Shown here piece by piece: positions 1 through 64,000 of a DNA stretch of 64,000 nt; the first letter of the stretch is position 1, and every line of letters starts with the position of its first letter. Under the pieces are notes generated by a model that saw nothing but the letters and a program-made list of their open reading frames with translations, was not told the origin of the DNA and ran no database searches. The stretch spans positions 10,299 to 74,298 of the forward strand of contig CAJONC010000008.1 in the NCBI GenBank assembly GCA_905235675.1, written 5' to 3'. The translations under genes were made by a program, and so were the position numbers. This stretch comes from an uncultured Bacteroidales bacterium. Lineage in GTDB: Bacteria > Bacteroidota > Bacteroidia > Bacteroidales > UBA932.

Positions 1-50
1 CCGAAACCGCTGCGGGTATCCTTCTTTCCGGTAACATTATATTTCTTCAT
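1..50 (-). CDS. transketolase C-terminal subunit, 5' end only (gene runs off the window)
   Basis: ATG at 48-50 on the minus strand reads MKKYNVTGKKDTRSGFG. It starts 1 nt after the stop of the N-terminal transketolase subunit, which is the usual split-tkt arrangement. Confidence 0.5.
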   Translation of the reverse strand, partial: MKKYNVTGKKDTRSGF

Positions 51-51
51 A

Positions 52-891
52 CTAATAATCTCCTAAGGTTTCTTTGAGTTGTTTGAGAGCTTCTGCGCAC
101 TGCTCCTCGCTGGGAGCCTTGCCGTGCCAGGTATGGCTGCCTGCCATGAAGTCCACTCCGTGGCCCATTTCGGTCTTGAAGAGTATCATCTTGGGCTTTC
201 CGTCTTTCTTGCGGGCGATTTCGAAGGCGCTCAGGATGGATTCGAAGTCGTGGCCGTCTGCAACTATCACGTCCCAGCCGAAGGCAAGCCATTTTTCGTT
301 CAGTTCCCCGATGCCGGTAACTGTCTCGATGGGGCCGTCTATCTGCATACCGTTCCAGTCGGTCATGGCGACGAGGTTGTCGAGCCCGTGGTGGAGTGCG
401 AACATTGCGGCTTCCCAAATCTGTCCTTCCTCGCTCTCGCCGTCGCCGCAGAGCACGAAGGCGCGGGTGTCATCGCCGTCAAGCTTCTTTGAGAGGGCGA
501 TGCCGGCAGCTGCCGAAAGACCCTGTCCGAGGGAACCGGAAGGCTGGAAGATGCCTTTGATGTGTCCTGTGCAGGGATGTCCCTGGAGATTGCTGCCGAA
601 TTTGCGGAGCGTGCCCATCTCTTTGGGATCGAAGTATCCTGCGCGCGCGAGTACGGAATAGTACACGGGGGCGAGGTGGCCTGCGGAAAGGATGAATGCA
701 TCCTGACCCTTGGCGTCCCTTGTCCAGGTTTCGGGGTCCTGCTTCATTTCGTTGAAATACAGGGCAGTAAGAATGTCGGTACTGCTCATTGATCCTCCGG
801 GATGGCCGGATTTTGCGGCCGTCACCATCCGCACGATGTCGCGGCGGACCTGGGAGGCGATGTCTGTTAGTTCCTGAATGGTTTTGCTCAT
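52..891 (-). CDS. transketolase, N-terminal (TPP-binding) subunit
   Basis: 279-aa ORF. Motifs GHPGGSMS, LSAGH and CGDGESEEGQIWEA (TPP-binding GDG) are typical of split transketolase subunit A. Confidence 0.9.
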   Translation of the reverse strand: MSKTIQELTDIASQVRRDIVRMVTAAKSGHPGGSMSSTDILTALYFNEMKQDPETWTRDAKGQDAFILSAGHLAPVYYSVLARAGYFDPKEMGTLRKFGSNLQGHPCTGHIKGIFQPSGSLGQGLSAAAGIALSKKLDGDDTRAFVLCGDGESEEGQIWEAAMFALHHGLDNLVAMTDWNGMQIDGPIETVTGIGELNEKWLAFGWDVIVADGHDFESILSAFEIARKKDGKPKMILFKTEMGHGVDFMAGSHTWHGKAPSEEQCAEALKQLKETLGDY

Positions 892-903
892 ATTGTAAAG
901 TAA

Positions 904-1797
904 TTACTTTGAATTTGCTTTCCTGCTTGCCTTGACTGCAACCTTCTGCATCAGTTTGGCTTCCTTGTCGCTGACCTCGTTTTCCGTGCCGGCATTGCGG
1001 AAGGAGTTGCCTTTGACGCTGACGCCGAGGGTGGGTTTTATAAGAGTTTCGAACCAGACGCAGGCGGTGGCGTAGCGTCCCTCGCGGAAGGACATGTGGA
1101 ATCCGTCGCGGGTGAGGTCCTTGTCGGTATTGAGCCAGGTGCCGCGGAGCTCCTGCACTGCGGGTCCGGAAGGAATCACCGTGTCGATGCCGTAGTCTTT
1201 GCGTAGCTTGTCCACGCAGAGCTGTATGCTGTCGAACATATATTGCCGGTTGTATGCGTAGTTGGCGAAGCTGCGGTTTGTATAGGTATGGGAATAGGCC
1301 CAGGTCTGGTGCCAGACTATGGCGGCGTCGGGATTGGAGCATTCCTTGCGGACTATCTCGATCAATTTGCCCAGCCAGGGGTCGTAGGTGTCCCAGCGGC
1401 CGCTGCTCGGGGAACCCTGCTGCATGGTTATGATGTCCCAGGGTTCATCGCCCAGGCCGTCCATGAAATGGCCTTCCTTGTGCCTCTTGACGGTTTCCCA
1501 CTTGTTTTTCGTGGATTTCATGTAAACATAGTCGCTGAGGTTCTCGTCGTATTCCCTGCAGTGCCTTTCGAGGGTGCAGCCTCCGATGTAGAGGCGCCCG
1601 ATAATCACGTTGTGGATGCCAGCGGCTTCCAGAAGGTCGGGAAGATACTGGGTGGCGTCGTCGGAAAAGCTGTTTCCTATCGCGAGTATCCGAAGGGTGT
1701 CGGGATTCTGGGGAAGGGGATGGTTGGGATATTTGTCCTGTGCGGATGCGCACAACGCAATGATGACAGCTGTAAAAATCAGGAAAAATCTTTTCAT
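904..1797 (-). CDS. secreted SGNH-like hydrolase (DUF4886-like)
   Basis: 297 aa with a signal peptide (MKRFFLIFTAVIIALCASAQ). ILAIGNSFSDDA resembles SGNH block I. Family recognised by eye only. Confidence 0.55.
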   Translation of the reverse strand: MKRFFLIFTAVIIALCASAQDKYPNHPLPQNPDTLRILAIGNSFSDDATQYLPDLLEAAGIHNVIIGRLYIGGCTLERHCREYDENLSDYVYMKSTKNKWETVKRHKEGHFMDGLGDEPWDIITMQQGSPSSGRWDTYDPWLGKLIEIVRKECSNPDAAIVWHQTWAYSHTYTNRSFANYAYNRQYMFDSIQLCVDKLRKDYGIDTVIPSGPAVQELRGTWLNTDKDLTRDGFHMSFREGRYATACVWFETLIKPTLGVSVKGNSFRNAGTENEVSDKEAKLMQKVAVKASRKANSK

Positions 1798-1811
1798 AAA
1801 AGCCTTTTTTC

Positions 1812-1819
1812 TATATTTG
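1812..1819 (+). promoter_or_regulatory. Bacteroidetes-type -7 promoter box (TATATTTG) upstream of menG/ubiE
   Basis: Exact match to TAnnTTTG, 19 nt upstream of the ATG at 1839. Confidence 0.4.
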
Positions 1820-1838
1820 CAGTAAAGTTAATAATTTG

Positions 1839-2522
1839 ATGCCGAAAAAAGAAAAAATAAAGCAGATGTTTGACAGTATCGCCCCTCAATACGATACATT
1901 CAACCATCTTACATCGCTTGGCATCGACAGGGCCTGGCGCCGGAGGGCCCTCCGCCACATCTACGGTCCGCAGGTGCTGGACGTGGCCTGCGGCACGGGG
2001 GATTTCGCCATCGCAATAGCCCGCAAACGCTGCTGTTCCGTTACTGGAGTGGATATTTCGGAAGGAATGCTGGAAGTGATGCGCCGCAAGGTCGCCGATG
2101 CGGGCCTGGAGAAGAACATCAGCGCCGAAACGGGGGACTGCGCCTCGCTGCGTTTTCCCGGGAGCTGGTTCGACAATGTCACTGTCGCTTTCGGCGTGAG
2201 GAATTTTGAAGACCGCGAAGCCTGCCTTAAAGAGATACTGCGCGTGCTGCGTCCCGGGGGAACTTTCGTCATGCTCGAACTCGGAGTCCCCGGTTTCAAG
2301 CCTTTCAGGAAACTCTATGAATGGTATTTCACGAAGGTGATGCCGCGTATTGGCGGAAAACTGTCCGGAAATGAAGATGCTTACCGCTATCTTCCCGCAT
2401 CGGTGCAGAACTTCCCCAGGCCCAAGGAGTGGAAGGCGTTCATGCGTTCCTGCGGCTTTACGGATGTCCGCCATCATGCCCTGAGTTTCGGCATCTGCCG
2501 TCTTTATACAGGAAGAAGATAA
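1839..2522 (+). CDS. menG: demethylmenaquinone / ubiquinone-menaquinone methyltransferase
   Basis: N-terminus MFDSIAPQYDTFNHLTSLGIDRAWRR and SAM motif LDVACGTGD are classic UbiE/MenG. The track ORF starts at TTG 1836; the ATG is at 1839. Confidence 0.9.
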   Translation: MPKKEKIKQMFDSIAPQYDTFNHLTSLGIDRAWRRRALRHIYGPQVLDVACGTGDFAIAIARKRCCSVTGVDISEGMLEVMRRKVADAGLEKNISAETGDCASLRFPGSWFDNVTVAFGVRNFEDREACLKEILRVLRPGGTFVMLELGVPGFKPFRKLYEWYFTKVMPRIGGKLSGNEDAYRYLPASVQNFPRPKEWKAFMRSCGFTDVRHHALSFGICRLYTGRR

Positions 2523-2523
2523 T

Positions 2524-2868
2524 ATGAAAGACAACGATTGGAAAAGCCGTCTGGGAGTGGTCTATTCAACCAATCCCGACTTTCAATACACAACTGCGGA
2601 CGCCTCTGAGGCCGATACACTCCCTCCGGAAAAGCAGCGCCTCTTAGTAACTATAGACCGCCGCCAGCGTGCCGGCAAGCAGGTCACCCTCGTAAAGGGA
2701 TTTGTCGGAACTTCCGAAGACCTCGCCGCCCTCGCCAAAACGCTCAAGACCAAATGCGGGGTAGGGGGCACGGCCAAGGACGGGGAGATAACCATCCAGG
2801 GCGACCTCCGCGACAAAGTGACCGCCCTTCTCCAGGGCATGGGCTATAACGCCAAAAGGGGGAATTAG
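2524..2868 (+). CDS. SUI1/YciH-family translation initiation factor
   Basis: 114 aa. The stretch VTLVKGF...LAKTLKTKCGVGGTAKDGEITIQGD is a SUI1 domain. Confidence 0.85.
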   Translation: MKDNDWKSRLGVVYSTNPDFQYTTADASEADTLPPEKQRLLVTIDRRQRAGKQVTLVKGFVGTSEDLAALAKTLKTKCGVGGTAKDGEITIQGDLRDKVTALLQGMGYNAKRGN

Positions 2869-3803
2869 TACAGCAGGGCGAGCATGAAAGTGCTCATCAC
2901 CAGCATGGGCAGGTATTTGTCCAGAGCCCTGCCGGTATTGGCCCATATACCTTTGAGATGAATATAATACAGCGGCAGCGTCAGCAGGTAGAGCAGGCGC
3001 CATGGGCTGCTGAAATGCATCATGGTATAGGCTATAAGGCAGGCCCAGCCAAGGCAGATCAGCACTGTCTGGTATATCCTCGCGTTCTTCAGACCGAGTT
3101 TCAGGGCTACGGTAACACGGTTGGGAGCATCCGTCTTCATGTCCCTTATATTGTTGACGTTCAAAACTCCTATGCTGAAAAAACCTATCCCCGCCGCGGG
3201 CAGTACCAGGCTCCAGTCATCCATCCTGTGACAGCACACGAAATAGGCCCCCAGCACGCTCACAAGCCCGAAAAACACGAACACCCAGAAATCACCCCCG
3301 GCCCTGTATCCGTAGGGATTCTTCCCGAGGGTATATTTTACGGCCGCGGCTATCGCCCCTGCACCCAGAAGCAGCAGTAACACTGACGGCAGGCACAGCA
3401 GGGTGCCGAACGAAAGCCATACCATCGCCGTGCCGAAAACCACGCAGCATGCCGCGGCGCCCGCAATCAGCCGCTTCATATCCTTTACAGTCAGGGCTCC
3501 GGAGTTCAGCCCGTACGCAGGGCCCTGGCGATCTTCGGTGTCGGTTCCGTGCAGCACGTCCCCAAGCTCATTGCTGAGGTTGGAAAGTATCTGCAGGCTC
3601 ACGGTGGTAAGCGCCAGCAGCACTATCACCGAAGGATTGACCTGCCATACCCTCCATGCCAGCTTTGCTCCTATCAGCACTCCGGCCAGCGACAGCGGCA
3701 GCGTCCGCAGCCTCATCGACTTCAGCGCAGATCCCGTCTTGCCGTTTTGTTTCAACTCGTTATCCATCAGTTTTACAGTCAGATTATTCCGTTGAAGGCT
3801 CAT
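2865..3803 (-). CDS. menA: 1,4-dihydroxy-2-naphthoate polyprenyltransferase (UbiA family)
   Basis: Polytopic membrane protein with UbiA-type NxxxD / D-rich motifs (NLSNELGD, NNIRDMKTD). Adjacent to menG. An alternative start at 3767 (MDNELK) would avoid the overlap with tatC. Confidence 0.8.
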   Translation of the reverse strand: MSLQRNNLTVKLMDNELKQNGKTGSALKSMRLRTLPLSLAGVLIGAKLAWRVWQVNPSVIVLLALTTVSLQILSNLSNELGDVLHGTDTEDRQGPAYGLNSGALTVKDMKRLIAGAAACCVVFGTAMVWLSFGTLLCLPSVLLLLLGAGAIAAAVKYTLGKNPYGYRAGGDFWVFVFFGLVSVLGAYFVCCHRMDDWSLVLPAAGIGFFSIGVLNVNNIRDMKTDAPNRVTVALKLGLKNARIYQTVLICLGWACLIAYTMMHFSSPWRLLYLLTLPLYYIHLKGIWANTGRALDKYLPMLVMSTFMLALLY

Positions 3804-4557
3804 CGGTCCCGCCCTCCCGTGGCACCAGCAGAATCGAGAATTCGTACAGCAGGTACAGCGGCAGGAACACCACCATCAGGGTAAACGGATCTCCCGTAGG
3901 GGTTATGACCGCCGCGAGCATCAGCAGGACCACTATTGCGTAGCGGCGCCAGCTGCGCAGCGTGCTTTTGTTTACCAGCCCGAGCCTGCCGAGCAGCCAC
4001 GCGAGCACCGGCAGTTCGAACACCACGCCCATGATGAAGGTCATCGTGAGGAAGATGGACATGTAGGAGTTGAGGGAGATGGTGTTGGTTATCTCGGATC
4101 CGAGCCTGTAGCTTGTCAGGAACCTGAAGGTGATGGGGAAAATTACGACGTAGGTAAGTGCGCAGCCCATATAGAACAGCACGGTGCTGCCTGCGAACGC
4201 GGTGCGGACTCCCTTGATTTCGTTTTCGTAGAGGGCGGGCCGCACGAATACCCATATCTGGTAAAGGAGGAAGGGGAACACCAGCAGCAGGGACAGCCAG
4301 AGCGACACGCTCATGTGCGTGAGGAACTGCGATGCCACGTTGATGTTGATGATTGGCACATCGGCGCCTTCACCCATCACGACGCCTATCCATTTATATG
4401 CGAAAAAATCGGCCTTGGAGGCGCCCAGAATCCATTTGTCGAAGATATGGGGCAGGACGGAAAACACCCCCGCGAATGCCACGGCCACAGCTATGAGCAT
4501 CCGGAAGATGCACCACCTGAGTTCTTCGAGGTGGTCCCAGAACGACATCTCGGCCAT
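3784..4557 (-). CDS. tatC: twin-arginine translocase subunit TatC
   Basis: 257 aa. Starts MSFWDHLEELRWCIFR, has a 6-TM profile, and lies directly downstream of tatA. Confidence 0.9.
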   Translation of the reverse strand: MAEMSFWDHLEELRWCIFRMLIAVAVAFAGVFSVLPHIFDKWILGASKADFFAYKWIGVVMGEGADVPIININVASQFLTHMSVSLWLSLLLVFPFLLYQIWVFVRPALYENEIKGVRTAFAGSTVLFYMGCALTYVVIFPITFRFLTSYRLGSEITNTISLNSYMSIFLTMTFIMGVVFELPVLAWLLGRLGLVNKSTLRSWRRYAIVVLLMLAAVITPTGDPFTLMVVFLPLYLLYEFSILLVPREGGTDEPSTE

Positions 4558-4563
4558 AGGAAA

Positions 4564-4776
4564 CTATTCCTCGGAGTCCTTCTTGCCGTTGGCCTGATCG
4601 TCGATATCCTTTATTTCCTTTTCGACATCGTTGAGGCCGTCCTTGAAGCTGCGGACGCCCTTGCCGACACCCTTCATGAGTTCGGGAATCTTCTTGCCGC
4701 CGAAAAGAAGAAGGATTACCAGGGCGATGATGATGATTTCGCCTGTTCCGAAATTTAAAATCAACAAATTATGCAT
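4564..4776 (-). CDS. tatA: twin-arginine translocase subunit TatA/E
   Basis: A single TM followed by an amphipathic helix ([21 protein letters not shown]). The ATG at 4776 lies inside the track ORF, whose TTG is at 4782. Confidence 0.85.
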
Positions 4777-4778
4777 AA

Positions 4779-6560
4779 TCAATCCAATTTAAGTACAGCC
4801 ATGAATGCGCTCTGGGGCACCTGTACCTTGCCTATCTGGCGCATGCGTTTTTTGCCCTCTTTCTGCTTCTCGAGCAGCTTGCGCTTGCGGGTGACATCTC
4901 CTCCGTAGCATTTGGCGGTCACGTCCTTGCGCACCTGTTTCACCGTTTCGCGGGCGATTATCTTGGCCCCGATTGCAGCCTGGATGGGGATGTCGAACTG
5001 CTGGCGGGGGATGAGATCCTTGAGTTTTACGCACATCTTCCGCCCGAAATCGTAGGCGTTGTCTTCGTGGATCAGGGTGGAAAGTGCGTCGGCGGGCTCT
5101 CCGTTGAGGAGTATGTCCAGCTTGACAAGGCGGGCGGGACGGTAGTCGCTGATGTGGTAGTCGAAGGATGCGTAGCCCTTGGAGATGCTCTTGAGTTTGT
5201 CGTAGAAGTCGAAGACTATCTCGGAGAGGGGCATGTCGTAGTTCAGCTCCACGCGGTCGGAAGTGATGTAGTGCTGGCTTACGAGGGTGCCGCGCTTGTC
5301 GAGGCAGAGCTTCATCACCGGCCCGAAGAATTCGGCCTTGGAGATTATCTGGGCACGGATGTAAGGCTCTTCGATATGGTCGATGAGTGTGGGGGCTGGG
5401 AGTCCGGACGGATTGTGTACGTCGAGTACTTCCCCCTGGGTGGTGTAAACCTTGTAAGATACGTTGGGAACAGTGGTTATCACGTCCATGTCGAACTCGC
5501 GGAAGAGCCTTTCCTGCACAATCTCGAGGTGCAGCAGTCCGAGGAAGCCGCAGCGGAAGCCGGATCCCAGGGCGAGGGAGCTTTCAGGTTCGTAGACGAA
5601 GGAGGCGTCGTTGAGCTGGAATTTCTCCAGCACGGTACGCAGTTCTTCGAATTTGTCGGCCTGGACGGGGTACATGCCCGCGAAGACCATGGGTTTCACC
5701 TCTTCGAAGCCCGCGATGGCCTCAGTGCAAGGGTTGTCGTATCCGGTGATCGTGTCGCCCACTTTGACTTCGGCGGCGCTCTTGATGCCGGAGATTATGT
5801 ATCCCACGTCGCCGCATCCCACTTCGGAAGTGGGCACGAGTTTCATCCGTAGTATTCCTATCTCTTCGGCGTCGTAGTCCATGCCGGTATTGAAGAACTT
5901 GACTTTCTGCCCTTTGTGCAGGGTGCCGTTCTTGACCTTGAAGTAGGCAATGACTCCGCGGAAGGGATTGAATACCGAGTCGAAGATGAGTGCCTGCAGG
6001 GGTGCGTCGGGGTCGCCCTGCGGTGCGGGAATCTTCTCCACTATGGCGTCCAGTATGGGCTCCACCCCTTCGCCTGTGCGGGCGGATATGCGGAAAATGT
6101 CGTCGGGATTGCAGCCGATGAGGTCGACTATCTGGTCGGCCACCACGTCGGGCTGTGCGGAATCCATGTCTATCTTGTTCAGGATGGGAATGATCTCCAG
6201 CCCGTGGTCTATGGCCTGGTAAAGATTTGCAATCGTCTGCGCCTGAACGCCCTGCGATGCATCCACGACCAGCAGCGCCCCTTCGCAGGAGGCTATGGAA
6301 CGCGATACTTCATAACTGAAGTCCACGTGGCCGGGAGTGTCGATAAGGTTGAGGATATGGCCCTTGTACTGCATCTGGATTGCGTGGCTCTTGATGGTGA
6401 TGCCCTTTTCCCTCTCCAGATCCATGTCGTCGAGCACCTGGGCCTCCATGTCGCGCTCGCTGAGAGTCTTGGTAAGCTCCAGCAGACGGTCGGCCAGAGT
6501 GCTTTTCCCGTGGTCGATATGCGCGATTATGCAGAAGTTGCGTATGTTCTTCATGTCCAT
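4779..6560 (-). CDS. lepA: elongation factor 4
   Basis: 593 aa. [31 protein letters not shown] and NKID GTPase motifs are present, plus the LepA C-terminal domain. Confidence 0.97.
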
Positions 6561-6589
6561 ATCCTACAAAAATAATAATTTTTGTGAAA

Positions 6590-6820
6590 CTACGGAACAG
6601 GGTCGTAGCCGCTGCCGCCCCATGGGTGGCAACGGAGTATGCGCTTGAGGGAAAGCCAGAAGCCTTTGAAAGGGCCGTATTTGCGGAAGGCTTCGAGGGC
6701 GTACTGGCTGCAGGTGGGGGTGAAGCGGCAGGTGGGGGGCTTGAGCGGGGAGATGCAGACCTGATAGAATTTTATCAGGAGGATGAAGGGAGCGCTCAGT
6801 ATTTTTTTCAGCAGGTTCAT
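6590..6820 (-). CDS. yidD: membrane protein insertion efficiency factor YidD
   Basis: 76 aa with the [14 protein letters not shown]...RCHPW signature. Confidence 0.9.
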
Positions 6821-7218
6821 GATTTCCCGGTATCTTCCGGCAGGCTCTTGATGCGCGAAAGTATTGCCGCAACTTCGGTGCTGACTGTGTCAAAATCCGC
6901 AAGTTCCGCACTGTTGTACTGGAACATCAGGTCGACGCCCGCAATCTTCCGCACACGGTAGGCCTCCCTGATGCGGCGTTTCAGAAGGTTGCGCTTCACC
7001 GCACGTTTGAAATATTTTTTCGGAACCGATACCAGAATCCGCCCCGGCAGCACTTCCCCAGGCCAGGCAGCGTCGGGATGCGATCCGCTTTCCCTTTCCC
7101 GCCAGCAATAGCGGAAATGACCGTACACACCCCACTTGCCGTCGGCGAGAAGGGTGGAGATTGACTTCTTGCCGGACAGCCGCTCAGATTTGCTCAGCGT
7201 GTTGCCCCAGGAAGCCAT
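6817..7218 (-). CDS. rnpA: ribonuclease P protein component
   Basis: 133 aa and basic. Contains the [22 protein letters not shown] (RNR-like) motif and overlaps yidD by 4 nt. Confidence 0.8.
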
Positions 7219-7222
7219 GGTC

Positions 7223-7954
7223 TTATTTGTTTTGCAGATAAAGTTCTATGGCCTTTGCCACGGAAGGAGCTTCGGGAGTGGGCCCCTGGATGTCGATGCG
7301 CAGCCCTGCGTCTTCCATGGCTTTTGCTATTCCGCGGCCGTATGCCACAAACTTCGTGTCGCCCTGCTTGAAATCGGGGAAGTTCTCGTAGAGGGACTTC
7401 ACGTCGGCGGAGTTGTACATTGCCACGATGTCGTAGGATGCGGGATTGATATCCTTGAGATCTTCGGTGACGCTCTTTACGAGCTCGGCCTCGCTGTATT
7501 CCACTCCGGCTCCTGCAAGCAGGGAAGTGAGGGCGTCGGCATTGGCTCCGGCAGACTTGGTGACGAGGAACCTCTCGCCCTTGTGCTTGGGGCCTATCAG
7601 CTCGACTATCGATTCCTGAGTGCCGGTACCGTAGAAAATCTTGCGCTTGCGATATACTATATGTTTCTGAAGATACATTGCCACAAGTTCGGAGGAGCAG
7701 AAATACTTCATGGTTTCGGGCACCTTGAACCTGAGTTCTTCACAAAGTTTGAAATATGCGTCGATTGTGTGTCTGGAAGAGAACACAATGGCGGTATAAT
7801 CGGGAAGATTGATTTTTTGCTCCCTGAATTCGCGTGAAGTCAAAGGCTCAATGCGGAAGAAAGGCCTGAACTCCAACTCTGCGCCATATTTCGATACGAG
7901 CGTCTCGTATGCGGTCATCTTGGCGGGAGCCTTCTGTGAAATCAATATTTTCAT
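7223..7954 (-). CDS. uroporphyrinogen-III synthase-like (HemD-fold) protein
   Basis: The sequence from MKILISQ onward resembles the HemD-like protein that sits in the Bacteroidales DUF4271-hemD-rnpA-yidD cluster. ATG chosen at 7954; the track ORF extends to 7990. Confidence 0.65.
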   Translation of the reverse strand: MKILISQKAPAKMTAYETLVSKYGAELEFRPFFRIEPLTSREFREQKINLPDYTAIVFSSRHTIDAYFKLCEELRFKVPETMKYFCSSELVAMYLQKHIVYRKRKIFYGTGTQESIVELIGPKHKGERFLVTKSAGANADALTSLLAGAGVEYSEAELVKSVTEDLKDINPASYDIVAMYNSADVKSLYENFPDFKQGDTKFVAYGRGIAKAMEDAGLRIDIQGPTPEAPSVAKAIELYLQNK

Positions 7955-7971
7955 ACTAAACGTGTTATCTG

Positions 7972-8694
7972 CTACAGCAGGAGCACGCACAGGGCGAGGA
8001 CCGCTACGGGCAGAAATTCAAGGCCGCAAAGATACAAAAATGTTCGCAAACCCGAACAATTCGCCCCCAAAATCTGCTTTTCCCGCCATATCGAAATACA
8101 CCAAAGCACAATGCCTTCGCACCATATTACATGCCGGACAATTTCGTCGCAGGAGTGAGTGAATACGAATACGCAAAGCGTGAGCAGCACGCCGAGGGTG
8201 AATATGATGAAATAATTGTAGAAGCCCTTCCGCACGGCCGATCCGGTTTCGTGGTCCAGCCTCGGAGGGAATGCCGCAAAAATCAACGCGTGCAGGATAA
8301 CCCTCAGCAGAACGAAGCCGAGCACCATGCCTGCAATTTCTGCGAGCCTCAGCCAGGGCTCAGACCACGGCGCCAAATAGTCCGCAGGCAGGAGGTCGTA
8401 TCTGTCCGCCACCACTATGAAAGGGATGAAAAGCATTCTGGCACAGTAGTTCCTGGATCTTGCCACGCTAAGGCTGTGCTCGATTTCGATATTGCCCCTC
8501 CTGCGCGACAGCCCCCCCGTCAGCGCCGGCATCAGCTGCCGAAGCTCCGGCAGCACTACCAGCAGGACCACGGCCGCGGCCACCGTCATCCACCTGTGCT
8601 CGGGATAGTCCGCCCAGCCCGGCAAAGCCGCAGCCATGTCCGGAACCGTAGAAAGATGCAGTGAACCCAAATCCATATACCGCGAAATTAACAT
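7972..8694 (-). CDS. DUF4271-like polytopic membrane protein
   Basis: 240 aa with multiple TM helices. Assigned by its conserved position upstream of the hemD-like gene. Confidence 0.55.
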   Translation of the reverse strand: MLISRYMDLGSLHLSTVPDMAAALPGWADYPEHRWMTVAAAVVLLVVLPELRQLMPALTGGLSRRRGNIEIEHSLSVARSRNYCARMLFIPFIVVADRYDLLPADYLAPWSEPWLRLAEIAGMVLGFVLLRVILHALIFAAFPPRLDHETGSAVRKGFYNYFIIFTLGVLLTLCVFVFTHSCDEIVRHVIWCEGIVLWCISIWREKQILGANCSGLRTFLYLCGLEFLPVAVLALCVLLL

Positions 8695-8778
8695 ATTTTT
8701 CGCTTTTTTCTAAACTCGCACGTAAAGTAAATATGCAGTGTACACGACTAACGCCACCTCGCACTGAGGAGGAAAATG

Positions 8779-10028
8779 CTATAGTTCATCCCAGCGTGCT
8801 GAATATGCGCCAAGCAATTTGGGGGGTATCTGCAATTTTGTGGCTGTCGCGCGCCAGTCTTTGATAGCGTCGCGGACCTCCTCGATAATTGTTGCTGCCT
8901 CCTGTTTCTCAATCATATAACTCTCGCTTGCGGAGAGCAGGGCATTTATGTCCGACTGCTCGGTGTTTGAGTTGACAAGCAGACATTGATGCGACTTCAC
9001 TCCAGGGTTGATATCGTATGCAGGCGAGAGGGTCCAGCCTTTAGGAGTAAGCAGGAATCCGTGATTGCGGAAGTGGTCATCGGTGTTGCCGAACAAGATG
9101 TTGAATGCCACCCTGCGGTATAGTTCCCGTAGATTATACCATACGTCGGTGCAGCCTCGGAGGATGAAATCCACTATATCCAGATAACCGTTGCCAGTGT
9201 TGCTGCCGGCGCCATCGTCAAGACCGAGCAAAGACAAAGCGGAGGCAAAGTGAATCCGACGACCATCCTCTGTCCTGTCGAAACGTTCGGAGAGTAGTAT
9301 ATCGTGGTCTTTTGAAATCCGTATGGTATGTGTCTTCGCCGCTTTGATGCCAGCATTGGCGGCAAGTTGATGCGAGAAGTGTTCTATGAGTTCCGTATTC
9401 TCCAAGTCTGTTCTTGATGGGAATTTCGCAATGTACAGTTTTCCGTCAGTATCGATGACATTAGCCTTGGACGGGCTCCGCCAAGCGATGTCCCCGGGTC
9501 GATCAGTTGGTCAAGCCAGCGCTGTTCCGGCAAATCGTTACGTTCTTCCGCCAGTTCAATCTCACGGCAGGCATTGCATAGGGCGCGAAGATTTTCAATG
9601 GGAGGAATATGATATTTTGCACTTGCTCCCATATAATCATCGTAGCCTTCCTCTTTGTAACGCAGGCCGCCCATTCGCGTAAAGTCTTCAATTCCGATAA
9701 GGTAGTCGTAATCAGTTAGCTGACGCTTGGGTCTTCCTTCTGATTGTGCCATCAGCCGCTCTCTGCGGTCAAGTAACAACCGTCCCCAACGGTCGGGGAA
9801 AGAGTCCTTGACGAAACCGAACACATTACTCTCTCCACGTGGATGCTGCAACGAAGGAAAGTTCATCAAATCACCGCTCAGCATAATCCCTCCGTGTTGT
9901 TTCAGCCATTGGTGCGAATACTGAAAGACAAAATGATCTTTGCCACGAATATGTTCGTAGCCTAAAGTCCCGAGTTCCTGTGGATCAGCAAGGAAATCGA
10001 AATCTGCGTAAACTGTTATCCTTCTCAT
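8779..10028 (-). pseudogene. hipA: HipA-family serine/threonine kinase toxin, disrupted by a 1-nt deletion
   Basis: The N-terminal ORF (9384-10028) ends ...LIDPGTSLGGARP and then runs out of frame. The other frame continues KANVIDTDGKLYIAKFPSRTDLENTELIEH... into ORF 8779-9405, which carries the kinase catalytic motif NTDDHFRNHGFL. The frames meet at about 9466-9470 (cgtcc-aaggct). Inserting one nt restores a HipA of about 416 aa. Confidence 0.8.
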
Positions 10029-10324
10029 TGTCCCAGTAGTTCTGCATCTTGAAGCTGCCTGCCAAGTGCATCATCTGCAGCAATCAAGGTGATATCTTTT
10101 TCCAGATTAAGTGCAAAAAGTACGCGCGCATAGATGCCCATAGAAACCGTCGGGTCTCCATGTTCTACTTTGGAGACAGTCAGTCGTGTCACAGTTGCCC
10201 TGTCTGCTATGTCCTGCATAGAATAATGCCTGCGCTTGCGTGCCAGCATAATTTGCTCACCCATGATTGCCAGGTTCTGGCTCAAGGTCCTCGGCATCGT
10301 TTTACCAAATGTGTTTTTCCCCAT
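10025..10324 (-). CDS. hipB: XRE-family HTH antitoxin (HipB-like)
   Basis: 99 aa with the HTH MLARKRRHYSMQDIADRATVTRLTVSKVEHG. Its stop overlaps the hipA start (ATGA). Confidence 0.8.
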   Translation of the reverse strand: MGKNTFGKTMPRTLSQNLAIMGEQIMLARKRRHYSMQDIADRATVTRLTVSKVEHGDPTVSMGIYARVLFALNLEKDITLIAADDALGRQLQDAELLGQ

Positions 10325-10344
10325 AATTGTAATTTATAGGGTAC

Positions 10345-10352
10345 AAAAATAA
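10345..10352 (-). promoter_or_regulatory. -7 promoter box (TATTTTTG on the minus strand) for hipBA
   Basis: Matches TAnnTTTG, 20 nt upstream of the hipB ATG. An AACATtatATGTT palindrome lies just upstream and is a possible operator. Confidence 0.3.
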
Positions 10353-10418
10353 CATATAATGTTCAATATAACAAACATTTTCCTTAGCCCGCAGGTCCGC
10401 CTCCTGAAAATCAAGCAC

Positions 10419-10464
10419 TTACGCAAAATCGTCTGGTACATTTGCACCAGACGATTTTGCGTAA
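10419..10464 (-). terminator. perfect 19-bp hairpin downstream of the EamA gene
   Basis: ttacgcaaaatcgtctggt / accagacgattttgcgtaa with an 8-nt loop. Only a weak T-run (ttgattttc) follows on the minus strand. Confidence 0.45.
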
Positions 10465-10548
10465 CTTACTGATAATCAACGCTGTTTAATAATAACTATC
10501 GTAGCAGTTGGCCTGTCTGCCATGGCCGGGTTTTAAAGATGGAAACCC

Positions 10549-11484
10549 CTACAGCAGGAAGAACATGCTCACGCCAAGCATGCTGACCACCACGCCGGAA
10601 ATCTCGCGGAAGCGGATGCGCTGTTTGTACATGAAGGCGTATGGAATAAGTATAAGCACCGGAGTGAGAGCCATCAGCGTTGAGGCGATGCCGGCGTTGG
10701 CGTAGCGGACGGCCATCAGCGACAGCGAAACACCGAGTACAGGGCCGAACAGCGTTACGATCAGCGCATATCTCATTCCGGTACGGTCGGCTACTGCGGC
10801 TTTCAGGCGGGGAAGGTCGCGCTGCAGCGCCATCATCCCTACGAATCCCAATGCACCAACCGCAGCCCGGATCATGGTTGAGGCGAAGGGCAGGAAGGTG
10901 TCCATGGCTGCGGGGGCATCTTCCGGAATGGCGGCGGCGTAGTACTGCACGCCCACCTTGCTAAGCACCAGCCCCACTCCCTGCCCGAGCCCCGCTCCGA
11001 TTCCGAGCAGCACGCCCTTGAGCGGCAGCGACAGCGTAAGATGGTGGCCGTCGTCCCTGCTGAGTATCGAAATCGCTATGCCGCAAAGGGTTACAGCCAT
11101 TGCAGTGATGGCTTTCCAGCCGAGGGATTCTCCAAGTATAGCCCATCCGGCGATGGCGGCAAAGAGGGGAGCGAGGGTCATGAAAAGCTGCCCGAAACGG
11201 GCTCCGATAACCAGGTAGCTGTTGAACAGGCACCAGTCTCCGAACAGATATCCCACTACCGCCGACAGGGCAAGCCATAACCACGTCCTGGCATCGGCAT
11301 ACACAGGGTAGGGATATCCCGTGCCGATCCACATCACACCGGCAAGAAAAACAAGCGCCAGGCTGAGCCTGAGCACATTGGTGCTCATAGACCCCAGCCG
11401 GTGGCTTGCTTTGTCGGCAAACAGGGCGGTAACGGTCCAGCATACTGCGACCGCGAGCGATATTATCTCCCCGAGGTGGTTCAC
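10549..11484 (-). CDS. EamA/DMT-family transporter
   Basis: 311 aa with about 10 TM helices and a duplicated EamA-like architecture. Apparent GTG start. Confidence 0.8.
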   Translation of the reverse strand: MNHLGEIISLAVAVCWTVTALFADKASHRLGSMSTNVLRLSLALVFLAGVMWIGTGYPYPVYADARTWLWLALSAVVGYLFGDWCLFNSYLVIGARFGQLFMTLAPLFAAIAGWAILGESLGWKAITAMAVTLCGIAISILSRDDGHHLTLSLPLKGVLLGIGAGLGQGVGLVLSKVGVQYYAAAIPEDAPAAMDTFLPFASTMIRAAVGALGFVGMMALQRDLPRLKAAVADRTGMRYALIVTLFGPVLGVSLSLMAVRYANAGIASTLMALTPVLILIPYAFMYKQRIRFREISGVVVSMLGVSMFFLL

Positions 11485-11490
11485 CGCAGC

Positions 11491-13215
11491 TTATTCCTTG
11501 ATGAACGGCTGGATGTATTCCCAGATGCGGTCGATCCAGTTGTAACTGCCGGTGCCGGGGGAGGCGGTGCGCTGGAAGCAGTGCTTGCGGGTTGCGAGGG
11601 TATGAAGTTCGCTCTGGATGCCCATCGCCCGCATCTTTTCCCATGTCTTGACCGAATTCATCGAAGCCCAGCTGTCGGCATCGCCGTGGATAAACAGCGT
11701 CGGGACGGTCTTGATGTCGAAGCTGAACTCCGGTGCCAGCACTGCGCTATCGTCGTTACCGCCGGTGGTATTACCTTTTTCGAGCCCGTCGGTAAGGGCG
11801 TAGGCGGGGTAGATCGCTATGCCCCATTGTACATTGCAGGGGAGTTTGTCGATGGCATCGACGGGACGGTATGCACTGTGCATCGAGGATGTCACTCCCA
11901 TCAGGGTGAGATGCCCGCCTGCGGACGATCCCATTATCCCGATGCGGTTGGGATCCAACCCGTGCGAAGGCGCTTCACTGCGCACTATGCGGATGGCGCG
12001 CTGCAGATCCTGCCAGGCGGTGGTGTGCTTGGCGAGAGGAGCGGCAGGGCGGGGAGTACGGTATTTGAGAGTCACCACGGTTACACCCATCGCGTTCAGA
12101 TAGCGGCGGACAGGGGCAACCTCGAATCCGTCGGGATCATTGCCCATATAGCTGCCTCCGGAATAGATGATCTGGATGGCATGGGTGCTGAGCTGGTGGG
12201 GGAAATGCCATTCGATGTAGGGCTCGCACTGATTCTCCTGGCGGTCCGGCATCTTCCCCTCGGGCCATACTGCTTCTTTCTTGTAGCCTGCGCGGTCATC
12301 ATCCGAAGCAAAGCGCTCCATAACCGGCACTTCCGGCTGCACAGGGCCGAGATAACCCATCTGGGTCATAAATTCCACCGCCCTTTCGAATCCCCACGCG
12401 CCGTGCCACTTGTTGGGATAAAGATGGAGTTCCGCGGGGATGCCCATCCTGCGCAATTGCCTGTAAACAAGGGTGGAACCGTTGGGGGAGTAGGGGTCGC
12501 GCCCGCCGTGATGCAGGCTGACGGGGCAGGTATGGTCGTCGAACTTGAAGGCCTTGCTCAAGGCTACGTCCGGGCCGTATCCGTCGCGGGTGGCTTCCGT
12601 GCCGGTCTCACCGTCGGTGGTCACATACGCAGGGGCGTTCGCCACCGCCCAGTTGATATGGCAGGGGGTCTTGTCGAGTTTATCTATCGGTTCATAGGCG
12701 GGTGTCTGGGAGCTGGTTGCCAGCAGTAAGGTGAGGTGACCTCCGGCCGACATTCCTATGGCCCCTATCTTCTCGGGATCGAAACCGCGCTTCTTTGCCT
12801 GGCTGCGCACCAGGCGGACAGCCCGCTGACCATCTTCCCACGCAGTCTGGTAGATGGGGATGCCCTTCGGGCGGGAGGTGCGGTAGACGAAATTCACGCA
12901 CTGCACCCCGAGGGCGGTGAGTTCCTTATGCCATTGTTCCACCAGACCTACATCGCAGCAGTTGTAGTATCCGCCGCCGGAAATCAGGATCATGCAGGCT
13001 CCGTTGGGGTTGGACGGTTTCTCATACCATTCAATATAAGGCATGCGATACTCTTCCGGATTGAAATCCGGAGCCTTGGAAACATTGGTCATTTCCGCAA
13101 TCTGATGCGGCTGGAAATCCGGCATTTTGTCGATACCGGGCCATAACGGCTGTCGCTCCAACGCACCGAGCTGCAGGGAAACGGATAGAAGGATGATGGA
13201 GAAAATCTTTTTCAT
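11491..13215 (-). CDS. secreted tandem-domain alpha/beta hydrolase (two esterase domains)
   Basis: 574 aa with a signal peptide. It has two homologous halves, each with a GxSxG nucleophile (GAIGMSAGGHL and GIMGSSAGGHL) and similar flanking sequence (YRT.RP...TAW.D.QRA.R.VRS). Confidence 0.8.
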   Translation of the reverse strand: MKKIFSIILLSVSLQLGALERQPLWPGIDKMPDFQPHQIAEMTNVSKAPDFNPEEYRMPYIEWYEKPSNPNGACMILISGGGYYNCCDVGLVEQWHKELTALGVQCVNFVYRTSRPKGIPIYQTAWEDGQRAVRLVRSQAKKRGFDPEKIGAIGMSAGGHLTLLLATSSQTPAYEPIDKLDKTPCHINWAVANAPAYVTTDGETGTEATRDGYGPDVALSKAFKFDDHTCPVSLHHGGRDPYSPNGSTLVYRQLRRMGIPAELHLYPNKWHGAWGFERAVEFMTQMGYLGPVQPEVPVMERFASDDDRAGYKKEAVWPEGKMPDRQENQCEPYIEWHFPHQLSTHAIQIIYSGGSYMGNDPDGFEVAPVRRYLNAMGVTVVTLKYRTPRPAAPLAKHTTAWQDLQRAIRIVRSEAPSHGLDPNRIGIMGSSAGGHLTLMGVTSSMHSAYRPVDAIDKLPCNVQWGIAIYPAYALTDGLEKGNTTGGNDDSAVLAPEFSFDIKTVPTLFIHGDADSWASMNSVKTWEKMRAMGIQSELHTLATRKHCFQRTASPGTGSYNWIDRIWEYIQPFIKE

Positions 13216-13289
13216 ATTTCAAAGATACGCAAAAAATTTTGTAGAAAAAGGTAAATCGTATTACGCGTTGTTTAAAGATGCTGTGTTTT

Positions 13290-13297
13290 TATATTTG
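13290..13297 (+). promoter_or_regulatory. -7 promoter box (TATATTTG) for the ECF sigma gene
   Basis: Exact TAnnTTTG, 7 nt before the ATG at 13305. It lies inside the longer track ORF (13278), which argues for the 13305 start. Confidence 0.4.
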
Positions 13298-13304
13298 TCG
13301 ACTA

Positions 13305-13859
13305 ATGACCGAAGATAGAACATATTTCATCGCCGATCGGATAAAGTCCGGGGACGCCACGGCATTCCGTGGCCTGTTCCGTATGCATTACCCCTCGCTG
13401 CTTGCATTTGTGGAAGGTTTTGTCAAAGATAAAGAAGTGGCTGAGGATATTGTGCAGAATGTTTTTATGAAAGTCTGGATTTACCGTTCTTCTCTCGATG
13501 AGACCAAACCTCTCCGAGGATATTTGTTCCTGCTGTGCAGGAGAGAGGTTTGCAACTGGTTCAGGAAAGAAGTGACAATACAGAGATTCATGAGCGGTCT
13601 GGAGCGCGAAGAAATCGACAGAATGGCTGCATCCGAGTCTCAGGATCCCTTGGAAATGGATGAGTTGGAGAAGATAGCCGAAAGAATAATAGATCAGATG
13701 CCGGCCAAACGCAGGGAGGTGTTCGTACTTTCACGGAGGGAAGGCCTAAAAATAGAAGAAATAGCAGAACGCCTGGGCATATCTCCCAGGACTGTTAACA
13801 AGCATATGCAACTGGCTCTCCGCTCATTGCGGATGAACTTGAACAAAGAACAGTTATGA
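13305..13859 (+). CDS. ECF-type RNA polymerase sigma-70 factor
   Basis: Region 2 (DIVQNVFMKVW) and a region 4 HTH (LKIEEIAERLGISPRTVNKHM). The stop overlaps the anti-sigma start (ATGA). The track ORF begins at 13278. Confidence 0.85.
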   Translation: MTEDRTYFIADRIKSGDATAFRGLFRMHYPSLLAFVEGFVKDKEVAEDIVQNVFMKVWIYRSSLDETKPLRGYLFLLCRREVCNWFRKEVTIQRFMSGLEREEIDRMAASESQDPLEMDELEKIAERIIDQMPAKRREVFVLSRREGLKIEEIAERLGISPRTVNKHMQLALRSLRMNLNKEQL

Positions 13860-14868
13860 AAAATAAAACCACACTGGACGCGCAGCTGCTGGAGCGTTAT
13901 TTTCTGGATAAATGCTCCTCGACGGAGGCATATAAAGTCGAAGAATGGCTTGCTGCCTCTGAAAAATCGGAGGATGACGTCGCCTTGCTTGGAGCTTCGA
14001 CAGGATAGACAAAAGCAATGATGCGCTTGCGGACAAAGCGTATGAAAAATGCGCAGAGACTCTCAATCTGGGAAGTGAAAAAAAGAACAGCTTGCCTGGC
14101 GGCCGGCTGTTACCTGTCATAACGATTCTGGCAATGGCCGCCAGTTTCGTGTTAGGGCTGTTTCTTCACAGGGAAAATGCCTCTGAAGACCCCGTCGAGT
14201 TTACGGAAATATATGCGAAGCGCGGAAGTTCCGAGAAAGTGACACTTCCTGACGGATCCACTATCCTGTTAAAATCCGGAAGCAGCCTGATTTATCCTTC
14301 CGAGTTCAAAGGAGATACCCGCAAGGTATTCCTGAGCGGAGAATGTTATGCATCTATCGCGAAGAATCCGGAACGTCCGTTTATTATGTCTACGGGTATG
14401 ATGAATGTCAGGGTAACCGGAACAGAATTCAATATCAAGTCGTATCCGGAGGATTCCGAGGCTGAAGTCGCCCTTGTTGAAGGGAGTGTGCAGTTGGAAG
14501 GCCGGAGCGGATCTTCAACTCATCTTCAGTCAATAACTCTTACCCCTGGAAATGTTGTAAAAGTAGACCGGAAAAACGGTGAGACCCGTATAAGCGAGTT
14601 CAATATCAATAACTACGGATCTGAAGAAGGAAGAGGCGAAGCCTTCGTTTTTCTTGACAGGCGTTTCTGCGATATCGCAAGCGAATTGTCACGCAGGCTT
14701 GATGTGAATATAGTCATTTATGACAAAACACTTGGCGAGAAACGGTTTTATTCTTCTTTCGTCAATGGAGAAAGTCTGGAGGAAATGCTCGCAACTTTCA
14801 ATGCGGACGGAAGTATGGTAATACGTGAAGATGCAGGAACAATCAGAATAACAAAAAGAGGAATATGA
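13856..14868 (+). pseudogene. FecR-family anti-sigma factor, frameshifted
   Basis: The ATG at 13856 gives 50 aa (MKNKTTLDAQLLERYFLDKCSSTEAYKVEEWL...) and ends at TAG 14006-14008. The -1 frame is open from 13978 (RRLAWSFDRIDKSNDALADKAYEK...). It continues through a TM segment (LLPVITILAMAASFVLGLFL) and the FecR and C-terminal domains to 14868. The shift must lie within 13978-14005. Confidence 0.75.
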
Positions 14869-17800
14869 AAAAACTGCTGACATTCATTGCAGCCTTGTCT
14901 GTTTTCATTGCATCAGACGCACAGAATATCAGCTTGCACCGTCAGGGAGCGAGCGTGCGTGAACTCATGCAGGAAATACAACAGAAGTATGGCTATTCAT
15001 TTTCATTGTCTTCCGATGTGGTTGACATTGAAAGAAAAGTGCCTTCCGTTGATATTGAATCAGGGAATATAGATGATGCGTTGCAGGTGATTTTCAAGGG
15101 ACAGGAGGTCTCTTATCGCCTTCAGGGCAAAACCATAGTGGTTACAAAGTCTCAAAAAGTCCGGAAAGAAGGTGATGACAAAGTTAATGGTAACGCCCCC
15201 TCGTTCGGCAATGCCTCCGGAACCAATCCCGGAAAGAACCGGCAGACGACGCAAGACAACGCCTCTTCAAAAGGACAGACGCCGTCTCAAGGAGCCCGTG
15301 TGATTAAAGGAAAAGTTGTTGATGAAACGGGCGAAGCCTTGATAGGTGCCGGTGTTATGTCTGCTGACGGAAAACGCGGAGTGGTCACGGACCTTGACGG
15401 AAACTACAGTTTTCCACTTGTCTCAGGTGACCGGAAACTCGTTTTTTCTTTCGTCGGATACACATCCAGGGAACTTGAGGTCGGAGAAAACCAGGTGATT
15501 GATGTAATCCTCCTTCCGGATAAGGAGAATCGCCTGAATGATGCTGTCGTAATCGGATATGGAACAGTTAAGAAGAGAGATCTTACAGGTTCGGTAGCAA
15601 ATGTAAAAATGTCCGATATTCAGGCCGCTCCCGTGGTCAGTATCGATCAGGCTCTTCAGGGACGCGTTGCCGGAGTAGATATAATGAACACTACCGGCGA
15701 GCCCGGAGCGGCCACTTCCATACGTGTTCGTGGAACGCGTTCGGTAACAGCATCCAATGAACCGCTTATCATCCTTGACGGAGTAATGGATGCAGTTTCG
15801 GATTTCGGAGATATTAACCCGGATGATATCGAGAGCGTCACCATCTTGAAGGATGCTTCGTCTACCGCCATTTACGGCAGCCGCGGGGCAAACGGCGTAA
15901 TAATGGTGACGACAAAAACCGGAAGTAGTACCAGTGCCAAGCCTGTAATCCGTGCCAAAGCGGTCAGCGGCGTATCGTGGATATCCAAACACCTGGACTT
16001 GATGAATGCCGAAGAGTTTACCAGATATCGCAACGATTTCTGGTATGCGAACGGTGCAACGGAAACTCGTCAGATACCGCGTTATGATCCGGACAATTAT
16101 ACCAACGACACGGACTGGATCAGTGCGATTACAAGGGTGGCGCCTTATCAGAATTACAATGTGAGTGCATCCGGAAGGGACAAAGGATACAATTATTTTA
16201 CTTCGCTATCCTTCTGGGATGAGAGAGGTATCGTCCTGGACAGCGGTCAACAGCGTATATCCGGGCGCCTGAACTTCAACAAAGACCTTACGGACTGGTT
16301 TACGCTCGGCCTGAAGGCAAGCACTGTTTACAGAGTCAAGGACCGTAACAAGGCGGTGTTCAGCGGGGGAGGTTACAGCAACGGTGCGATGTACCTTCCA
16401 CCTGTAATCGGCCTTCTGGACAACCAGAATCCGTTCATAGACAACTCTGCTCTCATAAATACTCCTTACGCTTCTATCTTGTATGAAGATTACTTCGACA
16501 AGAACTGGACAAATATGGATGTGGTGGAATTCAGGATCAAACCTGTCAAGGGACTTGTCATCAACAGTCAGAATTCCATCGGCAATACAGAATACCATAT
16601 ATATCATTTCTGGCCCAATGAACTGCCGAAGCGAATTGAGGCCGAAGGTGCCGATGCCTATAAGTTTGAAAGGGAAATCGTGAATATGTCGTCTGAAAAC
16701 ACTGTTACATATAACACGAAACTCGGCAGGTACCATTCCTTGGAAGCAATGGCCGGCTACTCCCTGAATCGTCAGGAATGGTCCAGCACCAGCGTGACGG
16801 CAAAAGGTATAATTTCCGATGCTTTTTCCTGGAACAACCTTAATGCCGTATCTTCAAAAGACGGCTATAACATAGGTTCCAGCTATCAGCGCATACTCAG
16901 GCAGTCTGTTTACGGGCGTTTCAATTATAATTACAGAGGTAAGTATTATGTGACGGCAACCCTGCGCGCGGACGGCTCTTCCAATTTTGCTGAAAACCGC
17001 AAATGGGGTTTCTTTCCTTCGGTAGCGCTAAAGTGGAATATGAAGAAGGAATTCTTCTTCAAGAAAGCACGTTGGATAAACGACTTGAACCTGCGTGCCA
17101 GTGCCGGAAGAACGGGGAATGATGCAATCGCCGCATACCTTTCGCAACAGGCATATACCAGCACTACGTCAAGTTATATTTTTGATGGGAATCAGGGTGC
17201 ATCCTTCTATCCTTCCCGTCTTGCAAGTACGGATCTTACGTGGGAGAAAACAGACCAGTACAATATCGCTCTCGAAGGTGCAGTCTTCAGGGAAAGGCTG
17301 ACTTTCGATCTGGAAGCATACTATTCCCGTACAACGGATCTGCTTCTGCAGGTGTCGACAGTCGCTTCGACAGGTTATACCTCCCGATATACCAATCTGG
17401 GACTGACAACCAACAAGGGAGTCGAACTGACTCTGGAGAGCAAGAATGTGGAGAAAAGGAATTTTGGATGGACCACCTCCTTTACAGTGTCTCACAACAG
17501 TCAGATGGTGAACGATATAGGCCACGAAAGTTATGTTTCCTGCGTGGACAGCCCCGATTCATATATGATGTATGGTTATAAAGCAGGCTATCCATTGAAT
17601 GCACTGTGGGGATTCAAGGCTGCAGGTTGTGTCCACAATGAAGATGAATACAACGAGAACATCGCCAGCAAGGAGTATGCATACCGAAATTCTTTCAGTT
17701 CTGCAAAGGCGGCACTCGGGCATCCCCGATACATTGACAAAGACAGGGACGGAGTCCTTACCCAGTCCGACCTGTTCTATCTTGGTAACGCGGATCCGGA

Positions 17801-18284
17801 TCTGTATGGCGGATTGCAGAATACGTTCCATTTCGGGAATCTTCAACTCTCCGTCTATTTCGCTTATTCGATAGGAGGAAAGATATACAATTATTCCGAA
17901 TTGTATATGGGCGGAGGCTCATACACTAACCAGTATCGCTATGCTCTGGACAGTTGGCATCCTGTACGCAATCCGGAGTCTGACCAACCTATTGCCGGAT
18001 CGTCCAGGTGGCTCATACCCAGCGACAAAATGGTATATGACGCTTCGTATCTAAGACTGAAAGATGTCAGTCTGCAGTATACTTTCAATATGCCTGCATC
18101 GTTCAAGGTTTTCAGGGAACTTACCGTAGGTCTTTCCGGAACCAATCTTAAACTTTGGAGCGAATATCTCGGCTTCGATCCGGACGTGTCCACGGAATCG
18201 GAGGGCTCTACGCTCCGACGTGTAGATAAGAATTCTTATCCTACTTCCAAGCGCATTGTCGCAAATCTTTCCATCAAATTCTGA
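14865..18284 (+). CDS. SusC/RagA-family TonB-dependent transporter with an N-terminal STN signalling domain
   Basis: 1139 aa. Order of parts: signal peptide, STN-like domain (SVRELMQEIQQKYGYSFS...), low-complexity linker, CarboxypepD_reg (VIKGKVVDETGEALIGAGV), plug, barrel. C-terminal ...ANLSIKF. Confidence 0.95.
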   Translation: MKKLLTFIAALSVFIASDAQNISLHRQGASVRELMQEIQQKYGYSFSLSSDVVDIERKVPSVDIESGNIDDALQVIFKGQEVSYRLQGKTIVVTKSQKVRKEGDDKVNGNAPSFGNASGTNPGKNRQTTQDNASSKGQTPSQGARVIKGKVVDETGEALIGAGVMSADGKRGVVTDLDGNYSFPLVSGDRKLVFSFVGYTSRELEVGENQVIDVILLPDKENRLNDAVVIGYGTVKKRDLTGSVANVKMSDIQAAPVVSIDQALQGRVAGVDIMNTTGEPGAATSIRVRGTRSVTASNEPLIILDGVMDAVSDFGDINPDDIESVTILKDASSTAIYGSRGANGVIMVTTKTGSSTSAKPVIRAKAVSGVSWISKHLDLMNAEEFTRYRNDFWYANGATETRQIPRYDPDNYTNDTDWISAITRVAPYQNYNVSASGRDKGYNYFTSLSFWDERGIVLDSGQQRISGRLNFNKDLTDWFTLGLKASTVYRVKDRNKAVFSGGGYSNGAMYLPPVIGLLDNQNPFIDNSALINTPYASILYEDYFDKNWTNMDVVEFRIKPVKGLVINSQNSIGNTEYHIYHFWPNELPKRIEAEGADAYKFEREIVNMSSENTVTYNTKLGRYHSLEAMAGYSLNRQEWSSTSVTAKGIISDAFSWNNLNAVSSKDGYNIGSSYQRILRQSVYGRFNYNYRGKYYVTATLRADGSSNFAENRKWGFFPSVALKWNMKKEFFFKKARWINDLNLRASAGRTGNDAIAAYLSQQAYTSTTSSYIFDGNQGASFYPSRLASTDLTWEKTDQYNIALEGAVFRERLTFDLEAYYSRTTDLLLQVSTVASTGYTSRYTNLGLTTNKGVELTLESKNVEKRNFGWTTSFTVSHNSQMVNDIGHESYVSCVDSPDSYMMYGYKAGYPLNALWGFKAAGCVHNEDEYNENIASKEYAYRNSFSSAKAALGHPRYIDKDRDGVLTQSDLFYLGNADPDLYGGLQNTFHFGNLQLSVYFAYSIGGKIYNYSELYMGGGSYTNQYRYALDSWHPVRNPESDQPIAGSSRWLIPSDKMVYDASYLRLKDVSLQYTFNMPASFKVFRELTVGLSGTNLKLWSEYLGFDPDVSTESEGSTLRRVDKNSYPTSKRIVANLSIKF

Positions 18285-18290
18285 CGCGCT

Positions 18291-20051
18291 ATGAAAAAGA
18301 TATCTGTTTATATATTATCCGCTTTAGTGCTTATGGCATGTTCTCTTGAAGAAGACCATAAGGCATTTACCACAAGGGCGAATTCATATTTGAACAAACA
18401 GCAGTGCCAGGCCTGCGTGGATGCCTGCTACATTCCAATCACTCAGGTTTATGTAACAACTTATGCCTGGGCGGTAGAAGTCCCTACAGACCTATGGTGG
18501 ATCAACACCAGCACCCCGGATCCCAAATGCGAGATTTCTCCTTCCAAGCCGGGTGTGGGAACGACTGTTTGGCAGTATTGCTATCAGGGAATTATGCGTT
18601 GCAACGAATTTATTGAATGCATTGCGGATTCCCCAATCGACGAAGCCGACAAACTTCCTATGATAGCGGAAGCACGTGTTATGAGAGCCTTGTATTATTA
18701 TCATTTGACCAATTTTTTCAACGGCGTGCCTTTTTACACCTATATGGTTGCAGATCAGTCTGTTCAGGAAAAGATACGCCGTCTTCCCAGGACGGATGCA
18801 AATCTCATTCGAAGCTCTCTTTATGAAGACTTGAAAGAAAATGCCCTTCCCTATCTGACAAAAGCGCGCACGAGCGAGATTGAAGGCAACAGGGCCGGAT
18901 ATTCCCTCGCCTTGATGCTGATGGCCAAGTTCGCCATGTGGTATAAGAACTGGGAAGATGCCGAATGGGCTCTTTCTGAACTGGAGAGCATATATGGTGA
19001 TTTCTCCGAGGCACGCTATCCTCTTGACGACACCCGCTGGTGCAAGAAAAACACTCCCGAGAGCATATTTGAGATCCAGCACGAGTGGAGCGAAGCCGGA
19101 ATTCAGTTCCAGGGGAAGATGAGCCGGACCTATTATCCGTCCAGTATTGCGAAGATATGGGATAATACTGATGTCACCGAAGGCTTGAACGGGGCGTGGA
19201 TAGACGGTACGTATGACGGGTATCTCGATGATGTATATATGCCTCAGTGGGGCCGCGGCATTCCGTCTGTCTCCAGTATGAGAGCGACCTGGCATATGGG
19301 ATGTTTCAGGGCAAAAACCGGAACTGATCAGACGGAAGATACCACTACGGCCCAGTATTGCCCGGGTGACCGTATCTTCGATCCTCTTCCTTTGACTTTC
19401 GGCGAGTTCAACAAATATTATAACCGTTGGAATGCAAGGCTGGACACCACCGCCCTGCGTTTGGGGCATACTGCCGACGGTCGCAAGATAGACCGCCGTA
19501 TCCGTTACGTCCTCGGGCTTGGCAGTATGAATCCTTCAGATGAGAATTACGGCGAGACATTCAAGGATGTGCGTACTCAGGGACGGCCTTGTGCCGGAGA
19601 GAAATTCTGGGTGCCGGATATGATGTCCAACTTCGACTCAAACAATTACAAGATTCTCCGATATGCCGATGCCGTACTTATGATGGCGGAGGTCAAGTGT
19701 ATGCAGGGGGATTATGATGCCGCACTGGAATATATGAACAAGGTGCGCGCACGTGCTGCTGTAGATCCTTTCAGCGGTTACTCCGACGAGGCTTCGGTTA
19801 TGAAACTCATTCGTGATGAAAGAGCTCGTGAACTGGCTGGAGAGTGCCATCGTAAATTCGATCTGGTGCGCTGGGGAATATGGTACACCGAGACACTCAA
19901 GTATGCCCCTTCCGGCACAAAGGAGTACATCCAGGCAAATATCCAGCCTTGCCACGAATATTATCCTATTCCCGATACCGAATGCGCACTTACCGCCGAT
20001 GCGGACGGGAATCCTGTCCTCACAAACCCCGCCTATGCCGGAATAGAATAA
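18291..20051 (+). CDS. SusD/RagB-family lipoprotein
   Basis: 586 aa. Lipoprotein signal (LVLMACS) and TPR-like SusD features (RALYYYHLTNFF, RYADAVLMMAE, ERARELAGE..RKFDLVRWG). Confidence 0.9.
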   Translation: MKKISVYILSALVLMACSLEEDHKAFTTRANSYLNKQQCQACVDACYIPITQVYVTTYAWAVEVPTDLWWINTSTPDPKCEISPSKPGVGTTVWQYCYQGIMRCNEFIECIADSPIDEADKLPMIAEARVMRALYYYHLTNFFNGVPFYTYMVADQSVQEKIRRLPRTDANLIRSSLYEDLKENALPYLTKARTSEIEGNRAGYSLALMLMAKFAMWYKNWEDAEWALSELESIYGDFSEARYPLDDTRWCKKNTPESIFEIQHEWSEAGIQFQGKMSRTYYPSSIAKIWDNTDVTEGLNGAWIDGTYDGYLDDVYMPQWGRGIPSVSSMRATWHMGCFRAKTGTDQTEDTTTAQYCPGDRIFDPLPLTFGEFNKYYNRWNARLDTTALRLGHTADGRKIDRRIRYVLGLGSMNPSDENYGETFKDVRTQGRPCAGEKFWVPDMMSNFDSNNYKILRYADAVLMMAEVKCMQGDYDAALEYMNKVRARAAVDPFSGYSDEASVMKLIRDERARELAGECHRKFDLVRWGIWYTETLKYAPSGTKEYIQANIQPCHEYYPIPDTECALTADADGNPVLTNPAYAGIE

Positions 20052-20058
20052 CAAGATT

Positions 20059-20442
20059 ATGAAACGAATCTTTCAATTATCATTTATTGTCCTGTCGATG
20101 CTCGCAGCAGCGTCGTGCAGCAAGGTATATGAAGAAAAATACGTATCCATTTATCGCACCGATGCCGAAGGCAACGAAGTGCCCAGGATGTTCACATGGT
20201 ACGACATTGCTTCTTCAACAGGTACACTTCCCATAGTGATATACTATTCAGGATCCTGGACGGTCGACTTTGCCGAGGAACCGGAATGGGCCTATCTCGA
20301 CAGAAAGTCCGGCAGCGGCGTGTCGTATATCCATGTCGGGTATCTGCAGAATAATACAGGCAACAACAGAAGCCTGCTCCTCAAACTCTCCTGCGACAAT
20401 GGGGAGACATTGGATATTACAATTAATCAGGCGACGGTATGA
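20059..20442 (+). CDS. small surface lipoprotein, BACON-like domain
   Basis: 127 aa. Lipoprotein signal (LAAASC). A single beta-rich domain ends ...NNRSLLLKLSCDNGETLDITINQ. Confidence 0.4.
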   Translation: MKRIFQLSFIVLSMLAAASCSKVYEEKYVSIYRTDAEGNEVPRMFTWYDIASSTGTLPIVIYYSGSWTVDFAEEPEWAYLDRKSGSGVSYIHVGYLQNNTGNNRSLLLKLSCDNGETLDITINQATV

Positions 20443-21812
20443 TGAAAAGATATTTATTGTCGATAATGGTTTTACTGCCGCTGTTGCTTTCCTGCAACGA
20501 GGAGCTTGCAGTAAAGAGTTTGCGCCTGAGTTCAACTGTACTCCAGTTGCAGGAGAATCACGATACGCTTCTCATCGCGACGGCAGATCCGGATAAATTG
20601 TCCTCCGGGGTCAGTTGGCGCTCGATGGATGAAAGTGTCGCCACCGTGGATGCAGAAGGACGTGTCAAAGGACTGTTGGGAGGACGCACGTTTATCCTTG
20701 CAAGCGTAGGATCTCTCACAAAAGGTTGCGCTGTAACAGTGTTTGCAAGGGTGGAAAACATCACTTTAAGCGACAACTCCATTTTTATGGGCGTCGGGGA
20801 ATCCAGGGAAATCAAAGTTGATTTTACTCCGGAAAGGGCTCTGAATCATAAACTTGTATGGACGAGTTCCAACCCTGAAGTTGCTCTGGTAAGTGGCGGC
20901 ATCGTCATTGGCAAAAGCATTGGAAAGGCAACGATTACTGCTGTATCTGATGACAATCCTGAAATCACTGCTGTTTGTGAGATAGAGGTGGGGGTGCCTG
21001 TGGATGCTGTTGAGATAAGCGCAGAAGAAGCAAGCATATTCGTCGGCGAGTCTTTGCAGTTAATGGCATCTGCTGTTCCTTCCGACGCCAGCCATCCTGA
21101 AATTGTATGGAGTTCTGCGGATGAGACCATCGCTACAGTCAGCGAAACGGGCCTTGTAACTGGAGTGTCAGCCGGCAAAGTGATTATAACTGCAACCGCT
21201 CCTTTTGGTGAGGTGTCGGCTTCATGCAATATGGAGGTCAGGACTCACGTGACAGGTGTGACACTTGACAAGCACACTATCGAAATTTATTCTCTTGAGA
21301 CTGTTAAACTGTCTGCTGCAATCCAGCCTGAATCTGCCTTCGTTAAAGAGGTAACATGGACTTCGTCGAATCCTCTTGTGGCGACGGTAGATACTGACGG
21401 AAACGTAACAGGAAGGAGCAAAGGCTCTGCTGTTATTACCGTGACAACCAAGGACGGTGGCTTTTCTGATAATTGTACTGTTAATGTAATCAGCGGAACC
21501 GCAGCGGTAGCTGAAATTAAATTTGAAAAAGATGTATACACTCTTACCGTCGGCAAGACTATGGAAATCATTCCGATAGTCCTTCCTTTGGATGCAGGTG
21601 ACAAGACTGTGCAATGGAGTGTGTCGGACAATACGGTCGCGTCAGTATCGGAGGATGGCATAATCACAGGCCTGAAGGCCGGCAGCGTCACTTTGAAGGC
21701 GATAAGCATAAACAATCCTGCAGCCTCGGCGACTTGTATGCTGAAGGTGGTTCCGTTCAGCGGAGGCCCTGGCGGTGGATACGACGATGATAATTATAAC
21801 TGGGAGGGTTAA
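20439..21812 (+). CDS. lipoprotein with five Big_2 (bacterial Ig-like) repeats
   Basis: 457 aa, lipobox LLLSC. Repeated ...W.SS....ATV...G.VTG...G.A.ITA... units. Confidence 0.85.
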   Translation: MMKRYLLSIMVLLPLLLSCNEELAVKSLRLSSTVLQLQENHDTLLIATADPDKLSSGVSWRSMDESVATVDAEGRVKGLLGGRTFILASVGSLTKGCAVTVFARVENITLSDNSIFMGVGESREIKVDFTPERALNHKLVWTSSNPEVALVSGGIVIGKSIGKATITAVSDDNPEITAVCEIEVGVPVDAVEISAEEASIFVGESLQLMASAVPSDASHPEIVWSSADETIATVSETGLVTGVSAGKVIITATAPFGEVSASCNMEVRTHVTGVTLDKHTIEIYSLETVKLSAAIQPESAFVKEVTWTSSNPLVATVDTDGNVTGRSKGSAVITVTTKDGGFSDNCTVNVISGTAAVAEIKFEKDVYTLTVGKTMEIIPIVLPLDAGDKTVQWSVSDNTVASVSEDGIITGLKAGSVTLKAISINNPAASATCMLKVVPFSGGPGGGYDDDNYNWEG

Positions 21813-21815
21813 GAT

Positions 21816-23948
21816 ATGAAAAAGATATACATTGTTCTTTCAGCACTTGCCGCTTGCATAGCCTGTTCAAGGGAGCCCGCTCCCGCCAACGATTATGTTG
21901 ATGAATTGAAACAGACTACCATCAAGAGTTTTCAAGCCATACTGCCTGAACTCTGCAATACCAAGACTGTTCTTGGAGAAGCGGAAGAGGGGCATCACAA
22001 GGTGTCATGGACAGACGGAGACAAGATCCGTATAGTATTCGGTACCGGGGAGGATGATTATGTAGACGCCGCAGTGGCTGCCGACGGTTCAGTTGAAGCA
22101 GATGTGCCTGAAGCAGAAACCTATTATGCCGTTTACCCGGTATGCAGAGCGAAAATAGACGGGGAGGGGACATTCCTTTTCGACATCCCGTCGGAACAGA
22201 TCGGGAAGTTTTCCGAGGCCGGTTTCATGACTGCGAACGCCTCGGCTTCGGACAGGGTTTTCTCATTTGCGAATGCATCCGGGCTTTTCTCTTTTGAAGT
22301 AAAACGCGACGATATCTCCAATGTCGTAATCCGCGCTTGTGATGGTACACCCCTCTCCGGAAATTCAAAAGCCGGCATAGACTCCGTAAGTATTTCCCTG
22401 AACGGCCCCGGTGTGTATTATGCTGCATTTCTTAAGGATGCAGACTTGAAAGCCGGTCTTGGGATGCGTTACTACAAGGGTTCCGATGCATTGCCTGGCG
22501 TACTTTCCATCAGCGCGGTCAAGGCAGAATCCGGGAAGTTGTTCAATCTCGGATGTCCGGAGGAGATGATTTATGAGGGAGACTACAGCATCACTCCGGA
22601 GAGTCAGGATCTTCTGCGCAAGTTACTGAACACGCATCTTTCAGAAGGGCTTGAAGCGGATGGCAAAGTGCATTCGTGGCGTGTCGGCGGAAAGAAAATA
22701 CACCTTGCTGCAGGGACATACAACTTCAATGCAGAAAGTGGATATCTCATTTCATCGCTCGGAGCATGCAGCCCCGTTGAGATAATCGGAGAAGATGGCA
22801 CTGTCATCAAGTGTGAAGGTGCAAGTGCATTCTCTATCTCCAATGCCGGTTCTTTTCATTTTGAGAATATAACATTTGATGGTTCAACCACCGACGGTAA
22901 CGGAGCAGCAATTAATTGGGGCAGTACCGGGACCTTGAGCCTTAAAAACTGCGTATTCAGCAACAACGCTGCTGCAGGAGCCGGTGGCGCACTTTATCTT
23001 TCAGCAGGAACTATAGATATTGAATCTTGTACATTCACCGGGAATAACGCTGCTGCCGGTGTTGCATACAACAAGGATGGCGGCCTGCCTTCCGGCGGCG
23101 CAGTCTATGCAATCTGTGCTGAAGGTGCAGGGGCCGGAACAATGCTGAGAATCAATCATTGTGCGTTCTCCGATAATATATCCGGCACTTATGGCGCTCA
23201 TTTGAGTATCTATACTTCATCAGAAAGCGCATCTTGCTCTGCCTGGCTCAATGCCTGCTCTTTCTTTGAAGGATATGCCGACAATGGCGGCAAGACGGCG
23301 GCTCAGAGCGGAGAACGCTATTATGGCAAGTCTATTCATTCTGATGGACTGACAGATGTGGGTATCTCGGAACTCGCATTCAACAATTGTACAGTTGCAG
23401 GCAAGGCAGTAACTCCTGCAACCGATGCGAAATGGAACGGCCTCAGCCTTGTCAGCGGTGAACGCACCAGAATGCTTGCTGTAAACTCGACCTTTTTCGG
23501 TGCCAGCAACGGAACAATATTCAAAAACTTGAACCGTGGCGAAAAAGTAGAGGAGGTCTATATGATGAATTGTCTCCTTACAAACCTTACAAAGGCTAAA
23601 ACATCGATTAATCTTTATGCAAGTACACCGGTAGTCAAGGCGGACTACAATGTTTATGACGACCGTAAAAACGGATATACAATTCAGGAACACGATACCA
23701 TCGGTATACTCTATACAGATATTGCCTGGGCGTGGAATGATACGGATAAGCTCTATGAGTGGTCTACCGGCAAGGAGATTTCCAATTATGCGGCGAGCGA
23801 TACCGTCGAGGCGATGGTCAGGGAGAATATGCCCGAGTATGATGCCTGGCTCAAAACTCTGTCGCCGGCACCTTACGGGATCGATCAGGCAGGCCATACG
23901 CGCAATGCCGGTAAACTCAACCCGGGAGCGTGGGATGCAGGATTATAA
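21816..23948 (+). CDS. lipoprotein: fimbrillin-like N-terminal domain plus right-handed parallel beta-helix (Pmp-like GGA/FxxN repeats)
   Basis: 710 aa, lipobox ACIACS. The C-terminal half has FENITFDG, CVFSNN, GGALYL, CTFTGN, GGAVYA and CAFSDN repeats. Confidence 0.65.
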   Translation: MKKIYIVLSALAACIACSREPAPANDYVDELKQTTIKSFQAILPELCNTKTVLGEAEEGHHKVSWTDGDKIRIVFGTGEDDYVDAAVAADGSVEADVPEAETYYAVYPVCRAKIDGEGTFLFDIPSEQIGKFSEAGFMTANASASDRVFSFANASGLFSFEVKRDDISNVVIRACDGTPLSGNSKAGIDSVSISLNGPGVYYAAFLKDADLKAGLGMRYYKGSDALPGVLSISAVKAESGKLFNLGCPEEMIYEGDYSITPESQDLLRKLLNTHLSEGLEADGKVHSWRVGGKKIHLAAGTYNFNAESGYLISSLGACSPVEIIGEDGTVIKCEGASAFSISNAGSFHFENITFDGSTTDGNGAAINWGSTGTLSLKNCVFSNNAAAGAGGALYLSAGTIDIESCTFTGNNAAAGVAYNKDGGLPSGGAVYAICAEGAGAGTMLRINHCAFSDNISGTYGAHLSIYTSSESASCSAWLNACSFFEGYADNGGKTAAQSGERYYGKSIHSDGLTDVGISELAFNNCTVAGKAVTPATDAKWNGLSLVSGERTRMLAVNSTFFGASNGTIFKNLNRGEKVEEVYMMNCLLTNLTKAKTSINLYASTPVVKADYNVYDDRKNGYTIQEHDTIGILYTDIAWAWNDTDKLYEWSTGKEISNYAASDTVEAMVRENMPEYDAWLKTLSPAPYGIDQAGHTRNAGKLNPGAWDAGL

Positions 23949-23964
23949 CTAATAACATAATTAT

Positions 23965-24105
23965 ATGAAAAAGAATTATTTACCCCCTTTGTCAGTTATT
24001 CTGCCAATTGAACCGCAGGCGATGATTTGCGTCAGCGATATAGAGCAGTTAATGAGTATTGAAAGTTTATCATATACCGACGAAATGTTCGACGGGTGGA
24101 TTTAA
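23965..24105 (+). CDS. unannotated 46-aa small ORF (paralog of 26065-26199)
   Basis: MKKNYLPPLSVILPIEPQAMICVSDIEQLMSIESLSYTDEMFDGWI. It falls below the 60-aa cutoff of the track. 12 of the first 24 residues are identical, without gaps, to the second small ORF. It occupies the same position 14 nt upstream of a paralogous lipoprotein gene. Confidence 0.45.
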   Translation: MKKNYLPPLSVILPIEPQAMICVSDIEQLMSIESLSYTDEMFDGWI

Positions 24106-24119
24106 TGGAGGTCAGAATA

Positions 24120-26060
24120 ATGAAGAACTTAATTAAATTTATGGCACTGGCTGCCATCATTCTTGTCTCCTGTACTAAGGAGAACAGCAATAACACAAAC
24201 CCTGAACCCGAAATTGTAAACGGGGCTCCGGTTCTTAAGGCGAGAATTGCCAACACCAAGACCAGCCTTGACGGACTTGCACTCAGTTTTATGGTCGGGG
24301 ACCAGATTACCGTGTTCAATGGAGTCAAAGATGAAAGCAATCATCACGGTGTCAGCCGTTATGTATGTACAGGAATCAGCGCCGGTGTCGCTACTTTTGC
24401 TTTTGATCCCGGGAACAGTGAGTGTGCAACTGTTGATGCCGACATCGACCCGCTGATTGCAACTCACCCTCAAAGGAGTGCTTCGACGGCAGAATATGAG
24501 GCATATGGGGCAGGGACGGTCAAAATACGTATGGTTGCCGGCCCTATAGATACTGACAACGGATTTGCAGCACCATCTCTTCCGATAATTGCCTGTGCGG
24601 ATGCTGGAGATGCTCTTGACTTCAATTTGACAGTAGGTTTGTTCGAAGTTGTACTGAAAGGTACTGCATCGATTGCCACTATTGCGCTTACTTCAAATCA
24701 AAACATAAATGGAGATGCTTCTGTAGATTATACTTCTGCAACTCCTGCTCTGACAATGATCGGAACAGGCAAGACAAACACCTACCGCTACAATCACGAT
24801 TCAGGGTCTGGCGTAACCAGCGGAATAGCACTGAATGAAAGCACCGGAGTCAAGTTCTATTTCGGACTGCCCGCAGGTACGCACAATGTGAAGTTTGTCT
24901 TCACAGATACCGACGGTAATACGATGACAAAGACTGCGGAAGGTCTCACGATAGAGAGAGCAAAAATAACAAGGAGCAAGAATGTCCTCTCCTTCGCTCC
25001 CGACGTAGCCCCGACAGTTAATCTCTCGGAAGGTGGCAAATATGCAAACTGCTATGTTGTAAAGGCTCCTGGCAATTATGAATTAGATGCCCGCAAGCCT
25101 GATGGCACCCTGGTGTCCGGAAGCAACGCCGTATGGGTATGGGCAAGCGGAGAGAAGTGCAATGGAGCCGCCGGCCTTCCTGTTACAATGATGAAAGATA
25201 TAGCCTATGACAACGACAAGATATCGTTCTCGGTACCTGAAAGTTACGGTGTCGGCAATGTTGTTCTTGGTGTTGTTGATGGCAGTTCCAATCTGTTGTA
25301 TACCTGGCATATCTGGCTGACATCGGATGATATTGAGGACGTTACCGCAGGAGGCATTACTGTAATGGACCGTAACCTTGGTGCAGGAGCCCTGTACGAT
25401 GTTGCGCTTGCAACAAATGCTCCCCTGCAGGCAGGAAAGGGCAATTTCTATCAGTGGGGCCGCAAAGACCCGTTCCCTGGAGGACGGAACAGTTCGACAG
25501 GAACCATAGAAGCTACGCCATTCGGGACCACAAACAGCCAGTATAACGTCATAAATACTGCGGCATCCATCAATAATGTTTCGGAATGGGCTGCGTCTGG
25601 CGACTTGGGTGGTGTGACCGCGGAGGATGGCGCAAGCCATCCGGTTACGCTCGCCGCCTCCGCCAAAGTGCCCGGATATGATTCTTCCGACAAGACAACT
25701 CCCTGGTGCGGGAGAACCAATGCCAATCCCTGCCCTTATGGCTACAGAGTTATGAACAAGAGCGAATTCAGTACCCTTATCGGTTTGGGTGTCGTTGCAT
25801 CCAATTACAATAACTTCGGGCAGGTGAAACTTGCAGATGCAGTTATTCTTCCCAGGGCTGGATTCAGGGCAGGCACTACCGGTGGCTCGCAGTATGGGCA
25901 GACTTCCGCCCGCTATTATTGCAACGATGTAAGCGAAACGGAGGCTACCAAGGGCTATGCCTATAAGTTCGACTGGTCCAATACCAGTACGTATTCATCT
26001 TATACCGAAACGACATACAATGCCTACAACGCCTGCAGTGTCCGTTGTGTAAAACAGTAA
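24120..26060 (+). CDS. lipoprotein: fimbrillin-like N-terminal domain plus FISUMP (Fibrobacter succinogenes major paralogous, TIGR02145-like) C-terminal domain
   Basis: Lipobox ILVSC. C-terminal pattern ITVMDRNLGA...FYQWGRKDP...NPCPYGYRV...EF..L...LPRAGFR...ARYY...CSVRCVK. ATG at 24120 is preferred over the GTG at 24096. Confidence 0.7.
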   Translation: MKNLIKFMALAAIILVSCTKENSNNTNPEPEIVNGAPVLKARIANTKTSLDGLALSFMVGDQITVFNGVKDESNHHGVSRYVCTGISAGVATFAFDPGNSECATVDADIDPLIATHPQRSASTAEYEAYGAGTVKIRMVAGPIDTDNGFAAPSLPIIACADAGDALDFNLTVGLFEVVLKGTASIATIALTSNQNINGDASVDYTSATPALTMIGTGKTNTYRYNHDSGSGVTSGIALNESTGVKFYFGLPAGTHNVKFVFTDTDGNTMTKTAEGLTIERAKITRSKNVLSFAPDVAPTVNLSEGGKYANCYVVKAPGNYELDARKPDGTLVSGSNAVWVWASGEKCNGAAGLPVTMMKDIAYDNDKISFSVPESYGVGNVVLGVVDGSSNLLYTWHIWLTSDDIEDVTAGGITVMDRNLGAGALYDVALATNAPLQAGKGNFYQWGRKDPFPGGRNSSTGTIEATPFGTTNSQYNVINTAASINNVSEWAASGDLGGVTAEDGASHPVTLAASAKVPGYDSSDKTTPWCGRTNANPCPYGYRVMNKSEFSTLIGLGVVASNYNNFGQVKLADAVILPRAGFRAGTTGGSQYGQTSARYYCNDVSETEATKGYAYKFDWSNTSTYSSYTETTYNAYNACSVRCVKQ

Positions 26061-26064
26061 GAGT

Positions 26065-26199
26065 ATGAAAAAAGAATATATGATCCCTCAGGCGGAAGCC
26101 TTGCAATTTGATCCGCAGATGGTTATTTGCGGAAGTCCGGAATCGGATAGTGTCGATAGTATGACCAAAGATACGGTAAACAGTATAATTTGGTATTAA
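26065..26199 (+). CDS. unannotated 44-aa small ORF (paralog of 23965-24105)
   Basis: MKKEYMIPQAEALQFDPQMVICGSPESDSVDSMTKDTVNSIIWY. Shares the pattern MKK.Y..P....L...PQ..IC.S and a Trp near the C-terminus with the first small ORF. It lies 13 nt upstream of the second FISUMP lipoprotein. Confidence 0.45.
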   Translation: MKKEYMIPQAEALQFDPQMVICGSPESDSVDSMTKDTVNSIIWY

Positions 26200-26212
26200 A
26201 ACATAGGCCAAG

Positions 26213-28192
26213 ATGAAAAAGATATATAGTTTATTGATATTTGCCGCACTCCTCGCTGTTTCTTGCGGGAAGAGTGTCGTAGAGTCTCCTGCCGTCGAAC
26301 CCGAGCCGGAACAGGAAACGGTGTATCCTGAAATTCAGGTTGCGCTTTCGGTGGATACCAAGACAACCATTACCGATAATGGCGATTCGTTCAGCATTGC
26401 ATTCGCAGTTGATGATGACATTGCCGTTTTCAATGGTGAGAAAGATGAGGACACCCATCTGCCCTGCCGCTATCGTTGCAACAGGATAGATGGTGGAGTT
26501 GCATATTTCTCATATAATCCTACTACCGATGCGGAAAGAGAAATTGTGCCTGATACTGAGTTGGCGATAATTGTCGCCACCTATCCATACCGCGGGACTA
26601 CCACCTGCGGGTATGAAACTTATGGCGACGGAACAGTCAAGATCAGAATGGTCAATGCTCCCTCCAGTTCATCTTCCGGTTTTGCAAAATCGGCACTACC
26701 CCTCATAGCATATGCAGATGCCGGAGAGCAACTCACTTTCCATCATACCGTAGGCTTGATGCAACTCAAACTCGAGGGTAGTGAAGTCAATATCAAGAAA
26801 ATAGCCGTGACTTCCGACAAGAATATCGTTGGTGATGCCAAAGTCGCATATGCTGCATCCGAACCTTCTCTGGAAGTGGTGGGCGAAGACGGAACCGGCG
26901 GAATCAGCAATTTCAAGAAAGCGACGTATACCTTTAACGATGCAAGCGGATTGCCGCTTGATTCCGATGGGGTAGATTTCTATATTGGACTCCCTGAAGG
27001 CACTCACAATCTCAGTCTTCTCATTACGGATGCAGACGACAATACTATGCTTATCTCCGCTCCGTCAGTACCTATATCCCGTGGAGTCGTGATACCTACG
27101 ACTCTCACTTACACGGCGGATCCCCTGGCAAACCTTACCAATCTTTCCGAATTCGGGCACTTCGCCAATTGTTATGTGGTAAGCAAAGCCGGCAACTACT
27201 GCTTCAACGCCCGTAAGCCTGACGGGGCCCTGGTGAGTGGTGACAGCGCTACTTGGGTGTGGGCGAGCGGAGAAGCATTCAATTCCGCAGCCAACCAGAC
27301 CGAAGCCAGACTGAACGCCAAGATGATGGACAACATATCATTGAGAGGGGGCAAAATCTACTTTAATGTTCCTTCTGATTTTACTGTTGGAAACGTTGTT
27401 CTCGGAATTGTTGATGGCAGCAGTAACCTGCTTTATACTTGGCATATCTGGCTGACCTCGGATGACATTGAGGACGTTACCGCCGGAGGCATAACTGTAA
27501 TGGACCGCAATCTTGGAGCAGGAAAAGCATGTAATCCCGCAGGTGAAACTAATGCTGATTGGCAACTTACGAGGGGTAATTATTACCAATGGGGCAGGAA
27601 AGACCCTATACTCGGGATTAGAAATAATACCGCAGAAAACACCTCCAGTGCGTATGCTTCCGGCAATAGTTGGTACAGTGTCCTAAATACGGATATTAGC
27701 AATGTTTCTGCGTGGAGTTATAACGGAGATTTTGGGGGAGTGACTATTGAGGATGGCGCAAAATATCCGGTAACGATGGCTGCTTCAAAAAAAGTACCCG
27801 GGTATATTGCTGACGATAAGTCCACGCTTTGGAGTGAGCGGCCCAATGCAAATCCATGTCCGTATGGATATACGATTATCAGTAGCTCTCAGTTCGAAAC
27901 TTTGATTGATGCCGGGACTCCCACTGTATCTGTGTACAATTCGTTCGGACTTGTAAATCTTGGAGGTGGTATTATGTTGCCAAGAGCCGGGATGCGTTAC
28001 GGCTCTGATGGTACGGCCCGGTCCATTACAACCGATGCGAGATATTATACCGATAATCCCGGTACTAGTGATGGACAAGGATATGCATATAGGTTTATAA
28101 CAAGTGGTTCGACATTTTCTTCGGCTACACTTACATCATACGATGCCTACAACGCCTGCTCTGTCCGCTGCGTGAAGATTGGAGGTATATGA
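26213..28192 (+). CDS. lipoprotein: fimbrillin-like N-terminal domain plus FISUMP C-terminal domain (paralog of 24120-26060)
   Basis: Lipobox LLAVSC. Same architecture as its paralog, including a 38-aa block that is 100% identical. It ends ...SVRCVKIGGI at a TGA that is in frame with the next gene. Confidence 0.7.
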   Translation: MKKIYSLLIFAALLAVSCGKSVVESPAVEPEPEQETVYPEIQVALSVDTKTTITDNGDSFSIAFAVDDDIAVFNGEKDEDTHLPCRYRCNRIDGGVAYFSYNPTTDAEREIVPDTELAIIVATYPYRGTTTCGYETYGDGTVKIRMVNAPSSSSSGFAKSALPLIAYADAGEQLTFHHTVGLMQLKLEGSEVNIKKIAVTSDKNIVGDAKVAYAASEPSLEVVGEDGTGGISNFKKATYTFNDASGLPLDSDGVDFYIGLPEGTHNLSLLITDADDNTMLISAPSVPISRGVVIPTTLTYTADPLANLTNLSEFGHFANCYVVSKAGNYCFNARKPDGALVSGDSATWVWASGEAFNSAANQTEARLNAKMMDNISLRGGKIYFNVPSDFTVGNVVLGIVDGSSNLLYTWHIWLTSDDIEDVTAGGITVMDRNLGAGKACNPAGETNADWQLTRGNYYQWGRKDPILGIRNNTAENTSSAYASGNSWYSVLNTDISNVSAWSYNGDFGGVTIEDGAKYPVTMAASKKVPGYIADDKSTLWSERPNANPCPYGYTIISSSQFETLIDAGTPTVSVYNSFGLVNLGGGIMLPRAGMRYGSDGTARSITTDARYYTDNPGTSDGQGYAYRFITSGSTFSSATLTSYDAYNACSVRCVKIGGI

Positions 28193-28210
28193 AGGGGTGG
28201 CATCGCCGGT

Positions 28211-29062
28211 ATGGATGCTGACGAGGTGACAACTGACATAAAGGTCAAGACTGCTTCCTATAACGTATGGAGTCAGGGCGGTCGCTCCGGTGCGGACGAA
28301 AAATATACCTGGTCCAAGGCCGGGCCTGCCGTGATAGAGTGTATCCAGAGCAACGACGCCGACATAGTGGCCCTGCAGGAGGTTAACTCTTTATCGGCCG
28401 GGCTCCATAGCGGGCTGGACAGTTACGCCTGGGTAATATACACCGAGGACGGCATAGAGACCAACCTTATTGATGATCTTGACCACCAGTCTCCAGTAAT
28501 ATTGTACAAGAGCAGCCTGTTTTCCCTGCAGAGCAGCGGATGGATAGATTTGGGAGAAGATACACAGAAGCCTTACTGGGTAGTTTATGCCCAGTTAAGG
28601 CACAGCGCCAGTGGGAAAGATCTCTGGGTTTTCAGTACCCATCTCAACAACGAGCAGGACTCCGCCCTTCAGACAAGTCAGGTGAGCACTTTGCTCTCAA
28701 ATGCTGAAAGCCTCGTACCGGAAGGGACAGCATCGCTTATAATGGGCGATTTGAACATCTTCCCGATTGACAATAGCGGAAACGAAATAGCCAATTACGC
28801 CGCCATCACCGGTAGCAGATGGAAAGATGCATACGACACGGTATCGGCCAGAGAAGGCAACTACGTGGCCAAAGGACTCGCCAGCGGCACGATGCACAAC
28901 ACCTCTAAAGGAGGGCTGTCCTCTGTCCGAACAGACCATATACTTGTTTCGGATGCTACCATATTGTCATATGGGGTTGACCGTAGCAAATATGAGAACA
29001 CCGACGGTACGGCAATTTGGCCTTCGGACCACTTCCTGATTTATTCAAGCGTAAGTTTGTAG
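28211..29062 (+). CDS. endonuclease/exonuclease/phosphatase (EEP) family protein, no signal peptide
   Basis: EEP motifs are intact: ASYNVW, VALQEV, MGDLNI, PSDHFLI. Same reading frame as the preceding gene, separated only by a TGA plus 6 sense codons. Confidence 0.8.
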   Translation: MDADEVTTDIKVKTASYNVWSQGGRSGADEKYTWSKAGPAVIECIQSNDADIVALQEVNSLSAGLHSGLDSYAWVIYTEDGIETNLIDDLDHQSPVILYKSSLFSLQSSGWIDLGEDTQKPYWVVYAQLRHSASGKDLWVFSTHLNNEQDSALQTSQVSTLLSNAESLVPEGTASLIMGDLNIFPIDNSGNEIANYAAITGSRWKDAYDTVSAREGNYVAKGLASGTMHNTSKGGLSSVRTDHILVSDATILSYGVDRSKYENTDGTAIWPSDHFLIYSSVSL

Positions 29063-29065
29063 AAG

Positions 29066-30634
29066 ATGAGAAAAGTAATAGTAATACTGCTTGGAATACT
29101 GATTGTTTCCTGCACGGTTGACATTCAACCGGAGACAGAAAACAAAACTGTCACGATATGCGTAGGTTTGCCGGAAAACCTGACGGTAAAGTCCGTGCTT
29201 GGGGAAAAAAGTGCAGGAGAGTATCCGGTGCTATGGAACGAAGGCGATGCGATTCTTGTAAACGGAGTCGCCTCCAATCCGCTCAGCGCTTCTGAAGCAG
29301 GTGCTGCACAGGCTGAGTTTACTCTGCCATCCGGCATTATGCCTCCATACAACATAGTGTATGCAGGGTTCGAAGGTGAGGATGATCTTGTCTCCATCCC
29401 ATTCAGACAGGAAATAACCAGTTCCGGTAGTTTTGGTGATGATGTAGCACCAATGTGGGCAGTATCGGCAGACGGAGGGCCTTGTACGCTTGAACACCTT
29501 GCCGCTATCCTTTATGTTCCCGTAAATGGCAGTGGTACTGTAGCCCATATCAGAGTAAGTGCTGCAGGCGGAGAAACCATTGCCGGGGAATTCCTGCTTT
29601 CCAAAACTACCGGGAAGTTAAACGGAAGCATATCAAACATAAGGAGCCTTTCTGAGATATACCTTGTGACTTCCTCCGGAGTCGACCTCTCTGGTAGTGA
29701 CTATGTTTTTGTGGCGGCCGTTGCTCCGGGATGCTACTCTGAAGGCATTGATGTGCAGATTGTTACAACGGAAGGCCAAGTTATGCATATCAGTGCGTTG
29801 CGGGGGGAGTCCCTTGCCGCAGGAACTGTTTATGAGTTCCCTTCCAGTACTTTTTCTGCCGATGAAACGCTGTCCTGGGTCATTTCCTCCGAAAGCGATC
29901 TGGCTGCCTGGAGAAGCGCCCTTGATTCTTCCGATGAACTCGCGCTCTACGGCAGGGTAAGTCTCGCTGCCGATATCGACTTGTCCGAAGAGACTTGGAC
30001 TACACCGTTCAACGTTTACAACGGGACCCTTGACGGCTGCGGGCATAAGATAAGCGGGCTGTCCTGCCCCCTTTTCAACGTCCTGCACGGCTGCATCCTC
30101 AATCTTTCCATAGAAGGTAGTATTACAAGCATTCCGGACAACAGTTCTGCCGGACTGTTTGCACAGAGGATTAACACCAACGGCAATTACATCCCATGCA
30201 TAAGAAATTGCTTGGCGGAAGGCACCATTGACATTGCAGCAAATACAAGTGCTGCAACGGCTAATGCCGGAGGTATTGTGGGCTCGATGGAAAATGGAAG
30301 CATTGACGGTTGCAGGAGCGCAGTCTCGATTTCTGTTGCCGGGGTTACCGGAAAGGAGAAGATTCTTAATGCCGGAGGAATTGCAGGGAGTATGAGTTCG
30401 TCAGAAATAATCCAAAACTGCATTTCCCTGGCAAGTGTGAACGTCTCAGGAGTGGCTACTACTGTGAATGCAGGCGGTATTGTAGGATTGACAGATTCCC
30501 CCGTCGCCGGATGCATCAACCTCGGACGCATCCGCCAGGAAGCCACCGCATCTGCTTCCTCCAACAAAGGGGCGATTGCCGGTAAAACAAGCAGCAGTAT
30601 TGGCGGGTGCCTTTTCAGAGGTAACGTAATGTAA
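29066..30634 (+). CDS. lipoprotein: fimbrillin-like N-terminal domain plus GLUG-motif repeat C-terminal domain
   Basis: 522 aa, lipobox LIVSC. The C-terminus has repeated NAGGIVG / NAGGIAG / GAIAG (GLUG-like) units. Confidence 0.6.
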   Translation: MRKVIVILLGILIVSCTVDIQPETENKTVTICVGLPENLTVKSVLGEKSAGEYPVLWNEGDAILVNGVASNPLSASEAGAAQAEFTLPSGIMPPYNIVYAGFEGEDDLVSIPFRQEITSSGSFGDDVAPMWAVSADGGPCTLEHLAAILYVPVNGSGTVAHIRVSAAGGETIAGEFLLSKTTGKLNGSISNIRSLSEIYLVTSSGVDLSGSDYVFVAAVAPGCYSEGIDVQIVTTEGQVMHISALRGESLAAGTVYEFPSSTFSADETLSWVISSESDLAAWRSALDSSDELALYGRVSLAADIDLSEETWTTPFNVYNGTLDGCGHKISGLSCPLFNVLHGCILNLSIEGSITSIPDNSSAGLFAQRINTNGNYIPCIRNCLAEGTIDIAANTSAATANAGGIVGSMENGSIDGCRSAVSISVAGVTGKEKILNAGGIAGSMSSSEIIQNCISLASVNVSGVATTVNAGGIVGLTDSPVAGCINLGRIRQEATASASSNKGAIAGKTSSSIGGCLFRGNVM

Positions 30635-30635
30635 T

Positions 30636-32240
30636 ATGATGAAAAGACTGATTATAGTAATCGCAGTATTCGTGGTTTCCGTCCCTCTTTTCGCAAAAGG
30701 CGGAAAAACGGACTTCGCCTCTGTCCGTGCGCTCGCCGACAAAGGAGATCCGCGCGTAACCGACGTTCTTACGAACTATGTCTTTGCAGAGGACGTGACC
30801 GTGCTTCTGGAGACCGAGGTGAGGGAGAATCTGTATATTGAAGGATTTATAGTCGGCAGCCCCGCCATGTTTCCCAGAAATGAGAATCTTGAAATCGCAT
30901 GGCAATTAGGCTCAAAATCGGCTTCGCCAAAAAACAATGCACGAACCATGTATCTTGAAAGCCTTGATGGCAGATACGGGTTCAGGTTGTTCTTCGATAA
31001 TGCCGATGATGCAAAGAATGCCGGCAGGTTGTTTGGGATTCTTGAATTGAACCTGAAAGGAACGAAGTTGGTCAAAGAATATGACTATTATGTCATTACC
31101 GGTCTTACTTCCGATAATGTGATAGGTTACGAGAAGGGAACGGAAAGTGACATTCCGGCAAAGAAAAAGCACATTGCTGAACTTACGGACGATGATATTT
31201 TTACCTGGGTGGCGCTTCAGGACTGCGAGTTTGTGTTCAAGGGAGGCGCGTATATGAATGTACGCGAAACCTATCTTCCCAAGAGTAAGACAGGCCGTTA
31301 TACGGGCAATAACTGGATGAATAGTTGGAGGCGTCTGGTATATGATGCCAAAGGCAATTCTGTATATCTTGGCCTGGATGCTAAACTTTCCAACCGCCGT
31401 AATGGTGATGGAATACCTCAGGGATGCGGCGAAGTGGCAGGGGTTCTTACAAAGTCCTATATGCCGCGTTACGGGAAAGTCCGGGAATACACTCTGCGGC
31501 CTCCGTCCTTGGAGGAGGTGCGTTTTGCAAAAGGAGAGTCTTCGACATGGAAGACAATTGCCGGATGGGACTGGAATCGACCATCGGACGGTATTGTGCC
31601 TGCAGAGATCGGAAGAGGATTTATGACTACGGATTTTCAGGGCACCATAGGCCGTTTTTCGGATTGTGATAATCCTGTAATTGATCTGCCGGGAGAAAAA
31701 CCTGACACCCGAGGCACTTATGGCAGTGTAGAGAATGGAGCATTAAGTCTTAAAGGTCACACCTGCGATTGGTGGGATTGGACATCGGGAGAGCCCCGTT
31801 CGTTATCAATCGCTTTTTCGACAGCCGGTCTGCAGGGGGAGAGCATAGTATTCGCCTGGACTTTTGCAGCGGGACAGTACAGCCAGAAGACTTCATACGG
31901 ATATCCGCATAATTGGCAGGTCTCGTACTCTTTTGATGGAAAGAACTTCGTGACCATCCCGGAGTCTTTGGCAGAACTGCACAGTCTCCCTTATACTGCC
32001 GGGGAAGTCGATGGCAAATCATATGAAACATCTGCCGAGGCCGGAATCGGATACACTGAGCATCTTGTATGTATTCCTGCTTCTGCATTCGGCCGGCGCA
32101 AGGTGATTATACGTCTGTCTCCGGCGGACAGGACTGTCGCTGATATGGCTTACCTGCACAGGGACGTTCTTGAAGCAACGGAGGAGTCGCAATGGCCGTG
32201 TGTGGTAAATTTCGGAGAAATACAAGTAAGATACAGATAG
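30636..32240 (+). CDS. secreted hypothetical protein (possibly DUF5689 / choice-of-anchor-like)
   Basis: 534 aa with signal peptide MMKRLIIVIAVFVVSVPLFA and no catalytic motif that I recognise. The DUF assignment is a weak impression only. Confidence 0.4.
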   Translation: MMKRLIIVIAVFVVSVPLFAKGGKTDFASVRALADKGDPRVTDVLTNYVFAEDVTVLLETEVRENLYIEGFIVGSPAMFPRNENLEIAWQLGSKSASPKNNARTMYLESLDGRYGFRLFFDNADDAKNAGRLFGILELNLKGTKLVKEYDYYVITGLTSDNVIGYEKGTESDIPAKKKHIAELTDDDIFTWVALQDCEFVFKGGAYMNVRETYLPKSKTGRYTGNNWMNSWRRLVYDAKGNSVYLGLDAKLSNRRNGDGIPQGCGEVAGVLTKSYMPRYGKVREYTLRPPSLEEVRFAKGESSTWKTIAGWDWNRPSDGIVPAEIGRGFMTTDFQGTIGRFSDCDNPVIDLPGEKPDTRGTYGSVENGALSLKGHTCDWWDWTSGEPRSLSIAFSTAGLQGESIVFAWTFAAGQYSQKTSYGYPHNWQVSYSFDGKNFVTIPESLAELHSLPYTAGEVDGKSYETSAEAGIGYTEHLVCIPASAFGRRKVIIRLSPADRTVADMAYLHRDVLEATEESQWPCVVNFGEIQVRYR

Positions 32241-32243
32241 TTT

Positions 32244-33869
32244 ATGAGTTTACTGTCACTACTGTCTTCTGCCGTAATAGTAGCGGCATCGTCAATAACC
32301 CCTTGCAGGATAGAGTCTCCGCAAGTCGGGCTTGTCCTTGTTTCCGTTGAAGAAAAAACGCTTGACGGAGGCAGTACTGTCCGTACTTACAAGTATAATC
32401 TGGGCGATGGCATATTGAGGTTTGAAAAAGAGGAGGATTGCCGGAATATGGCCCGTCTCCCAAAGGGAGTGTGTGTGCCTCAGAAACTTGACACCCTTGT
32501 TTGTGCTCCAAGGATGTTCCATGGCCCGGATGGTGTCTTGAAAATGGCCGTGGCCGGTTTCAGGACAGGATTCTGTTATAGTCTGGAATCAACAGACGCC
32601 GGAGCATCCTGGAGCCTTCCCCGAAGGATGATACATAATCCTGACAAACCTTTCGATGTCTGCGATCTCCCGGGAGGAGATGTCCTTCTGGTAAAGAACT
32701 GCCGAATCGATGAAGTTGAGTTTACGAAGGATGACGAACTCTTTGCCTGCTGGTCGCACGATGGAGGGAATACCTGGTATAAAACACTGAAGATTTCAGG
32801 AGAAAAATTCATTGACAATCCGGTGTGCTGCTCCGATGCAGAGGGCAATGTTTATATTGCCTATAGGCATTATTATCAAAGAGAATGCGATATCAAATTG
32901 GTGCGGCTTGGCGCGGACGGCAGTCGCAGACGCATCCCTCTACTAAAAGCCAGGGATGCCGGCAGAGCATATATAGAAAGTGCCGGCCGTATACTTGAAC
33001 CAAAGAGCGAGTGGGTTGAAGACAAGTTGAGGATAGTTTCTTATAATACACTAAGGTCCAGTTTTACCGGAGGGCAGCCTTGGGTTCCTCGTTGCAAGAC
33101 TATTTGCGAACATATCGAAAAATGGGATCCGGATTTTATCGGAATGCAGGAAACATCCAAAGAGGATATTGCCGATCTTGACAGGACGCTGAGGAAAAAG
33201 TATGACTATATAGCGGTGACTCCGGAGATAATGGGGCCGGAGGTAAGCAGATTTCGTGCGACCAGCGAAATTCCGATATGGTGGCGCAAAGACAGGTTCA
33301 AACTTCTTCGCAAAGGATGGATAGAATTCAACATCATCAACGATGTAAAGTGTGGCGTGAATGTGAGCGATGAATCCTGGGGTAACGGCCAGGATGGCAA
33401 CAAGGCTGCAATCTGGGGGGTATTCCTGGACAAAAAGTCAGGAGAGGAGGTATGTGTCTTCAATCTGCACCTGCCTACCCGTACCGAGCCGTCGAAACTT
33501 GCAACTGCAAAGATGGTTGCAGAAAAAGTTCTGGAAGTATCGGATGGCAGACCTGTGTTCATTACAGGCGACTATAATATGGACGAGAAGGCATATACAT
33601 TCCAATATCTTCAGAATGATGTGGAGTATATACGTGATGCCGGACTTGCAGTTGCTCCTGAGCACCGCCGTAATTGGGAGTTCGCTTCTATGGGAGGAGA
33701 CAAACCTATGGAAAAGAAAACGAAGAACTCACTGCACATCGATCATATATTTTATACCCCGTCCAACTCGGAACCTTTAAGTTGGGAACTGGAAACATCT
33801 CATGGCTCCAACGGCTCTCACGGATCTGACCATCATCCTATTATGATTGAGTTCCGGTATGCTCGTTAA
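32244..33869 (+). CDS. fusion protein: BNR/Asp-box (sialidase-like) N-terminal region plus EEP-family C-terminal domain
   Basis: Asp-boxes SLESTDAGASW and SHDGGNTWY lie in the first ~265 aa. Then come the EEP motifs VSYNTL, IGMQET, TGDYNM, GSDHHPI. Confidence 0.75.
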   Translation: MSLLSLLSSAVIVAASSITPCRIESPQVGLVLVSVEEKTLDGGSTVRTYKYNLGDGILRFEKEEDCRNMARLPKGVCVPQKLDTLVCAPRMFHGPDGVLKMAVAGFRTGFCYSLESTDAGASWSLPRRMIHNPDKPFDVCDLPGGDVLLVKNCRIDEVEFTKDDELFACWSHDGGNTWYKTLKISGEKFIDNPVCCSDAEGNVYIAYRHYYQRECDIKLVRLGADGSRRRIPLLKARDAGRAYIESAGRILEPKSEWVEDKLRIVSYNTLRSSFTGGQPWVPRCKTICEHIEKWDPDFIGMQETSKEDIADLDRTLRKKYDYIAVTPEIMGPEVSRFRATSEIPIWWRKDRFKLLRKGWIEFNIINDVKCGVNVSDESWGNGQDGNKAAIWGVFLDKKSGEEVCVFNLHLPTRTEPSKLATAKMVAEKVLEVSDGRPVFITGDYNMDEKAYTFQYLQNDVEYIRDAGLAVAPEHRRNWEFASMGGDKPMEKKTKNSLHIDHIFYTPSNSEPLSWELETSHGSNGSHGSDHHPIMIEFRYAR

Positions 33870-34785
33870 CATTAAGTATATATTACCTCTGCTGATCTTG
33901 TTTTCCGGATGCGGGAAGACAGGTGATTCACCATCCTCCCCGGACAGTGAAGAAGAGGTGGAATACAAGGAAATCAGCGTAATGTCTTTCAATATCCTCG
34001 TGACTCACGCGGATGATGAAGGTGAGCAATTGTGGTCTGCAAGAATGCCCTCCTGCATAGAGATGATAAATGATGTGCAACCGGATATAATCGGCATTCA
34101 GGAATGCCGTCAGGCGCAATTTGAAGGGCTTGTCGCAGCATTGCCGGATTATGCGGCCGTCAATATTCCTGAAAGGCTGAAAAACTTCGGAACGTGTGTA
34201 TTCTACCGCAAAGATTGTTTCGATCGGTTCGGATCGGGTTATCTCTGGTTCAGTGATACTCCGTCAGTTCCTTCTCCGGCATACCCGCAGATATGCGACG
34301 ATCCGACTTACCGAACCTATATCTGGGCGGATTTGAGGCTTAAAGGAACGCAGAAAACACTGCGTATTTATAGTACTCATTTCCCCCGGAAATATACTAA
34401 TGACAATGCAGACGCCCGACATAAATGCGCGCAGGCTATGGTTGAACACGCAAAAAAGGAATGCGGAGACGATGCTACCGTATTTATTACCGGTGATATG
34501 AACTGCGCAATGTCAAATGAATCCGGAAGATACTGCCTGCTTCCATTTACCTCTTGGATGAAGTCGTCCAGGGAATCATTGCCCGACTCGAAGCGTGATG
34601 ATTATTATAGTATGAACAGTTTCGATGAAAGATCTCCCTTTTCCGGAGGAGAGAGGAGCATCGACCATATTTTCTACCGGGGTGCAGAGGCTCTCGCATA
34701 TCGTACTGTTGTGGAGCAGTATGGACTTGTGCGCTTTATGTCAGACCACTATCCGGTTTTAGGAAATTTTAACATAAGTTATTGA
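33859..34785 (+). CDS. EEP-family lipoprotein
   Basis: MLVNIKYILPLLILFSGC lipobox. EEP motifs MSFNIL, IGIQEC, TGDMNC, MSDHYPV. The track ORF starts at TTG 33847. Confidence 0.8.
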   Translation: MLVNIKYILPLLILFSGCGKTGDSPSSPDSEEEVEYKEISVMSFNILVTHADDEGEQLWSARMPSCIEMINDVQPDIIGIQECRQAQFEGLVAALPDYAAVNIPERLKNFGTCVFYRKDCFDRFGSGYLWFSDTPSVPSPAYPQICDDPTYRTYIWADLRLKGTQKTLRIYSTHFPRKYTNDNADARHKCAQAMVEHAKKECGDDATVFITGDMNCAMSNESGRYCLLPFTSWMKSSRESLPDSKRDDYYSMNSFDERSPFSGGERSIDHIFYRGAEALAYRTVVEQYGLVRFMSDHYPVLGNFNISY

Positions 34786-34786
34786 T

Positions 34787-35650
34787 ATGAAGAGGTTTAT
34801 TGCTATTCTGCTTTTTTCATTCCTGTTCTCTTTCTGTTCCAGCGCTCCGGCTGATGAGCAAAAGGTACAGAAGGCTGACATTGTTCGGGTTAGTGTCATA
34901 GGTGATTCCATATCCACTTTCGACGGGTGGATACCGAAGGGGTACAATTATCATTATCCATCAAGGGACGGCGCCCTGGTGAATGTCGCGGATACTTACT
35001 GGTATCGACTGATATACAAAAAGATGTCCAATGCGATGCTGGATAAAAACATATCGTTGTCTTCCAGTACCGTAACTAAGAATACCGAGGTGTCAAAAGA
35101 GAAGCATTATTATGGCAGGAGTTTTACGGAAAGATTTATCGCGCAGGATGGCGTCGGCAATCCGGATATTGTTATAATTCACGGAGGTACCAATGACCGA
35201 GGGCACAACGATTTTGAACTCTTTCCGGGTTCCGGGCCTTGCAAGACGGCCGCCTCTCCTATGGAGGGAGATTTGGATGAGGTGTTTGCCAGGGGAGATG
35301 CCGCAAGGACACGAAATGAGGTGGAAGCCCTTCCGGCAGACGATTTCTGCAGTGCGTATGTAAAACTGATCAGGTTGTTGCAGGAGAGAAATCCCAAAAT
35401 CAAGATTGTCTGCATAATAGGGGACTATATAACAGAAGGAGTGGAAGGCAGCATCCTGCAGGTGGCGGAACATTATGGTGCTAAGACGGTCAATCTGTTG
35501 AGAGTTAATGGTTTCAACGACCAAGTTTATATGCCCAAACACGATTGGAGTGAAAGCAACCCGAGCGGATGCCATCCCGGCATACAAGGAATGCATTTCA
35601 TTGCCGACAAGATTTATGATGAACTGGGGGTCTGGTTGGAATCGGAGTAA
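34787..35650 (+). CDS. SGNH/GDSL-family esterase
   Basis: Signal peptide. SGNH blocks VIGDSIS, GGTND and a C-terminal CHPG. Confidence 0.75.
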   Translation: MKRFIAILLFSFLFSFCSSAPADEQKVQKADIVRVSVIGDSISTFDGWIPKGYNYHYPSRDGALVNVADTYWYRLIYKKMSNAMLDKNISLSSSTVTKNTEVSKEKHYYGRSFTERFIAQDGVGNPDIVIIHGGTNDRGHNDFELFPGSGPCKTAASPMEGDLDEVFARGDAARTRNEVEALPADDFCSAYVKLIRLLQERNPKIKIVCIIGDYITEGVEGSILQVAEHYGAKTVNLLRVNGFNDQVYMPKHDWSESNPSGCHPGIQGMHFIADKIYDELGVWLESE

Positions 35651-35667
35651 TCACTAATTTGAAATCA

Positions 35668-38600
35668 ATGAGAATCAAAGCATTCCCTGCAGCCATTTTC
35701 ACCGCTGCCTTCTTATTGATTGTTTCTTGTGCAGGAAGACAGACTTCCGTGTCGGACAATCTGCGACAGTCTTTCGCAAATCCTCCCCAAAGTGCCCGGC
35801 CTATGGTATGGTGGCACTGGATGAACGGCAATATTTCTCCGGATGGATTAAGGAAAGACATTATGTGGATGCATCGCATCGGCATCGGCGGATTTCATAT
35901 CTTCGATGCCGGTTTGGATACTCCACAAATAACAGAAAGTCGCCTCGATTTTATGAGCCCCGAGTGGAAAGAAACTTTGAACGGTGCGGTTGCACTTGCC
36001 GACTCGCTCGGGATGGAGGTTGCGGTGGCAGCCTCTCCGGGATGGAGTTGCACCGGAGGCCCATGGGTGAGCGAAGAAGACGCTATGAAGAAACTGGTCT
36101 GGAGAAATATGCAGGTAGATGGAGGCAAGCATTATCACGGTCCGCTTCCCGAGCCATATACTATGAGCAGCAGATTCCAGAATGTCCCTCTGCCTTATGA
36201 ACACAATCATCATCAGGATGGCCCGATTCCGGAGTGGTATTACAAGGACATCGCTGTCTATGCTGTCAGATTGCCGTCATCTTTTGCATCTATGGAGGAA
36301 CTTGGGGCAAAGGTCAGCGACAATGGAGGCAATGGGCCATTCTACTGGATACAATATGAATTCCCGCAGCAGCAGAGTTTCAGGGCTGTATCTGTCGTGA
36401 ACGCAAAGGCGAGAAGCGGAGGGCACGCAATCCCGGCTAAATGCAAGGATTCTCTTCAGATCAGTGACGACGGACTCCATTTCCATACTTTGTGTGGCAT
36501 TACAGTCGGGGCGGCCCAGCAGCAGACAGAATGCATTCCCTATGCCGAGGCTCGCTTTTGGAGGCTCAAACGACCGAATTCCGGATATGCTGCAATCAAT
36601 CCGGAAGATTATATCCTGCATAAACATACACCCATAAATCACTATGAAGAGAAAGCCGGTTTCGCCTATACCTGCGACCTTATGAATTATCCGACACCTC
36701 CGGAGGCGGAAGCCTGTGAGGTGATCGATATTACCGCCAATTACAAGAATGGAATACTTGACTGGGACGCCCCTGAAGGCAGATGGATGATTTATCGTTT
36801 CGGTTGTTCGCTTACCGGCAAGAAGAACCATCCGGCATCTGCCGAAGCAACCGGTCTTGAGGTGGACAAACTGGATAAGACTGCCTTTGCCCGTTATCTG
36901 CACCACTACCTCGATATGTATAATGATGCGACCGGGGGAAGACTTGGTAAAACAGGTATACGATATCTGATGATTGACAGTTACGAATCCGGAGCCCAGA
37001 ACTGGACGTCCTCGCTTCCGGAAGAATTCAAGTTGAGAAGGGGGTATGATATGATGCCCTGGTTGCCTGCTGTCGCTGGTGTCGTCATCGGAGATACGGA
37101 GCAGACAGAACGATTCCTTTGGGATTTCCGTCGCACCATCGGAGAACTCTTTGCCGAGAACTACGATAATGCTACGGAGATAGTTCGGCAGGACTACGGT
37201 ATGGATGGCATCTTCATTGAGTCACACGAACACGGAAGAAACTGCCCGGCGGACGGAATGTCAATCAAGAAAAGTGCATCTTACCCGATGTCGGCAATGT
37301 GGATGGAGGGGAGTGGCGCTGTGAACCGTGTCGCTGAAGGTAAGGCGGATATACGGGAGTCTGCATCAGTAGCCCACATTTACGGGCAGAACCTTGTTGC
37401 AGCGGAATCTCTGACGATTTCCGGCCTTGGAGGAAAAGCATTTAGTTATTATCCCGGCAATTTGAAGCACGCGGCAGATTTGGAGATGGGTGCCGGGGTA
37501 AACCGTTTCGTCATACACGAAAGTGCACATCAGCCTTCGGACGATAAAGTGCCCGGAATAGGCCTCGGACATTACGGACAGTGGTTCAACAGGCACGAAA
37601 CGTGGGCTGAACTCGCCGGACCGTGGATTGACTACCTGAGCCGCAGTTGTGCACTTCTCCAGCAGGGCAGGTATGTCGCTGATTATCTCTATTACTATGG
37701 CGAGGATACCAATGTCACTGCACAGTTCAGCCAATCCGAACTCAAGGCCCCTTTCGGCTATGGGTACGATTTCATCGGGCCGGAGGCTCTGCTCAAAGAG
37801 TTGAAAGTCCGGCAGGGAAAACTGGTAACTTCTACCGGTATGGAGTATTCTACTCTATTTGTGGGAGGTGATGGCTTGAGAATGTCGAAAGAGGTGAGAG
37901 AACGTATCAACTCATTCAAAAAATCCGGGATAAGGGTATTGGAGGGGACAGAAGTGCATTATGTGAAGAAAACTATCGAACCCGACCTGATTCTTTCTGA
38001 CGCTGGTGATATGCAGTTTGTGCACAGGACTGCCCCGGATGCAGAGATATATTGGATATGCAATTCTATGGACTGCCTACGCACTCAGGAGGCATCTTTC
38101 CGGATCAGCGGACGAAAACCGCGCCTCTGGCATCCGGAAACGGGAACAATCAGCGACCTGCCTTATCGTTTTGCTGATGGCAGGACATATATTTCTTTGA
38201 AGTTCGCTGGGGATGAAGCGTATTTCGTTGTTTTCGAAGAACAGGTTAAGGACTCTTCCTTTGATGTTGCGGAAGAAGTCTTGATAGACAGTACTCCTGT
38301 CTGCGGTCCGTGGGAAGTGTCTTTCAACCTGAAGACGGGAGCCCCTGCGCATATCCTTATGCCTGAACTGTCATCATGGACCGAGTCTTCCAGCCCTGAA
38401 ATCAAATATTATTCCGGAACGGCCAAATATAGGAAGACTTTCAACTTCCGTCCCGACGGGGGCCGTTATGTTCTGAATCTTGGGAAGGTAGGCAGTATCG
38501 CTTGCGTGAATATGAATGGGCAAGACTTGGGCCAGTGTTGGAAATCTCCTTATGAGATGGATATCACCGGGGCTCTTCGCGCCGGGGAAAATACAATGGA

Positions 38601-38757
38601 GATATCAGTAACAAATCTATGGGTGAATCGTTTGATAGGAGATGCCGGCAGGAAAAACCGGAAGACATATTATTCGTATGATTTCTATAAAGCAGACGAC
38701 CCTCTGCTCCCTTCGGGCTTGATGGGGCCGGTCAGCATTGATAAATATGACCTTCAT
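35668..38757 (+). other. domain: GH106-like (alpha-L-rhamnosidase-like) glycoside hydrolase region (approximate bounds)
   Basis: PPQSARPMVWWHWMNGNISPDGLRKDIMWMHRIGIGGFHIFD at the N-terminus and NLWVNRLIGD...LPSGLMGPV at the end, as in the Bacteroidales GH106-like family. Recognised from memory. Confidence 0.5.
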
Positions 38758-40707
38758 CCCCGGTTCTCTGATTTTGATAATCCGGATTTTGCCAAAATGA
38801 TTTTTGACAATCCCGTATTTGCCAGTCTGAATGCAACTCCGTACGATGAATTGGGGCGCCCCGATTCTGATACTCCGGCTCCAACAGGCTACAAGCCGGT
38901 ATATATCAGCCATTATGGACGTCACGGGGCGCGGTCTGGCAGCCCCGGGAGCAAGGACCTCCAAAGTTTTATAAATCTTGAAAAAGCATTGACCAATGCA
39001 TCAGTTGCCGGGATTCTCACCCCGGAAGGGAAGGAATTGCTTGTGGAGGTTCGAAAAGTTATTGCGGCTACGGACAATATGGAAGGGCGTCTGACCGAGC
39101 GAGGAAAGCGGGAACATTCGGGCATTGCAGAAAGGATGTATCGGCGTTTTACTCCGGTTTTCAAAGATGGGAGCAGAAAGGTTTATGCCCTTGGAAGCGA
39201 ATATCCTCGCTGCCTGATCAGTATGGCTTCTTTTACTGGACAGTTGAACAAGATGGATCCGTCTCTTGAGATAAAGTTGAATTCCGGCCCGGAATATCAG
39301 AAAATCATACACAATACGGCCACTCCGGAAGTGAGGGAGAAGCGCATCCGTGCGATTGACTCCTTGCTTGCGCTTGTCCGTCCCGAGACTAAAGAACTGA
39401 TGGACAGATTGTTTACGGACCCCGATGCGGCAAGCGATTTTGTGCCGGATCCGGTAGAAATGTCACGCTGGATCTTCCGTGCCGGAAGAATTTCAGGTGG
39501 CTTTGATATAAAAGAGAATATTTTCCGGCATCTGCCATTCAAGACTCTGTATGCCTGGGCAGATTTCTATAATTCCACAATTTATATCGGACACGGAAAT
39601 TCCTTTGAATTCGGGGATGACCGTATGTCGCAGACCAGACTGTTGGTAAACGACATCGTAAACCGGGCCGATGATGCACTCAATACGGGCAATTTGGCGG
39701 CGGATCTGCGCTTCGGGCACGATTTTACTCTGCTTGCTTTATGTGCAAGGATGGGGATGGCTGGTGTTAGTGAAAGGTACGATTATGAAGGATCAAGGAA
39801 GCACTTCATTTGCAGTAAACTGATTCCTTTTGCCGCTAATCTGCAACTGGTTTTCTATAAAAAGAAAGATGCTCCTGTGCTGGTAAAATGCTTGTTGAAC
39901 GAAAGAGAAATGACCATCACCGGGCTGGAGCCTGTGAATGGGGTCTATTACAGATGGGAAGACTTGCGCGCCACTCTTGTTCCATCTGATGATTTCTGTC
40001 TGGAAGCACACCGTGGAATCAGCAACCGGTATCCCGAGAACACTATCCTTGCTTTCAAAGAAGCAGCATCGGTTCACAGATATGTGGGGATGGAAACCGA
40101 TGTGCAGATGACTTCCGACGGGGTGCTGGTTATAATGCACGATGATACGGTAGAACGCACTACTGACGGAATCGGAATGGTGTCGGACTATACCTGGAAG
40201 GAACTCTCGCGCCTCCATATTGACGGAGGATATGGCTGGGACGAAAGATTTAAAGGCAAACTTCATATCCCATTGTTTACCGATTATCTCAAGATCTGCC
40301 GTGAAGGCGGTCTTGTTCCATATGTGGAACTGAAATTGCTGACCGACGAGGGTATCGCCAAGACCATAGAGACGCTTCATTCAGAGGGATTCTCGGATGA
40401 TGATTATGTCTTGACTTCATTCAACAGACATTATGTTGATTATGCCGGAACTCTCTGTTCTGCAAAAAGGGAGTTTATGAAGGGCGGACGTTTCACGCAC
40501 GAAGATCTCGCATCTATGGTTGGCTCCGGGCTTGTAGTACGACCGGATTGTCGCAAGATAAATCAGGCTCTGGTGGACGAGTGCCGTGCGCTGGGTCTTG
40601 AACTGGAAGCATATGGCCTCCCTGTTGGGGATGCGTCTTTGCTTGCGAACCTGAAGGCGTGGGGAGTGAAAGGCGTAACCTGCAATGATTGGCTGAATTT
40701 ATTATGA
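35668..40707 (+). CDS. 1,679-aa tri-domain lipoprotein: GH106-like glycosidase plus histidine acid phosphatase plus glycerophosphodiester phosphodiesterase
   Basis: Lipobox LLIVSCAG. See the three domain sub-features below. It is one uninterrupted ORF. ATG at 35668 (track TTG at 35659). Confidence 0.85.
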   Translation: MRIKAFPAAIFTAAFLLIVSCAGRQTSVSDNLRQSFANPPQSARPMVWWHWMNGNISPDGLRKDIMWMHRIGIGGFHIFDAGLDTPQITESRLDFMSPEWKETLNGAVALADSLGMEVAVAASPGWSCTGGPWVSEEDAMKKLVWRNMQVDGGKHYHGPLPEPYTMSSRFQNVPLPYEHNHHQDGPIPEWYYKDIAVYAVRLPSSFASMEELGAKVSDNGGNGPFYWIQYEFPQQQSFRAVSVVNAKARSGGHAIPAKCKDSLQISDDGLHFHTLCGITVGAAQQQTECIPYAEARFWRLKRPNSGYAAINPEDYILHKHTPINHYEEKAGFAYTCDLMNYPTPPEAEACEVIDITANYKNGILDWDAPEGRWMIYRFGCSLTGKKNHPASAEATGLEVDKLDKTAFARYLHHYLDMYNDATGGRLGKTGIRYLMIDSYESGAQNWTSSLPEEFKLRRGYDMMPWLPAVAGVVIGDTEQTERFLWDFRRTIGELFAENYDNATEIVRQDYGMDGIFIESHEHGRNCPADGMSIKKSASYPMSAMWMEGSGAVNRVAEGKADIRESASVAHIYGQNLVAAESLTISGLGGKAFSYYPGNLKHAADLEMGAGVNRFVIHESAHQPSDDKVPGIGLGHYGQWFNRHETWAELAGPWIDYLSRSCALLQQGRYVADYLYYYGEDTNVTAQFSQSELKAPFGYGYDFIGPEALLKELKVRQGKLVTSTGMEYSTLFVGGDGLRMSKEVRERINSFKKSGIRVLEGTEVHYVKKTIEPDLILSDAGDMQFVHRTAPDAEIYWICNSMDCLRTQEASFRISGRKPRLWHPETGTISDLPYRFADGRTYISLKFAGDEAYFVVFEEQVKDSSFDVAEEVLIDSTPVCGPWEVSFNLKTGAPAHILMPELSSWTESSSPEIKYYSGTAKYRKTFNFRPDGGRYVLNLGKVGSIACVNMNGQDLGQCWKSPYEMDITGALRAGENTMEISVTNLWVNRLIGDAGRKNRKTYYSYDFYKADDPLLPSGLMGPVSIDKYDLHPRFSDFDNPDFAKMIFDNPVFASLNATPYDELGRPDSDTPAPTGYKPVYISHYGRHGARSGSPGSKDLQSFINLEKALTNASVAGILTPEGKELLVEVRKVIAATDNMEGRLTERGKREHSGIAERMYRRFTPVFKDGSRKVYALGSEYPRCLISMASFTGQLNKMDPSLEIKLNSGPEYQKIIHNTATPEVREKRIRAIDSLLALVRPETKELMDRLFTDPDAASDFVPDPVEMSRWIFRAGRISGGFDIKENIFRHLPFKTLYAWADFYNSTIYIGHGNSFEFGDDRMSQTRLLVNDIVNRADDALNTGNLAADLRFGHDFTLLALCARMGMAGVSERYDYEGSRKHFICSKLIPFAANLQLVFYKKKDAPVLVKCLLNEREMTITGLEPVNGVYYRWEDLRATLVPSDDFCLEAHRGISNRYPENTILAFKEAASVHRYVGMETDVQMTSDGVLVIMHDDTVERTTDGIGMVSDYTWKELSRLHIDGGYGWDERFKGKLHIPLFTDYLKICREGGLVPYVELKLLTDEGIAKTIETLHSEGFSDDDYVLTSFNRHYVDYAGTLCSAKREFMKGGRFTHEDLASMVGSGLVVRPDCRKINQALVDECRALGLELEAYGLPVGDASLLANLKAWGVKGVTCNDWLNLL
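38758..39990 (+). other. domain: histidine acid phosphatase (branch 2) (approximate bounds)
   Basis: YISHYGRHGARSGSP (RHGxRx motif, about 38920) and LRFGHDFTLLAL (HD motif, about 39715). Confidence 0.7.
39991..40704 (+). other. domain: glycerophosphodiester phosphodiesterase (GDPD) (approximate bounds)
   Basis: LEAHRGISNRYPENTILAFKEA...GMETDVQMTSDGVLVIMHDDTVERTTDG matches the canonical GDPD HRG / E.D / HD pattern. Confidence 0.8.
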
Positions 40708-42206
40708 AAAGAATTATAACTTTTTTTGTTGCACTGGCAGTGTGTGTGTCAGTCTTTGCAAGGGGTAATGACAAGGTCCTGTTCGGAGGAGAGATGCACA
40801 ATTCCAATTCCACGACACCTGAATCGCTGGAATCATCATTCCTCCTCGCCCGTGTACTTGGATTCAATGCCGTTCTTGCAGCGGTGCCCTGGGACATTGT
40901 GGAGCCGGAAGAGGGAACGTTCAACTTTGGGATAGTGGACAATATCATCGCTTCCGCAAAAAAGAATAATCTGCTGGTAGGAATCCTGTGGTTCGGCAGT
41001 TATAAGAACGGAGAATCATCCTATGCGCCTCTGTGGGTGAAACGCGATACACGGAAATACTTCCGATGCGCAGACTCCGAAGGAAAAGCAAGTACAACAA
41101 TTTCTCCGTTCTGCACCGCTGCACAGAAAGCCGATGCTGTCGCATTTTCACGTCTGATGGCATATATCCGCGACAATGATCAAGAAAGGCGCATCTGTGT
41201 CGTGCAAGTTGAAAACGAGGTAGGCGCCTTTATGGAGAGGGATATGTGTCCTGCTGCCATGAAGGCATGGGAAAGGTGCAAGTGGTCGAAAAGTTCGGAT
41301 ATGCTTGCTCCGCAGCATTTTATGGCGGAGGCTTTTGCCGGTTATGTGGATGCTGTTGCGGAGGCCGGGAAAAAAGAGTACGACATTCCGATGTTTGCAA
41401 ACGCATGGTTGAAAGTTGCAGACGCTCCCTATGGATCATATCCTAACGGGGGACCTCGAATTGCGGTGCTGGATACTTGGAAAGCAAGGGTGAAACATCT
41501 TGACTGGCTTTCTCCTGACATCTATGACCCGGGATTTGCAGAACTTTGCGACCCTTATTCTCAGGGACAGCCTCTTTTTATCCCTGAAACCCGGCGCGAA
41601 ATTGGCCGTTACTATTATGCTTTCGGAGAAAAAAGGGCCAAAGGAGTGTTTTCCTTTGGTTTTGAAGAGTCATATGACGACCCTTATTACTCCGTTGAAT
41701 GCAGGACATTTTCGGAAATACTTCCTTTTTTGGATGCAGATCTTCCTTCCCGAGGATTTTTCCGAGAACCCGGGGTCGTGGCTCCGGGAGATTCTCTGAA
41801 TCTGTCTCTCGGTGGATATACCTTCTGCATCCACTATATCGAAGGGGAAAAGAATGCCCATGGAATAATCATACAGACTGACAAAGATGAATTTGTTGTG
41901 GCTGGAGTGGGCGCATGGATCGACTTTTCCTCTATTCCCGGGGAGGAGTGCAAGATTGCCGTTTGCGAAGAATTGACTGAAGGGAGAGTAAGCCAGATAC
42001 TGAATGGGGACGAAACCGGACATCACAATATGCTGTACCTTCGTGGCCGTTTGCATCTGGACAACTACACCGCTCCGGACGGAGTGGTGAATCCGGCTCC
42101 GGATTACGGGCTTTCGTACCAGAGACGTTTCTGGTCCTCGGCGCATGAGCGTTTCAAGACATCAGGGATATATCGTGTAAAACTCTATAGCTATCCTTCA
42201 AGATGA
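40704..42206 (+). CDS. secreted GH35/GH42-like glycoside hydrolase (DUF5597-type beta-galactosidase-like)
   Basis: Signal peptide MKRIITFFVALAVCVSVFA. TIM-barrel-like VPWDIVEPEEGTFNF and VQVENEVG (catalytic NE) motifs. The ATG overlaps the stop of the preceding gene (ATGA). Confidence 0.6.
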   Translation: MKRIITFFVALAVCVSVFARGNDKVLFGGEMHNSNSTTPESLESSFLLARVLGFNAVLAAVPWDIVEPEEGTFNFGIVDNIIASAKKNNLLVGILWFGSYKNGESSYAPLWVKRDTRKYFRCADSEGKASTTISPFCTAAQKADAVAFSRLMAYIRDNDQERRICVVQVENEVGAFMERDMCPAAMKAWERCKWSKSSDMLAPQHFMAEAFAGYVDAVAEAGKKEYDIPMFANAWLKVADAPYGSYPNGGPRIAVLDTWKARVKHLDWLSPDIYDPGFAELCDPYSQGQPLFIPETRREIGRYYYAFGEKRAKGVFSFGFEESYDDPYYSVECRTFSEILPFLDADLPSRGFFREPGVVAPGDSLNLSLGGYTFCIHYIEGEKNAHGIIIQTDKDEFVVAGVGAWIDFSSIPGEECKIAVCEELTEGRVSQILNGDETGHHNMLYLRGRLHLDNYTAPDGVVNPAPDYGLSYQRRFWSSAHERFKTSGIYRVKLYSYPSR

Positions 42207-43366
42207 AAATAGTTAAGCTAAGCCTGTTTGTGAAGGTCCTCATTGCGATTATTCTTGGTTCCTTGCTGGGTCTGGTCGCTCCGGATGTGCTTGTGCGCAT
42301 TTTCAAGACATTCAATGTGCTGTTTGCGCAGATACTCCGTTTCATAGTGCCTTTGCTGGTGCTGGGGCTGGTTACTCCTGCCATCTACAATCTCGGCAAA
42401 GGGGCCGGAAAGATGCTGCTTATAGTAGTGGCAGTGGCCTATGTGTCTACCGTTTTTGCGGGACTGTTCGCATATGGATGCTCCGGCGCGTTGTTCCAGA
42501 GTATAATTCCTATAGGGGATTTGTCGTCAGGCACTGTCGATACCAAGTCTTTCGCTCCGTATATCGATTTGAAGATTGCCCCGTTATGTGATATCCTGAC
42601 CGCTCTCTGTCTTTCCTTTATGACGGGAATATGCTGCATATACATAAAAGGACAGGCCCTGCGTGGATTCTTTGACGAATTTGGGGAGGTGGTCAAAATG
42701 ACTATCGAAAAAGCCATTATTCCACTGATGCCGGTTTATATCTTTACAATGATGTGTGAGATGAGTGCAGCGGGAAAACTTGCTGTTGTTATGGGGGCTG
42801 GAGTAAAGGTGATTCTTACAGGTGTAACCCTCTCGATACTTTATTTGATAATACAGTATGCGGTTGCAGGAGCAATTGCCGGCAAGAATCCATTCAAGTG
42901 CCTTTGGAATATGCTCCCGGCTTATTTAACAGGCTTCTCTATTTGCTCTTCATCAGCAGTAATCCCTGTTACCCAAAGATGTACTCTCAAGAACGGCGTT
43001 TCAGAGGAAGTTGCAAATTTCGTCATACCGCTATGCTCGAACGTGCACATGTGCGGCTCTGTTATCAAATTGGCTACCACTTCAGTGGCAGTTGCACTGA
43101 TGATGGGTACGCCCATAAGTTTCCCTGTTTTCCTGAATTTCGTACTGATGCTGGCGGTTGCGACCGTAGCGTCTCCAGGCGTGATGAGCGGTGTGCTTAT
43201 GACCTCTGTCGGTCTGCTGGAATCGATGCTCGGATTTTCCCCTGAAATGACTGCCCTCTTGATGGCGATTTACCTGGCTCTTGATGGATACGGGCCCGCC
43301 TGCAATGTTACCGGCGACGGAGCCATCGCCCTTGGCGTAGACCGATTTTTCAAGAAAATGGATTAA
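42203..43366 (+). CDS. dicarboxylate/amino acid:cation symporter (SDF/DAACS family)
   Basis: 387 aa, polytopic, with SDF-like reentrant-loop motifs (SSSAVIPV, PGVMSGV, NVTGDGA). ATGA overlap with the upstream gene. Confidence 0.75.
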   Translation: MKIVKLSLFVKVLIAIILGSLLGLVAPDVLVRIFKTFNVLFAQILRFIVPLLVLGLVTPAIYNLGKGAGKMLLIVVAVAYVSTVFAGLFAYGCSGALFQSIIPIGDLSSGTVDTKSFAPYIDLKIAPLCDILTALCLSFMTGICCIYIKGQALRGFFDEFGEVVKMTIEKAIIPLMPVYIFTMMCEMSAAGKLAVVMGAGVKVILTGVTLSILYLIIQYAVAGAIAGKNPFKCLWNMLPAYLTGFSICSSSAVIPVTQRCTLKNGVSEEVANFVIPLCSNVHMCGSVIKLATTSVAVALMMGTPISFPVFLNFVLMLAVATVASPGVMSGVLMTSVGLLESMLGFSPEMTALLMAIYLALDGYGPACNVTGDGAIALGVDRFFKKMD

Positions 43367-43438
43367 GGGTAAACAGGTCATCCAGCATCACTGCACGACC
43401 ATTCCGCAGCGGTTAGTAGGTAATTCACGGGAATTTCC

Positions 43439-43446
43439 TATATTTG
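43439..43446 (+). promoter_or_regulatory. -7 promoter box (TATATTTG) for the DUF2723 gene
   Basis: Exact TAnnTTTG, 6 nt before the ATG at 43453. Confidence 0.35.
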
Positions 43447-43452
43447 CAGGTT

Positions 43453-46400
43453 ATGACGACAAAGAAGTTCAATATGTGGAACAGGATTGCCGCAACGCTG
43501 GTGTTTGCGGTGTCTGCGTTCACCTATCTCTCCACCATAGAGCCCACCGCATCATTCTGGGACTGCGGCGAATTCATAGCATCTTCATACAAACTCGAGG
43601 TAGGGCATCCTCCGGGAAACCCGACCTTCCAGCTTTTCGCCCGCATCTTCACCCTCTTCGGCGACAATATGCACGCCGCGGTGCTGGTGAATGCGATGAG
43701 CGCCCTGTGCTCCGCGCTCACCATACTCCTGTTGTATCTTACGATAGTCTGGTTCGCCAGGAGGCTGGTGCTGCGCAAAGTCGGGGGAGAGAATGCCGCC
43801 GGCCTTTCCGAAGGGGCCGCCGAACGGATGACTCCCGGCCAGATAGTGGCGATATTCGGTTCCGGCATAGTGGGAGCCCTCATCTACTGCTTCTCCGACA
43901 CCTTCTGGTTCTCGGCTGTGGAAGGGGAGGTGTATGCAATGAGTTCTCTGTTCACCGCGCTGGTATTCTGGGTGATGACCAGGTGGTACGACCATGCCGA
44001 CGAGCCCCATTCCGCCCGCTGGATAGTGCTGATAGCTTTCCTGATGGGCCTCAGCATAGGAGTTCACCTGCTCAACCTGCTGATGATTCCGGCCCTGGTG
44101 TTCCTGTATTACTACCGTCGCCGCGAAGAGCCCTACACTTTCTGGGAATGCATCAAGATTTTCCTCGTGGGAGTGGTCATACTCGGAGTTGTCAATTTCA
44201 TCTTCATCCCCCTCTTCCCCAAGTTCGCGGCATACTTCGACCTCTTCTTCGTCAACAAACTGGGCCTGCCCTACAACAGCGGCGCTGCCTTCTTCCTCGT
44301 GCTGGTGCTCGCCGCCTGCTTCTGGGGCATCTTCAGCACCTACAACTCAAAAAAGGTGTTCTGGAACACCTCGCTGCTCTGCCTCACCACCATCATCATA
44401 GGATTCTCCATCTTCAGCATAGACATCATACGTTCGAGCGCGAAAACGCCCACCAACGAATATCAGCCCGACAATGCCTTCACCCTCGTGCGCTATCTTT
44501 CGCGTGAGCAGTACGGCAGCACGCCCCTGATTTACGGACAGTACTACGACGCTCCTTACGACATCAAGACCAATTACTACTGGGCTCCCCTCGACGGCAA
44601 GTACAAGAAGGTGGAAGGTCCCGGTGAGCCCGTATATGACTCCGCAGGGAAGATGCTCTTCCCCCGAATGTGGAGCGGCCTCGACAACAGTACCAAAGAG
44701 TTCTACAAGGCCTACACCGGAGGCAAGGGCACCCGCGTGCGCGGCGCGCAGTCTCCCAAACCCACGATGGGTGCCAATCTGCTGTATTTCTTCGACTTCC
44801 AGCTGGGTTGGATGTACTGGCGCTACTTCATGTGGAACTTCGTCGGACGCCAGAACGACGTCCACAGCCCTTCTCCCGGAAATATCTTCTACGGCAACTG
44901 GGAAAGCGGGGTGAAGTTCATCGACAACTGGCGCCTCGGCGACCAGGGCGACGCTCCCGCCGTGCTACTGGAGAACAAAGGCAAGAACCATTACTACTTC
45001 CTGCCCTTCCTGCTCGGACTGATAGGACTCTTCTTCCAGTTCGGACGCGACAAACGCGGCTGCTGGCTGAACTTCCTGATGTTCTTCATGACGGGATTCG
45101 CAATAGCGGTTTATCTGAACATGCCTCCGTTCCAGGTCAGGGAACGCGACTACGTGTTCGCAGGTTCCTTCTACTTCTTCTCGGTATGGGCCGGACTCGC
45201 CGTGCTCGGACTGTATGAGGCCTTCTCCGGATCGCTGAAAGAACGCTCCGGACTCGCGCTTGCGGGAGCACTTTCCGTCGCATGCCTCTTCGTTCCTGCA
45301 CTCATGGCCGCGGAGAACTGGGACGACCACGACCGCAGCAACCGCCGCACCGCCCCCGAACTCGGGGCAAACTATGTCAAGTCCACGGGCCCCCAGGGCA
45401 TACTCGTAACTCATGGCGACAACGATACCTTCCCTCTCTGGTACGCCCAGGAGGTCGAAAACGTCCGCACCGACGTGCGTATCGCCAACACCTCGCTCCT
45501 CGGCACCGACTGGCACATCGACCAGATGAAATGGGCATGCAACGAGAGCAAACCCCTCGACCTTCAGGTCGGCCCCGAGCAGTATCTCTACGGCACCAAC
45601 GAATACGTACCCATCTACGACCAGAGAAACACCGTGATGGACATCGCCGACGTGATGAAGCTCTTCCGCCATCCCCAGGTGAAAGTTCAGATGAGCAGCG
45701 GCCGCAAGTTCGACTATATCGCTTCCCGCAAAATTGCCGTGCCGGTGAACAGGGAGAATGTGATAAAGTACGGAATCGTGGACGAAAAGTATGCCGACAA
45801 GATACAGGATACCATAATACTCCAGATTCCCGACGGCAAGGATTTCATCACCAAACCCGAGCTGTTCGTACTGGACTTCCTCTCCACTTACCAGTGGGAC
45901 AGGCCTTTCAATGTGCTCAACTTCGGCGGCGACCTGAACGTGGGCATCAAGGATTACCTGATGAACGTGGGATTCTCCTCCAAACTGGTGCCATTCCGCA
46001 ACAGGCCTTCGAGTACGAAGATTGGATTCGTAGACACGGACGAACTCTATCATTACATGACCGAAGTCTACAGTTTCGACGCCCTGGCTGCCCCCGGCTG
46101 GTTCATCGACTACCAGAACAACTATACCTTCCTCGGGGTGATGAACATCCGCAGCCTGTTCACCGGCTGCGCCACCGCTTTCCTCGATGCGGGGCAGAAC
46201 GACAGGGCCCTGGAAATGCTCACCCGGTGCGATGAGACAATGCGCCGCTTCCCGCTCTGCGCAATTCCTCTCGGTTTCTCCACCAACGACTATATGCTCG
46301 TGAAGGAGATGGACATGTATTTCAAGCTCGGGGAAAGCGAAAAGGCCCGTGAGCTTGCAGCCGCTTACAGTGAGGAACTGCTTTACGCTACGAGGTTCTA

Positions 46401-46566
46401 CCTGGAATTCTATTCCTTCGCGCAGGAAGAGTTCGAACTTTGCGGAAACTATGTTTATTATGTAGTGGACACCCTCAAGGCGAACGGCGAAAAAGCGATG
46501 GCCGATACCATCTACAATTCCTTCGCCGAAATGGTCGGTTCCGCAAAAGACGTGGCGGAAGAGTAG
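43453..46566 (+). CDS. DUF2723-family large membrane protein (GT-C-like / TMEM260-like)
   Basis: N-terminal STIEPTASFWDCGEFIASSYKLEVGHPPGNP signature, about 11 TM helices and a large C-terminal soluble region. Confidence 0.85.
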   Translation: MTTKKFNMWNRIAATLVFAVSAFTYLSTIEPTASFWDCGEFIASSYKLEVGHPPGNPTFQLFARIFTLFGDNMHAAVLVNAMSALCSALTILLLYLTIVWFARRLVLRKVGGENAAGLSEGAAERMTPGQIVAIFGSGIVGALIYCFSDTFWFSAVEGEVYAMSSLFTALVFWVMTRWYDHADEPHSARWIVLIAFLMGLSIGVHLLNLLMIPALVFLYYYRRREEPYTFWECIKIFLVGVVILGVVNFIFIPLFPKFAAYFDLFFVNKLGLPYNSGAAFFLVLVLAACFWGIFSTYNSKKVFWNTSLLCLTTIIIGFSIFSIDIIRSSAKTPTNEYQPDNAFTLVRYLSREQYGSTPLIYGQYYDAPYDIKTNYYWAPLDGKYKKVEGPGEPVYDSAGKMLFPRMWSGLDNSTKEFYKAYTGGKGTRVRGAQSPKPTMGANLLYFFDFQLGWMYWRYFMWNFVGRQNDVHSPSPGNIFYGNWESGVKFIDNWRLGDQGDAPAVLLENKGKNHYYFLPFLLGLIGLFFQFGRDKRGCWLNFLMFFMTGFAIAVYLNMPPFQVRERDYVFAGSFYFFSVWAGLAVLGLYEAFSGSLKERSGLALAGALSVACLFVPALMAAENWDDHDRSNRRTAPELGANYVKSTGPQGILVTHGDNDTFPLWYAQEVENVRTDVRIANTSLLGTDWHIDQMKWACNESKPLDLQVGPEQYLYGTNEYVPIYDQRNTVMDIADVMKLFRHPQVKVQMSSGRKFDYIASRKIAVPVNRENVIKYGIVDEKYADKIQDTIILQIPDGKDFITKPELFVLDFLSTYQWDRPFNVLNFGGDLNVGIKDYLMNVGFSSKLVPFRNRPSSTKIGFVDTDELYHYMTEVYSFDALAAPGWFIDYQNNYTFLGVMNIRSLFTGCATAFLDAGQNDRALEMLTRCDETMRRFPLCAIPLGFSTNDYMLVKEMDMYFKLGESEKARELAAAYSEELLYATRFYLEFYSFAQEEFELCGNYVYYVVDTLKANGEKAMADTIYNSFAEMVGSAKDVAEE

Positions 46567-46572
46567 GACAGG

Positions 46573-47499
46573 CTATCTTTCCAGCCTTACATAGATGCTC
46601 AGGGGGAGGGATTTGCCGAAACGGTCGTTCAGCGCAAGCTCTCCGGAACTGAGGCTTGCCGAAGCGTTCAGCCCGAATGCCTCCTTCACCAGTGTTTCCC
46701 CGAGGGCGGCGGAATAGCCGTTGGAATACAGGTTCAGCACAACGAAAGAGTTCTCCGGCCTGAGGATACGCGCCACATTCTGCAGCATCTCGAACAGGCA
46801 TTCGTCCAGCTTCCATTTTTCGCCGTCCGGTCCGTGCCCGTATGCAGGAGGATCGAGTACTATCCCGTCGTAGAGATTTCCCCTGCGCGCCTCGCGCCTG
46901 GCGAACTTCATGGCGTCCTCCACCACCCAGCGTATGCCGTCGAGGCCGCTTGCTTCCATGTTCCCGCGGGCCCAGCTTACCACCTGGCGGACGCTGTCCA
47001 GATGCGTGACGTCGGCCCCTGCGGCCTTTGCGGCGAGGGATGCGGCTCCGGTGTAGGCGAACAGGTTGAGAACTTTGGGGGCGGGCTGTCCCTTGGCCTT
47101 TGCGGCACTTGCGAGCTGTGAGGTCCTGTTGTAGATGAATTCCCAGTTCGGGGCCTGTTCGGGAAAGACGCCGACGTGCTTGAAGGCGGTGAGACCGAGC
47201 CTGAGCCTGAAGTCGAGGCCGTCCTGCAGGCCCGGGTAGGAGATATACCACTGGTCGTCCATCTTTTTCAGGCGTTCCCAGGTGCCGCTGTCCTCCTTCC
47301 CCGCTTTGCCGAATCCGGCTCCGGGCTTGAACCGGACGTGTGCCAGTCGATGCCATTCGGCCTCTCCCATCGTTTTGGCCCAGAGGGCCTTGGGTTCTGG
47401 GCGCGCCATTACCGTCCTGCCGAAGCGTTCCAACTTCTCGCCGTTACCGCTGTCGAGCAGTTCGTAATCTTTCCACTGTGCTGAAGGGAATTCCACCAT
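46573..47499 (-). CDS. class I SAM-dependent methyltransferase (RlmI-like, PF10672-type)
   Basis: 308 aa. YELLDSGNGEKLERFG N-terminus. VLNLFAYTGAASLAAA SAM motif. DPPAYG motif. Confidence 0.8.
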   Translation of the reverse strand: MVEFPSAQWKDYELLDSGNGEKLERFGRTVMARPEPKALWAKTMGEAEWHRLAHVRFKPGAGFGKAGKEDSGTWERLKKMDDQWYISYPGLQDGLDFRLRLGLTAFKHVGVFPEQAPNWEFIYNRTSQLASAAKAKGQPAPKVLNLFAYTGAASLAAKAAGADVTHLDSVRQVVSWARGNMEASGLDGIRWVVEDAMKFARREARRGNLYDGIVLDPPAYGHGPDGEKWKLDECLFEMLQNVARILRPENSFVVLNLYSNGYSAALGETLVKEAFGLNASASLSSGELALNDRFGKSLPLSIYVRLER

Positions 47500-47501
47500 G
47501 C

Positions 47502-48767
47502 TTACTGAAGTTTGCAGAGTTCTTCGTAGCGGGCTATCGTGCTGTCGAAGCGAGCGATCACATCTTCATAGGCATAGTAGCCGTCGCTGTTTCGCTGTAG
47601 TCCTTCCAGCCCTATGCTGAGGGTTACCGGCGCTGTGTCCGCGTTTATGTCTGTAATCTCGCGGAGCTGGGATACCGAGGCATACACCAGGTTGATGTCG
47701 ACGAAAAGCTTTTTCCCCTTGCGGTATTTCCTGAAGACTATTTTGGAACCGATGGGGGATTTGTGCTCCACGGCGCTTACGGTCTCGGGCATTTCGAAGC
47801 CGAGTGCGGAGGAAATGGAGGTGATGTTGGAGTCATGACCGCAGAGGAAGGTGAAGCTGTGTTCCCCTCCGGTGAGTTCGTCGCGTATGTATTTCACGAG
47901 CGGATAGGAAATCAGTGTGGCGGAGGTGGGGACGGAGAAAAGCATCTCGTCGTAAACTGTCTTCACGTTGCCTATTCTGCGGACATCCTGTTCGCTGACC
48001 TGTTTGCCGAATTCGAATCCGGTCTCGTAATACTGCAGTACAAGGGCGTCCGCTATGCTGTTGATATTATTGTAATCGCCGACGAAGTGGGCTTCGTCAT
48101 CAAGATTCGTGGTGATGCTCAATGATTCCATGGGCAGATGTTCCACTCCGTTTTTCTTTGCGAAATCCGAACTGGAGAAATCTATCATTTCTTCCATGAA
48201 ACGAATGTCTTCAACAAGGGCGTTTATCGCCATCCTTATTCCCTTGTAGGGATCTTCGGCTGTCCCCGCAGCCCCTCCCAGCTCGTTCATCTCGGCAATG
48301 ATACGCTCGTGTATGGCGTCGTTCATTACGGTGAACTTGGGGGTGAACACGGGGTCCATCGTGTCTTCTTCAGTCAGGTAATGCAGGGTTAAGCCGGGCT
48401 GGAAGCCGTTGATGAAATGGGTGGCGGTCGCTTTTGTGCGCTGCCTGGAATTGGAATAGAAGAAAGTGCCGGTGTCGTTGAACGGACCGAGGCTTTCCGA
48501 CAGCGTGCTGTAGAAGTATGCACCCATCTTCTCTTCCATACGGCCGCCTCTTTCGGTGAGGTTCGCTGCAGGTACGCCCCATTCCACCCACTCGTGCGGC
48601 GTCACTTCGGCGAGGATGGATCCGCGGGAAGACAGGGGAGAGCGTATGTTGTGGCGGCTGAAAACTACCTCCTGTTCAAGTATATAGGAAGATTCGCGGT
48701 GCTTGCTGCAAGCTATTGTGGCAAAACATGCCGCAAAGATGACAAGATAACGGGTGATTTTTTTCAT
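47502..48767 (-). CDS. histidine-type (acid) phosphatase lipoprotein, Agp/AppA-like
   Basis: Start chosen at MKKITRYLVIFAACFATIACS (lipobox). FSRHNIRSP (RHxxRxP) and LCGHDSNI (HD) motifs. The 67-aa N-terminal extension in the track is rejected. Confidence 0.8.
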   Translation of the reverse strand: MKKITRYLVIFAACFATIACSKHRESSYILEQEVVFSRHNIRSPLSSRGSILAEVTPHEWVEWGVPAANLTERGGRMEEKMGAYFYSTLSESLGPFNDTGTFFYSNSRQRTKATATHFINGFQPGLTLHYLTEEDTMDPVFTPKFTVMNDAIHERIIAEMNELGGAAGTAEDPYKGIRMAINALVEDIRFMEEMIDFSSSDFAKKNGVEHLPMESLSITTNLDDEAHFVGDYNNINSIADALVLQYYETGFEFGKQVSEQDVRRIGNVKTVYDEMLFSVPTSATLISYPLVKYIRDELTGGEHSFTFLCGHDSNITSISSALGFEMPETVSAVEHKSPIGSKIVFRKYRKGKKLFVDINLVYASVSQLREITDINADTAPVTLSIGLEGLQRNSDGYYAYEDVIARFDSTIARYEELCKLQ

Positions 48768-48788
48768 ACGGCAAAGATAAATAAAAAT

Positions 48789-48796
48789 TATATTTG
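48789..48796 (+). promoter_or_regulatory. -7 promoter box (TATATTTG) for the DUF362 gene
   Basis: Exact TAnnTTTG, 5 nt before the ATG at 48802. Confidence 0.3.
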
Positions 48797-48801
48797 CATA
48801 T

Positions 48802-49941
48802 ATGAATACTGCTACATCAAAAGTCTGGTTCACCGATTTCCGTACAAATACCTTCGGTGAAAGCCTGCCGGACAAACTCAAAAGGCTCGCCCGGGCCGCC
48901 GGAATCGGGACTGTTGACATGGACGGCAAATTCGTCGCCATCAAAATGCATTTCGGGGAACTCGGCAATATCAGCTATCTCCGTCCCAACTACGCGGCGG
49001 CGGTTGTGGAACTGGTGAAGGAACTCGGAGGCAAATCTTTCCTTACCGACTGCAACACAATGTATCCCGGTTCCCGCAAAAATGCCCTCGAACATCTGGA
49101 ATGCGCCTGGAAGAACGGTTTCACGCCCCTTTCAGTAGGTTGCCCGATTTTGATTGGCGACGGCCTGAAGGGCACCGACGACATAGCCGTGCCGGTGGAA
49201 GGGGGAGTGCTGGTGAAGGAGGCGCGTATCGGCAGGGCGATAATGGATGCGGACGTATTCATCAGCCTTACGCATTTCAAAGGGCACGAACTTGCCGGAT
49301 TCGGCGGCGCCATAAAGAATATAGGTATGGGCTGCGGCTCGCGTGCCGGCAAGAAGGACCAGCACTCGAACGGAAAGCCCTTCATAGACGAGTCGGCATG
49401 CCGCGGATGCCGGTGCTGCCTGAAGGAATGTGCGAACAAAGGGCTTGAGTTCGATGCGGACAGGCGGAAGATGACGGTGAATCTCGAGAACTGCGTGGGA
49501 TGCGGAAGATGCCTCGGAGCCTGCAATTTCGATGCGATACATTTCCGGAACGATGTGGCCGCGTCGCTGCTTGGGGCCAAGATGGCGGAATATGCCAAGG
49601 CCGTGGTGAGCGGACGCGAAAGTTTCCACATTTCATTGATAGTGGACGTGTCTCCCAACTGCGACTGCCACTCTGAGAACGACGCACCCATACTTCCCGA
49701 CATAGGAATGTTCGCTTCCTTCGACCCCGTCGCACTCGACCAGGCCTGCGTGGATGCCTGCAGGAAGGCGGATCCCCTGCCCAACTCAGTCCTTGGCGAC
49801 AATCTGCACCGGCCCGGCTTCGTCGACCGTCACGATCATTTCAGGAACACTTCTCCTGAATCCGAGTGGGAAACCCAGCTCTCCCACGGCGAAGAGATAG
49901 GCCTCGGCTCCCGCCGGTATGAGCTGGTGGTGATGAAGTAG
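48802..49941 (+). CDS. DUF362-domain protein with a 2x[4Fe-4S] ferredoxin insert
   Basis: VAIKMHFGE...FLTDCNTMYPGSR is DUF362-like. There are two Cys clusters: CRGCRCCLKEC and CVGCGRCLGAC. Confidence 0.8.
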   Translation: MNTATSKVWFTDFRTNTFGESLPDKLKRLARAAGIGTVDMDGKFVAIKMHFGELGNISYLRPNYAAAVVELVKELGGKSFLTDCNTMYPGSRKNALEHLECAWKNGFTPLSVGCPILIGDGLKGTDDIAVPVEGGVLVKEARIGRAIMDADVFISLTHFKGHELAGFGGAIKNIGMGCGSRAGKKDQHSNGKPFIDESACRGCRCCLKECANKGLEFDADRRKMTVNLENCVGCGRCLGACNFDAIHFRNDVAASLLGAKMAEYAKAVVSGRESFHISLIVDVSPNCDCHSENDAPILPDIGMFASFDPVALDQACVDACRKADPLPNSVLGDNLHRPGFVDRHDHFRNTSPESEWETQLSHGEEIGLGSRRYELVVMK

Positions 49942-49944
49942 GCC

Positions 49945-50038
49945 ACAAAAAAGTTCTCCGTTCCGGAAGACCCCCTCCCGCTTCGCGGGTATCCCCCTGG
50001 CCGGGGGTGGCAGGTCTCCGGAACGGAGAACTTTTTGT
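49945..50038. terminator. long bidirectional hairpin terminator between the convergent DUF362 gene and pgk
   Basis: A perfect 20-bp stem (49948-49967 pairs with 50017-50036), plus 4 more bp after a 1-nt bulge. It is flanked by an A5 tract on the left and a T5 tract on the right. The ~40-nt GC-rich interior contains its own small hairpins (cccgcttcgcggg, ccccctggccggggg). Confidence 0.6.
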
Positions 50039-50052
50039 ATTATTTCCGAAAC

Positions 50053-51306
50053 TTAGTCGCGAACGGCTGCGATACCCGGCAGATCCTTGCCTTCGATGGC
50101 CTCGAGCATTGCACCGCCGCCGGTGGAAACATAGCTCACCTTGTCGGCATAACCCATTTTGGTAACGGCTGCAACGCTGTCGCCGCCGCCCACGAGGGTG
50201 TAAGCGCCATTCCCCGTAGCCTCTGCCAGATATTCAGCAATCTGCAAGGTGCCCTTTGCAAAATTCGGAAGTTCGAACACGCCCACAGGGCCATTCCAAA
50301 GTATAGTCTTGGAACCGAGAATGATATCTTTCCATACATCGAGCGAAGCCTTGCCTGCATCCATTCCTTCCCATCCTTCGGGAATCTCGGAAGTGGGGAC
50401 CACCTGGGAATTGGCGTCGTTGCTGAAGTCGTCGGCTACCACTGTCTCAACAGAAAGACTGAGGTTCACTCCGAGTTCCTTTGCCTTGTTCAGGATTTCG
50501 AGAGCCTCGGGGATGAGTTCGTCCTCATGGAGGGAGTTTCCGATATTGCCGCCCTGGGCCTTCACGAAGGTGTATCCCATACCGCCGCCGATGATAAGGT
50601 TGTCAACCTTGGGGAGGAGGTTCTGAAGAACTGCGAGCTTGCTGGACACCTTGCTTCCGCCGATGATTGCGGTGAAGGGATGCTGGGCGTTCTTGAGCAC
50701 GTTGTCTATTGCATTGATTTCACCTTCCATCAGATAGCCGAACATCTTGTCGTTGGGGAAATAATCGGCGATGAGGGCGGTTGAAGCGTGTGCGCGGTGC
50801 GCGGTTCCGAAAGCATCGTTGATATAGCAGTCGGCATAGGAAGCGAGCTTCTTGGTGAACTCCTTCTGGCTGGCCTTTACGGCCTTCTTTGCAGCCGCTT
50901 TCTCTTCGTCTGTGGCATCCTCTGCGAGCCCGCGGGGCTTGCCTTCTTCCTCGGCATAGAAGCGGAGGTTCTCGAGAAGCAGCACTTCGCCGGGCTTGAG
51001 GGCAGCAGCCTGTGCATCAGCCTTCTGGCAGTCGTCGGCAAACTGTACGGGAACGCCGAGGCATTCGCTCACGCGGGCTACTATGTGCTTGAGGCTGAAC
51101 TTGGAATCCACTTTCTTGGGGCGGCCGAGATGGCTCATGATGATGAGGGATCCGCCTCCGGCGAGAACCTTCTTGAGAGTGGGGATGGCCCTGCGGATGC
51201 GGGTATCATCGGTGATCTCGAAATTTTCGTTGAGAGGAACGTTGAAGTCTACGCGGACAATCGCTTTCTTTCCGCTGAAATCATAAGAATCAATGTGCTG
51301 TTGCAT
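50053..51306 (-). CDS. pgk: phosphoglycerate kinase
   Basis: 417 aa. [19 protein letters not shown] and GGGDS motifs. Confidence 0.97.
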
Positions 51307-51339
51307 AATATGATTTGAATGTTAAAAATTTTCCGGCGC

Positions 51340-51347
51340 CAAAGTTA
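51340..51347 (-). promoter_or_regulatory. -7 promoter box (TAACTTTG on the minus strand) for pgk
   Basis: Matches TAnnTTTG, 33 nt upstream of the pgk ATG. Confidence 0.35.
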
Positions 51348-51470
51348 CTAAAAATCTTTAAGATTACTTCATCCCGACACTGTTGCACAATCTTTCGGGA
51401 ATCCCTGCAAAAAAGATTCGGCGACACAATGCTCATGGCGCTTAAGTCGCTGTTTTTCAATGAATTAAAT

Positions 51471-51506
51471 AAACCTCTCCCCCTGAAAAACCAAGGGGAG
51501 AGGTTT
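51471..51506 (-). terminator. hairpin terminator downstream of the OMP gene
   Basis: aaacctctcccc / ggggagaggttt is a perfect 12-bp stem with a 12-nt loop. An A/T-rich tract (tttatttaatt) follows on the minus strand, 75 nt after the OMP stop. Confidence 0.5.
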
Positions 51507-51580
51507 GGTTAAATGCCTGTTCTACAGATAGTTATGTGCCATGGAAACTTGTGCATGGCCCGTGCTGTCCTGAAAAAGGT

Positions 51581-52159
51581 TTACCATCCGGGTATTTGAA
51601 AGCACAGGCCGATACGGATACCCAAAGCAGAGGCCATCATGTTCCGATAGTCATCCTTGGCTGAATCAAAGGCTTTTACGAGATAGGCGTCATATCCGGC
51701 GGATGCCATTATGCCGATATTGGGTGTTATGTGTGTCTTGACTCCTATACCGGCTGCCACAAAAAGGTTCGCCCCGGGTTGACTGCTTTTCGCTCCGATG
51801 GGAAAATATACGCCTGTCCTGAGATTCACGAAGGGAGAAAAGCGCTGATCCAGAAAGAAACAGTGAGTGCTGAAGTACAGCGGGACGGCAGGGAAGCCAT
51901 AACTGCCGAGATAACTGTATCCTGCTCCCACCCCCATGCTGAACTGCTCATTGATAAACCGTTCGTGGAGATAATGGGAAGACAGGATGTCGCTGCCATA
52001 CGCTCCCACCCCTTTCCCGGCAGTGATGTCCACGACATTAAGGCATCCTTCGCCCGGGTCGAACGAGGTTTGCGCCTTCACCATTTGGGGTGACAGCAAC
52101 AAAACCAGCAGTATTGCATATATTCTTGACGGCGTTTTTAGCAAGTGTTTAATTTCCAA
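51581..52159 (-). CDS. small outer-membrane beta-barrel protein
   Basis: 192 aa with a signal peptide, alternating beta-strand pattern and a C-terminal aromatic residue (...FQIPGW). Apparent TTG start. Confidence 0.55.
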   Translation of the reverse strand: MEIKHLLKTPSRIYAILLVLLLSPQMVKAQTSFDPGEGCLNVVDITAGKGVGAYGSDILSSHYLHERFINEQFSMGVGAGYSYLGSYGFPAVPLYFSTHCFFLDQRFSPFVNLRTGVYFPIGAKSSQPGANLFVAAGIGVKTHITPNIGIMASAGYDAYLVKAFDSAKDDYRNMMASALGIRIGLCFQIPGW

Positions 52160-52163
52160 TAAC

Positions 52164-53060
52164 TTACTTCGAACCTGTTGCGCCCGCTTTCTTCCTGTCG
52201 GCCTGAACAGGGGCTCCCGTTTTCTTGCCGGCGGTATGAACCGCTGCGGCGGGAATCTTCTTGCGGTAGGTGTAGATGAGTATGCAGATACCGGCGATGA
52301 TGAAAGGCACGCTAAGCCACTGGCCCATGTCGAGGGTCATGTGATTCTCGAATTCAACCTGAGGCTCCTTGATGAACTCGATTATGAAGCGCATGCCGAA
52401 GCAGCCGACAAGGAACGCACCGAAGAAGAATCCGCGGTAAGTTTTTTCAAGCTTGTAGCGGTAGCGCCACAACAGATACAGGCCGAGAATCAGGTACGAA
52501 AGCGATTCGTAAATCTGCGTAGGATGCTTGGGTTCCGTCTCGCCGCGCAGGTCGAAGATAACTCCCCAGGGGAGTGTGGTTACATCGCCGTAAATCTCTG
52601 AATTGAAAAGGTTTCCAAGCCTGATAAAGGCTCCGGCGAAGGCCACCGTGATGCACAGATGGTCCAATATCCAGATGAAGTCGAAATCGTTCTTCCTCCC
52701 GTATCTGTGGGCGAACCACCACATGCCGAGCAGCAGGGCGATGGCTCCTCCGTGGCTTGCGAGGCCTCCCTTCCAGGGCATGAAAATTTCCCAGAAGCCG
52801 TGCCATGAGCCGAGATAATAATCCGGCTGGTAGAACAGGCAGTGTCCGAGGCGGGCTCCCACTATGGTGCATATCAGCAGGGTATAGAGAAGGGGATCGA
52901 GAAGTTTTTCGCTGATGCCTTCGCGGCGGAAAAACCAGCGGAACAGATACCATCCGAGGATGAAACCCGACACGAAGAGCAGGCCGTACCAGCGTATTTC
53001 AAGCGGCCCGATGTGGAAGAGTACAGGGTCCACGGCCCAATGTATTGCCAATAAATTCAT
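52164..53060 (-). CDS. lgt: prolipoprotein diacylglyceryl transferase
   Basis: IRWYGLLFVSGF, GARLGHC and HPTQIYESL motifs. ATG at 53060 (track TTG at 53069). Confidence 0.9.
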   Translation of the reverse strand: MNLLAIHWAVDPVLFHIGPLEIRWYGLLFVSGFILGWYLFRWFFRREGISEKLLDPLLYTLLICTIVGARLGHCLFYQPDYYLGSWHGFWEIFMPWKGGLASHGGAIALLLGMWWFAHRYGRKNDFDFIWILDHLCITVAFAGAFIRLGNLFNSEIYGDVTTLPWGVIFDLRGETEPKHPTQIYESLSYLILGLYLLWRYRYKLEKTYRGFFFGAFLVGCFGMRFIIEFIKEPQVEFENHMTLDMGQWLSVPFIIAGICILIYTYRKKIPAAAVHTAGKKTGAPVQADRKKAGATGSK

Positions 53061-53078
53061 AGGGTGCAAATATAGCGA

Positions 53079-53831
53079 TTATTTCTCCAGCCATACAAGG
53101 AAATCGTCCACTCTTGCGCGGCTGACCTCTATATTTTCGGGGAGAACTGAGGTGATTGAAAGTTTGCTCCCCGGCAGGCGGTTGACGCTGTGTATGGCGC
53201 TCTTTGCAACTATGGCGCTGCGCGACACCCTGAAGAATGCCGAAGGGTCGAGGCTTTCGGCAAGTTCATCCAGGGAAGGATTCATTATGTATCTGGTGCC
53301 GTCCGTGGTTACGAGATAGGTTCCCTTGTTCTCGGATACGAAGCAGGCGATGGAGTCGGAGGAAACCGGCACTATCCTCTCTCCTACGCGCACCAGGAAG
53401 CGTTCTTTGTAGTTTCCTGAGGAGGGAGCATGCGATTCGAGGGCGGAAACTATCTTCCGTATGTCGAATTCTGCGGAGGAGTTTTCGCAGCGCCGGACTG
53501 CCCGCTGAAGGGCCGGAAGTTCTATGGGCTTGAGCAGATAATCCACCGAATTCACCTCGAAGGCCTTCACCGCATAATTGTCGTAGGCCGTAGTCATTAT
53601 CACCTTGGCCTTTATGTCGGTCTGGCGGAAAATCTCGAAACAGTTGCCGTCGCTCAGTTCCACATCCATGAATATGATGTCGGTCCTGGCCGAGTTGGCC
53701 TGCAGCCATTCAAGCGTGCCCCGCACCGAGTCCGTCTCGCCTATAATGGAAAGCTCGGGGAAATTCTCCGCAAGGATATTTTCAAGCCTGCGGCGGGCCA
53801 TCAGTTCATCTTCGACAAGTAATACGTTCAT
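53079..53831 (-). CDS. LytR/AlgR-family response regulator (REC plus LytTR DNA-binding domain)
   Basis: 250 aa. The REC domain starts MNVLLVEDE and has DIIFMDVEL. The C-terminal LytTR domain has FFRVSRSAIV. Confidence 0.9.
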   Translation of the reverse strand: MNVLLVEDELMARRRLENILAENFPELSIIGETDSVRGTLEWLQANSARTDIIFMDVELSDGNCFEIFRQTDIKAKVIMTTAYDNYAVKAFEVNSVDYLLKPIELPALQRAVRRCENSSAEFDIRKIVSALESHAPSSGNYKERFLVRVGERIVPVSSDSIACFVSENKGTYLVTTDGTRYIMNPSLDELAESLDPSAFFRVSRSAIVAKSAIHSVNRLPGSKLSITSVLPENIEVSRARVDDFLVWLEK

Positions 53832-53833
53832 AA

Positions 53834-54982
53834 TTATAGCAGTGGCAGGCTTACGGAGAATTCGCCGTCGGTCCTGAGTATTTCGGGTTTCTTGCCGCAG
53901 AGGTTGAGGTATACCCTGCGGATGTAGGAAAGCCCGAGCCCGGTCGACGACGAAGGGGTAAGCCGTGGCATTAAGTTGTTGGTTATCGTGACAGTGTCGT
54001 GGTTGGTCGAGATATTTATATGCAGCGGCTCCGCGGCGGAGAAGGCGTTGTGCTTGGTGGCGTTTTCCACCAGCAGCTGCACCGCGCAGGGAACCACATT
54101 GCGCCGGAGGTCGTCATCCTTCACATCCATGCCCACGTCCAGGCCGGAAGGGAAGCGCACACGCATCAGGTCGAGGTACTGGCCGGTGAAGTCCAGCTCG
54201 TCGGAAAGGCTCACGAGGTCTTCGCCTTCGTCGCGCAGCATGTAGCGGTAGATGCCCGCGAGCTTGTGGATGTAGGTGCTGGCCTCCTCCCTCGTGCCGT
54301 CGTATACGAGTGCGTCGAGGACGTTGAGGCTGTTGAAGAGGAAGTGGGGATTGACCTGCTGCTTGAGGTTGATGTATTGGAAGCGGGCCTTGTCCGCCTT
54401 AGCCCTTTCCGCTTCCATGGCCTTCTGGGCGCTGATACTGATGAAGATGATGTCGGCCACGAAGATGAGAAGTGCGATGGCGGTGCCGAGGACGTCGCCG
54501 GTGCTCTCGCGCAGGGACTGTCCGGAGCCGCTGGCCCATATATTGATGATGACGCGGATGATGTAGATGACTCCGACGGCGATAAGTACCCAGGCGGCCT
54601 GGGTGTCGAGGGTGAGCCTGTTCCTGCTCTTTGCCGCCTGCACGGTCTTCAGTTTGGTTGCATAGTACATCCCCCATCCCAGCATTTCGGTGGTGAGGAG
54701 GGTGGAGATGCCGTGCTCGACGACCGCGTTGTTTATGCCGAGCCTGATTAGCGCGGCGAGGCCTATGCCGGCGACATAGCCGATGATGTTCACAAGCACT
54801 ATGCTGAGGGCGGTGAATTCTATGGAGATGCGTTCGCGCAGGCAGATGAGAACGGTAAGCGTCATGGTGAGTAGGGTGAGCAGAAGGGTGTCATCCATAC
54901 CAAAACTGCGGCAAAGCACCGCCGTAACCAGATGCAGCAGGGCAAAGATGTGTATCAGCCAGCTTGTGCTTATCTTCTCCAT
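53834..54982 (-). CDS. LytS-type sensor histidine kinase (His_kinase PF06580-like)
   Basis: Multi-TM N-terminus, then QVNPHFLFNSLN and an HATPase region (LVENATKHN). ATG at 54982 (track TTG at 54991). Confidence 0.85.
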   Translation of the reverse strand: MEKISTSWLIHIFALLHLVTAVLCRSFGMDDTLLLTLLTMTLTVLICLRERISIEFTALSIVLVNIIGYVAGIGLAALIRLGINNAVVEHGISTLLTTEMLGWGMYYATKLKTVQAAKSRNRLTLDTQAAWVLIAVGVIYIIRVIINIWASGSGQSLRESTGDVLGTAIALLIFVADIIFISISAQKAMEAERAKADKARFQYINLKQQVNPHFLFNSLNVLDALVYDGTREEASTYIHKLAGIYRYMLRDEGEDLVSLSDELDFTGQYLDLMRVRFPSGLDVGMDVKDDDLRRNVVPCAVQLLVENATKHNAFSAAEPLHINISTNHDTVTITNNLMPRLTPSSSTGLGLSYIRRVYLNLCGKKPEILRTDGEFSVSLPLL

Positions 54983-55030
54983 AGCCTGCAAGATACGAAA
55001 AATTCCTTTCAGTTCGTCTTTTTATTTCCA

Positions 55031-55060
55031 CCGTTCGTCCTCAGGAACCCGCCGTTCGTC
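55031..55060. promoter_or_regulatory. candidate LytTR-binding site: two 9-bp direct repeats (CCGTTCGTC) with a 12-bp spacer
   Basis: CCGTTCGTC at 55031-55039 and at 55052-55060, with spacer ctcaggaacccg. The first repeat extended by one nt (ACCGTTCGT) fits the published LytTR consensus [TA][AC][CA]GTTN[AG][TG]. The site lies between the divergent kinase gene (ATG 54982) and MFS gene (ATG 55134). It is 33 nt upstream of a TATATTCG near-consensus -7 box (55093-55100). Confidence 0.45.
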
Positions 55061-55133
55061 GCGCGGGCGTATTTTTATAAAAGTAAATAGTCTATATTCG
55101 TCCGGATTTTTAACACTAAAACGCCATTTCTCA

Positions 55134-56468
55134 ATGGAAAACAAGCGTACGCTAAGCTTTGCGCAACTGGTTAACCTCAGCTTCGGATTTTTCGGAGTGC
55201 AGATAGCCTATGCACTGCAAAGTGCAAACATAAGCCGTATTTTCGCAACTCTCGGTGCAGACCCGCACCAGCTCAGTTTCTTCTGGATACTTCCCCCTCT
55301 TATGGGCATGATAGTCCAGCCGCTTATAGGCAAATGGTCCGACCGTACCTGGTGCCGCATGGGGCGCCGCAAGCCCTATCTTCTGGTGGGCGCGATAGTG
55401 GCCGTTCTGGTGATGATCCTCCTGCCCAACGCCGGCAGCCTGAATCTCAGCACCGCCTATGTTTTCCTCGGGCTCAACGCCGCCATGTGGTTCGGTCTTT
55501 TCAGCCTTATCTTCCTCGATACCAGCATCAACGTTGCAATGCAGCCCTTCAAGATGATGGTGGGCGACATGGTGACCGAAGAGCAGAAGACTCAGGCTTA
55601 CTCGATACAGAGCTTCCTCTGCAATGCCGGCAGCCTTGTGGGATATCTTCTCCCCATCTTCTTCACCTGGATAGGAATTGCCAACGAGGCCCCCGAGGGA
55701 ATGGTTCCCCCGTCGGTGATAACCTCGTTCTACGTAGGTGCGGCCATACTCATCATCTGCGTGCTCTACACCTTCCTCAAAGTCAGGGAGCTGCCTCCGG
55801 CAGAGTACGCCGAGTTCCACAAAATCGCCCCCCCCGCCGAGGATAAAACACAGAAAGACAACCTGCTGGCCCTTCTTTTCAAGGCCCCTTCCACTTTCTG
55901 GACGGTCGGCCTCGTGCAGTTCTTCTGCTGGTCCGCCTTCCTTTACATGTGGACCTATTCCAACGGGGCAATCGCCTTCAACTGCTGGGACGGAGTCACC
56001 GACACCGCGTCCAAGGCATATCAGGACGCAGGCAACTGGGTGGGAGTGGTGTTCGCCGTGCAGGCCGTAGGTTCCATCATCTGGGCTACCCTGCTCCCCA
56101 GGTTCCGCAATGTGAAGACGGCTTATGTAATCAGCCTGCTGATAGGGGCTGCGGGATTTGCATCCATATTCTTCGTGCATGACAAATTCCTCATCTGCGC
56201 CAGCTACTTCCTCATCGGAACGGCATGGGCCGCGATGCTGGCTCTTCCCTTCACCCTTCTCACCAACGCCCTCGAAGGCAGCCCCCGCATGGGCAGCTAC
56301 CTCGGACTTTTCAACTGCACCATCTGCCTGCCCCAGATAGTGGCGGCGGCTACCGGCGGCCTCGTGCTGAAGCTCGCCGGAGGCTCCCAGCCGGGCATGC
56401 TGATGATTGCGGGAGGCTTGCTGGTGCTCGGTGCAGTCTGCGTAAGATTCATCAAGATCAATAAATAG
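55134..56468 (+). CDS. MFS sugar transporter (GPH/SLC45-like; maltose/maltodextrin-type in starch PULs)
   Basis: 444 aa from MENKRTLSFAQLVNLSFGFFGVQ, with 12 TM helices. The track ORF's upstream 117 aa are antisense to the kinase gene and are rejected. Confidence 0.8.
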   Translation: MENKRTLSFAQLVNLSFGFFGVQIAYALQSANISRIFATLGADPHQLSFFWILPPLMGMIVQPLIGKWSDRTWCRMGRRKPYLLVGAIVAVLVMILLPNAGSLNLSTAYVFLGLNAAMWFGLFSLIFLDTSINVAMQPFKMMVGDMVTEEQKTQAYSIQSFLCNAGSLVGYLLPIFFTWIGIANEAPEGMVPPSVITSFYVGAAILIICVLYTFLKVRELPPAEYAEFHKIAPPAEDKTQKDNLLALLFKAPSTFWTVGLVQFFCWSAFLYMWTYSNGAIAFNCWDGVTDTASKAYQDAGNWVGVVFAVQAVGSIIWATLLPRFRNVKTAYVISLLIGAAGFASIFFVHDKFLICASYFLIGTAWAAMLALPFTLLTNALEGSPRMGSYLGLFNCTICLPQIVAAATGGLVLKLAGGSQPGMLMIAGGLLVLGAVCVRFIKINK

Positions 56469-56496
56469 ACAATTTTGTTAACTAATCATTCGTTAA

Positions 56497-59430
56497 ATGA
56501 AAAGAATCCTTATCCTCCTCTCCGCCATCGTCGCTTCGGTGATGATGCCGGCAAATGTATCCGCCCAGGGCGGATATGAGGTCAAAGGTACGGTCATTGA
56601 CGAAATCGGACCCGTAATCGGAGCCTCCATAGTGGAAAAAGGCACGATGAACGGAATTACCACCGATTTCGACGGTGCTTACGTACTTAAGGTGTCGTCG
56701 GCGGATGCAGTCGTTGAAATCAGCTGCATCGGTTATTCGACAGTATCTTTCAAGGCTTCGGCAGTTCCCGCCGTCGTCACCCTTGGCGAAGATGCCACCT
56801 TCCTTGAGGAAGTGGTCGTCATCGGTTACGGTACGGTGAGCAAGAAGGAACTTTCCAGCTCCATCGTACAGGTGGACAAGAAGGACTTCGCGCAGGGCAG
56901 CCTGAACAATGTGATGGAACTGATGTCCGGCAAAGTCGCCGGTCTCAACGTCAACTCCACCGCTGCAGCCAACCCGAACTCATCATCCGACATCCAGATC
57001 CGCGGCGCCGGTTCCATTACGGCAGGCAACGGACCGCTCGTGGTTATCGACGGCGTGGCCGGCGGTGACATCCGCAACCTTTCGGCACAGGATATCGAGA
57101 GCATGACAGTACTGAAGGATGCCGCTTCGGCAGCAATCTACGGTACGCGCGGTGCAAACGGCGTTATCCTCATCACCACCAAGAAGGGCAGCAATGCGGG
57201 CGTTGGACATTCCAACATCACTTACGACAGCTGGGTGGGCGTGAACATTGCCAAACCGCATATTCCTACGCTCTCCTCCGACGAATTCCGCCGCAGCCGC
57301 CGTGGCAACGATTATGGCTACGACACCGACTGGTACAGCGAAATCACCCGTCCTTTCTCCTACGACATAAACCAGTATGTCGCGGCTGACGGCAGCATGG
57401 AGAACGGAACCTACAACGCATCCATCAACTACAAGAAGGCCAACGGTATCGACATCACTTCGGGCCGCGAGGAATTCGGCGGCCGCGTGAACGTGGAGCA
57501 GAAGGCTTTCAACAACCGCCTCACTTTCGGCGTTTCTCTCAACGTGCGCCGCGTGAACGAGGTCTGGGGAAATGACGGAATGTTCGACACCGCACTCAAC
57601 CTCAATCCTACTATGCCCGTTTACAACGAAGACGGCAGCTGGTATCAGCCGACCACGGCAACCGGCGTAGCGAATCCCGTTTCGGTGCTCAAGGACAACA
57701 ACAGCAACGGCCAGAGGCTTTATCTGCTCGGCAGCACTTTCGCCAAGGTGAATCTGCTCAAGACCGACCATCACAACCTCAGCACGTCGCTCACTTACTC
57801 CTATAATTACAACGACCTCAAGGGCAATTACTACACTCCTTCCACATCTTCCGAATCCTTCTGGGGCGGATATGCCGGAAAGGCCAACCTTCAGTACCAG
57901 AAGTGGTGGAACAACCAGTTGGAGTGGCTCATCAATTACATGTTCGCCACGGGCGACCACACCGTCACCGCAGTCGCAGGCTATGCCTACGAGGACAACA
58001 ACTGGGAAAACATGTTCATGGAGAACAGCGATTTCGCCAACGACATCACCGGCTACAACTCGATCCAGAGCGGCCTTTACCTTGGCGAAGGCACCGCCAC
58101 CATGAACTCGGGAAAGAGCCTTTCCAAGCTTATCGGCGTATTCGGCCGTGTAAACTACAACTGGAAAGACATCGTGTTCGCATCGGCTTCGCTGCGCCAC
58201 GAGGGTTCCACCAAGTTCGGCGCGAACCACAAATGGGGTAACTTCCCCGCCGTATCGCTCGCAGTCGAGCTCGCAAATGCCGGCATTTTCGACAGCAAGG
58301 ACGTGGTCCAGAGCCTCAAGCCCCGTATTTCCTACGGTGTCACCGGACGTTCCGACTTCGATGCCTACAGGGCCCTGTCCACATACAGCTCTACCGGCAG
58401 CTATATCCAGGACGGCAAGTATGTGACGGCCTATGCTCCTTCGCAGAATGCGAACCCCGACCTGAGGTGGGAGAAGCTGGTGGCCTTGAACGCAGGTATC
58501 GACTTCGTCCTCTGGAACAGGCTGCGCGGCAGCATCGACCTCTTCGACCGTCAGAGCCGCGACCTCCTCTACGAATACACCGCTCCCCAGCCTCCGTATG
58601 TCTATCCCAAAATTCTGGTGAACGTGGGAACGATTTCCAACAAGGGTGTCGAGCTTACCCTCGACTACGACGTTCTCAAGGGAACGGGCCTTCTCTGGAC
58701 CACGGGAATCAACGCCTCTTTCGGATCCACTACGCTCAAGAAACTCTCCAACGACGTTTACAAGGCTGATTATCTGGAACTTTACCAGAAGCCCGGCGTG
58801 GGTACAAACGAGTACTTCTTCCGCGTGGCCGAAGGCAGCAAGATCGGCCAGTTCTACGGCTATGAGTATGCCGGCGTAGACGAAAACAAGAACATGCTCG
58901 TCTACGACAACGAAGGCAATGCCGTAAATGCGGCTGCAGCCGACCTCAGCTGGAAGAAATACATAGGCAACGGTACTCCCACTACTTTCCTCAACTGGAA
59001 CAACAGTTTCGTCTACAGGAATTGGGACCTTTCGCTCCAGTTCGCCGGTGCGTTCGGATTCGAGATCTTCAACATGCGCAAGTACGGCATGGGTCTCCAG
59101 GGCTGCGGAACCGACAATGTGTTCCGTACCGCCTATACAACCGATGACTACATCCGCACCGGCGGAGGCGTCATCTCGTCCTACTTCCTCGAGAAGGGAG
59201 ATTACTTCAAGCTCCAGAACGCTACTCTCGGATACAACCTGGCACCAAAGGACTCCTACATCAGGAACCTCAGGGCCTATCTGTCCGCGAAGAACCTGTT
59301 TACCCTTACCAAGTATTCCGGAAGCGACCCTTCAATCGTGAGGGTGACCGGAATAGAACCCGGCGTGGACTCCAACAGCGCTTATCCTGTTGCAGTCGCT
59401 GTTACCCTTGGCGTGACTTTGACCTTCTAA
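56497..59430 (+). CDS. SusC/RagA-family TonB-dependent transporter (no STN domain)
   Basis: 977 aa. CarboxypepD_reg (YEVKGTVIDEIGPVIGASI), plug (IRGAGSITAGNGPLVVIDG), barrel, C-terminal ...GVTLTF. Confidence 0.95.
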   Translation: MKRILILLSAIVASVMMPANVSAQGGYEVKGTVIDEIGPVIGASIVEKGTMNGITTDFDGAYVLKVSSADAVVEISCIGYSTVSFKASAVPAVVTLGEDATFLEEVVVIGYGTVSKKELSSSIVQVDKKDFAQGSLNNVMELMSGKVAGLNVNSTAAANPNSSSDIQIRGAGSITAGNGPLVVIDGVAGGDIRNLSAQDIESMTVLKDAASAAIYGTRGANGVILITTKKGSNAGVGHSNITYDSWVGVNIAKPHIPTLSSDEFRRSRRGNDYGYDTDWYSEITRPFSYDINQYVAADGSMENGTYNASINYKKANGIDITSGREEFGGRVNVEQKAFNNRLTFGVSLNVRRVNEVWGNDGMFDTALNLNPTMPVYNEDGSWYQPTTATGVANPVSVLKDNNSNGQRLYLLGSTFAKVNLLKTDHHNLSTSLTYSYNYNDLKGNYYTPSTSSESFWGGYAGKANLQYQKWWNNQLEWLINYMFATGDHTVTAVAGYAYEDNNWENMFMENSDFANDITGYNSIQSGLYLGEGTATMNSGKSLSKLIGVFGRVNYNWKDIVFASASLRHEGSTKFGANHKWGNFPAVSLAVELANAGIFDSKDVVQSLKPRISYGVTGRSDFDAYRALSTYSSTGSYIQDGKYVTAYAPSQNANPDLRWEKLVALNAGIDFVLWNRLRGSIDLFDRQSRDLLYEYTAPQPPYVYPKILVNVGTISNKGVELTLDYDVLKGTGLLWTTGINASFGSTTLKKLSNDVYKADYLELYQKPGVGTNEYFFRVAEGSKIGQFYGYEYAGVDENKNMLVYDNEGNAVNAAAADLSWKKYIGNGTPTTFLNWNNSFVYRNWDLSLQFAGAFGFEIFNMRKYGMGLQGCGTDNVFRTAYTTDDYIRTGGGVISSYFLEKGDYFKLQNATLGYNLAPKDSYIRNLRAYLSAKNLFTLTKYSGSDPSIVRVTGIEPGVDSNSAYPVAVAVTLGVTLTF

Positions 59431-61251
59431 ATGCATAAGATTATGAAAAAACATATAATAAGATTGGTTGCGCTTGTTTCGCTCTCCTTCGGCTTTACCG
59501 CCTGCTTCGACCTTGAAGAGGAAACCTTCGACCGTATCGGTGTGACCGAATACTACAGGAACGAGGGCAGTATCCAGGGCTCCGTGAGCGCCATCTATTA
59601 TTCCGCCGCGAACCGTTTCATGGAATACGGTTTCTATCTGCAGGAATTCTCCGCCGACCAGGTTGCATGGCGCACCTGGAACGGAGGAAGCTGGGGATGG
59701 GACGAAGGGCTCAAGTTCGTGCTTTCCACCCATACCTGGACACCTGAAGCTACCATCGTCCGTCAGGCCTGGGAATCTTCATGGGAGACAATAGGCCTCT
59801 GCAACAATATGCTCGCCGACCTCAATTCCGTTTCGGCATCCGACATCGATGTCACGGAAGAGGTTTACCAGAGCTACAAGGCCGAGGTCCGTACTCTCCG
59901 TGCCTGGCAGTACTACAACAACTTCGAGCTTTGGGGAGGCGCACTGCCTATCTGTGACGAAGAAACCGAGGGTATGCCCGGATCCGCCGACGAAAACTTC
60001 GACGCCGGCTGCAAAGCGGTTTACGACTTCATAATGAAAGACCTCGACGAGTCGCTTCCTTATCTTGAAAAGAACAAGGTGAACGCGATGAACCAGGCCG
60101 CCAACCGCATCCTGAAGGCAAGGCTCCTTCTCAATGCCAAAATTTTCATCGGTGAAGATCATTTCTCCGAGTGCGCGGCACTCTGCCAGGAGCTCATCGA
60201 CGGAACTTACGGCAATTACAGCTATGCCACCGACTATCGCGACATCTACGGTTTCAACAATGCCTCCTGCCCCGAGGTTGTGTTCGCATTTGCCGAAGAG
60301 AACAGTCACTATTCGCAGAACTGCCTGAACATCCGCGACATGCCTTTCCTCCCTTACACCTATCCCGAGTTCCTCGGATATAACGTGATTCCCGAGAACA
60401 TGAACGGTTGGAACTGCACCTGCCTCGCCCCTTCGTTCGACAACAGCGGTACCGTCCAGAATGTAGGCGGCACCACCGGAGCTACCTGTTTCCTCGACGC
60501 CCCCTACAACGACAAGCTCGGCGCAGTTTACGAGCGCTTCGACAACCGCGACATCCGCAAGGCCAACTACAAGTGGAATAACGGAAATTACAGCGGAATG
60601 TTCATCTACGGCCCCGTAAAGAATCTTGAGACCGGAAAGGCCGTAAAGGCCGACGCCGACCGCGACGGACAGGATCTGGTTTATGTCGACCAGGTAGGCA
60701 CCTTCCAGAACATGGGCCGCAATCTCGAAACCGTGATGACGCCCCGCTGGGGAGAAACCAATTCCGGCATCCGTCTGATGAAGTACCCCATGGCGCCCGA
60801 ATCCACCGGCCTGATGTGGGAAGATATCGACGAAGTCGAGATCCGCTTTGCGGAGGTTTACTTCATGCTTGCCGAATGCAAGATGCGCGCAGGCGACCTT
60901 TCCGGAGGGAAAGACCTCGTGAACCGGATTCGCCAGCGTTACTTCTCGTCTTCCGACTGGACCTCCGCCAAGGATGATCCCGGTCACGGATTCACCGCAT
61001 TCGACCTCGACTGGATGCTCAACCAGTGGGGTCAGGAATACCTCTGCGAAGGACGCCGCCGCCGTACCGACCTGCGCCGCTTCGACCAGTTCACCCAGGG
61101 CCAGTGGTGGTTCTTCGGACGTGCTACCGAAGACGGATACAACCTTCCTGCAAAGCGCGACCGCAAGTATGAATGGTTCCCTCTGCCCCAGTCTGCAATC
61201 GCCGTCAACACCGGCCTTATCCAGAATCCTGCTTATTCAAGCGCAGAGTAA
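59431..61251 (+). CDS. SusD/RagB-family lipoprotein
   Basis: 606 aa, lipobox FGFTACF. Shows RFAEVYFMLAEC, EYLCEGRRRTDLRRF and a SusD C-terminus. An alternative ATG is at 59443. Confidence 0.9.
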   Translation: MHKIMKKHIIRLVALVSLSFGFTACFDLEEETFDRIGVTEYYRNEGSIQGSVSAIYYSAANRFMEYGFYLQEFSADQVAWRTWNGGSWGWDEGLKFVLSTHTWTPEATIVRQAWESSWETIGLCNNMLADLNSVSASDIDVTEEVYQSYKAEVRTLRAWQYYNNFELWGGALPICDEETEGMPGSADENFDAGCKAVYDFIMKDLDESLPYLEKNKVNAMNQAANRILKARLLLNAKIFIGEDHFSECAALCQELIDGTYGNYSYATDYRDIYGFNNASCPEVVFAFAEENSHYSQNCLNIRDMPFLPYTYPEFLGYNVIPENMNGWNCTCLAPSFDNSGTVQNVGGTTGATCFLDAPYNDKLGAVYERFDNRDIRKANYKWNNGNYSGMFIYGPVKNLETGKAVKADADRDGQDLVYVDQVGTFQNMGRNLETVMTPRWGETNSGIRLMKYPMAPESTGLMWEDIDEVEIRFAEVYFMLAECKMRAGDLSGGKDLVNRIRQRYFSSSDWTSAKDDPGHGFTAFDLDWMLNQWGQEYLCEGRRRRTDLRRFDQFTQGQWWFFGRATEDGYNLPAKRDRKYEWFPLPQSAIAVNTGLIQNPAYSSAE

Positions 61252-61263
61252 AAATTTCGCGAT

Positions 61264-63939
61264 ATGAAAAAGATTTTCAAATATGCAATGATTTCCCTCG
61301 GACTCGCTGCCGCATGCAGCTGCGCCCAGGAGGAGATTTTATTCGACCACGAGCAGCCCGCATTTGAAACCCGCGACGAACTTGTGCTCATCGAAGCCAT
61401 CATGCCCACAAGCACCGCTTCCGACGACGCAATTTACATCTGCGGCGATTTCAACAACGGCAGCGCGGCGGTTGACAATATCAACTACCAGCTCGAGAAA
61501 TCCGAAACGGTCAACGGCAAGTGGGCCATCTACCTCGACCCCGCCGAATTCGTTTCCGGCACTTCCCTCGAGGACGGTTTCTGGTTCTATTCCAAGAGAG
61601 ACCGCAGGGAAGTCACCATGAAGGGCGAAGAAGCCCTGCACAAGATAAACGCACAGCCCGGCAGCCGCTATACCATCTATGTGGACCGCTGGGAGTCGTA
61701 TTACGACGCACCCGCCATTCCTATTCCTTCCCATACCGACAGTTACCGTATCTGGTATGTGAACGACAACGAGTGGGATCCCGTGAACCTTTACATGTAT
61801 GGTGACGTGAACGACCTCGGAGCCGGCTGGCCCGGTATCGAGACCGGAGGAACCGCCACTCTCGGCGAGAACCTCTGGGCATATGTCGACGTTCCCAAGA
61901 AAGACGCCCAGGGCTGCACCGAACACCTTATCTTCAACGGTAACGGCGGAAAGGTACAGATCCCCGGCGAAATCGAGCCTGTAATCACCTTCGGTGACAA
62001 GGCCGACTACTTCTTTGCCATCTCCTCCGACGAGAGCGGCGCATTAACCTGCTGGGAAGTCACCGACATCGAGAACCCCGGAGTCGAGCTCTTCGTTCCT
62101 TCCGTTCCCGTCGTCAGCCTCTATGTGCTGAACTTCACCGAATGGGAGAAGGTCTATGCCTATGCGGTGAACAACGATGAGGTTCCCGCAGAGGAAGCCT
62201 TCGGAAAATGGCCCGGAGCGGAACCTGTAGAGACTGTGACCAAAGACGGCCTGGAATACCTGCGCTTTGAATTCGAAGAGCAGTATGCCGGACATTTCGC
62301 CAACTTCATCTTCAACAATGGAGGAAGCGTGGAGGAAGGCACGATGCAGAGCGTCGGAGGCCCCGGCGTCACCCTCGAGGCTGACATGACCGTGGCCGTG
62401 AGTGCAGGCTGCTATGCGGTGGTCGAGGAAGATGAAGAGGTGCCTTATCCTATGACACTTTATGTAATTGACGAGACCGGCTGGGACGAACTCCGCCTGT
62501 ACGCCTGGGGTGATGCCGAGATGTTCGGCGGCTGGCCCGGCGCAGCGCCTTCCGGCACCGTGACATGGAACGGCAAGACTTACACCACCTTCGAGTTCCT
62601 GAGCGCTTGCGAAGGCTTTGAAGAGAATCTCATCTTCAACAACAACAACGGAACCCAGCTTGGCGACCTGAACGTGAGGATGGCAGACGGCCTCTTCGTA
62701 AAGATTACCCTCGAAGGTGCACAGCTTGTCGACAAAGAGGAAGTTCCCGCTTACATTTATATCGAGAACAAGAGCGGCTGGGATGAGATTGCAGTGTATT
62801 CCTGGGGCGATGCTGAAGTGTTCGGCGGATGGCCGGGTGCCACCCCTGTGGGAGATGTCGAGATCAACGGCTTCACCTTCACCGCATTCGAGTTCGGCGA
62901 CAGCAACGTCGGCAAGAACGTCAACCTCATCTTCAACAACAATAATCACGACCTCCAGCTCGGAGACTTCAACATCACGCTTGCAAAGGAGAACTTCCTT
63001 ACCGTGACCGCCGATGGCGTCATCCCCATCGAGAAGAACCCCAGAAGCGTCAAGTGGGTCGACTTCCTGGTGAAGAACGACACCGAATGGCCTGAGATTG
63101 CAGTGTATGCATGGGGCGATGCCGAAATGTTCGGCGGCTGGCCCGGTGCCACACCCGTGGAAACCGTGACCTACGACGGCGACGAGTATCTCCGCTTCCG
63201 TTTCTCCGATGAATTCATCGGTCTAAACGAGCATTTCATCTTCAACAACAACGGAAAAGGCGATCAGCTTGGCGACTTCGACCTTACCGTGAGCGAGGGT
63301 ATGGTCATCGGCGTTACCGCCGGAGGCGCATCCTTCATTCCCGATCCCCGTTCGACCTATTCCATCTATGTGAAGGACAACAGCGGTTGGGGTGAACTCG
63401 CCGTCTACGGCTGGCAGACCGACGAACCCGAGATCTTCGGCAGCTGGGCCGGTGCGGTTCCCTCCGGAACCGTGTCGCTCTGCGGCGAGACCTACAAGCG
63501 CTACAAGATCGGCGACTCGTTCAACGGCAAGTCCTACAACCTCATCTTCAACAACAACGGTGGAAATTCGCAGTATGACGTTGCGCTCGTCGAGATAAAT
63601 TCCGACCTGTTCTTCGTCGCCGGCCCCACAAGCGCCGAGAAGATCGAAGATCCCGGCTGCTGCCTCTTCTTCGAGGACAAGACCGGCTGGGCCGGAACCT
63701 GGTGCTATGCCTGGGGCGATGCCGAAGTGTTCGGTGCCTGGCCCGGCTATGCGATGACCGAGACCATGAACGTCGGCGGAGTGGACTACAAGTTCGCCCG
63801 TATCCCCGCAGGCAACAAGGGCAAGCTCATCCATCCCATCCTTAACGACTACAATACCAACCAGTACAATGTTGAGGATGTCGTGATAAGCGAAGATGTG
63901 TTCTTCACTGCCAACGCAGATGCCGCCGTGCGGAAATAA
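61264..63939 (+). CDS. surface lipoprotein with 7 tandem starch-binding-module-like (CBM25/26-like) repeats; functional analogue of SusE/F
   Basis: 891 aa, lipobox LAAACSC. Repeats of ~95 aa share ...W..(I/L)A(V)Y(A/S)WGDAE(V/M)FGGWPGA.P......G..Y..F.F.........N(L/F)IFNNN....Q.GD.... Confidence 0.7.
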   Translation: MKKIFKYAMISLGLAAACSCAQEEILFDHEQPAFETRDELVLIEAIMPTSTASDDAIYICGDFNNGSAAVDNINYQLEKSETVNGKWAIYLDPAEFVSGTSLEDGFWFYSKRDRREVTMKGEEALHKINAQPGSRYTIYVDRWESYYDAPAIPIPSHTDSYRIWYVNDNEWDPVNLYMYGDVNDLGAGWPGIETGGTATLGENLWAYVDVPKKDAQGCTEHLIFNGNGGKVQIPGEIEPVITFGDKADYFFAISSDESGALTCWEVTDIENPGVELFVPSVPVVSLYVLNFTEWEKVYAYAVNNDEVPAEEAFGKWPGAEPVETVTKDGLEYLRFEFEEQYAGHFANFIFNNGGSVEEGTMQSVGGPGVTLEADMTVAVSAGCYAVVEEDEEVPYPMTLYVIDETGWDELRLYAWGDAEMFGGWPGAAPSGTVTWNGKTYTTFEFLSACEGFEENLIFNNNNGTQLGDLNVRMADGLFVKITLEGAQLVDKEEVPAYIYIENKSGWDEIAVYSWGDAEVFGGWPGATPVGDVEINGFTFTAFEFGDSNVGKNVNLIFNNNNHDLQLGDFNITLAKENFLTVTADGVIPIEKNPRSVKWVDFLVKNDTEWPEIAVYAWGDAEMFGGWPGATPVETVTYDGDEYLRFRFSDEFIGLNEHFIFNNNGKGDQLGDFDLTVSEGMVIGVTAGGASFIPDPRSTYSIYVKDNSGWGELAVYGWQTDEPEIFGSWAGAVPSGTVSLCGETYKRYKIGDSFNGKSYNLIFNNNGGNSQYDVALVEINSDLFFVAGPTSAEKIEDPGCCLFFEDKTGWAGTWCYAWGDAEVFGAWPGYAMTETMNVGGVDYKFARIPAGNKGKLIHPILNDYNTNQYNVEDVVISEDVFFTANADAAVRK
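61744..63915 (+). repeat. seven in-frame tandem coding repeats (~290 nt each) inside the CBM lipoprotein gene (approximate bounds)
   Basis: The WPG-containing cores recur near 61830, 62210, 62530, 62830, 63135, 63440 and 63735. The copies differ at many synonymous sites, so they are old duplications. Confidence 0.6.
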
Positions 63940-63952
63940 ACTCTGATTTCTG

Positions 63953-63992
63953 ACAGGGATGGCCGGAAAGATTTTGGGCCATCCCTGTTTTT
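63953..63992 (+). terminator. Rho-independent terminator after the Sus-like operon
   Basis: acagggatggcc / ggccatccctgt is a perfect 12-bp stem with a 12-nt loop, followed by tttt, 14 nt after the stop. Confidence 0.7.
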
Positions 63993-64000
63993 ATTATTTT

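Follow-up and report, generated by a model that had tools for sequence, protein, structure and literature searches.

The window, that is, the whole 64-kb stretch of DNA that was analysed, derives from an uncultured Bacteroidales bacterium inhabiting the ruminant gut. It contains a single locus of approximately 30 kb at positions 13278-43366, in which all genes are co-oriented on the forward strand. The GC content ranges from 0.46 to 0.51 within the locus as compared to 0.54-0.60 in the flanks, and the resulting low-GC island covers exactly 13278-43366, with sharp steps at about 13.0 kb and 43.4 kb as its boundaries. Regulation and uptake are represented by genes for an ECF sigma factor, a FecR-type anti-sigma factor, a SusC with an STN domain and a SusD. 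Of eight accessory proteins, seven are lipoproteins. The enzymes are three EEP phosphoesterases, an SGNH esterase, a fusion of GH106, histidine acid phosphatase and GDPD, and a GH35-like enzyme; the set is completed by an SDF symporter. In total, the operon-like cluster holds six phosphoesterase domains, two of which are covalently joined to GH106. The gene set and its order are kept in three other metagenomic contigs (L001, L075 and L076) and partly in a fourth (L002), with protein identities of 43-95%. Such conservation, together with the GC steps at the boundaries, is more than chance would produce. That L001, L075 and L076 agree with the locus in gene order and content, and that it coincides with a sharp GC island, indicates that it acts as a unit. 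The region is a genuine nutrient-uptake locus, as the preliminary description had proposed in calling it an ECF-sigma/SusCD locus, and every element listed there was found in its place.

At the 5' end, the ECF sigma factor (13278-13859; Sigma70_r2; Sigma70_r4_2, 2.3e-17; Sigma70_ECF, 8e-14) is 80% identical to that of L002. In the present assembly, a frameshift near 13996-14006 divides the gene of the FecR-type anti-sigma factor (13856-14868; FecR and FecR_C), and the intact 337-aa homologue of L002 aligns to this gene by tblastn in two frames, 13865-13996 and 13996-14865. It is followed by a SusC-type TonB-dependent transporter (14865-18284; CarbopepD_reg_2 and Plug; TIGR04056, 781 bits) with an N-terminal STN signalling domain (31.1 bits, cut-off 28.4), and by a SusD-family surface lipoprotein (18291-20051; SusD_RagB and SusD-like_3) bearing a lipoprotein signal and then C-S-L-E-E. 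The SusC is 47-80% identical to the SusC proteins of related loci. At the 3' end lies the inner-membrane symporter (42203-43366; SDF, 2.7e-73), which is 68-70% identical to symporters adjoining GDPD-glycosidase fusions in six other loci. It had been described as an amino-acid/dicarboxylate symporter; the SDF family assignment holds, whereas the substrate assignment does not, as the best NCBIfam match, SstT, scores 62 bits where the cut-off is 308.

The accessory proteins are mostly predicted to reside at the cell surface. A small BACON-like lipoprotein of 127 aa (20059-20442; BACON 3.2e-05, just under the cut-off) is also found 3' of SusD in four related loci (L002, L007, L052 and L076). The next lipoprotein (20439-21812) carries five Big_2 stretches (3.4e-72), occupies the same position in L002, L007 and L075, and is probably a surface glycan-binding protein. 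A further lipoprotein (21816-23948; weak Chlam_PMP and DUF4957 matches) combines a fimbrial-like N-terminal domain with a right-handed beta-helix. Its AF2 model (pLDDT 77) gives weak Foldseek matches (TM 0.2-0.3) to PL6 chondroitinase B, GH87 and phage capsule depolymerases, and to Bacteroides fimbrial proteins at the N-terminus. The protein may be a depolymerase or a binding protein of the cell surface. Two lipoprotein paralogues with a FISUMP-like C-terminal domain, 49% identical to each other, are located at 24096-26060 (weak TIGR02145; motif YQWGRKDP) and 26213-28192 (no sequence relative was found in the PDB). A homologue of the former adjoins EEP and Metallophos genes in L005. A lipoprotein with GLUG-like repeats (29066-30634; NAGGIVG and NAGGIAG read in the sequence) has a homologue with a faint Glug match in L076, and its N-terminal domain is also found in a 710-aa protein of the locus. 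A further accessory protein, unk534 (30636-32240), is secreted, with a type I signal peptide. Its own Pfam match is sub-threshold at 16.8 bits, and it is placed in the DUF5689 family because PF18942 is present in most of its homologues; its identity to BACON-DUF5689 proteins from the GDPD loci is 27-28%. Its AF2 model (pLDDT 84) matches only CBM/jelly-roll folds, with no nucleic-acid-binding fold among the top structure matches, and the protein is a candidate binder of a polyanionic substrate.

All three EEP domains exceed the Pfam cut-off, and direct reading showed the catalytic motifs N, QE, GDxN, DH and SDH to be intact in 3/3, just as originally described. EEP1 (28211-29062; Exo_endo_phos 49.4 bits) is divergent; a signal peptide was looked for at its N-terminus and is absent, and its sole PDB match is a weak one to CCR4. 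EEP2 (32244-33869) is a fusion in which a beta-propeller-like BNR_2 domain (33.1 bits) precedes Exo_endo_phos (35.6 bits) in the C-terminal half; its best PDB matches are 3MPR/4C1R (BT3783) at 3.5e-12, and the same BNR_2-EEP fusion occurs in four related loci (L072, L073, L075 and L076). EEP3 (33859-34785; 44.1 bits) is a lipoprotein of the BT3783-like subfamily, which matches the mannosyl-6-phosphatase 4C1R at 1.9e-15 over about 250 aa and shares with it the motif W-x-S-[DE]-T-P-x-V-P-S; it also has weak ExoIII-model matches. The earlier statement that EEP enzymes of Bacteroides mannan PULs act as sugar-6-phosphatases was both right and relevant; EEP3 and EEP2 match 4C1R best. The SGNH/GDSL esterase lipoprotein (34787-35650; Lipase_GDSL_lke and Lipase_GDSL_2; PDB 4M8K, 1.9e-13) retains the GDS and GGTND blocks.

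The next gene encodes a fusion lipoprotein of 1679 aa (35668-40707), in which, as first reported, a GH106-type glycosidase is joined to a histidine acid phosphatase and a GDPD. The full-length GH106 module of alpha-L-rhamnosidase type, including a GH2_N2-like beta-sandwich, spans 35668-38750 (Glyco_hydro_106, 1.4e-268). Its nearest characterised relative is the Novosphingobium alpha-L-rhamnosidase 6Q2F (2.7e-208), along with a match to 5MQM (BT0986; 2.7e-121). The histidine acid phosphatase module (38854-39975; branch 2, MINPP-like) has a sub-threshold Pfam match (20.6 vs 23.6 bits). Despite this, the domain is real, as it matches the solved structures 7R5Y (9e-36) and 4FDT (1.5e-26) and B. 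thetaiotaomicron MINPP (~1e-27), and contains RHGARS at aa 1085 (starting at 38920) and GHD at aa 1350 (39715). The GDPD module (40003-40707; 1.4e-26) has the motifs HR...PENT...ETD...HDD and is nearest to small UgpQ-type diesterases (2PZ0, 1.3e-20), followed by B. subtilis GlpQ (5T91, 2e-16). UgpQ-type diesterases accept many glycerophosphodiesters. Among 1.84 billion representative proteins, only two clusters contain all three domains, and one additional protein has phosphatase and GDPD without GH106. The adjoining GH35/GH42-like glycosidase (40704-42206; Glyco_hydro_35, Glyco_hydro_42 and DUF5597; GH35_fam 347 bits vs cut-off 500) is present in L076 and missing from L001, and is an accessory gene; both this enzyme and the SGNH esterase, listed in the preliminary description, are confirmed by Pfam. 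A further Agp-like histidine phosphatase, attributed to the surroundings of the locus in the preliminary description, is indeed present on the reverse strand at 47502-48968. It does not belong to the locus, as it lies outside the GC island and shows no synteny in L001, a relative with 91% identity.

The locus is a member of a wider, uncharacterised class that is widespread and has Alistipes communis as one cultured carrier. The core of this class, with orthologous SusC/SusD, DUF5689 and EEP genes, consists of a SusC (47-80% identical), a SusD, one or two DUF5689 proteins, an EEP and a BNR_2-EEP, whereas the glycosidases vary (GH2, GH3, GH13, GH20, GH35, GH97 and GH106) and Metallophos is present or not. 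Identity within the same GDPD clade is 48-58%, or 67-95% for L001-L004, the close relatives with a GH106 fusion. Members of this clade are joined to GH13 alpha-glucosidase-type domains in four loci (L035, L050, L060 and L061), to GH97+GH13 in L038, and to a sulfatase/alkaline-phosphatase-superfamily domain in three (L043, L052 and L056). GDPD has thus been joined independently to GH13, GH97+GH13, a sulfatase-like domain and GH106+phosphatase. Moreover, the phosphatase is C-terminal to GH106 in the window and L005, and N-terminal to it in L007 and L013; the two domain orders are separate fusion events. By the 'Rosetta-stone' argument, such recurrent fusions of phosphoesterases with exo-glycosidases suggest that phosphoester and glycoside bonds are cleaved on one substrate. 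In L007, whose SusC is 72% identical to that of the window, the phosphatase-GH106 gene lies directly 5' of a gene cluster for the breakdown of rhamnose (RhaA isomerase, RhaT transporter, FGGY-family kinase and class II aldolase). The link to rhamnose, comprising the alpha-L-rhamnosidase nearest to GH106 and the adjoining catabolic genes of this related locus, is an addition to the preliminary description.

We propose, with a probability of about 50%, that this is a horizontally acquired PUL-type locus for an anionic glycosylated polymer joined or decorated by phosphodiesters, the likeliest substrate being a Gram-positive cell-envelope polymer. A glycosylated phosphodiester polymer is favoured by the existence of a locus class with a constant core and independent GDPD and phosphatase fusions to glycosidases, and rhamnose in the substrate is suggested by the match of GH106 to 6Q2F and by the gene neighbourhood in L007. 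Teichoic acids are variably glycosylated, and the use of such polymers would call for just this combination, a phosphodiester-handling core that stays constant and glycosidases that vary. The most likely candidates would be a polymer resembling teichoic acid, a rhamnose-rich wall polysaccharide with glycerol phosphate or a phospho-exopolysaccharide, and the predicted substrate would hold alpha-L-rhamnose, glycerol phosphate and acyl groups in ester linkage. The earlier proposal of a phosphodiester-linked or phosphorylated glycopolymer, used by a system that differs from ordinary glycan PULs, is strengthened in its general form by the conserved unit, the recurrent fusions and the related class; phosphomannan, from its list, is disfavoured. 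GlpQ-type GDPDs are known as exo-teichoicases (PMC7086022), and the import of organophosphorus compounds by SusCD-like systems has a precedent (bioRxiv 10.64898/2026.09.03.749221). A literature search found no paper on the use of teichoic acid or a comparable polymer by a PUL of Bacteroidota; the preliminary description likewise knew of no characterised Bacteroidales PUL of such composition. Phosphate-linked, rhamnose-bearing envelope polymers of other bacteria would represent a food source without a known locus of this type.

The domain content given above allows a putative mechanism to be drawn; how the steps follow one another and where in the cell they take place is inferred. The polymer would be caught by the surface lipoproteins (Big_2, BACON-like, the two FISUMP-like paralogues and GLUG-repeat), possibly with the secreted DUF5689-family protein as an additional binder. 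Either the beta-helix lipoprotein or an EEP enzyme at the surface would break it up. Oligomers would then enter via SusC/SusD, with the STN domain signalling to the anti-sigma/sigma pair. In the periplasm, the SGNH esterase may strip acyl groups (O-acetyl or D-alanyl), after which phosphodiesters would be cut by GDPD and EEP enzymes and the resulting phosphomonoesters removed by the histidine phosphatase and the BT3783-like EEPs. Finally, GH106 (alpha-L-rhamnosidase type) and the GH35-like enzyme would free monosaccharides, and the SDF symporter may take up a small product. The fusion would place de-decoration and a glycosidic step on one polypeptide.

Certain features weigh against this reading. 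No enzyme in the locus is diagnostic for teichoic acid, and the GDPD is nearest to the UgpQ-type 2PZ0. The frameshift in the anti-sigma gene, the lack of a signal peptide in EEP1 and the solely generic fold matches of the beta-helix and DUF5689 models count against it as well. Additionally, a TonB-dependent transporter with DUF5689 and EEP is also the vocabulary of ddbABCDEF, a locus whose use of DNA was demonstrated by experiment, and an S1-P1 nuclease is encoded in L007. Extracellular nucleic acid might accordingly be the substrate, with the EEPs as DNases/RNases, DUF5689 binding DNA, SusCD importing oligonucleotides, phosphatases freeing phosphate and nucleosides, and the glycosidases accessory or unrelated. 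The membership of unk534 in DUF5689 lends weight to this, since DdbD of that family has been proposed to bind DNA in partnership with the ddbABCDEF transporter, as do the EEP-family lipoproteins of ddb, which are proven DNases, the variant loci with BACON proteins (10.1101/2025.03.18.642099; 10.1101/2021.06.04.447082) and the ExoIII-model matches of EEP3. However, DNA requires no GH106, GH35, GH13, GH97, GH20, GH2, GH3, SGNH or GDPD, which are conserved, and physically fused, within the locus class; EEP2 and EEP3 are nearest to a sugar phosphatase and not to a nuclease; the top matches of the DUF5689-family model include no fold that binds nucleic acids; and a true SusC/SusD pair is present here, whereas the paper on the ddb loci mentions neither a SusD partner nor glycosidases. 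The nucleic-acid alternative deserves more weight than it was originally given, owing to the DUF5689 tie, and is still an unlikely rival.

The MINPP-like phosphatase, which points to inositol phosphates, also counts against a glycosylated envelope polymer. The locus might instead serve head groups of phospho(inositol)lipids or glycophospholipids, such as plant glycosyl-inositol-phosphoceramides (GIPCs), phosphatidylinositol-type lipids or glycerophosphodiesters, with GDPD/EEP acting in a phospholipase C/D-like manner, the phosphatase on inositol phosphate and SGNH as a lipase. The SusCD-like PusCD pairs of Flavobacterium johnsoniae, with ECF sigma/anti-sigma, PI-PLC, calcineurin-like and GDPD-like phosphatases, import phosphoinositol compounds, and their authors note pusCD-like pairs beside glpQ in gut Bacteroidota (bioRxiv 10.64898/2026.09.03.749221). 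Metallophos enzymes in class members, and a patatin gene near one, would also fit. This explanation is just as unlikely as DNA, because the EEPs resemble a sugar phosphatase and not sphingomyelinase-type enzymes, the abundance of surface proteins of glycan-binding type points to a polymer, and rhamnose catabolism is linked to the class. From what is known of GIPC head groups, neither rhamnosidase nor alpha-glucosidase fusions would be anticipated, and none of these loci showed an alpha-glucuronidase.

An ordinary PUL for a plant or algal glycan that contains rhamnose (for example, side chains of arabinogalactan or of pectic RG-I/RG-II type), with phosphoesterases for general phosphate scavenging, is rather improbable. 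Although GH106, GH35-like and SGNH enzymes occur in pectin-active systems, BT0986 is an RG-II GH106 and the ruminant gut would be a suitable habitat, polysaccharide lyase, GH28, GH105, GH43 and GH78 were undetected in the locus. The six phosphoesterase domains, two of them fused to GH106, also speak against it, and scavenging hardly explains a fusion that recurs in two domain orders. Fungal or yeast phosphomannan, or host phosphorylated N-glycans, is very improbable despite the resemblance of EEP2 and EEP3 to BT3783 of a mannan PUL, as the rhamnosidase and GDPD are left unexplained and no mannan glycosidase was detected in the locus or its relatives (GH76, GH92, GH38, GH99 and GH125, none with a Pfam match, and GH130).

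Several known systems share parts of this design. The ddbABCDEF / BT3560-3563 system for DNA utilisation in B. thetaiotaomicron, compared by description, has in common with the locus a TonB-dependent transporter, DUF5689, several EEP lipoproteins and sometimes BACON, that is, a PUL-like logic for a phosphodiester polymer (10.1101/2025.03.18.642099; 10.1101/2021.06.04.447082). The locus differs in its SusC/SusD pair, ECF sigma/anti-sigma control, GH106, GH35-like, SGNH, GDPD and histidine phosphatase, and in EEPs nearest to a sugar phosphatase. PusCD, likewise compared by description, shares the SusCD-like pair, ECF sigma/anti-sigma and phosphodiesterases/phosphatases including a GDPD-like one, but is small, linked to phosphate starvation, directed at small head groups and devoid of glycosidases (bioRxiv 10.64898/2026.09.03.749221); the glycosidases, many surface binding proteins and phosphatase-glycosidase fusion of the locus imply a polymeric glycan. 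In the yeast alpha-mannan PULs of B. thetaiotaomicron, an EEP-family enzyme, BT3783 (4C1R), takes phosphate off a phosphorylated glycan; EEP3 and EEP2 belong to its subfamily and would act likewise. The locus lacks mannan-active glycosidase families, and three EEPs, GDPD and histidine phosphatase dominate instead of being accessory. The GlpQ exo-teichoicases of Bacillus and Staphylococcus have the same GDPD motifs (PMC7086022), whereas the GDPD here belongs to a Gram-negative PUL and shares one polypeptide with a glycosidase and a phosphatase, with a small UgpQ-like enzyme (2PZ0) as its nearest solved relative, and its activity on teichoic acid is predicted. Lastly, the GH106 alpha-L-rhamnosidases Novosphingobium RHA-P (6Q2F) and BT0986 (5MQM) have a full-length GH106 catalytic module like that of the fusion, to which the protein described here adds a C-terminal phosphatase and GDPD.

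The forward-strand stretch from 13278 to 43366 represents, by its gene content, a polysaccharide-utilisation-type locus. According to ORF listing and scans with Pfam and NCBIfam, it consists of 18 genes that share one orientation and follow each other nearly without intergenic space. Regulation and transport are represented by an ECF sigma factor, a FecR anti-sigma factor, a SusC with an STN domain (TIGR04056, 781 bits, cut-off 368; STN, 31.1 bits, cut-off 28.4) and, in the adjacent gene, a SusD (Pfam SusD_RagB, 97 bits). An adjacent SusC/SusD pair with co-localised CAZymes, here GH106 and a GH35/GH42-like enzyme, is the gene arrangement by which a polysaccharide utilisation locus (PUL) is recognised. 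The binding-type proteins are a small BACON-like lipoprotein and a lipoprotein with five Big_2 domains, accompanied by four large lipoproteins (710, 654, 659 and 522 aa) without family assignment. Furthermore, there are three EEP-domain proteins, a 534-aa secreted protein (30636-32240), a 1679-aa lipoprotein (35668-40707), and the SGNH esterase and GH35/GH42-like enzyme of the preliminary description, which were both recovered in the domain scans. The last gene type encodes a symporter that had been described as an amino-acid/dicarboxylate carrier; its membership of the SDF family holds, but a weak SstT match and generic glutamate-transporter relatives, the only ones found, do not support a substrate assignment. 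Trans-envelope signalling needs a sigma factor, an anti-sigma factor and an STN domain on SusC. The first and the last of these are present; the anti-sigma factor is there too, but a frameshift at about 13996-14006 divides its gene (13856-14868). Some 47 initial codons, which encode the sigma-binding part, are in one frame and run to a stop at about 14006, and the transmembrane and periplasmic part is in another. The homologue on a related contig (L002) is unbroken with 337 aa. The frameshift may be either an assembly error or a genuine lesion, in which case the gene would be a pseudogene and the sigma factor would be uncoupled from its anti-sigma factor.

Within the locus the GC content is 0.46-0.51; directly upstream it amounts to 0.59-0.60 and downstream to 0.54-0.57, the steps lying near 13.0 and 43.4 kb. 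Such a low-GC island with sharp steps suggests a sharply bounded unit that was probably acquired horizontally. Rfam and tRNA scans of the 64-kb window gave no match. The surroundings comprise LepA and PGK, both housekeeping genes, and another PUL at 54783-63939. This second PUL is starch-like, has an MFS transporter, SusC, SusD and an 891-aa protein carrying a CBM26 starch-binding module, and is probably directed at alpha-glucans. High-GC DNA directly upstream of the island encodes, on the opposite strand (11491-13215), a protein of 574 aa that gives two matches to alpha/beta-hydrolases of the esterase type (BD-FAE / Abhydrolase_3 / Peptidase_S9). Just beyond the other end, 43444-46566 on the forward strand encodes a 1040-aa TMEM260-like putative O-mannosyltransferase. 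A stand-alone homologue of Agp-like glucose-1-phosphatase/inositol phosphatase (47502-48968, reverse strand), which had been counted with the locus, is ruled out as a member: its gene is found beyond the GC island on the opposite strand, and a contig 91% identical to the window (L001) has unrelated genes in place of it and the 43444-46566 gene.

The same genes in the same order are found on four other metagenomic contigs, one of them rearranged. Most proteins of L001 are 84-95% identical to those of the window, with only 43-58% for two paralogues carrying a FISUMP-like domain; the more distant L075 and L076 show 51-78% and 50-81% identity, respectively. The rearranged L002 is a minimal form, in which sigma factor, anti-sigma factor, SusC and SusD are 78-80% identical to the window's and the counterpart of the 1679-aa enzyme is transcribed divergently, its three modules being 52-67% identical. 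The window and L076 share the GH35-like gene, whereas L001 lacks it and has a 74-aa ORF (15061-15285 of that contig) in its place. In L075, a DUF2442/DUF4160 pair (14146-14654) and a gene of the WbsX family (PF14307; 15582-16766) are inserted before the gene of the 1679-aa enzyme. Within a collection of species-representative genomes, the nearest relatives of the GH106 module belong to ruminant Bacteroidales MAGs (61-67% identical) and those of the GDPD module to Alistipes, Cryptobacteroides and Rikenellaceae MAGs; the hosts of the nearest Bacteroidales MAGs are buffalo, yak, goat, sheep and deer. Taken together, co-orientation, conserved gene order and the GC island confirm the locus as it was first delimited.

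Phosphoesterases are the most conspicuous enzymes of the locus. The three EEP domains (EEP1, 28211-29062; EEP2, the C-terminal part of the BNR_2-EEP protein at 32244-33869; EEP3, 33859-34785) were initially reported to have intact motifs. All score above the cut-off of 24.5 bits for Pfam Exo_endo_phos (PF03372), with 49.4, 35.6 and 44.1 bits, respectively, and the catalytic motifs N, QE, GDxN, DH and SDH can be read completely in each. The nearest PDB relative of EEP2 and EEP3 is BT3783, a sugar phosphatase. EEP1 starts 18 nt after the preceding stop codon, has only a weak CCR4-type match among PDB sequences and, unlike the other two, is devoid of a signal peptide; it is possibly cytoplasmic, which would be unusual for a PUL enzyme.

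As had been proposed, the 1679-aa lipoprotein combines GH106, histidine acid phosphatase and GDPD modules; they follow one another in this order. Its GH106 module is a full-length family match (893.8 bits, 1.4e-268 in Pfam), whose closest solved relative is an alpha-L-rhamnosidase of Novosphingobium (6Q2F, 2.7e-208); 5MQM (2.7e-121) is matched as well. The phosphatase module remains below threshold in Pfam (PF00328, 20.6 bits), but its assignment to branch 2 of the histidine acid phosphatases is unambiguous by comparison with solved structures (PDB 7R5Y, 9e-36; B. thetaiotaomicron MINPP, about 1e-27). It carries RHGARSG at residue 1085, i.e. RHGxRxP with the final P replaced by G, and GHD at residue 1350. 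The third module (PF03009, 94.5 bits) has, by its sequence, the GDPD fold with the catalytic residues kept (EAHRG, PENT, ETD and HDD); teichoicase action is a prediction.

Most of the family-less and binding proteins bear lipoprotein signal peptides. In SusD and the Big_2 protein the lipidated Cys is directly followed by acidic residues, in keeping with export to the surface; the fusion enzyme has none there, and this N-terminal signal suggests a periplasmic location. No names were obtained from NCBIfam for the lipoproteins without family assignment. The 654-aa and 659-aa proteins, which share 49% identity, form a paralogous pair with a FISUMP-like C-terminal domain; a PDB sequence search with one of them returned nothing significant. 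The 522-aa protein contains GLUG-like repeats. The model of the 710-aa lipoprotein (pLDDT 77) consists of a fimbrial-like N-terminal domain and a right-handed beta-helix, in which Foldseek detected weak likeness (low TM-scores) to PL6 lyases, GH87 and phage capsule depolymerases; it may tentatively be regarded as a candidate surface depolymerase. The 534-aa protein scores 16.8 bits with Pfam DUF5689 (cut-off 28.6), and its assignment to this family comes from its homologues, most of which carry PF18942. Its model (pLDDT 84) matches only CBM/jelly-roll folds with low TM-scores, which would suit a binding protein but does not point to a particular ligand.

Glycosidase and phosphoesterase modules are repeatedly joined in one chain; the GH106-phosphatase-GDPD fusion is rare. 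Among 1.84 billion representative proteins, phosphatase and GDPD are contiguous with GH106 in only two clusters, and the two occur alone in a single 659-aa protein. The two-domain GH106-phosphatase fusion is commoner and exists in both orders, with GH106 first in the window and L005 and the phosphatase first in L007 and L013. Independent fusion in both orders argues that the two activities act on one substrate. On contig L007, a rhamnose-catabolism cluster, with RhaA isomerase, RhaT transporter, a class II aldolase and a kinase of the FGGY family, comes directly after the phosphatase-GH106 gene. Ahead of this gene lie GH3, a WbsX-family protein (as in L075) and an S1-P1 nuclease, next to a SusC/SusD pair 72% and 57% identical to that of the window. 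By homology, this neighbourhood ties the system to rhamnose, in agreement with the rhamnosidase that is nearest to the GH106 module among solved structures. The GDPD module falls within a clade (48-58% identical) from Alistipes, Cryptobacteroides and Rikenellaceae MAGs and Bacteroides sp. CAG:709. Stand-alone members often lie near extra histidine phosphatases and a GH2; for instance, in an Alistipes MAG (L040, 9786-13727) the GDPD gene is followed by three tandem histidine-phosphatase genes and accompanied by a DUF6259 protein and a GH2, a further recurrent GDPD-phosphatase association outside a SusCD context. Other members are fused to an exo-alpha-glucosidase-type GH13 domain (L035, L050, L060, L061), to GH97 and GH13 (L038) or to a domain of the sulfatase/alkaline-phosphatase superfamily (L043, L052, L056). 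In Cryptobacteroides MAGs (L043, 1673-3985; L052, 8408-10711) this last domain has weak Phosphodiest matches and may be not a sulfatase but a second phosphodiesterase.

The loci of the fused GDPD forms resemble that of the window in having a SusC (48-57% identical), a SusD, an EEP3-like enzyme, two BACON-DUF5689 proteins homologous to the 534-aa protein and an SDF symporter (68-70% identical). Three further members of this class came to light when the 534-aa protein was used as query. The first (L072) has two DUF5689 proteins, BNR_2-EEP, EEP and SGNH. The second (L073) has Metallophos, SusCD, BACON, two DUF5689 proteins, BNR_2-EEP, GH2 and GH3. The third (L074, ERZ28665848 scaffold_2) has EEP, SusCD, BACON, DUF5689, GH20, EEP, Metallophos and GH3 and, close by, a patatin gene. 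Its 848-aa BACON protein (P0155) is related to the DUF5689 family and closely similar to a cluster (P0159/P0188) of 718 sequences, including proteins of Alistipes communis (WP_302570572.1). The picture drawn from these comparisons is that of a constant core for phosphoester handling and transport with interchangeable glycosidases. Judged by such homologues, the class is widespread and has one member in Alistipes communis, a cultured species of the human gut, which makes the hypothesis directly testable and this species a tractable model.

The best-supported reading of the gene content is a PUL for a phosphodiester-containing anionic glycopolymer. The general idea of a phosphorylated glycopolymer was already part of the preliminary description and has been strengthened by the fusions and the class; neither the rhamnose link nor DUF5689 featured there. 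From the observed domain content, fusions and conservation, we infer a substrate, cellular locations and an order of steps. The polymer would be captured at the cell surface, possibly endo-cleaved there, and imported by SusCD, with trans-envelope signalling via the STN domain. In the periplasm, the SGNH esterase would strip acyl groups, GDPD and EEPs would cut phosphodiesters, and the histidine phosphatase and BT3783-like EEPs would remove phosphomonoesters. GH106 and the GH35-like enzyme would then release rhamnose and galactose-type sugars.

In teichoic-type polymers and phospho-exopolysaccharides, the phosphate backbone is constant and the glycosyl decoration variable. The constant core, the variable glycosidases and the joining of GDPD to rhamnosidase or alpha-glucosidase-type modules would fit a polyol- or sugar-phosphate backbone of this kind. 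Candidate substrates, by analogy, are Gram-positive polymers such as teichoic acids, glycerol-phosphate-decorated rhamnose-rich wall polysaccharides and phospho-exopolysaccharides, and GlpQ-type GDPDs are exo-teichoicases (PMC7086022). We give a chance of roughly one in three to the specific proposal that the locus and its relatives, including the class member of Alistipes communis, are the first PUL-type systems for teichoic-acid-like or phosphodiester-decorated Gram-positive wall glycopolymers. Under this proposal, the SusC/SusD, DUF5689 and EEP core would handle the polyol- or sugar-phosphate backbone, and the swappable fusions (GH106 with phosphatase and GDPD; GDPD with GH13; GH97 with GDPD and GH13) would be suited to whichever kind of decoration the prey polymer carries. 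DUF5689 would be a general binder of polyanion backbones, common to uptake systems for DNA and teichoic acid.

Nucleic-acid utilisation is a rival that weighs more than was first stated. A TonB-dependent transporter with DUF5689 and EEP lipoproteins (and BACON) is the exact make-up of ddbABCDEF/BT3560-3563, a characterised DNA-utilisation locus of B. thetaiotaomicron (10.1101/2025.03.18.642099; 10.1101/2021.06.04.447082), and one related locus contains the S1-P1 nuclease. However, a nucleic-acid substrate leaves the conserved and fused glycosidases, the GDPD and the SGNH esterase unexplained, and the EEPs are closest to a sugar phosphatase. Head groups of phospho(inositol)lipids, the substrates of the PusCD systems of F. 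johnsoniae, would account for the MINPP-like phosphatase and the Metallophos enzymes, but not for fusions with rhamnosidase and alpha-glucosidase, and an alpha-glucuronidase is absent. A plain pectin-type PUL is contradicted by covalent phosphatase-glycosidase fusions in a locus without lyases, GH28 or GH105, and yeast phosphomannan, part of the initial interpretation, is rejected as unlikely despite the BT3783-like EEPs, as no mannan-active glycosidase family occurs in the locus.

A large share of Gram-positive biomass, and much of the phosphorus in it, is accounted for by teichoic acids and related wall polymers that contain phosphate. To our knowledge, their recycling by gut and rumen communities is essentially unknown. 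If the class digests teichoic-type polymers, it would define a new nutrient niche, namely cross-feeding on or scavenging Gram-positive necromass, and explain widespread unannotated Bacteroidales genes (DUF5689, BNR_2-EEP, FISUMP lipoproteins). Additionally, it would provide enzymes that strip polymers with immunological activity, for instance lipoteichoic acid or rhamnose-glycerol-phosphate antigens, as well as a worked example of modular evolution via glycosidase-phosphoesterase fusions. Should the substrate be DNA or a phosphoinositol glycolipid, the very recent ddb and Pus systems would be extended to a glycosidase-containing form.

The full-text literature searched contained no Bacteroidota PUL for teichoic acid or rhamnan and no uptake locus for teichoic-type polymers, in line with the initial remark that no characterised Bacteroidales PUL of such composition was known to its author. 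A GH106-phosphatase-GDPD enzyme or a GH106-phosphatase system was likewise not found in it. The locus is not categorically new: it is preceded by the PUL paradigm itself, by mannan PULs with their EEP sugar phosphatase, and by the ddb and Pus systems. A yeast-mannan PUL of the BT3783 kind is recognised by mannan-active enzymes of GH76, GH92, GH38, GH99 or GH125 next to an EEP sugar phosphatase, whereas the window has BT3783-like EEPs and, according to Pfam, none of those families. Compared by description, PusCD systems are similar in architecture, with a SusCD-like pair, ECF regulators and phosphodiesterases or phosphatases; their PusD has a Trp-stacking site for inositol phosphate (10.64898/2026.09.03.749221). 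The ddb system, also compared by description, has a DdbC-type transporter without SusD, adjoined by the DUF5689 protein (DdbD-like), and secreted EEP nucleases with DNase activity; here the transporter is of SusC type, SusD occupies the partner position and the DUF5689-family protein is encoded away from SusC.

Follow-up and report, generated by a model that had tools for sequence, protein, structure and literature searches.

Within the 64,000-nt stretch of DNA from an uncultured Bacteroidales bacterium that we analysed (the window), a lipoprotein gene of a polysaccharide utilization locus (PUL) ends at a TGA, and the same reading frame opens again 18 nt later into an EEP phosphoesterase that carries no signal peptide. 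How is this enzyme made, and where in the cell does it act? An intact EEP domain without export signal has been kept behind a conserved in-frame UGA in lineages down to 70% identity. If ribosomes read through the UGA, a bacterial read-through device would have come to light in nature, in a PUL of the gut or rumen; if the enzyme is cytoplasmic, the locus would provide a clean case of a surface enzyme domain re-used after gene fission. Annotation calls such pairs as two ordinary genes, and the link between them is hidden.

The upstream gene (paralog 2; 26213..28192, + strand) encodes a 659-aa lipoprotein that starts with a signal and lipobox (LLAVSC) followed by a stalk; the FISUMP-like part behind the stalk is predicted to consist of an Ig-like domain and a C-type-lectin-like module. 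ORF translation and the ends of its orthologs show an IGGI tail (28178..28189, +) that extends four codons past the usual VRCVK module end. It is followed by the TGA (28190..28192, +; next base A), the spacer AGGGGTGGCATCGCCGGT (28193..28210, +) and the ATG of the EEP gene at 28211. All coordinates given in the preliminary description hold when checked on the sequence, and so does the common frame of the two ORFs (28211 − 26213 = 1998 bases, or 666 codons). Its account of the two protein ends, SVRCVKQ in paralog 1 and SVRCVKIGGI-TGA in paralog 2, is likewise correct; the stop of paralog 1 is TAA. The spacer is stop-free and translates in frame as RGGIAG; the peptide across a decoded stop would read ...CVKIGGI-X-RGGIAGMDADEVTTDIK. 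Neither a promoter-like nor a terminator-like site was found between the two ORFs. Frame sharing alone weighs little, because, of 16 junctions between neighbouring + strand genes in the locus, 5 are in frame with a stop-free spacer, including SusC-TGA-6 nt-SusD; ATGA overlaps or gaps of 1–3 nt are the rule in the operon. Genome-wide, 361 single in-frame stops with open flanks of at least 200 codons were counted (TAA 148, TGA 139, TAG 74), a number that is uninformative because the count was made without a gene caller and consists mostly of antisense shadow frames.

The downstream protein (283 aa; 28211..29062, +) matches the profile PF03372 with 49.4 bits (cut-off 24.5, E 6e-13), and residues 15–274 cover the full 225-position profile. 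Its structure model (pLDDT 91.7) adopts a four-layer alpha/beta sandwich and retrieves 297 matches from the PDB (E <= 0.001), those listed being EEP enzymes throughout; a sequence search of the PDB yielded only a weak match to Ccr4. The best folds are 3mpr and 4c1r (the mannosyl-6-phosphatase Bt3783), with TM 0.77–0.81 and E 1e-18 to 1e-19. Bt3783, which is encoded in a yeast-mannan PUL, is also a Bacteroides EEP enzyme; Bt3783 and 3mpr differ from the window EEP in that identity is only 19% and neither is split from a carrier. Eight residues that we take to be the metal-binding and catalytic residues of EEP enzymes (N18, E57, H144, D180, N182, D242, D273 and H274) are invariant across an alignment of 29 sequences. 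Comparison with the orthologous locus L021 gives a dN/dS of 0.11 at dS 0.59 for EEP (neighbouring genes 0.13 and 0.06) and reveals no further stops or frameshifts. As judged from these alignments, EEP is under purifying selection and its active site is intact, which argues that the enzyme is still made. The preliminary description had remarked that EEP has no signal peptide or lipobox; by inspection, no other protein among the 12 of the locus is without a hydrophobic N-terminal segment or lipobox. Outside the split clade, a signal or lipobox is present at the N-terminus of 28 of 30 full-length EEP relatives. No cytoplasmic pathway partner for EEP is evident in the locus.

How old is the split? 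L021 lies on an independent metagenome contig, its EEP gene is 86% identical to that of the window at the nucleotide level, and it shares with the window the TGA, at the same position, all 18 nt of the spacer and the ATG. The contig of a second, near-identical sample, compared at contig level, has the same junction and no other letter at the TGA. Among 12 orthologous clusters of paralog-2-type lipoproteins, 11 end at the same position, VRCVK plus 4 aa, with tails (IGGI, DGGI, VDDI, VDGL) that are constant in length and variable in sequence. P0007 and P0016 are the probable upstream neighbours of the EEP genes of P0038, P0191 and P0192; P0016 ends VRCVKDI, and with this tail of 2 aa its junction differs from that of the window. 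Six EEP clusters (283–285 aa, 70–100% identity) all begin at the same Met, an invariance (6/6) that is partly by construction, as gene callers begin proteins at start codons; linker positions 2 and 4–8 vary. Between the window and L021, the spacer shows 0/18 differences compared to 12/33 in the adjoining 4 + 7 codons (Fisher p 0.004) and 18/93 in wider flanks (p 0.04), and 6 of the 12 bases of the IGGI tail differ. The junction lies in an identical run of 25 nt, one of 25 runs of at least 25 nt within 7.7 kb, so that at the scale of the locus its conservation is unexceptional. According to the preliminary description, a fused origin would be contradicted if orthologs consistently had two separate genes with a frame-breaking spacer; L021, the sole independent ortholog with DNA, preserves both the frame and a stop-free spacer, and to the extent of this one sequence the proposal stands. 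Scans of genome contigs with EEP, the 24-nt junction, P0192 and an alignment of 6 orthologs found no more junction DNA, the metagenome scan yielded one locus (L021), and a set of 401 genomes of the genus, leaving aside the one that contains the window, holds no EEP closer than 41% identity. At the level of sequence, the comparisons show a split of long standing that has been conserved and maintained, and is not an error, a fresh mutation or a decaying pseudogene.

The proposal of an ancestral stalk-FISUMP-like-linker-EEP fusion gains support from two uninterrupted proteins in metagenome protein catalogues, P0022 (989 aa) and P0040 (952 aa), which have the domain order and lipobox of the window pair and no stop in their linkers. 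P0022 covers 96% of the read-through translation at 39% identity. The alignment runs gap-free across the stop, with GGIA (in AGGIAA) of P0022 opposite the spacer codons and DNSV opposite the IGGI tail, and the linker from VRCV(K/R) to ASYN comprises 25 residues in both P0022 and the window read-through translation. By this alignment, the IGGI tail and the beginning of the linker in fused relatives are homologous, as are the spacer and AGGIAA of P0022. The EEP tree adds support for a fused ancestry, in that the split trio falls into a 93/92 clade with FISUMP-associated EEPs. It also adds a complication: the stem branch of the split clade is long (1.2 changes per column). The EEPs of P0022 and P0040 group with lipobox-bearing EEPs, apart from the split clade, and three insertions common to fused and lipobox forms are missing in the split clade and hence in the window EEP. 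Because the fused forms are interspersed with separate ones in this tree, the direction of change is left unproven.

We tentatively favour read-through of the UGA as the origin of the functional enzyme. The ancestor would have been a surface lipoprotein with lipobox, stalk, Ig-like and C-type-lectin-like binding module, Gly/Ala linker and EEP domain, and the UGA would have been acquired inside its linker. Most ribosomes would terminate at UGA-A and release a binding-only lipoprotein; a minority would read through by near-cognate decoding, probably with tRNA-Trp(CCA), to yield a full-length lipoprotein that takes the enzyme to the cell surface. We infer ribosomes coming from the upstream ORF as the source of useful EEP, since the enzyme is without export signal, in contrast to almost all of its relatives and to the neighbours in its operon, which are exported. 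At the surface, the enzyme would strip phosphate or phosphodiester groups from the target glycan of the PUL; this role is suggested because Bt3783 is the nearest structural neighbour of named function, and by the PUL setting. A GH106-GDPD neighbour suggests polymers that contain glycerol-phosphate or rhamnose as candidate phosphodiester-linked glycans. That read-through of the UGA yields a minor full-length lipoprotein carrying EEP is, in our judgement, a substantial possibility that falls somewhat short of probable. The conserved stop would, in addition, determine how much binder is made relative to binder-plus-enzyme. A selected UGA that acts as such a ratio device between a variable, glycan-binding C-type-lectin-like protein and its phosphoesterase-bearing form, with the 18-nt 3′ context and the hairpin aiding read-through and hiding the internal AUG, seems unlikely to us; if true, read-through would be the only export route of an enzyme domain, and this in a cellular bacterium.

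A stop in frame is followed here by a frame that is open, conserved and under selection, as expected for read-through, and the missing signal peptide together with the preserved frame fits this reading. The frame is kept in one independent DNA sequence, however, and in-frame junctions are frequent (5/16), both of which count against it. So does the decoding apparatus of the host. ARAGORN finds one ordinary tRNA-Trp(CCA), whose anticodon stem has 5 pairs with a G-U pair on top, and, among the tRNAs that it lists for the 96% complete genome, neither a tRNA-Sec nor a suppressor tRNA. TGA terminates 9 of the 40 ORFs of the window, 6 of these 9 as TGA-A (5 besides paralog 2); it is an ordinary stop in the source genome. 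Two other routes past the stop were considered and rejected. Ribosome hopping finds no consistent landing codon, the codon before the stop being ATA in the window and CTG in L021. The idea of a tRNA-Trp with a 4-pair anticodon stem comes from PMC13092985, and is ruled out for the source genome by the 5 pairs that ARAGORN draws.

Read-through with a functional outcome has a precedent in phage Qbeta, whose A1 protein is the UGA read-through product of the coat gene. In both systems a leaky UGA with an open frame behind it would lead to a short main product and, in smaller amount, to an extended one that gains a function; Qbeta is a phage and its case is experimentally shown, whereas here read-through is proposed for a cellular bacterium and for an enzyme domain on a lipoprotein. 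Selected stop-codon read-through has ample documentation in viruses and eukaryotes and, to our knowledge, hardly any in cellular bacteria, where it is known only as a rarity. Literature searches on stop codon readthrough with Bacteroides and UGA returned no such case by title or abstract, those on FISUMP or Fibrobacter succinogenes major paralogous no EEP fusion among the matches listed, and those on exonuclease phosphatase with polysaccharide utilization, Bacteroides and lipoprotein nothing.

The strongest competitor of read-through is gene fission with translational coupling, where ribosomes would terminate at the UGA, reinitiate at the conserved AUG and produce a free, signal-less EEP with a new cytoplasmic role. 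We hold this possibility to be nearly as likely as read-through, and likewise short of probable. The ATG is invariant although the rest of the linker varies, as would be expected of a functional start codon; this argues against read-through, and fits reinitiation as well as the missing signal peptide and the preserved frame fit read-through. It lies 18 nt after the TGA in both the window and L021, a distance that suits termination-reinitiation and again counts against read-through, and coupled junctions are the rule in this operon. The fully conserved spacer contains the motif GGGGTG 11 nt before the ATG, which by its sequence appears SD-like. Bacteroidota, on the other hand, make little use of SD pairing, and the 20 nt 5′ of the ATG contain 30% A+T as opposed to a mean of 64% over 30 starts, the second lowest value. 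The ATG is further placed at the tip of a predicted RNA hairpin (28188..28240, +; folding energy) that starts beside the stop codon and uses the spacer as its 5′ arm. A GC-rich start region and an ATG at a hairpin tip make a poor independent start and thereby favour read-through. The hairpin reaches −16.1 kcal/mol in the window (z −2.6, rank 2914 of 21316 55-nt windows) and −31.4 to −32.1 kcal/mol in L021 (z −4.4, rank 1 of 3915), where the start would be locked in a structure of −31 kcal/mol. As predicted by folding, its stability is thus low to ordinary in the window but exceptional in L021; that it is unremarkable in the window itself speaks against read-through. A search of Rfam over 27900–28500 gave no match at E <= 10.

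Evolutionary evidence on fission likewise points both ways. The long stem branch and the three lost insertions of the split clade could mean a new role, for instance a cytoplasmic one. The stop, moreover, has been kept over a dS of 0.59 or more, though the majority of point mutations in the TGA would recreate a fusion. Yet a coupled EEP would be the sole cytoplasmic product among the 12 proteins of its locus and the sole signal-less lineage among EEP relatives that are otherwise exported (28/30), with no partner for a cytoplasmic pathway evident in the locus.

Could the two genes be unrelated neighbours that share a frame by chance, with EEP always separate and the fusions elsewhere arising independently? 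We consider this improbable. Open in-frame junctions are common in the locus (5/16), the two forms interleave in the EEP tree, and the congeners G075 and G318, as well as P0039, have a FISUMP-like gene followed by a separate EEP gene, as in the window. In G075 and G318, however, the genes are 87 or 45 nt apart and EEP is itself equipped with a signal peptide and lipobox; the separate EEP of P0039 also owns a lipobox, which the window EEP does not. The EEPs of these three belong to the subfamily of the window EEP; they are 32–34% identical to the window EEP and 55–59% identical to that of P0022. Chance would also have to account for a spacer and 4-codon tail that align gap-free to the P0022 linker with GGIA identical, and for a linker length of 25 residues in both.

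What speaks for a broken gene, one of the readings in the preliminary description, is the stop in frame, the absence of a signal peptide and the existence of fused relatives. A recent nonsense mutation, an assembly error or a decaying pseudogene, with EEP no longer made, is very improbable and, by sequence comparison, largely refuted: the TGA recurs in the independent L021 contig and in the second sample, 11 of 12 lipoprotein clusters share the end, the six EEP clusters with their common Met are intact, the catalytic residues are invariant in the 29-sequence alignment, and dN/dS is low in a gene free of other lesions. Decoding of the TGA by design, as selenocysteine or in a variant genetic code, would agree with a hairpin directly 3′ of the UGA, the geometry of bacterial SECIS elements, and is the least credible explanation of all, given that ARAGORN lists no tRNA-Sec or suppressor tRNA for the 96% complete genome and that no SelB scores above cut-off (best match 191.6 bits vs 242.25, elongation-factor-like), that Rfam gives no match, and that TGA ends 9 of 40 window ORFs at positions matching the ends of homologs.

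Paralog 2 has 26 homologs (633–674 aa, 42–73% identity) and no Pfam or NCBIfam family above cut-off. Paralog 1 (24120..26060, +), 49% identical to it, has the same architecture without an enzyme downstream and shares 48% identity with P0022 over the stalk and FISUMP-like part of that fusion. The FISUMP-like module of paralog 2 (residues about 310–655; 27140..28177, +; structure model pLDDT 90.9) models as an Ig-like beta-sandwich with a C-type-lectin-like fold behind it. In VIA-align comparisons, Z is 8.9 for 8oks_B (rmsd 2.8 over 96 aligned residues), 8.6 for 8q4e_A, 7.3 for Mtd (1yu0), 6.0 for TvpA (2y3c) and 5.6–6.8 for dozens of CTLDs, on a scale where a best Z of 7–8 is common even for models without a clear match; Foldseek against the PDB found no match for this half at E <= 0.001.

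The FISUMP label of the preliminary description does not survive at curated cut-offs. TIGR02145 scores only 19 bits on paralog 1 (cut-off 41.65), PF09603 does not match paralog 1 even at E <= 10, and paralog 2 has no match to FISUMP profiles at E <= 0.1 (NCBIfam) or E <= 10 (Pfam). The module aligns to a thrice-repeated module of P0030, the last copy of which reaches 28.5 bits on PF09603, and a second distant homolog, P0032, reaches 21.8 bits, both below the cut-off of 33.9. Both paralogs possess a lipobox and the SVRCVK module end; we take a C-terminal ...VRC(V)K end in a lipoprotein context to be a hallmark of FISUMP. By these sequence criteria, the module is a relative of FISUMP that falls outside the family as delimited by the curated cut-offs.

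Nucleotide identity between the window and L021 amounts to 46–73% over 26641–28142 and to 82–92% downstream, which marks the FISUMP-like module as the strain-variable part of the paralog 2 gene. In fold, as modelled, and in strain variability the module resembles C-type-lectin-fold variable proteins such as Mtd and TvpA. Compared with DGR targets, the variation spans about 1.5 kb and thus extends far beyond a DGR variable region, which is much shorter. FISUMP domains in 43 DGR target proteins are reported in a passage of PMC11661182.

Paralog 2, a stalk plus FISUMP-like lipoprotein encoded on the + strand (26213..28192), ends ...SVRCVKIGGI at the TGA at 28190-28192, and the 18 bases that follow, AGGGGTGGCATCGCCGGT, with the stop-free in-frame reading RGGIAG, lead to the ATG at 28211 of a 283-codon + strand ORF in the identical frame that encodes an endonuclease/exonuclease/phosphatase (EEP) domain (PF03372, 49.4 bits, cut-off 24.5). 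Paralog 1 (24120..26060, + strand), 49% identical to paralog 2, ends SVRCVKQ-TAA. Both paralog ends, the TGA, the in-frame ATG and the Gly-rich spacer are exactly as the preliminary description had them; the EEP also lacks an export signal, as it had claimed. Its N-terminus, MDADEVTTDIKVKTASYNVW, contains no hydrophobic stretch, and by inspection it is the sole exception among the 12 proteins between 20439 and 42206, the other 11 of which carry a signal peptide or lipobox at the N-terminus. In the window TGA functions as a normal stop, terminating 9 of 40 ORFs (6 of these as TGA-A), and no promoter-like or terminator-like site was found between the paralog 2 and EEP ORFs. The shared frame by itself is no evidence, because 5 of 16 adjacent + strand junctions of the locus have an in-frame, stop-free spacer, among them SusC-TGA-6 nt-SusD and the junction at the 3' end of the EEP. 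A mini-ORF of 10 codons in a different frame (28189-28221), whose ATG overlaps the paralog 2 TGA (ATATGA) and which terminates at a TGA overlapping the first EEP codons, has a GTG start and a longer frame in the metagenome ortholog locus L021 and is probably due to chance.

Uninterrupted FISUMP-EEP fusions, for which the preliminary description had proposed a search, were found twice. The read-through product, with X at the stop, was searched against 5.8 billion protein clusters and retrieved 26 stand-alone homologs of 42-73% identity (633-674 aa). A single longer protein, P0022 (989 aa), also matched, over 96% of the query, and has a PF03372 domain. When the EEP alone was used as query, an exhaustive HMMER search yielded a second fusion, P0040 (952 aa, EEP at residues 636-951), and stalk-EEP proteins of about 600-640 aa. 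In pairwise alignment, the window junction VRCVKIGGI-X-RGGIAGMDADEVTTDIKVKTASYNVW lies opposite VRCVRDNSV-M-AGGIAALPSKDVSVGGKLKVASYNIW of P0022; the distance from VRCV(K/R) to ASYN is 25 residues in both, without gaps, and the GGIA of P0022 that faces the window "spacer" codons is shared by both. This gapless alignment and the shared GGIA indicate that the paralog 2 tail and the spacer are homologous to a translated linker.

A P0022 query against 401 genomes of the genus identified two congeners (G075 and G318) in which a separate EEP gene with its own signal peptide and lipobox lies 87 and 45 nt, respectively, behind a FISUMP-like gene; the EEP of cluster P0039 is also of this kind. With three 5'-open fragments set aside, 30 of the EEP relatives are full-length and fall outside the split clade; 28 of them have a signal or lipobox at the N-terminus, the exceptions being P0041, which begins inside the signal/lipobox, and P0047, which starts inside the domain. 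Among the EEP relatives listed, only the window's EEP and its close orthologs are full-length and signal-less. In a further set of proteins (P0034, P0036, P0037, L002 and L024-L029), stalks of the same type are fused directly to EEP domains (about 600-640 aa, several congeners) or to GDSL esterases (921-943 aa), two of the latter carrying PF13149 (precomputed Pfam); this suggests that the stalk serves generally to tether exchangeable enzyme or binding modules to the surface.

Sequence comparison indicates that the TGA split is old and maintained. In L021, found in a single metagenome scan, the EEP is 88% identical to that of the window in protein and 86% in DNA, and the junction reads ...VRCVKVDGL-TGA-AGGGGTGGCATCGCCGGT-ATG-GGT..., with stop position, spacer and ATG all as in the window. 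A second-sample contig, only weakly independent as it comes from the same study, has 4 differences over 28143-28900, none at the junction. Twelve clusters have an N-terminus of the paralog 2 type; 11 of these end in VRCVK plus four residues (IGGI, DGGI, VDDI or VDGL) and the remaining one in VRCVKE. Six EEP clusters (283-285 aa, 70-100% identity) share the start Met and lack a signal. No close fused form was present among representatives of 15 billion proteins, where beyond the cluster P0038 (86% identity) the next match is at ≤42%.

The EEP is also predicted to be still functional. Between window and L021 its dN is 0.064 and dS 0.586, giving a dN/dS of 0.11 (Nei-Gojobori, own script), next to 0.13 and 0.06 for the following two genes; N18, E57, H144, D180, N182, D242, D273 and H274 are invariant in a 29-sequence alignment, and the structure model is confident (pLDDT 91.7), its best neighbours being a B. 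thetaiotaomicron EEP protein (3mpr) and the mannosyl-6-phosphatase Bt3783 (4c1r) at TM 0.77-0.81 and 19% identity. The broken fusion of the preliminary description, read as a decaying pseudogene, is rejected because of this dN/dS, the invariant residues and the confident fold, and the same TGA stands in L021.

In an EEP tree of 33 rows, built after dropping three fragments, a long stem (1.2 changes per column) leads to the split trio, which is supported at 100/100 as a clade. A wider group (93/92) unites this trio with P0041 and with a second clade (100/99), where the fused P0022 and P0040 interleave with the own-lipobox G075, G318 and P0039. The interleaving means that fusion and separation took place more than once, and the tree leaves the direction unproven. 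A fused ancestor is favoured because the window and P0022 share the linker although they stand on opposite sides of that split in the tree; the ancestral stalk-FISUMP-linker-EEP protein of the preliminary description is well supported by the uninterrupted P0022 and P0040 and their homologous linker. The long branch and three missing insertions of the split-clade EEP may just as well stem from a new role adopted once the split had occurred.

The region preceding the EEP start argues for translation that depends on ribosomes arriving from upstream. A+T makes up 30% of the 20 nt ahead of the ATG, against an average of 64% (sd 17%) over 30 window ATG starts; only one of these starts has a lower A+T and none a lower A content. 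A predicted hairpin uses the spacer as 5' arm and places the ATG at its tip. In L021 this hairpin (3011-3065 of that locus), spanning stop, spacer, ATG and the first 8 EEP codons, reaches -31.4 to -32.1 kcal/mol (z -4.4) and ranks first in stability among 3915 55-nt windows in 7.9 kb; all six L021-vs-window base differences in the 3' arm strengthen pairing with the invariant 5' arm. In post hoc Fisher tests on this one sequence pair, the spacer shows 0/18 changes versus 12/33 in the adjoining 4+7 codons (p 0.004) and 18/93 in wider flanks (p 0.04). Two observations cut the other way: the window hairpin, of the same topology, is weak at -16.1 kcal/mol (rank 2914 of 21316, z -2.6), and the 25-nt run of identity at the junction is one of 25 of its kind in the 7.7-kb window-L021 alignment.

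UGA read-through is a plausible, if unproven, functional route to the EEP, which we favour tentatively because it would solve the export problem of a signal-less enzyme. Reinitiation at the ATG at 28211, only slightly less probable, would yield a cytoplasmic enzyme and is favoured by the invariant ATG and the 18-nt stop-to-start distance; both routes could operate together. Decoding of UGA as an amino acid by design is unlikely, given a genome with neither tRNA-Sec nor suppressor tRNA found, a single tRNA-Trp(CCA) with a 5-pair anticodon stem, no SelB above cut-off and no Rfam match at the junction region.

The FISUMP assignment of the preliminary description holds only in part. TIGR02145 scores 19 bits on paralog 1 against a threshold of 41.65 and does not match paralog 2, and PF09603 matches neither; paralog 2 residues 310-655 nevertheless can be aligned over their whole length with a module present three times in the cluster P0030, whose last copy scores 28.5 bits against PF09603 (cut-off 33.9). 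A model of residues 297-659 (pLDDT 90.9) gave no Foldseek match. By VIA-align, with Z values moderate by the tool's own warning, residues about 418-659 resemble C-type-lectin-like folds (Bd2740-C, 8.9; Lcl-C, 8.6; DGR protein Mtd, 7.3; then many CTLDs, FGE-like proteins and TvpA at about 6) and residues about 310-417 Ig-like or cadherin-like sandwiches. "FISUMP-like, CTLD-fold binding module" is the defensible label for the modelled region.

Nucleotide identity between window and L021 falls to 46-73% at 26641-28142, the C-terminal two thirds of paralog 2 (L021 about 1440-2965); over the stalk (26051-26640) it is 79-88%, and over the sequence that begins at 28143 it is 82-92%. The cluster P0003 is nearly identical to paralog 2 over about 335 residues and divergent after, and the second-sample contig diverges from the window precisely upstream of 28143. 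Such hypervariability of the FISUMP-like half between close lineages resembles an exchange of allelic cassettes in a putative ligand-binding CTLD module. The two 49%-identical paralogs share about 47 residues identical but for one V/I (GNVVLG.VDGSSNLLYTWHIWLTSDDIEDVTAGGITVMDRNLGAG; approximately 25290-25430 and 27410-27550) and an identical 31-nt 3' end (26025-26055 and 28137-28167, one contig matching at both places), which suggests gene conversion between them.

The window contains a Bacteroidales-type PUL with an ECF sigma factor and FecR, SusC, SusD, a Big_2 protein, a protein with a weak pectate-lyase-like match (E about 0.8), followed by the two stalk lipoproteins (paralogs 1 and 2), three EEP proteins, a GDSL esterase and a GH35-like enzyme. 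It also encodes a 1682-aa lipoprotein (35659-40707) combining a GH106 alpha-L-rhamnosidase, a weak histidine-phosphatase match and a GDPD glycerophosphodiesterase domain; together with the three EEP proteins and the esterase, we infer that this suggests a rhamnose-containing glycan bearing phosphodiester substituents as the target.

Follow-up and report, generated by a model that had tools for sequence, protein, structure and literature searches.

The window, the 64,000-nucleotide stretch of an uncultured Bacteroidales contig analysed here, contains a locus with the organization of a PUL: behind the genes for an ECF sigma factor, FecR, SusC and SusD come 14 co-directional genes (Table 1). Near nt 13996 a frameshift interrupts the anti-sigma gene. 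One of the 14 encodes a lipoprotein that joins a GH106 module, a histidine phosphatase and a GDPD. It lies in this run between the SGNH esterase gene, from which it is separated by 17 nt, and the GH35-like gene, which probably starts at the ATG at 40704 and so overlaps the fusion stop. A scan for sigma-70 promoters and terminators across the fusion gene, ill-suited to Bacteroidota promoters, returned counts near the shuffled expectation.

Table 1. Features of the locus and of the fusion lipoprotein, in window positions
Feature	Position	Strand	Basis or remark
ECF sigma factor (13278-13859) and FecR-type anti-sigma factor	13278..14868	+	
SusC-like TonB-dependent transporter and SusD-like lipoprotein	14865..20051	+	
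BACON-like 127-aa lipoprotein, Big_2 lipoprotein, 710-aa lipoprotein	20059..23948	+	
Two paralogous lipoproteins, 654 and 659 aa, without Pfam family	24096..28192	+	49% identical
EEP (283 aa), 522-aa unknown lipoprotein, DUF5689-like 534-aa protein, BNR+EEP (541 aa), EEP (312 aa), SGNH/GDSL esterase (287 aa)	28211..35650	+	
GH106 - histidine phosphatase - GDPD fusion lipoprotein, whole ORF	35668..40707	+	1,679 aa plus stop
Signal peptide and lipobox LIVS-C, Cys21	35668..35730	+	read from sequence
GH106 module, residues 22-1030	35731..38757	+	Pfam PF17132, 894 bits; NCBIfam rhamnoside_JR, 141 bits
MINPP-like branch-2 histidine acid phosphatase, residues 1037-1440	38776..39987	+	phmmer, AF2/Foldseek, orthologue alignment
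GDPD phosphodiesterase, residues 1441-1679	39988..40704	+	PF03009, orthologue alignment, Foldseek
GH35-like/DUF5597 glycosidase and SDF-family symporter	40689..43366	+	

The surroundings of the gene recur elsewhere. The SusC/SusD pair is 78-79% identical to the pair adjoining the 59% orthologue in a related locus (L001), in which the BACON-like, Big_2 and 710-aa lipoproteins are all kept beside P0003. The SDF symporter shares 68-70% identity with symporters found beside GDPD homologues in seven other loci, and homologues of the 654- and 659-aa lipoproteins adjoin the GH106 clade in other loci. Across related loci the conserved neighbours are SusC/D, EEPs, DUF5689/BACON proteins and the SDF symporter. 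Searches of NCBIfam and Pfam with the five unknown lipoproteins of the locus gave almost no matches; weak, sub-threshold PMP-repeat and pectate-lyase-like matches in the 710-aa protein suggest a β-helix. A His_Phos_2 gene on the opposite strand (47502-48968, -) was considered as a paralogue of the phosphatase module and proved unrelated on comparison.

Two of the three EEPs are informative with respect to function. The 312-aa EEP and the EEP module of the BNR protein have as nearest structure, at modest similarity (E-values of 1e-15 and 5e-12), PDB entry 4c1r, which we take to be BT3783, the mannosyl-6-phosphatase of the Bacteroides thetaiotaomicron yeast-mannan PUL; its role there was reportedly described by Cuskin et al. 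in 2015. The 283-aa EEP gives only a weak, uninformative match to CCR4 in the PDB. The mannan PUL resembles the locus described here in being a SusC/D locus in which glycosidases cooperate with an EEP-family phosphatase, as they do because phosphate diesters and monoesters block exo-glycosidases. It differs in that its enzymes are separate proteins and include neither a GDPD nor a histidine phosphatase.

The DUF5689-like neighbour invites comparison with ddbABCDEF of the gut Bacteroidales, a PUL-like system for a phosphodiester polymer with a TonB-dependent transporter, DUF5689 proteins and secreted phosphodiesterases, whose transporter is proposed to work with DdbD as its DNA-binding partner (bioRxiv 10.1101/2025.03.18.642099). 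By analogy the locus might serve utilization of nucleic acids or polyanions, with the EEPs as nucleases and the fusion processing nucleotide-like or polyol-phosphate fragments. In favour of this, the 534-aa protein and its homologues carry the DUF5689 family of DdbD, and an S1-P1 nuclease gene is present in a related locus (L050). However, the ddb system acts on DNA, has no glycosidases and no SusD, and pairs its transporter with the DUF5689 protein instead, whereas the locus in the window has a true SusD and is rich in glycosidases. In addition the 534-aa protein scores 16.8 bits with DUF5689, short of the threshold of 28.6, and a sugar-6-phosphatase is the closest match for the EEPs. Membership of the ddb type is rejected on this evidence, and we judge a role in nucleic-acid or polyanion utilization very improbable.

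A three-module lipoprotein

The initial annotation had described one uninterrupted ORF with a lipobox and three catalytic modules, and the ORF reading together with profile and structure matches bears this out. The ORF begins at 35659 (TTG) or 35668 (ATG) and continues without interruption to 40707 on the + strand, its length of about 5 kb being far above chance expectation. Counted from the ATG at 35668, where the 91% orthologue (P0001) also starts, the protein has 1,679 residues. All of the signature motifs quoted for the modules are found in the translation: PMVWWHWMNGN (residues 45-55) for GH106, RHGARSG (1085-1091) and GHD (1350-1352) for the histidine phosphatase, then HRG (1448-1450), PENT (1456-1459), ETDVQ (1476-1480) and HDD (1491-1493) for the GDPD. 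The junctions, estimated at about 38750 and 39990, are located near nt 38776-38788 and 39988.

Could the fusion be an artefact, either a chimeric contig or a concealed frameshift, or might one module be a dead binding domain? The sole point in support is that Pfam His_Phos_2 (PF00328) scores the phosphatase module at 20.7 bits, under the gathering cut-off of 23.6. Against this, four collinear orthologues with 59-91% identity come from independent metagenome assemblies and align with short, conserved junctions, and several independent ENA and Logan assemblies together yield at least five protein clusters with the three modules in this collinear arrangement. Chimeric assembly and frameshift, which the annotation had raised as concerns, are thereby excluded. 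Degeneracy of the catalytic residues, a further concern, is not seen; those of all three modules are intact and invariant across the aligned orthologues, and the AF2 model of the phosphatase has high confidence. We regard the artefact or dead-module explanation as essentially refuted already. From their sequences all three modules look catalytically active.

The architecture appears not to have been described, as the annotation had supposed. Only three of 1.84 billion representative proteins combine this phosphatase with this GDPD, and the three-module proteins have no NCBI or UniRef source and no name. A search of 185,579 GTDB species genomes, using the phosphatase and GDPD part as query, returned only relatives of the GDPD clade and no three-module gene. 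Literature searches on 7R5Y, on teichoic acid with PULs, on exopolysaccharide with rhamnosidase and phosphate, and on DUF5689 turned up no description of the architecture or of this type of locus, but led to the ddb preprint and to a paper on a GlcNAc-PDase. The fusion is a new domain architecture made from known families.

Cys21 of the lipobox is invariant in all five orthologues. In the Bacteroidota, acidic residues at positions +2 to +5 after this cysteine signal export to the cell surface. The residues that follow here (CAGRQTS) include no acidic one at these positions, so that surface export is not predicted and the lipoprotein probably faces the periplasm.

The three modules

The N-terminal module comprises a (β/α)8 catalytic barrel with an inserted β-sandwich, followed by a C-terminal jelly-roll. 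The initial annotation had called it GH106-like. The family assignment stands, the qualification does not: the PF17132 score of 893.8 bits lies above the cut-off of 29 and, judged by sequence, the module is a true member of GH106, of RHA-P type. It matches PDB entry 6q2f, presumably RHA-P of Novosphingobium sp. PP1Y, with an E-value of 6e-215 over residues 27-176, 314-751 and 770-1024, and BT0986 (5mqm) with an E-value of 2e-126 over residues 10-681. In BT0986 the catalytic acid is Glu461, the base Glu593 and the calcium ligands are Asp458, Ser459 and Glu538 (PMC6828813). Asp458, Ser459, Glu461 and Glu593 map onto Asp437, Ser438, Glu440 and Glu580 of the fusion, all invariant in five of five orthologues. 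The position of Glu538 falls within an invariant ESHEH segment (Glu518, His520, Glu521) where the exact residue match is approximate, and Glu561 of BT0986 aligns with Ala543, an alanine also in RHA-P. The catalytic acid, base and calcium-binding Asp-Ser pair are thus the same as in RHA-P and BT0986 (5MQM/5MWK). Those enzymes, in contrast, have one activity each and about 1,100 residues, with no phosphatase or phosphodiesterase, and their substrates, flavonoid rhamnosides and rhamnogalacturonan-II, are phosphate-free. A relative in which the phosphatase precedes GH106, with a GH106 part 53% identical to the present module, is encoded directly upstream of rhaB-rhaA-rhaT-rhaD (L050); this neighbourhood gives indirect support for L-rhamnose release and for α-L-rhamnosidase activity.

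For the phosphatase module, the sub-threshold Pfam score is accompanied by clear matches to known structures. A phmmer search of the PDB finds full-length MINPPs (7r5y, E 6e-36), and the AF2 model, with pLDDT above 90, superposes on 7r5y with a TM-score of 0.88 in Foldseek. In precomputed annotation PF00328 is assigned to relatives with 43-59% identity. The RHGxRxP motif is present as RHGARSG, the final proline being replaced by glycine, and the GHD lies downstream. The residues of note are Arg1085, His1086, Gly1087, Arg1089, Arg1181, His1351 and Asp1352; Arg1085, His1086, Gly1087, Arg1089, His1351 and Asp1352 are invariant among the orthologues. The Prevotella sp. CAG:617 MINPP (7R5Y) and BtMINPP (4FDT) share the fold (TM-scores 0.82-0.88), the RHGxR nucleophile motif and a proton-donor histidine at the same position. 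They differ in sharing only 23-28% identity, in having HAE where the module has HD, and in lacking its place within a glycosidase fusion. The HAE proton-donor tripeptide of MINPPs is absent from the module, which has HDF instead, and three residues of BtMINPP, Arg183, Arg275 and Gln276 (mutated in PDB entries 9qyv-9qyy), are not conserved, being His, Thr and Ile, an approximate assignment that comes from a pairwise alignment with 5cu7 at 23% identity. The module is MINPP-like, yet without the HAE motif and two arginines that bind InsP6. The HD motif, the loss of the BtMINPP specificity residues and the fusion partners suggest a glycan or polyol phosphomonoesterase and not a phytase. We caution that the nearest solved relatives in Foldseek are phytases and not sugar phosphatases, which counts against this reading.

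The GDPD module scores 94.5 bits with PF03009 (cut-off 23.6). Its residues of note are His1448, Arg1449, Glu1457, Asn1458, Glu1476, Asp1478, His1491, Asp1492, Glu1554 and Lys1556, and His17, Arg18, Glu44, Asp46, His59 and Glu119 of the T. tengcongensis enzyme (TtGDPD) correspond to His1448, Arg1449, Glu1476, Asp1478, His1491 and Glu1554, all invariant. AF2 confidence over the N-terminal third of the barrel is only 50-77. The TIM-barrel is shared with Bacillus subtilis GlpQ (5T91/5T9B) and TtGDPD (2PZ0), with TM-scores of 0.72-0.79 relative to the target, and their metal-binding and catalytic residues are all kept, at approximately 27-28% identity. The module differs from both in forming the C-terminal part of a 1,679-residue lipoprotein. 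GlpQ is described as a teichoic-acid-degrading diesterase (PMC7086022).

Recurrent fusions of the same clades

Standalone relatives with 50-68% identity exist for each module, as the annotation had implied in noting that such modules are otherwise separate proteins: GH106 proteins of about 1,065 residues (64% identity), phosphatases of about 430 residues (52%) and GDPDs of about 245-270 residues (up to 68%). The same clades have also been fused repeatedly. The phosphatase is joined to GH106 in both orders and to the GDPD at least three times (P0365, P0412 and the clade of the present protein), and is found with a NAGPA phosphodiester glycosidase, with GH20 and with EEP plus GH28. The GDPD clade, which is restricted to the Bacteroidales and recurrently fused to glycosidases or a sulfatase, is joined to GH13, to GH97 plus GH13 and to a sulfatase, the last being genuine as it carries the SAPSR motif. 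These partners, together with GH106, suggest glycan-linked diesters as the GDPD target.

Do the modules act on one substrate? They might instead serve unrelated ones, such as rhamnosides from plants, diesters of phospholipid head groups and various phosphomonoesters from which phosphate is scavenged, with fusion giving only co-expression and co-localization. Each module is indeed common as a standalone enzyme. In a neighbour-joining tree of GH106 modules, calculated without support values, fused and unfused forms are interleaved; the fusion is therefore dispensable and the architecture, the tree suggests, labile. Standalone GDPDs of Alistipes adjoin an SSF transporter and an aminotransferase and not a SusC/D locus, and a standalone phosphatase (P0126) has a non-PUL context. 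Most GDPD-clade relatives are standalone, several of them outside SusC/D loci, and this also weighs against our preferred explanation. Set against these points, the same clades have been fused independently, in varied orders and combinations and always with glycan-active partners. The junctions between modules are short and conserved, the fusion gene lies within the single co-directional run with the gap and overlap already described, and co-occurrence with EEP and SusC/D genes is conserved. That these enzyme clades were joined repeatedly and independently, in differing orders, lends real support to the proposal in the initial annotation that the modules share a substrate, and we consider the use of unrelated substrates unlikely.

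Candidate substrates and role

We moderately favour an explanation in which the fusion finishes imported fragments of a rhamnose-bearing phosphodiester glycopolymer, with three independently active hydrolytic sites working on one substrate. The SusC/D transporter, under control of the ECF sigma factor, would import fragments of a phosphodiester-containing, rhamnose- and galactose-bearing, O-acylated glycopolymer. The GH106 module would act as an inverting, calcium-dependent exo-α-L-rhamnosidase to remove terminal L-rhamnose, the GDPD as a metal-dependent phosphodiesterase cutting alcohol-phosphate, probably glycerol-phosphate, diesters, and the phosphatase as a sugar or polyol phosphomonoesterase clearing the monoesters left by the GDPD or by the three EEPs of the locus. 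The enzyme would thereby take off groups that block one another, holding three sequential activities on a single substrate molecule. In the sequence that the initial annotation proposed, a sugar substituent would go first, a glycerophospho-diester would be cut next and the resulting phosphomonoester removed last; both this order and the glycerophospho nature of the diester are tentative. One difficulty concerns the pairing of GDPD and phosphatase. After cleavage by a GlpQ-type GDPD the phosphate stays with glycerol and not with the glycan, so that the logic of cutting a diester and then a monoester on the glycan may fail; the phosphatase may instead take as substrate glycerol phosphate, or phosphates that the neighbouring EEPs expose.

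The most likely source of such a polymer is the envelopes of other gut microbes, with glycosylated teichoic acids, rhamnose wall polysaccharides decorated with glycerol phosphate, or phosphorylated capsules and exopolysaccharides as candidates. The sulfatase partner of the GDPD counts against a teichoic acid since sulfate is not a feature of these polymers.

A different target, which we consider distinctly unlikely, would be an inositol-phosphate glycoconjugate such as the glycosyl-inositol-phosphoceramides of plants and fungi, GPI anchors (those of arabinogalactan proteins, for example) or actinobacterial phosphatidylinositol mannosides. Cleavage of inositol- or ethanolamine-phosphodiesters would then fall to the EEPs and GDPD, removal of inositol phosphate groups to the MINPP-like module and trimming of the glycan to the glycosidases. 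Consistent with this, the solved structures closest to the phosphatase are those of inositol polyphosphate phosphatases (7r5y, 4fdt), and sphingomyelinases and inositol phosphatases both belong to the EEP superfamily. Some GDPD loci of Alistipes have one to three MINPP-like genes close by, and GH35, GH27, GH36 and sulfatase companion genes in related loci would suit arabinogalactan proteins. However, the phosphatase has HD in place of HAE and, in the 23%-identity alignment, histidine, threonine and isoleucine in place of the three BtMINPP residues; its closer relatives have NAGPA, GH20 and GH28 as fusion partners, none of them inositol enzymes. The GDPD module scores as PF03009 and not as PI-PLC, and for the two informative EEPs the closest match is a mannosyl-6-phosphatase.

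To our knowledge little is known of how gut Bacteroidales clear phosphates from glycans beyond the yeast-mannan phosphatase. The fusion and the recurrent joining of phosphatases or phosphodiesterases to glycosidases provide a concrete candidate set of enzymes for removing glycan phosphate, and they flag a recurrent type of locus with SusC/D, DUF5689, EEP, GDPD and SDF components. Should the substrate be a teichoic acid or other Gram-positive wall polymer, the locus would give Bacteroidales a route to recycle the biomass of their neighbours, and the enzymes would be useful in the analysis of phosphorylated glycans.

More tentatively, and with considerable doubt, the fusion might be a Rosetta stone for an uncharacterized class of Bacteroidales loci that consume the phosphodiester-bridged or -decorated glycopolymers of other microbes. 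Such loci would combine SusC/D, DUF5689 proteins as polyanion binders, EEPs acting as diesterases or phosphatases, GDPD diesterases, MINPP-like glycan phosphatases and glycosidases specific for the substituents (GH106, GH13, GH97, GH35 and GH36), variously fused, and the envelope polymers already named (glycosylated teichoic acids, wall polysaccharides of rhamnose with glycerol phosphate, phosphorylated capsules) would be their candidate substrates. Uncharacterized proteins, namely a GH97-GDPD-GH13 fusion of 1,465 residues from Bacteroides sp. CAG:709 (FR882200.1, L008) and GDPD-GH13 fusions, belong to the same GDPD clade, at 54-58% identity. They differ in having α-glucosidase-type partners where the present protein has a rhamnosidase, and in having no histidine phosphatase, but lie in a locus with SusC/D, DUF5689, EEP and SDF genes, like the surroundings of the fusion gene.

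The three-module protein and its orthologues

The fusion gene is a single uninterrupted ORF, as the initial annotation proposed, and encodes 1,679 residues counted from the ATG, a start shared with the 91%-identical orthologue P0001. Every sequence motif quoted there is present in the translation. Pfam locates GH106, GH2-type jelly-roll and GDPD domains (Table), and NCBIfam a rhamnosidase jelly-roll domain (141 bits). The His_Phos_2 match, at 20.7 bits, is under the Pfam gathering score of 23.6. The phosphatase assignment stands nonetheless, because phmmer against the PDB aligns this module with full-length MINPPs (7r5y, E 5.9e-36; BtMINPP 4fdt, E 3.8e-27) and an AF2 model of residues 1028-1679 (mean pLDDT 88.7, pTM 0.72, phosphatase part mostly >90) superposes on 7r5y, the MINPP of Prevotella sp. 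CAG:617, with a TM score of 0.88. The C-terminal part of the model superposes on Bacillus subtilis GlpQ and T. tengcongensis GDPD (TtGDPD) with TM scores of 0.72-0.79.

Are the module junctions true sequence, or artefacts of assembly that might hide frameshifts? A search of 5.8 billion proteins identified the collinear three-module proteins P0001, P0002 (69% identity), P0003 and P0004 (both 59%), with P0005 a fragment. Contigs from three separate samples encode P0003, and one from a fourth sample encodes P0001; tblastn places the three modules in one frame with their order kept. In the five-protein alignment both junctions are short, conserved and free of gaps, "LPSGLMGPV.I..Y" leading into "NPDFA" between GH106 and phosphatase, and "WEDLRA.L.PSDDFCLEAHRG" joining phosphatase to GDPD. 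This conservation and collinearity in one frame rule out both a chimeric assembly and a concealed frameshift.

In the Bacteroides thetaiotaomicron GH106 enzyme BT0986 the catalytic acid is E461, the base E593, and calcium is bound by D458, S459, E538 and sometimes E561 (PMC6828813). HMMER alignments map D458, S459, E461 and E593 to D437, S438, E440 and E580 of the fusion protein, all invariant across orthologues, whilst E561 is replaced by A543, exactly as in RHA-P. In the phosphatase module R1085, H1086, G1087, R1089, R1181, H1351 and D1352 are invariant in the five-protein alignment, though HD takes the place of the HAE of MINPPs. BtMINPP residues R183, R275 and Q276 correspond to H, T and I, assignments that are approximate given the low identity of the alignment. 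TtGDPD residues H17, R18, E44, D46, H59 and E119 match H1448, R1449, E1476, D1478, H1491 and E1554, again invariant. Catalytic residues are thus retained in all three modules, and, with collinear orthologues from independent samples, the suggestion of an artefact or a dead module is refuted. The lipobox cysteine, C21, is also invariant and is followed by AGRQTS. An acidic patch after this cysteine is the surface-export mark of Bacteroidota lipoproteins; its absence suggests that the protein faces the periplasm.

All three modules belong to known families, and PULs commonly encode enzymes with several catalytic domains; the novelty lies in joining glycosidase, histidine phosphatase and GDPD, a combination that is very rare, unnamed and found only in metagenomes. 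The three-module and GH106-phosphatase proteins found all derive from ENA or Logan metagenome assemblies, none with an NCBI or UniRef source or name, and the three-module gene was not found in one genome per species from 185,579 species. With the phosphatase-GDPD part as query, an exhaustive phmmer search of 1.84 billion representatives returned only three proteins matching across both modules: the three-module clusters P0005 and P0003, and P0365, a 659-aa phosphatase-GDPD protein of 35% identity. No description in the literature and no named database entry was found, in keeping with the earlier view that the architecture is undescribed.

Recurrent fusion of the module clades

The modules also occur alone. 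Standalone relatives of GH106 are about 1,065 aa (61-65% identity; P0011 verified on a 59-kb contig), those of the phosphatase about 425 aa (identity about 50%, members of a large family in Bacteroidales) and those of the GDPD about 245-270 aa (identity up to 68%); unfused secreted enzymes of the GDPD clade occur in the genomes of about 23 species. In a neighbour-joining tree of GH106 modules, calculated without support values, fused and unfused forms interleave, which suggests that the architecture is labile.

P0006 and P0007 carry the phosphatase C-terminal to GH106, the arrangement of the window protein. P0023-P0031 have it on the N-terminal side, with an identity of only 36-39%, which points to an independent fusion. 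The phosphatase clade is further fused in P0412 (GDPD-DUF4996-phosphatase, a different GDPD in reverse order), P0366 (phosphatase-GH20), P0499 (phosphatase-EEP-GH28), P0439 (NAGPA "phosphodiester glycosidase"-phosphatase) and P0389 (second phosphatase copy plus MetallophosN domain). The GDPD clade of the window protein is fused to GH13 in four loci (L005, L020, L030, L031) and to a sulfatase with the canonical SAPSR formylglycine motif in three (L015, L024, L028). A GH97-GDPD-GH13 protein from a public genome, Bacteroides sp. CAG:709 (FR882200.1), has a GDPD of this clade too and parallels the window fusion in having three modules, here glycosidase-phosphodiesterase-glycosidase. Enzymes that act on glycans are regular fusion partners of both the phosphatase and the GDPD clade, in a type of locus that is uncharacterised.

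Such repeated fusion of the same clades, whatever the order, is a classical sign of functional coupling, of which the NAGPA-phosphatase and phosphatase-EEP-GH28 proteins are good examples. The modules might instead act on unrelated substrates, their fusion serving co-expression only, as the many standalone forms would allow; this is unlikely, since the clades have fused independently time after time and their place in the locus is conserved.

The locus and its relatives

Features of the fusion protein, the window and related loci (L handles)
Sequence	Position	Feature	Remark
Fusion protein	38-758	GH106 (PF17132)	Pfam, 893.8 bits
Fusion protein	905-995	GH2-type jelly-roll	Pfam
Fusion protein	1448-1569	GDPD (PF03009)	Pfam, 94.5 bits
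Window	11491-13215 (-)	574-aa lipoprotein	two tandem alpha/beta-hydrolase esterase domains
Window	13278-43366	SusC/D locus	GC 0.47-0.51
Window	13865-14868	FecR-type anti-sigma gene	frameshift near nt 13996 splits reading frame
Window	24096-26060, 26213-28192	tandem paralogous lipoproteins	49% identical
Window	30636-32240	534-aa protein	DUF5689, sub-threshold (16.8 bits)
Window	35659 (TTG) or 35668 (ATG)-40707 (+)	fusion gene	
Window	40689-42206	GH35-like gene	
Window	43444-46566 (+)	1,040-aa protein	TMEM260-like (O-mannosyltransferase-like)
Window	47502-48968 (-)	487-aa His_Phos_2 protein	no detectable similarity to fusion's phosphatase module
Window	54783-63939	second, unrelated PUL	MFS transporter, SusC, SusD, 891-aa protein with five CBM26 starch-binding modules
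L004	15041-15285	74-aa ORF	
L008	8015-12412	GH97-GDPD-GH13	1,465 aa
L020	2040-6691	BACON+DUF5689 homologues of the 534-aa protein	next to GDPD gene
L024	499-2919	806-aa ORF	MFS_2 sugar transporter plus GH5 cellulase domain
L024	8411-10708	sulfatase-GDPD	
L050	10001-19078	P0030 (phosphatase-GH106, 1,454 aa) and rha genes	

The fusion gene is about the fifteenth in a co-directional run of about seventeen; a gap of 17 nt separates it from the gene before, and its stop overlaps the start of the gene after. The order is ECF sigma factor, FecR anti-sigma factor, SusC, SusD, BACON-like 127-aa protein, Big_2 lipoprotein, 710-aa lipoprotein (weak PMP-repeat/beta-helix-like matches), paralogous 654- and 659-aa lipoproteins, EEP, 522-aa lipoprotein, 534-aa protein, BNR+EEP, second EEP, SGNH esterase, fusion gene, GH35-like/DUF5597 enzyme and SDF symporter. 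The paralogous lipoproteins belong to no Pfam family, one having only a weak FISUMP-domain match, and might bind glycans or represent a new family of enzymes. The anti-sigma orthologue in L001 matches one window frame over residues 3-46 and another over 48-337; the frameshift reflects either an error of sequencing or genuine damage to the gene, which could release the sigma factor and leave the locus constitutively expressed. The GC content of the housekeeping flanks (LepA, UbiA, PGK) is 0.52-0.57, a contrast that suggests horizontal acquisition.

The closest PDB entry to two EEP modules is 4c1r, named mannosyl-6-phosphatase (E 1.9e-15 and 5e-12), and a sugar-specific EEP phosphodiesterase is known (PMC10704324). 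Homologues of the 534-aa protein adjoining GDPD genes, 27% identical, are BACON+DUF5689 proteins with above-threshold matches. DUF5689 is the family of DdbD, proposed as the DNA-binding partner of a Bacteroides DNA-uptake transporter (preprint, bioRxiv 10.1101/2025.03.18.642099). A nucleic-acid utilisation system like ddb is nevertheless highly improbable with SusD, glycosidases and sugar-phosphatase-like EEPs in the locus.

The neighbours of P0003 include sigma, anti-sigma, SusC, SusD, BACON-like, Big_2 and 710-aa genes, 53-80% identical to those of the window. In L004, which encodes P0001, only a small ORF separates the fusion gene from the symporter and, unlike in the window, there is no GH35-like gene. 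L041 (standalone GH106) and L045 (GH106-phosphatase) both encode SusC/D, 654/659-aa homologues and a 45%-identical EEP, the former with GH78 and GH27, the latter with GH35 and a Metallophos enzyme. Fused GDPD relatives have SusC/D alongside, as do P0241 and P0243, the closest of the standalone forms; several of these loci have one or two BACON+DUF5689 proteins, EEPs and an SDF symporter (68-70% identical), and some GH97, GH13, GH36 or a PMP beta-helix protein. In L050 the reverse-order fusion lies directly upstream of rhaB, rhaA, rhaT and rhaD and adjoins a SusC/D locus with a 125-aa protein, Big_2, S1-P1 nuclease, GH3 and a WbsX-like gene. This rha operon is the best indirect evidence that the GH106 clade would release L-rhamnose.

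Probable function and potential substrates

We consider the protein to be, probably, a three-site finishing enzyme for imported fragments of a phosphodiester-bearing glycopolymer. The locus would bring in fragments carrying L-rhamnose, galactose, O-acyl groups and phosphodiesters. The GDPD module would cut alcohol-phosphate diesters, glycerol-phosphate being the simplest case, the MINPP-like module would remove phosphomonoesters left by GDPD or EEPs, and GH106 would remove terminal rhamnose; we infer both the sequence of the steps and which bonds are cut. A GlpQ-like GDPD would release glycerol-3-phosphate, in which case the phosphatase would act on that product or on EEP-made sugar phosphates rather than on a GDPD-made glycan phosphate.

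MINPP similarity might point to inositol-phosphate glycoconjugates (GIPC, GPI, PIM). Such a target seems rather improbable, as the MINPP specificity residues are lost and the fusion partners are of glycan type. For the glycopolymer reading, the predicted repertoire covers rhamnose, alpha- and beta-galactose, alpha-glucose, glycerol-phosphate, sugar phosphates and acyl esters, with a putative DUF5689-type polyanion binder. Structures that fit occur in glycosylated teichoic acids, glycerol-phosphate-decorated streptococcal rhamnose polysaccharides, lactococcal and enterococcal wall polysaccharides and phosphorylated capsules; microbial envelope polymers are, tentatively, the best fit to this repertoire.

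The sulfatase-GDPD locus L024 also encodes GH36, a PMP-repeat beta-helix protein, SusC/D, two DUF5689 proteins and an EEP. Its sulfatase-GDPD fusion is a misfit for teichoic acids, so loci of this family extend beyond any single polymer. The MFS_2-GH5 ORF in this locus could be an odd fusion or two genes merged by sequencing error.
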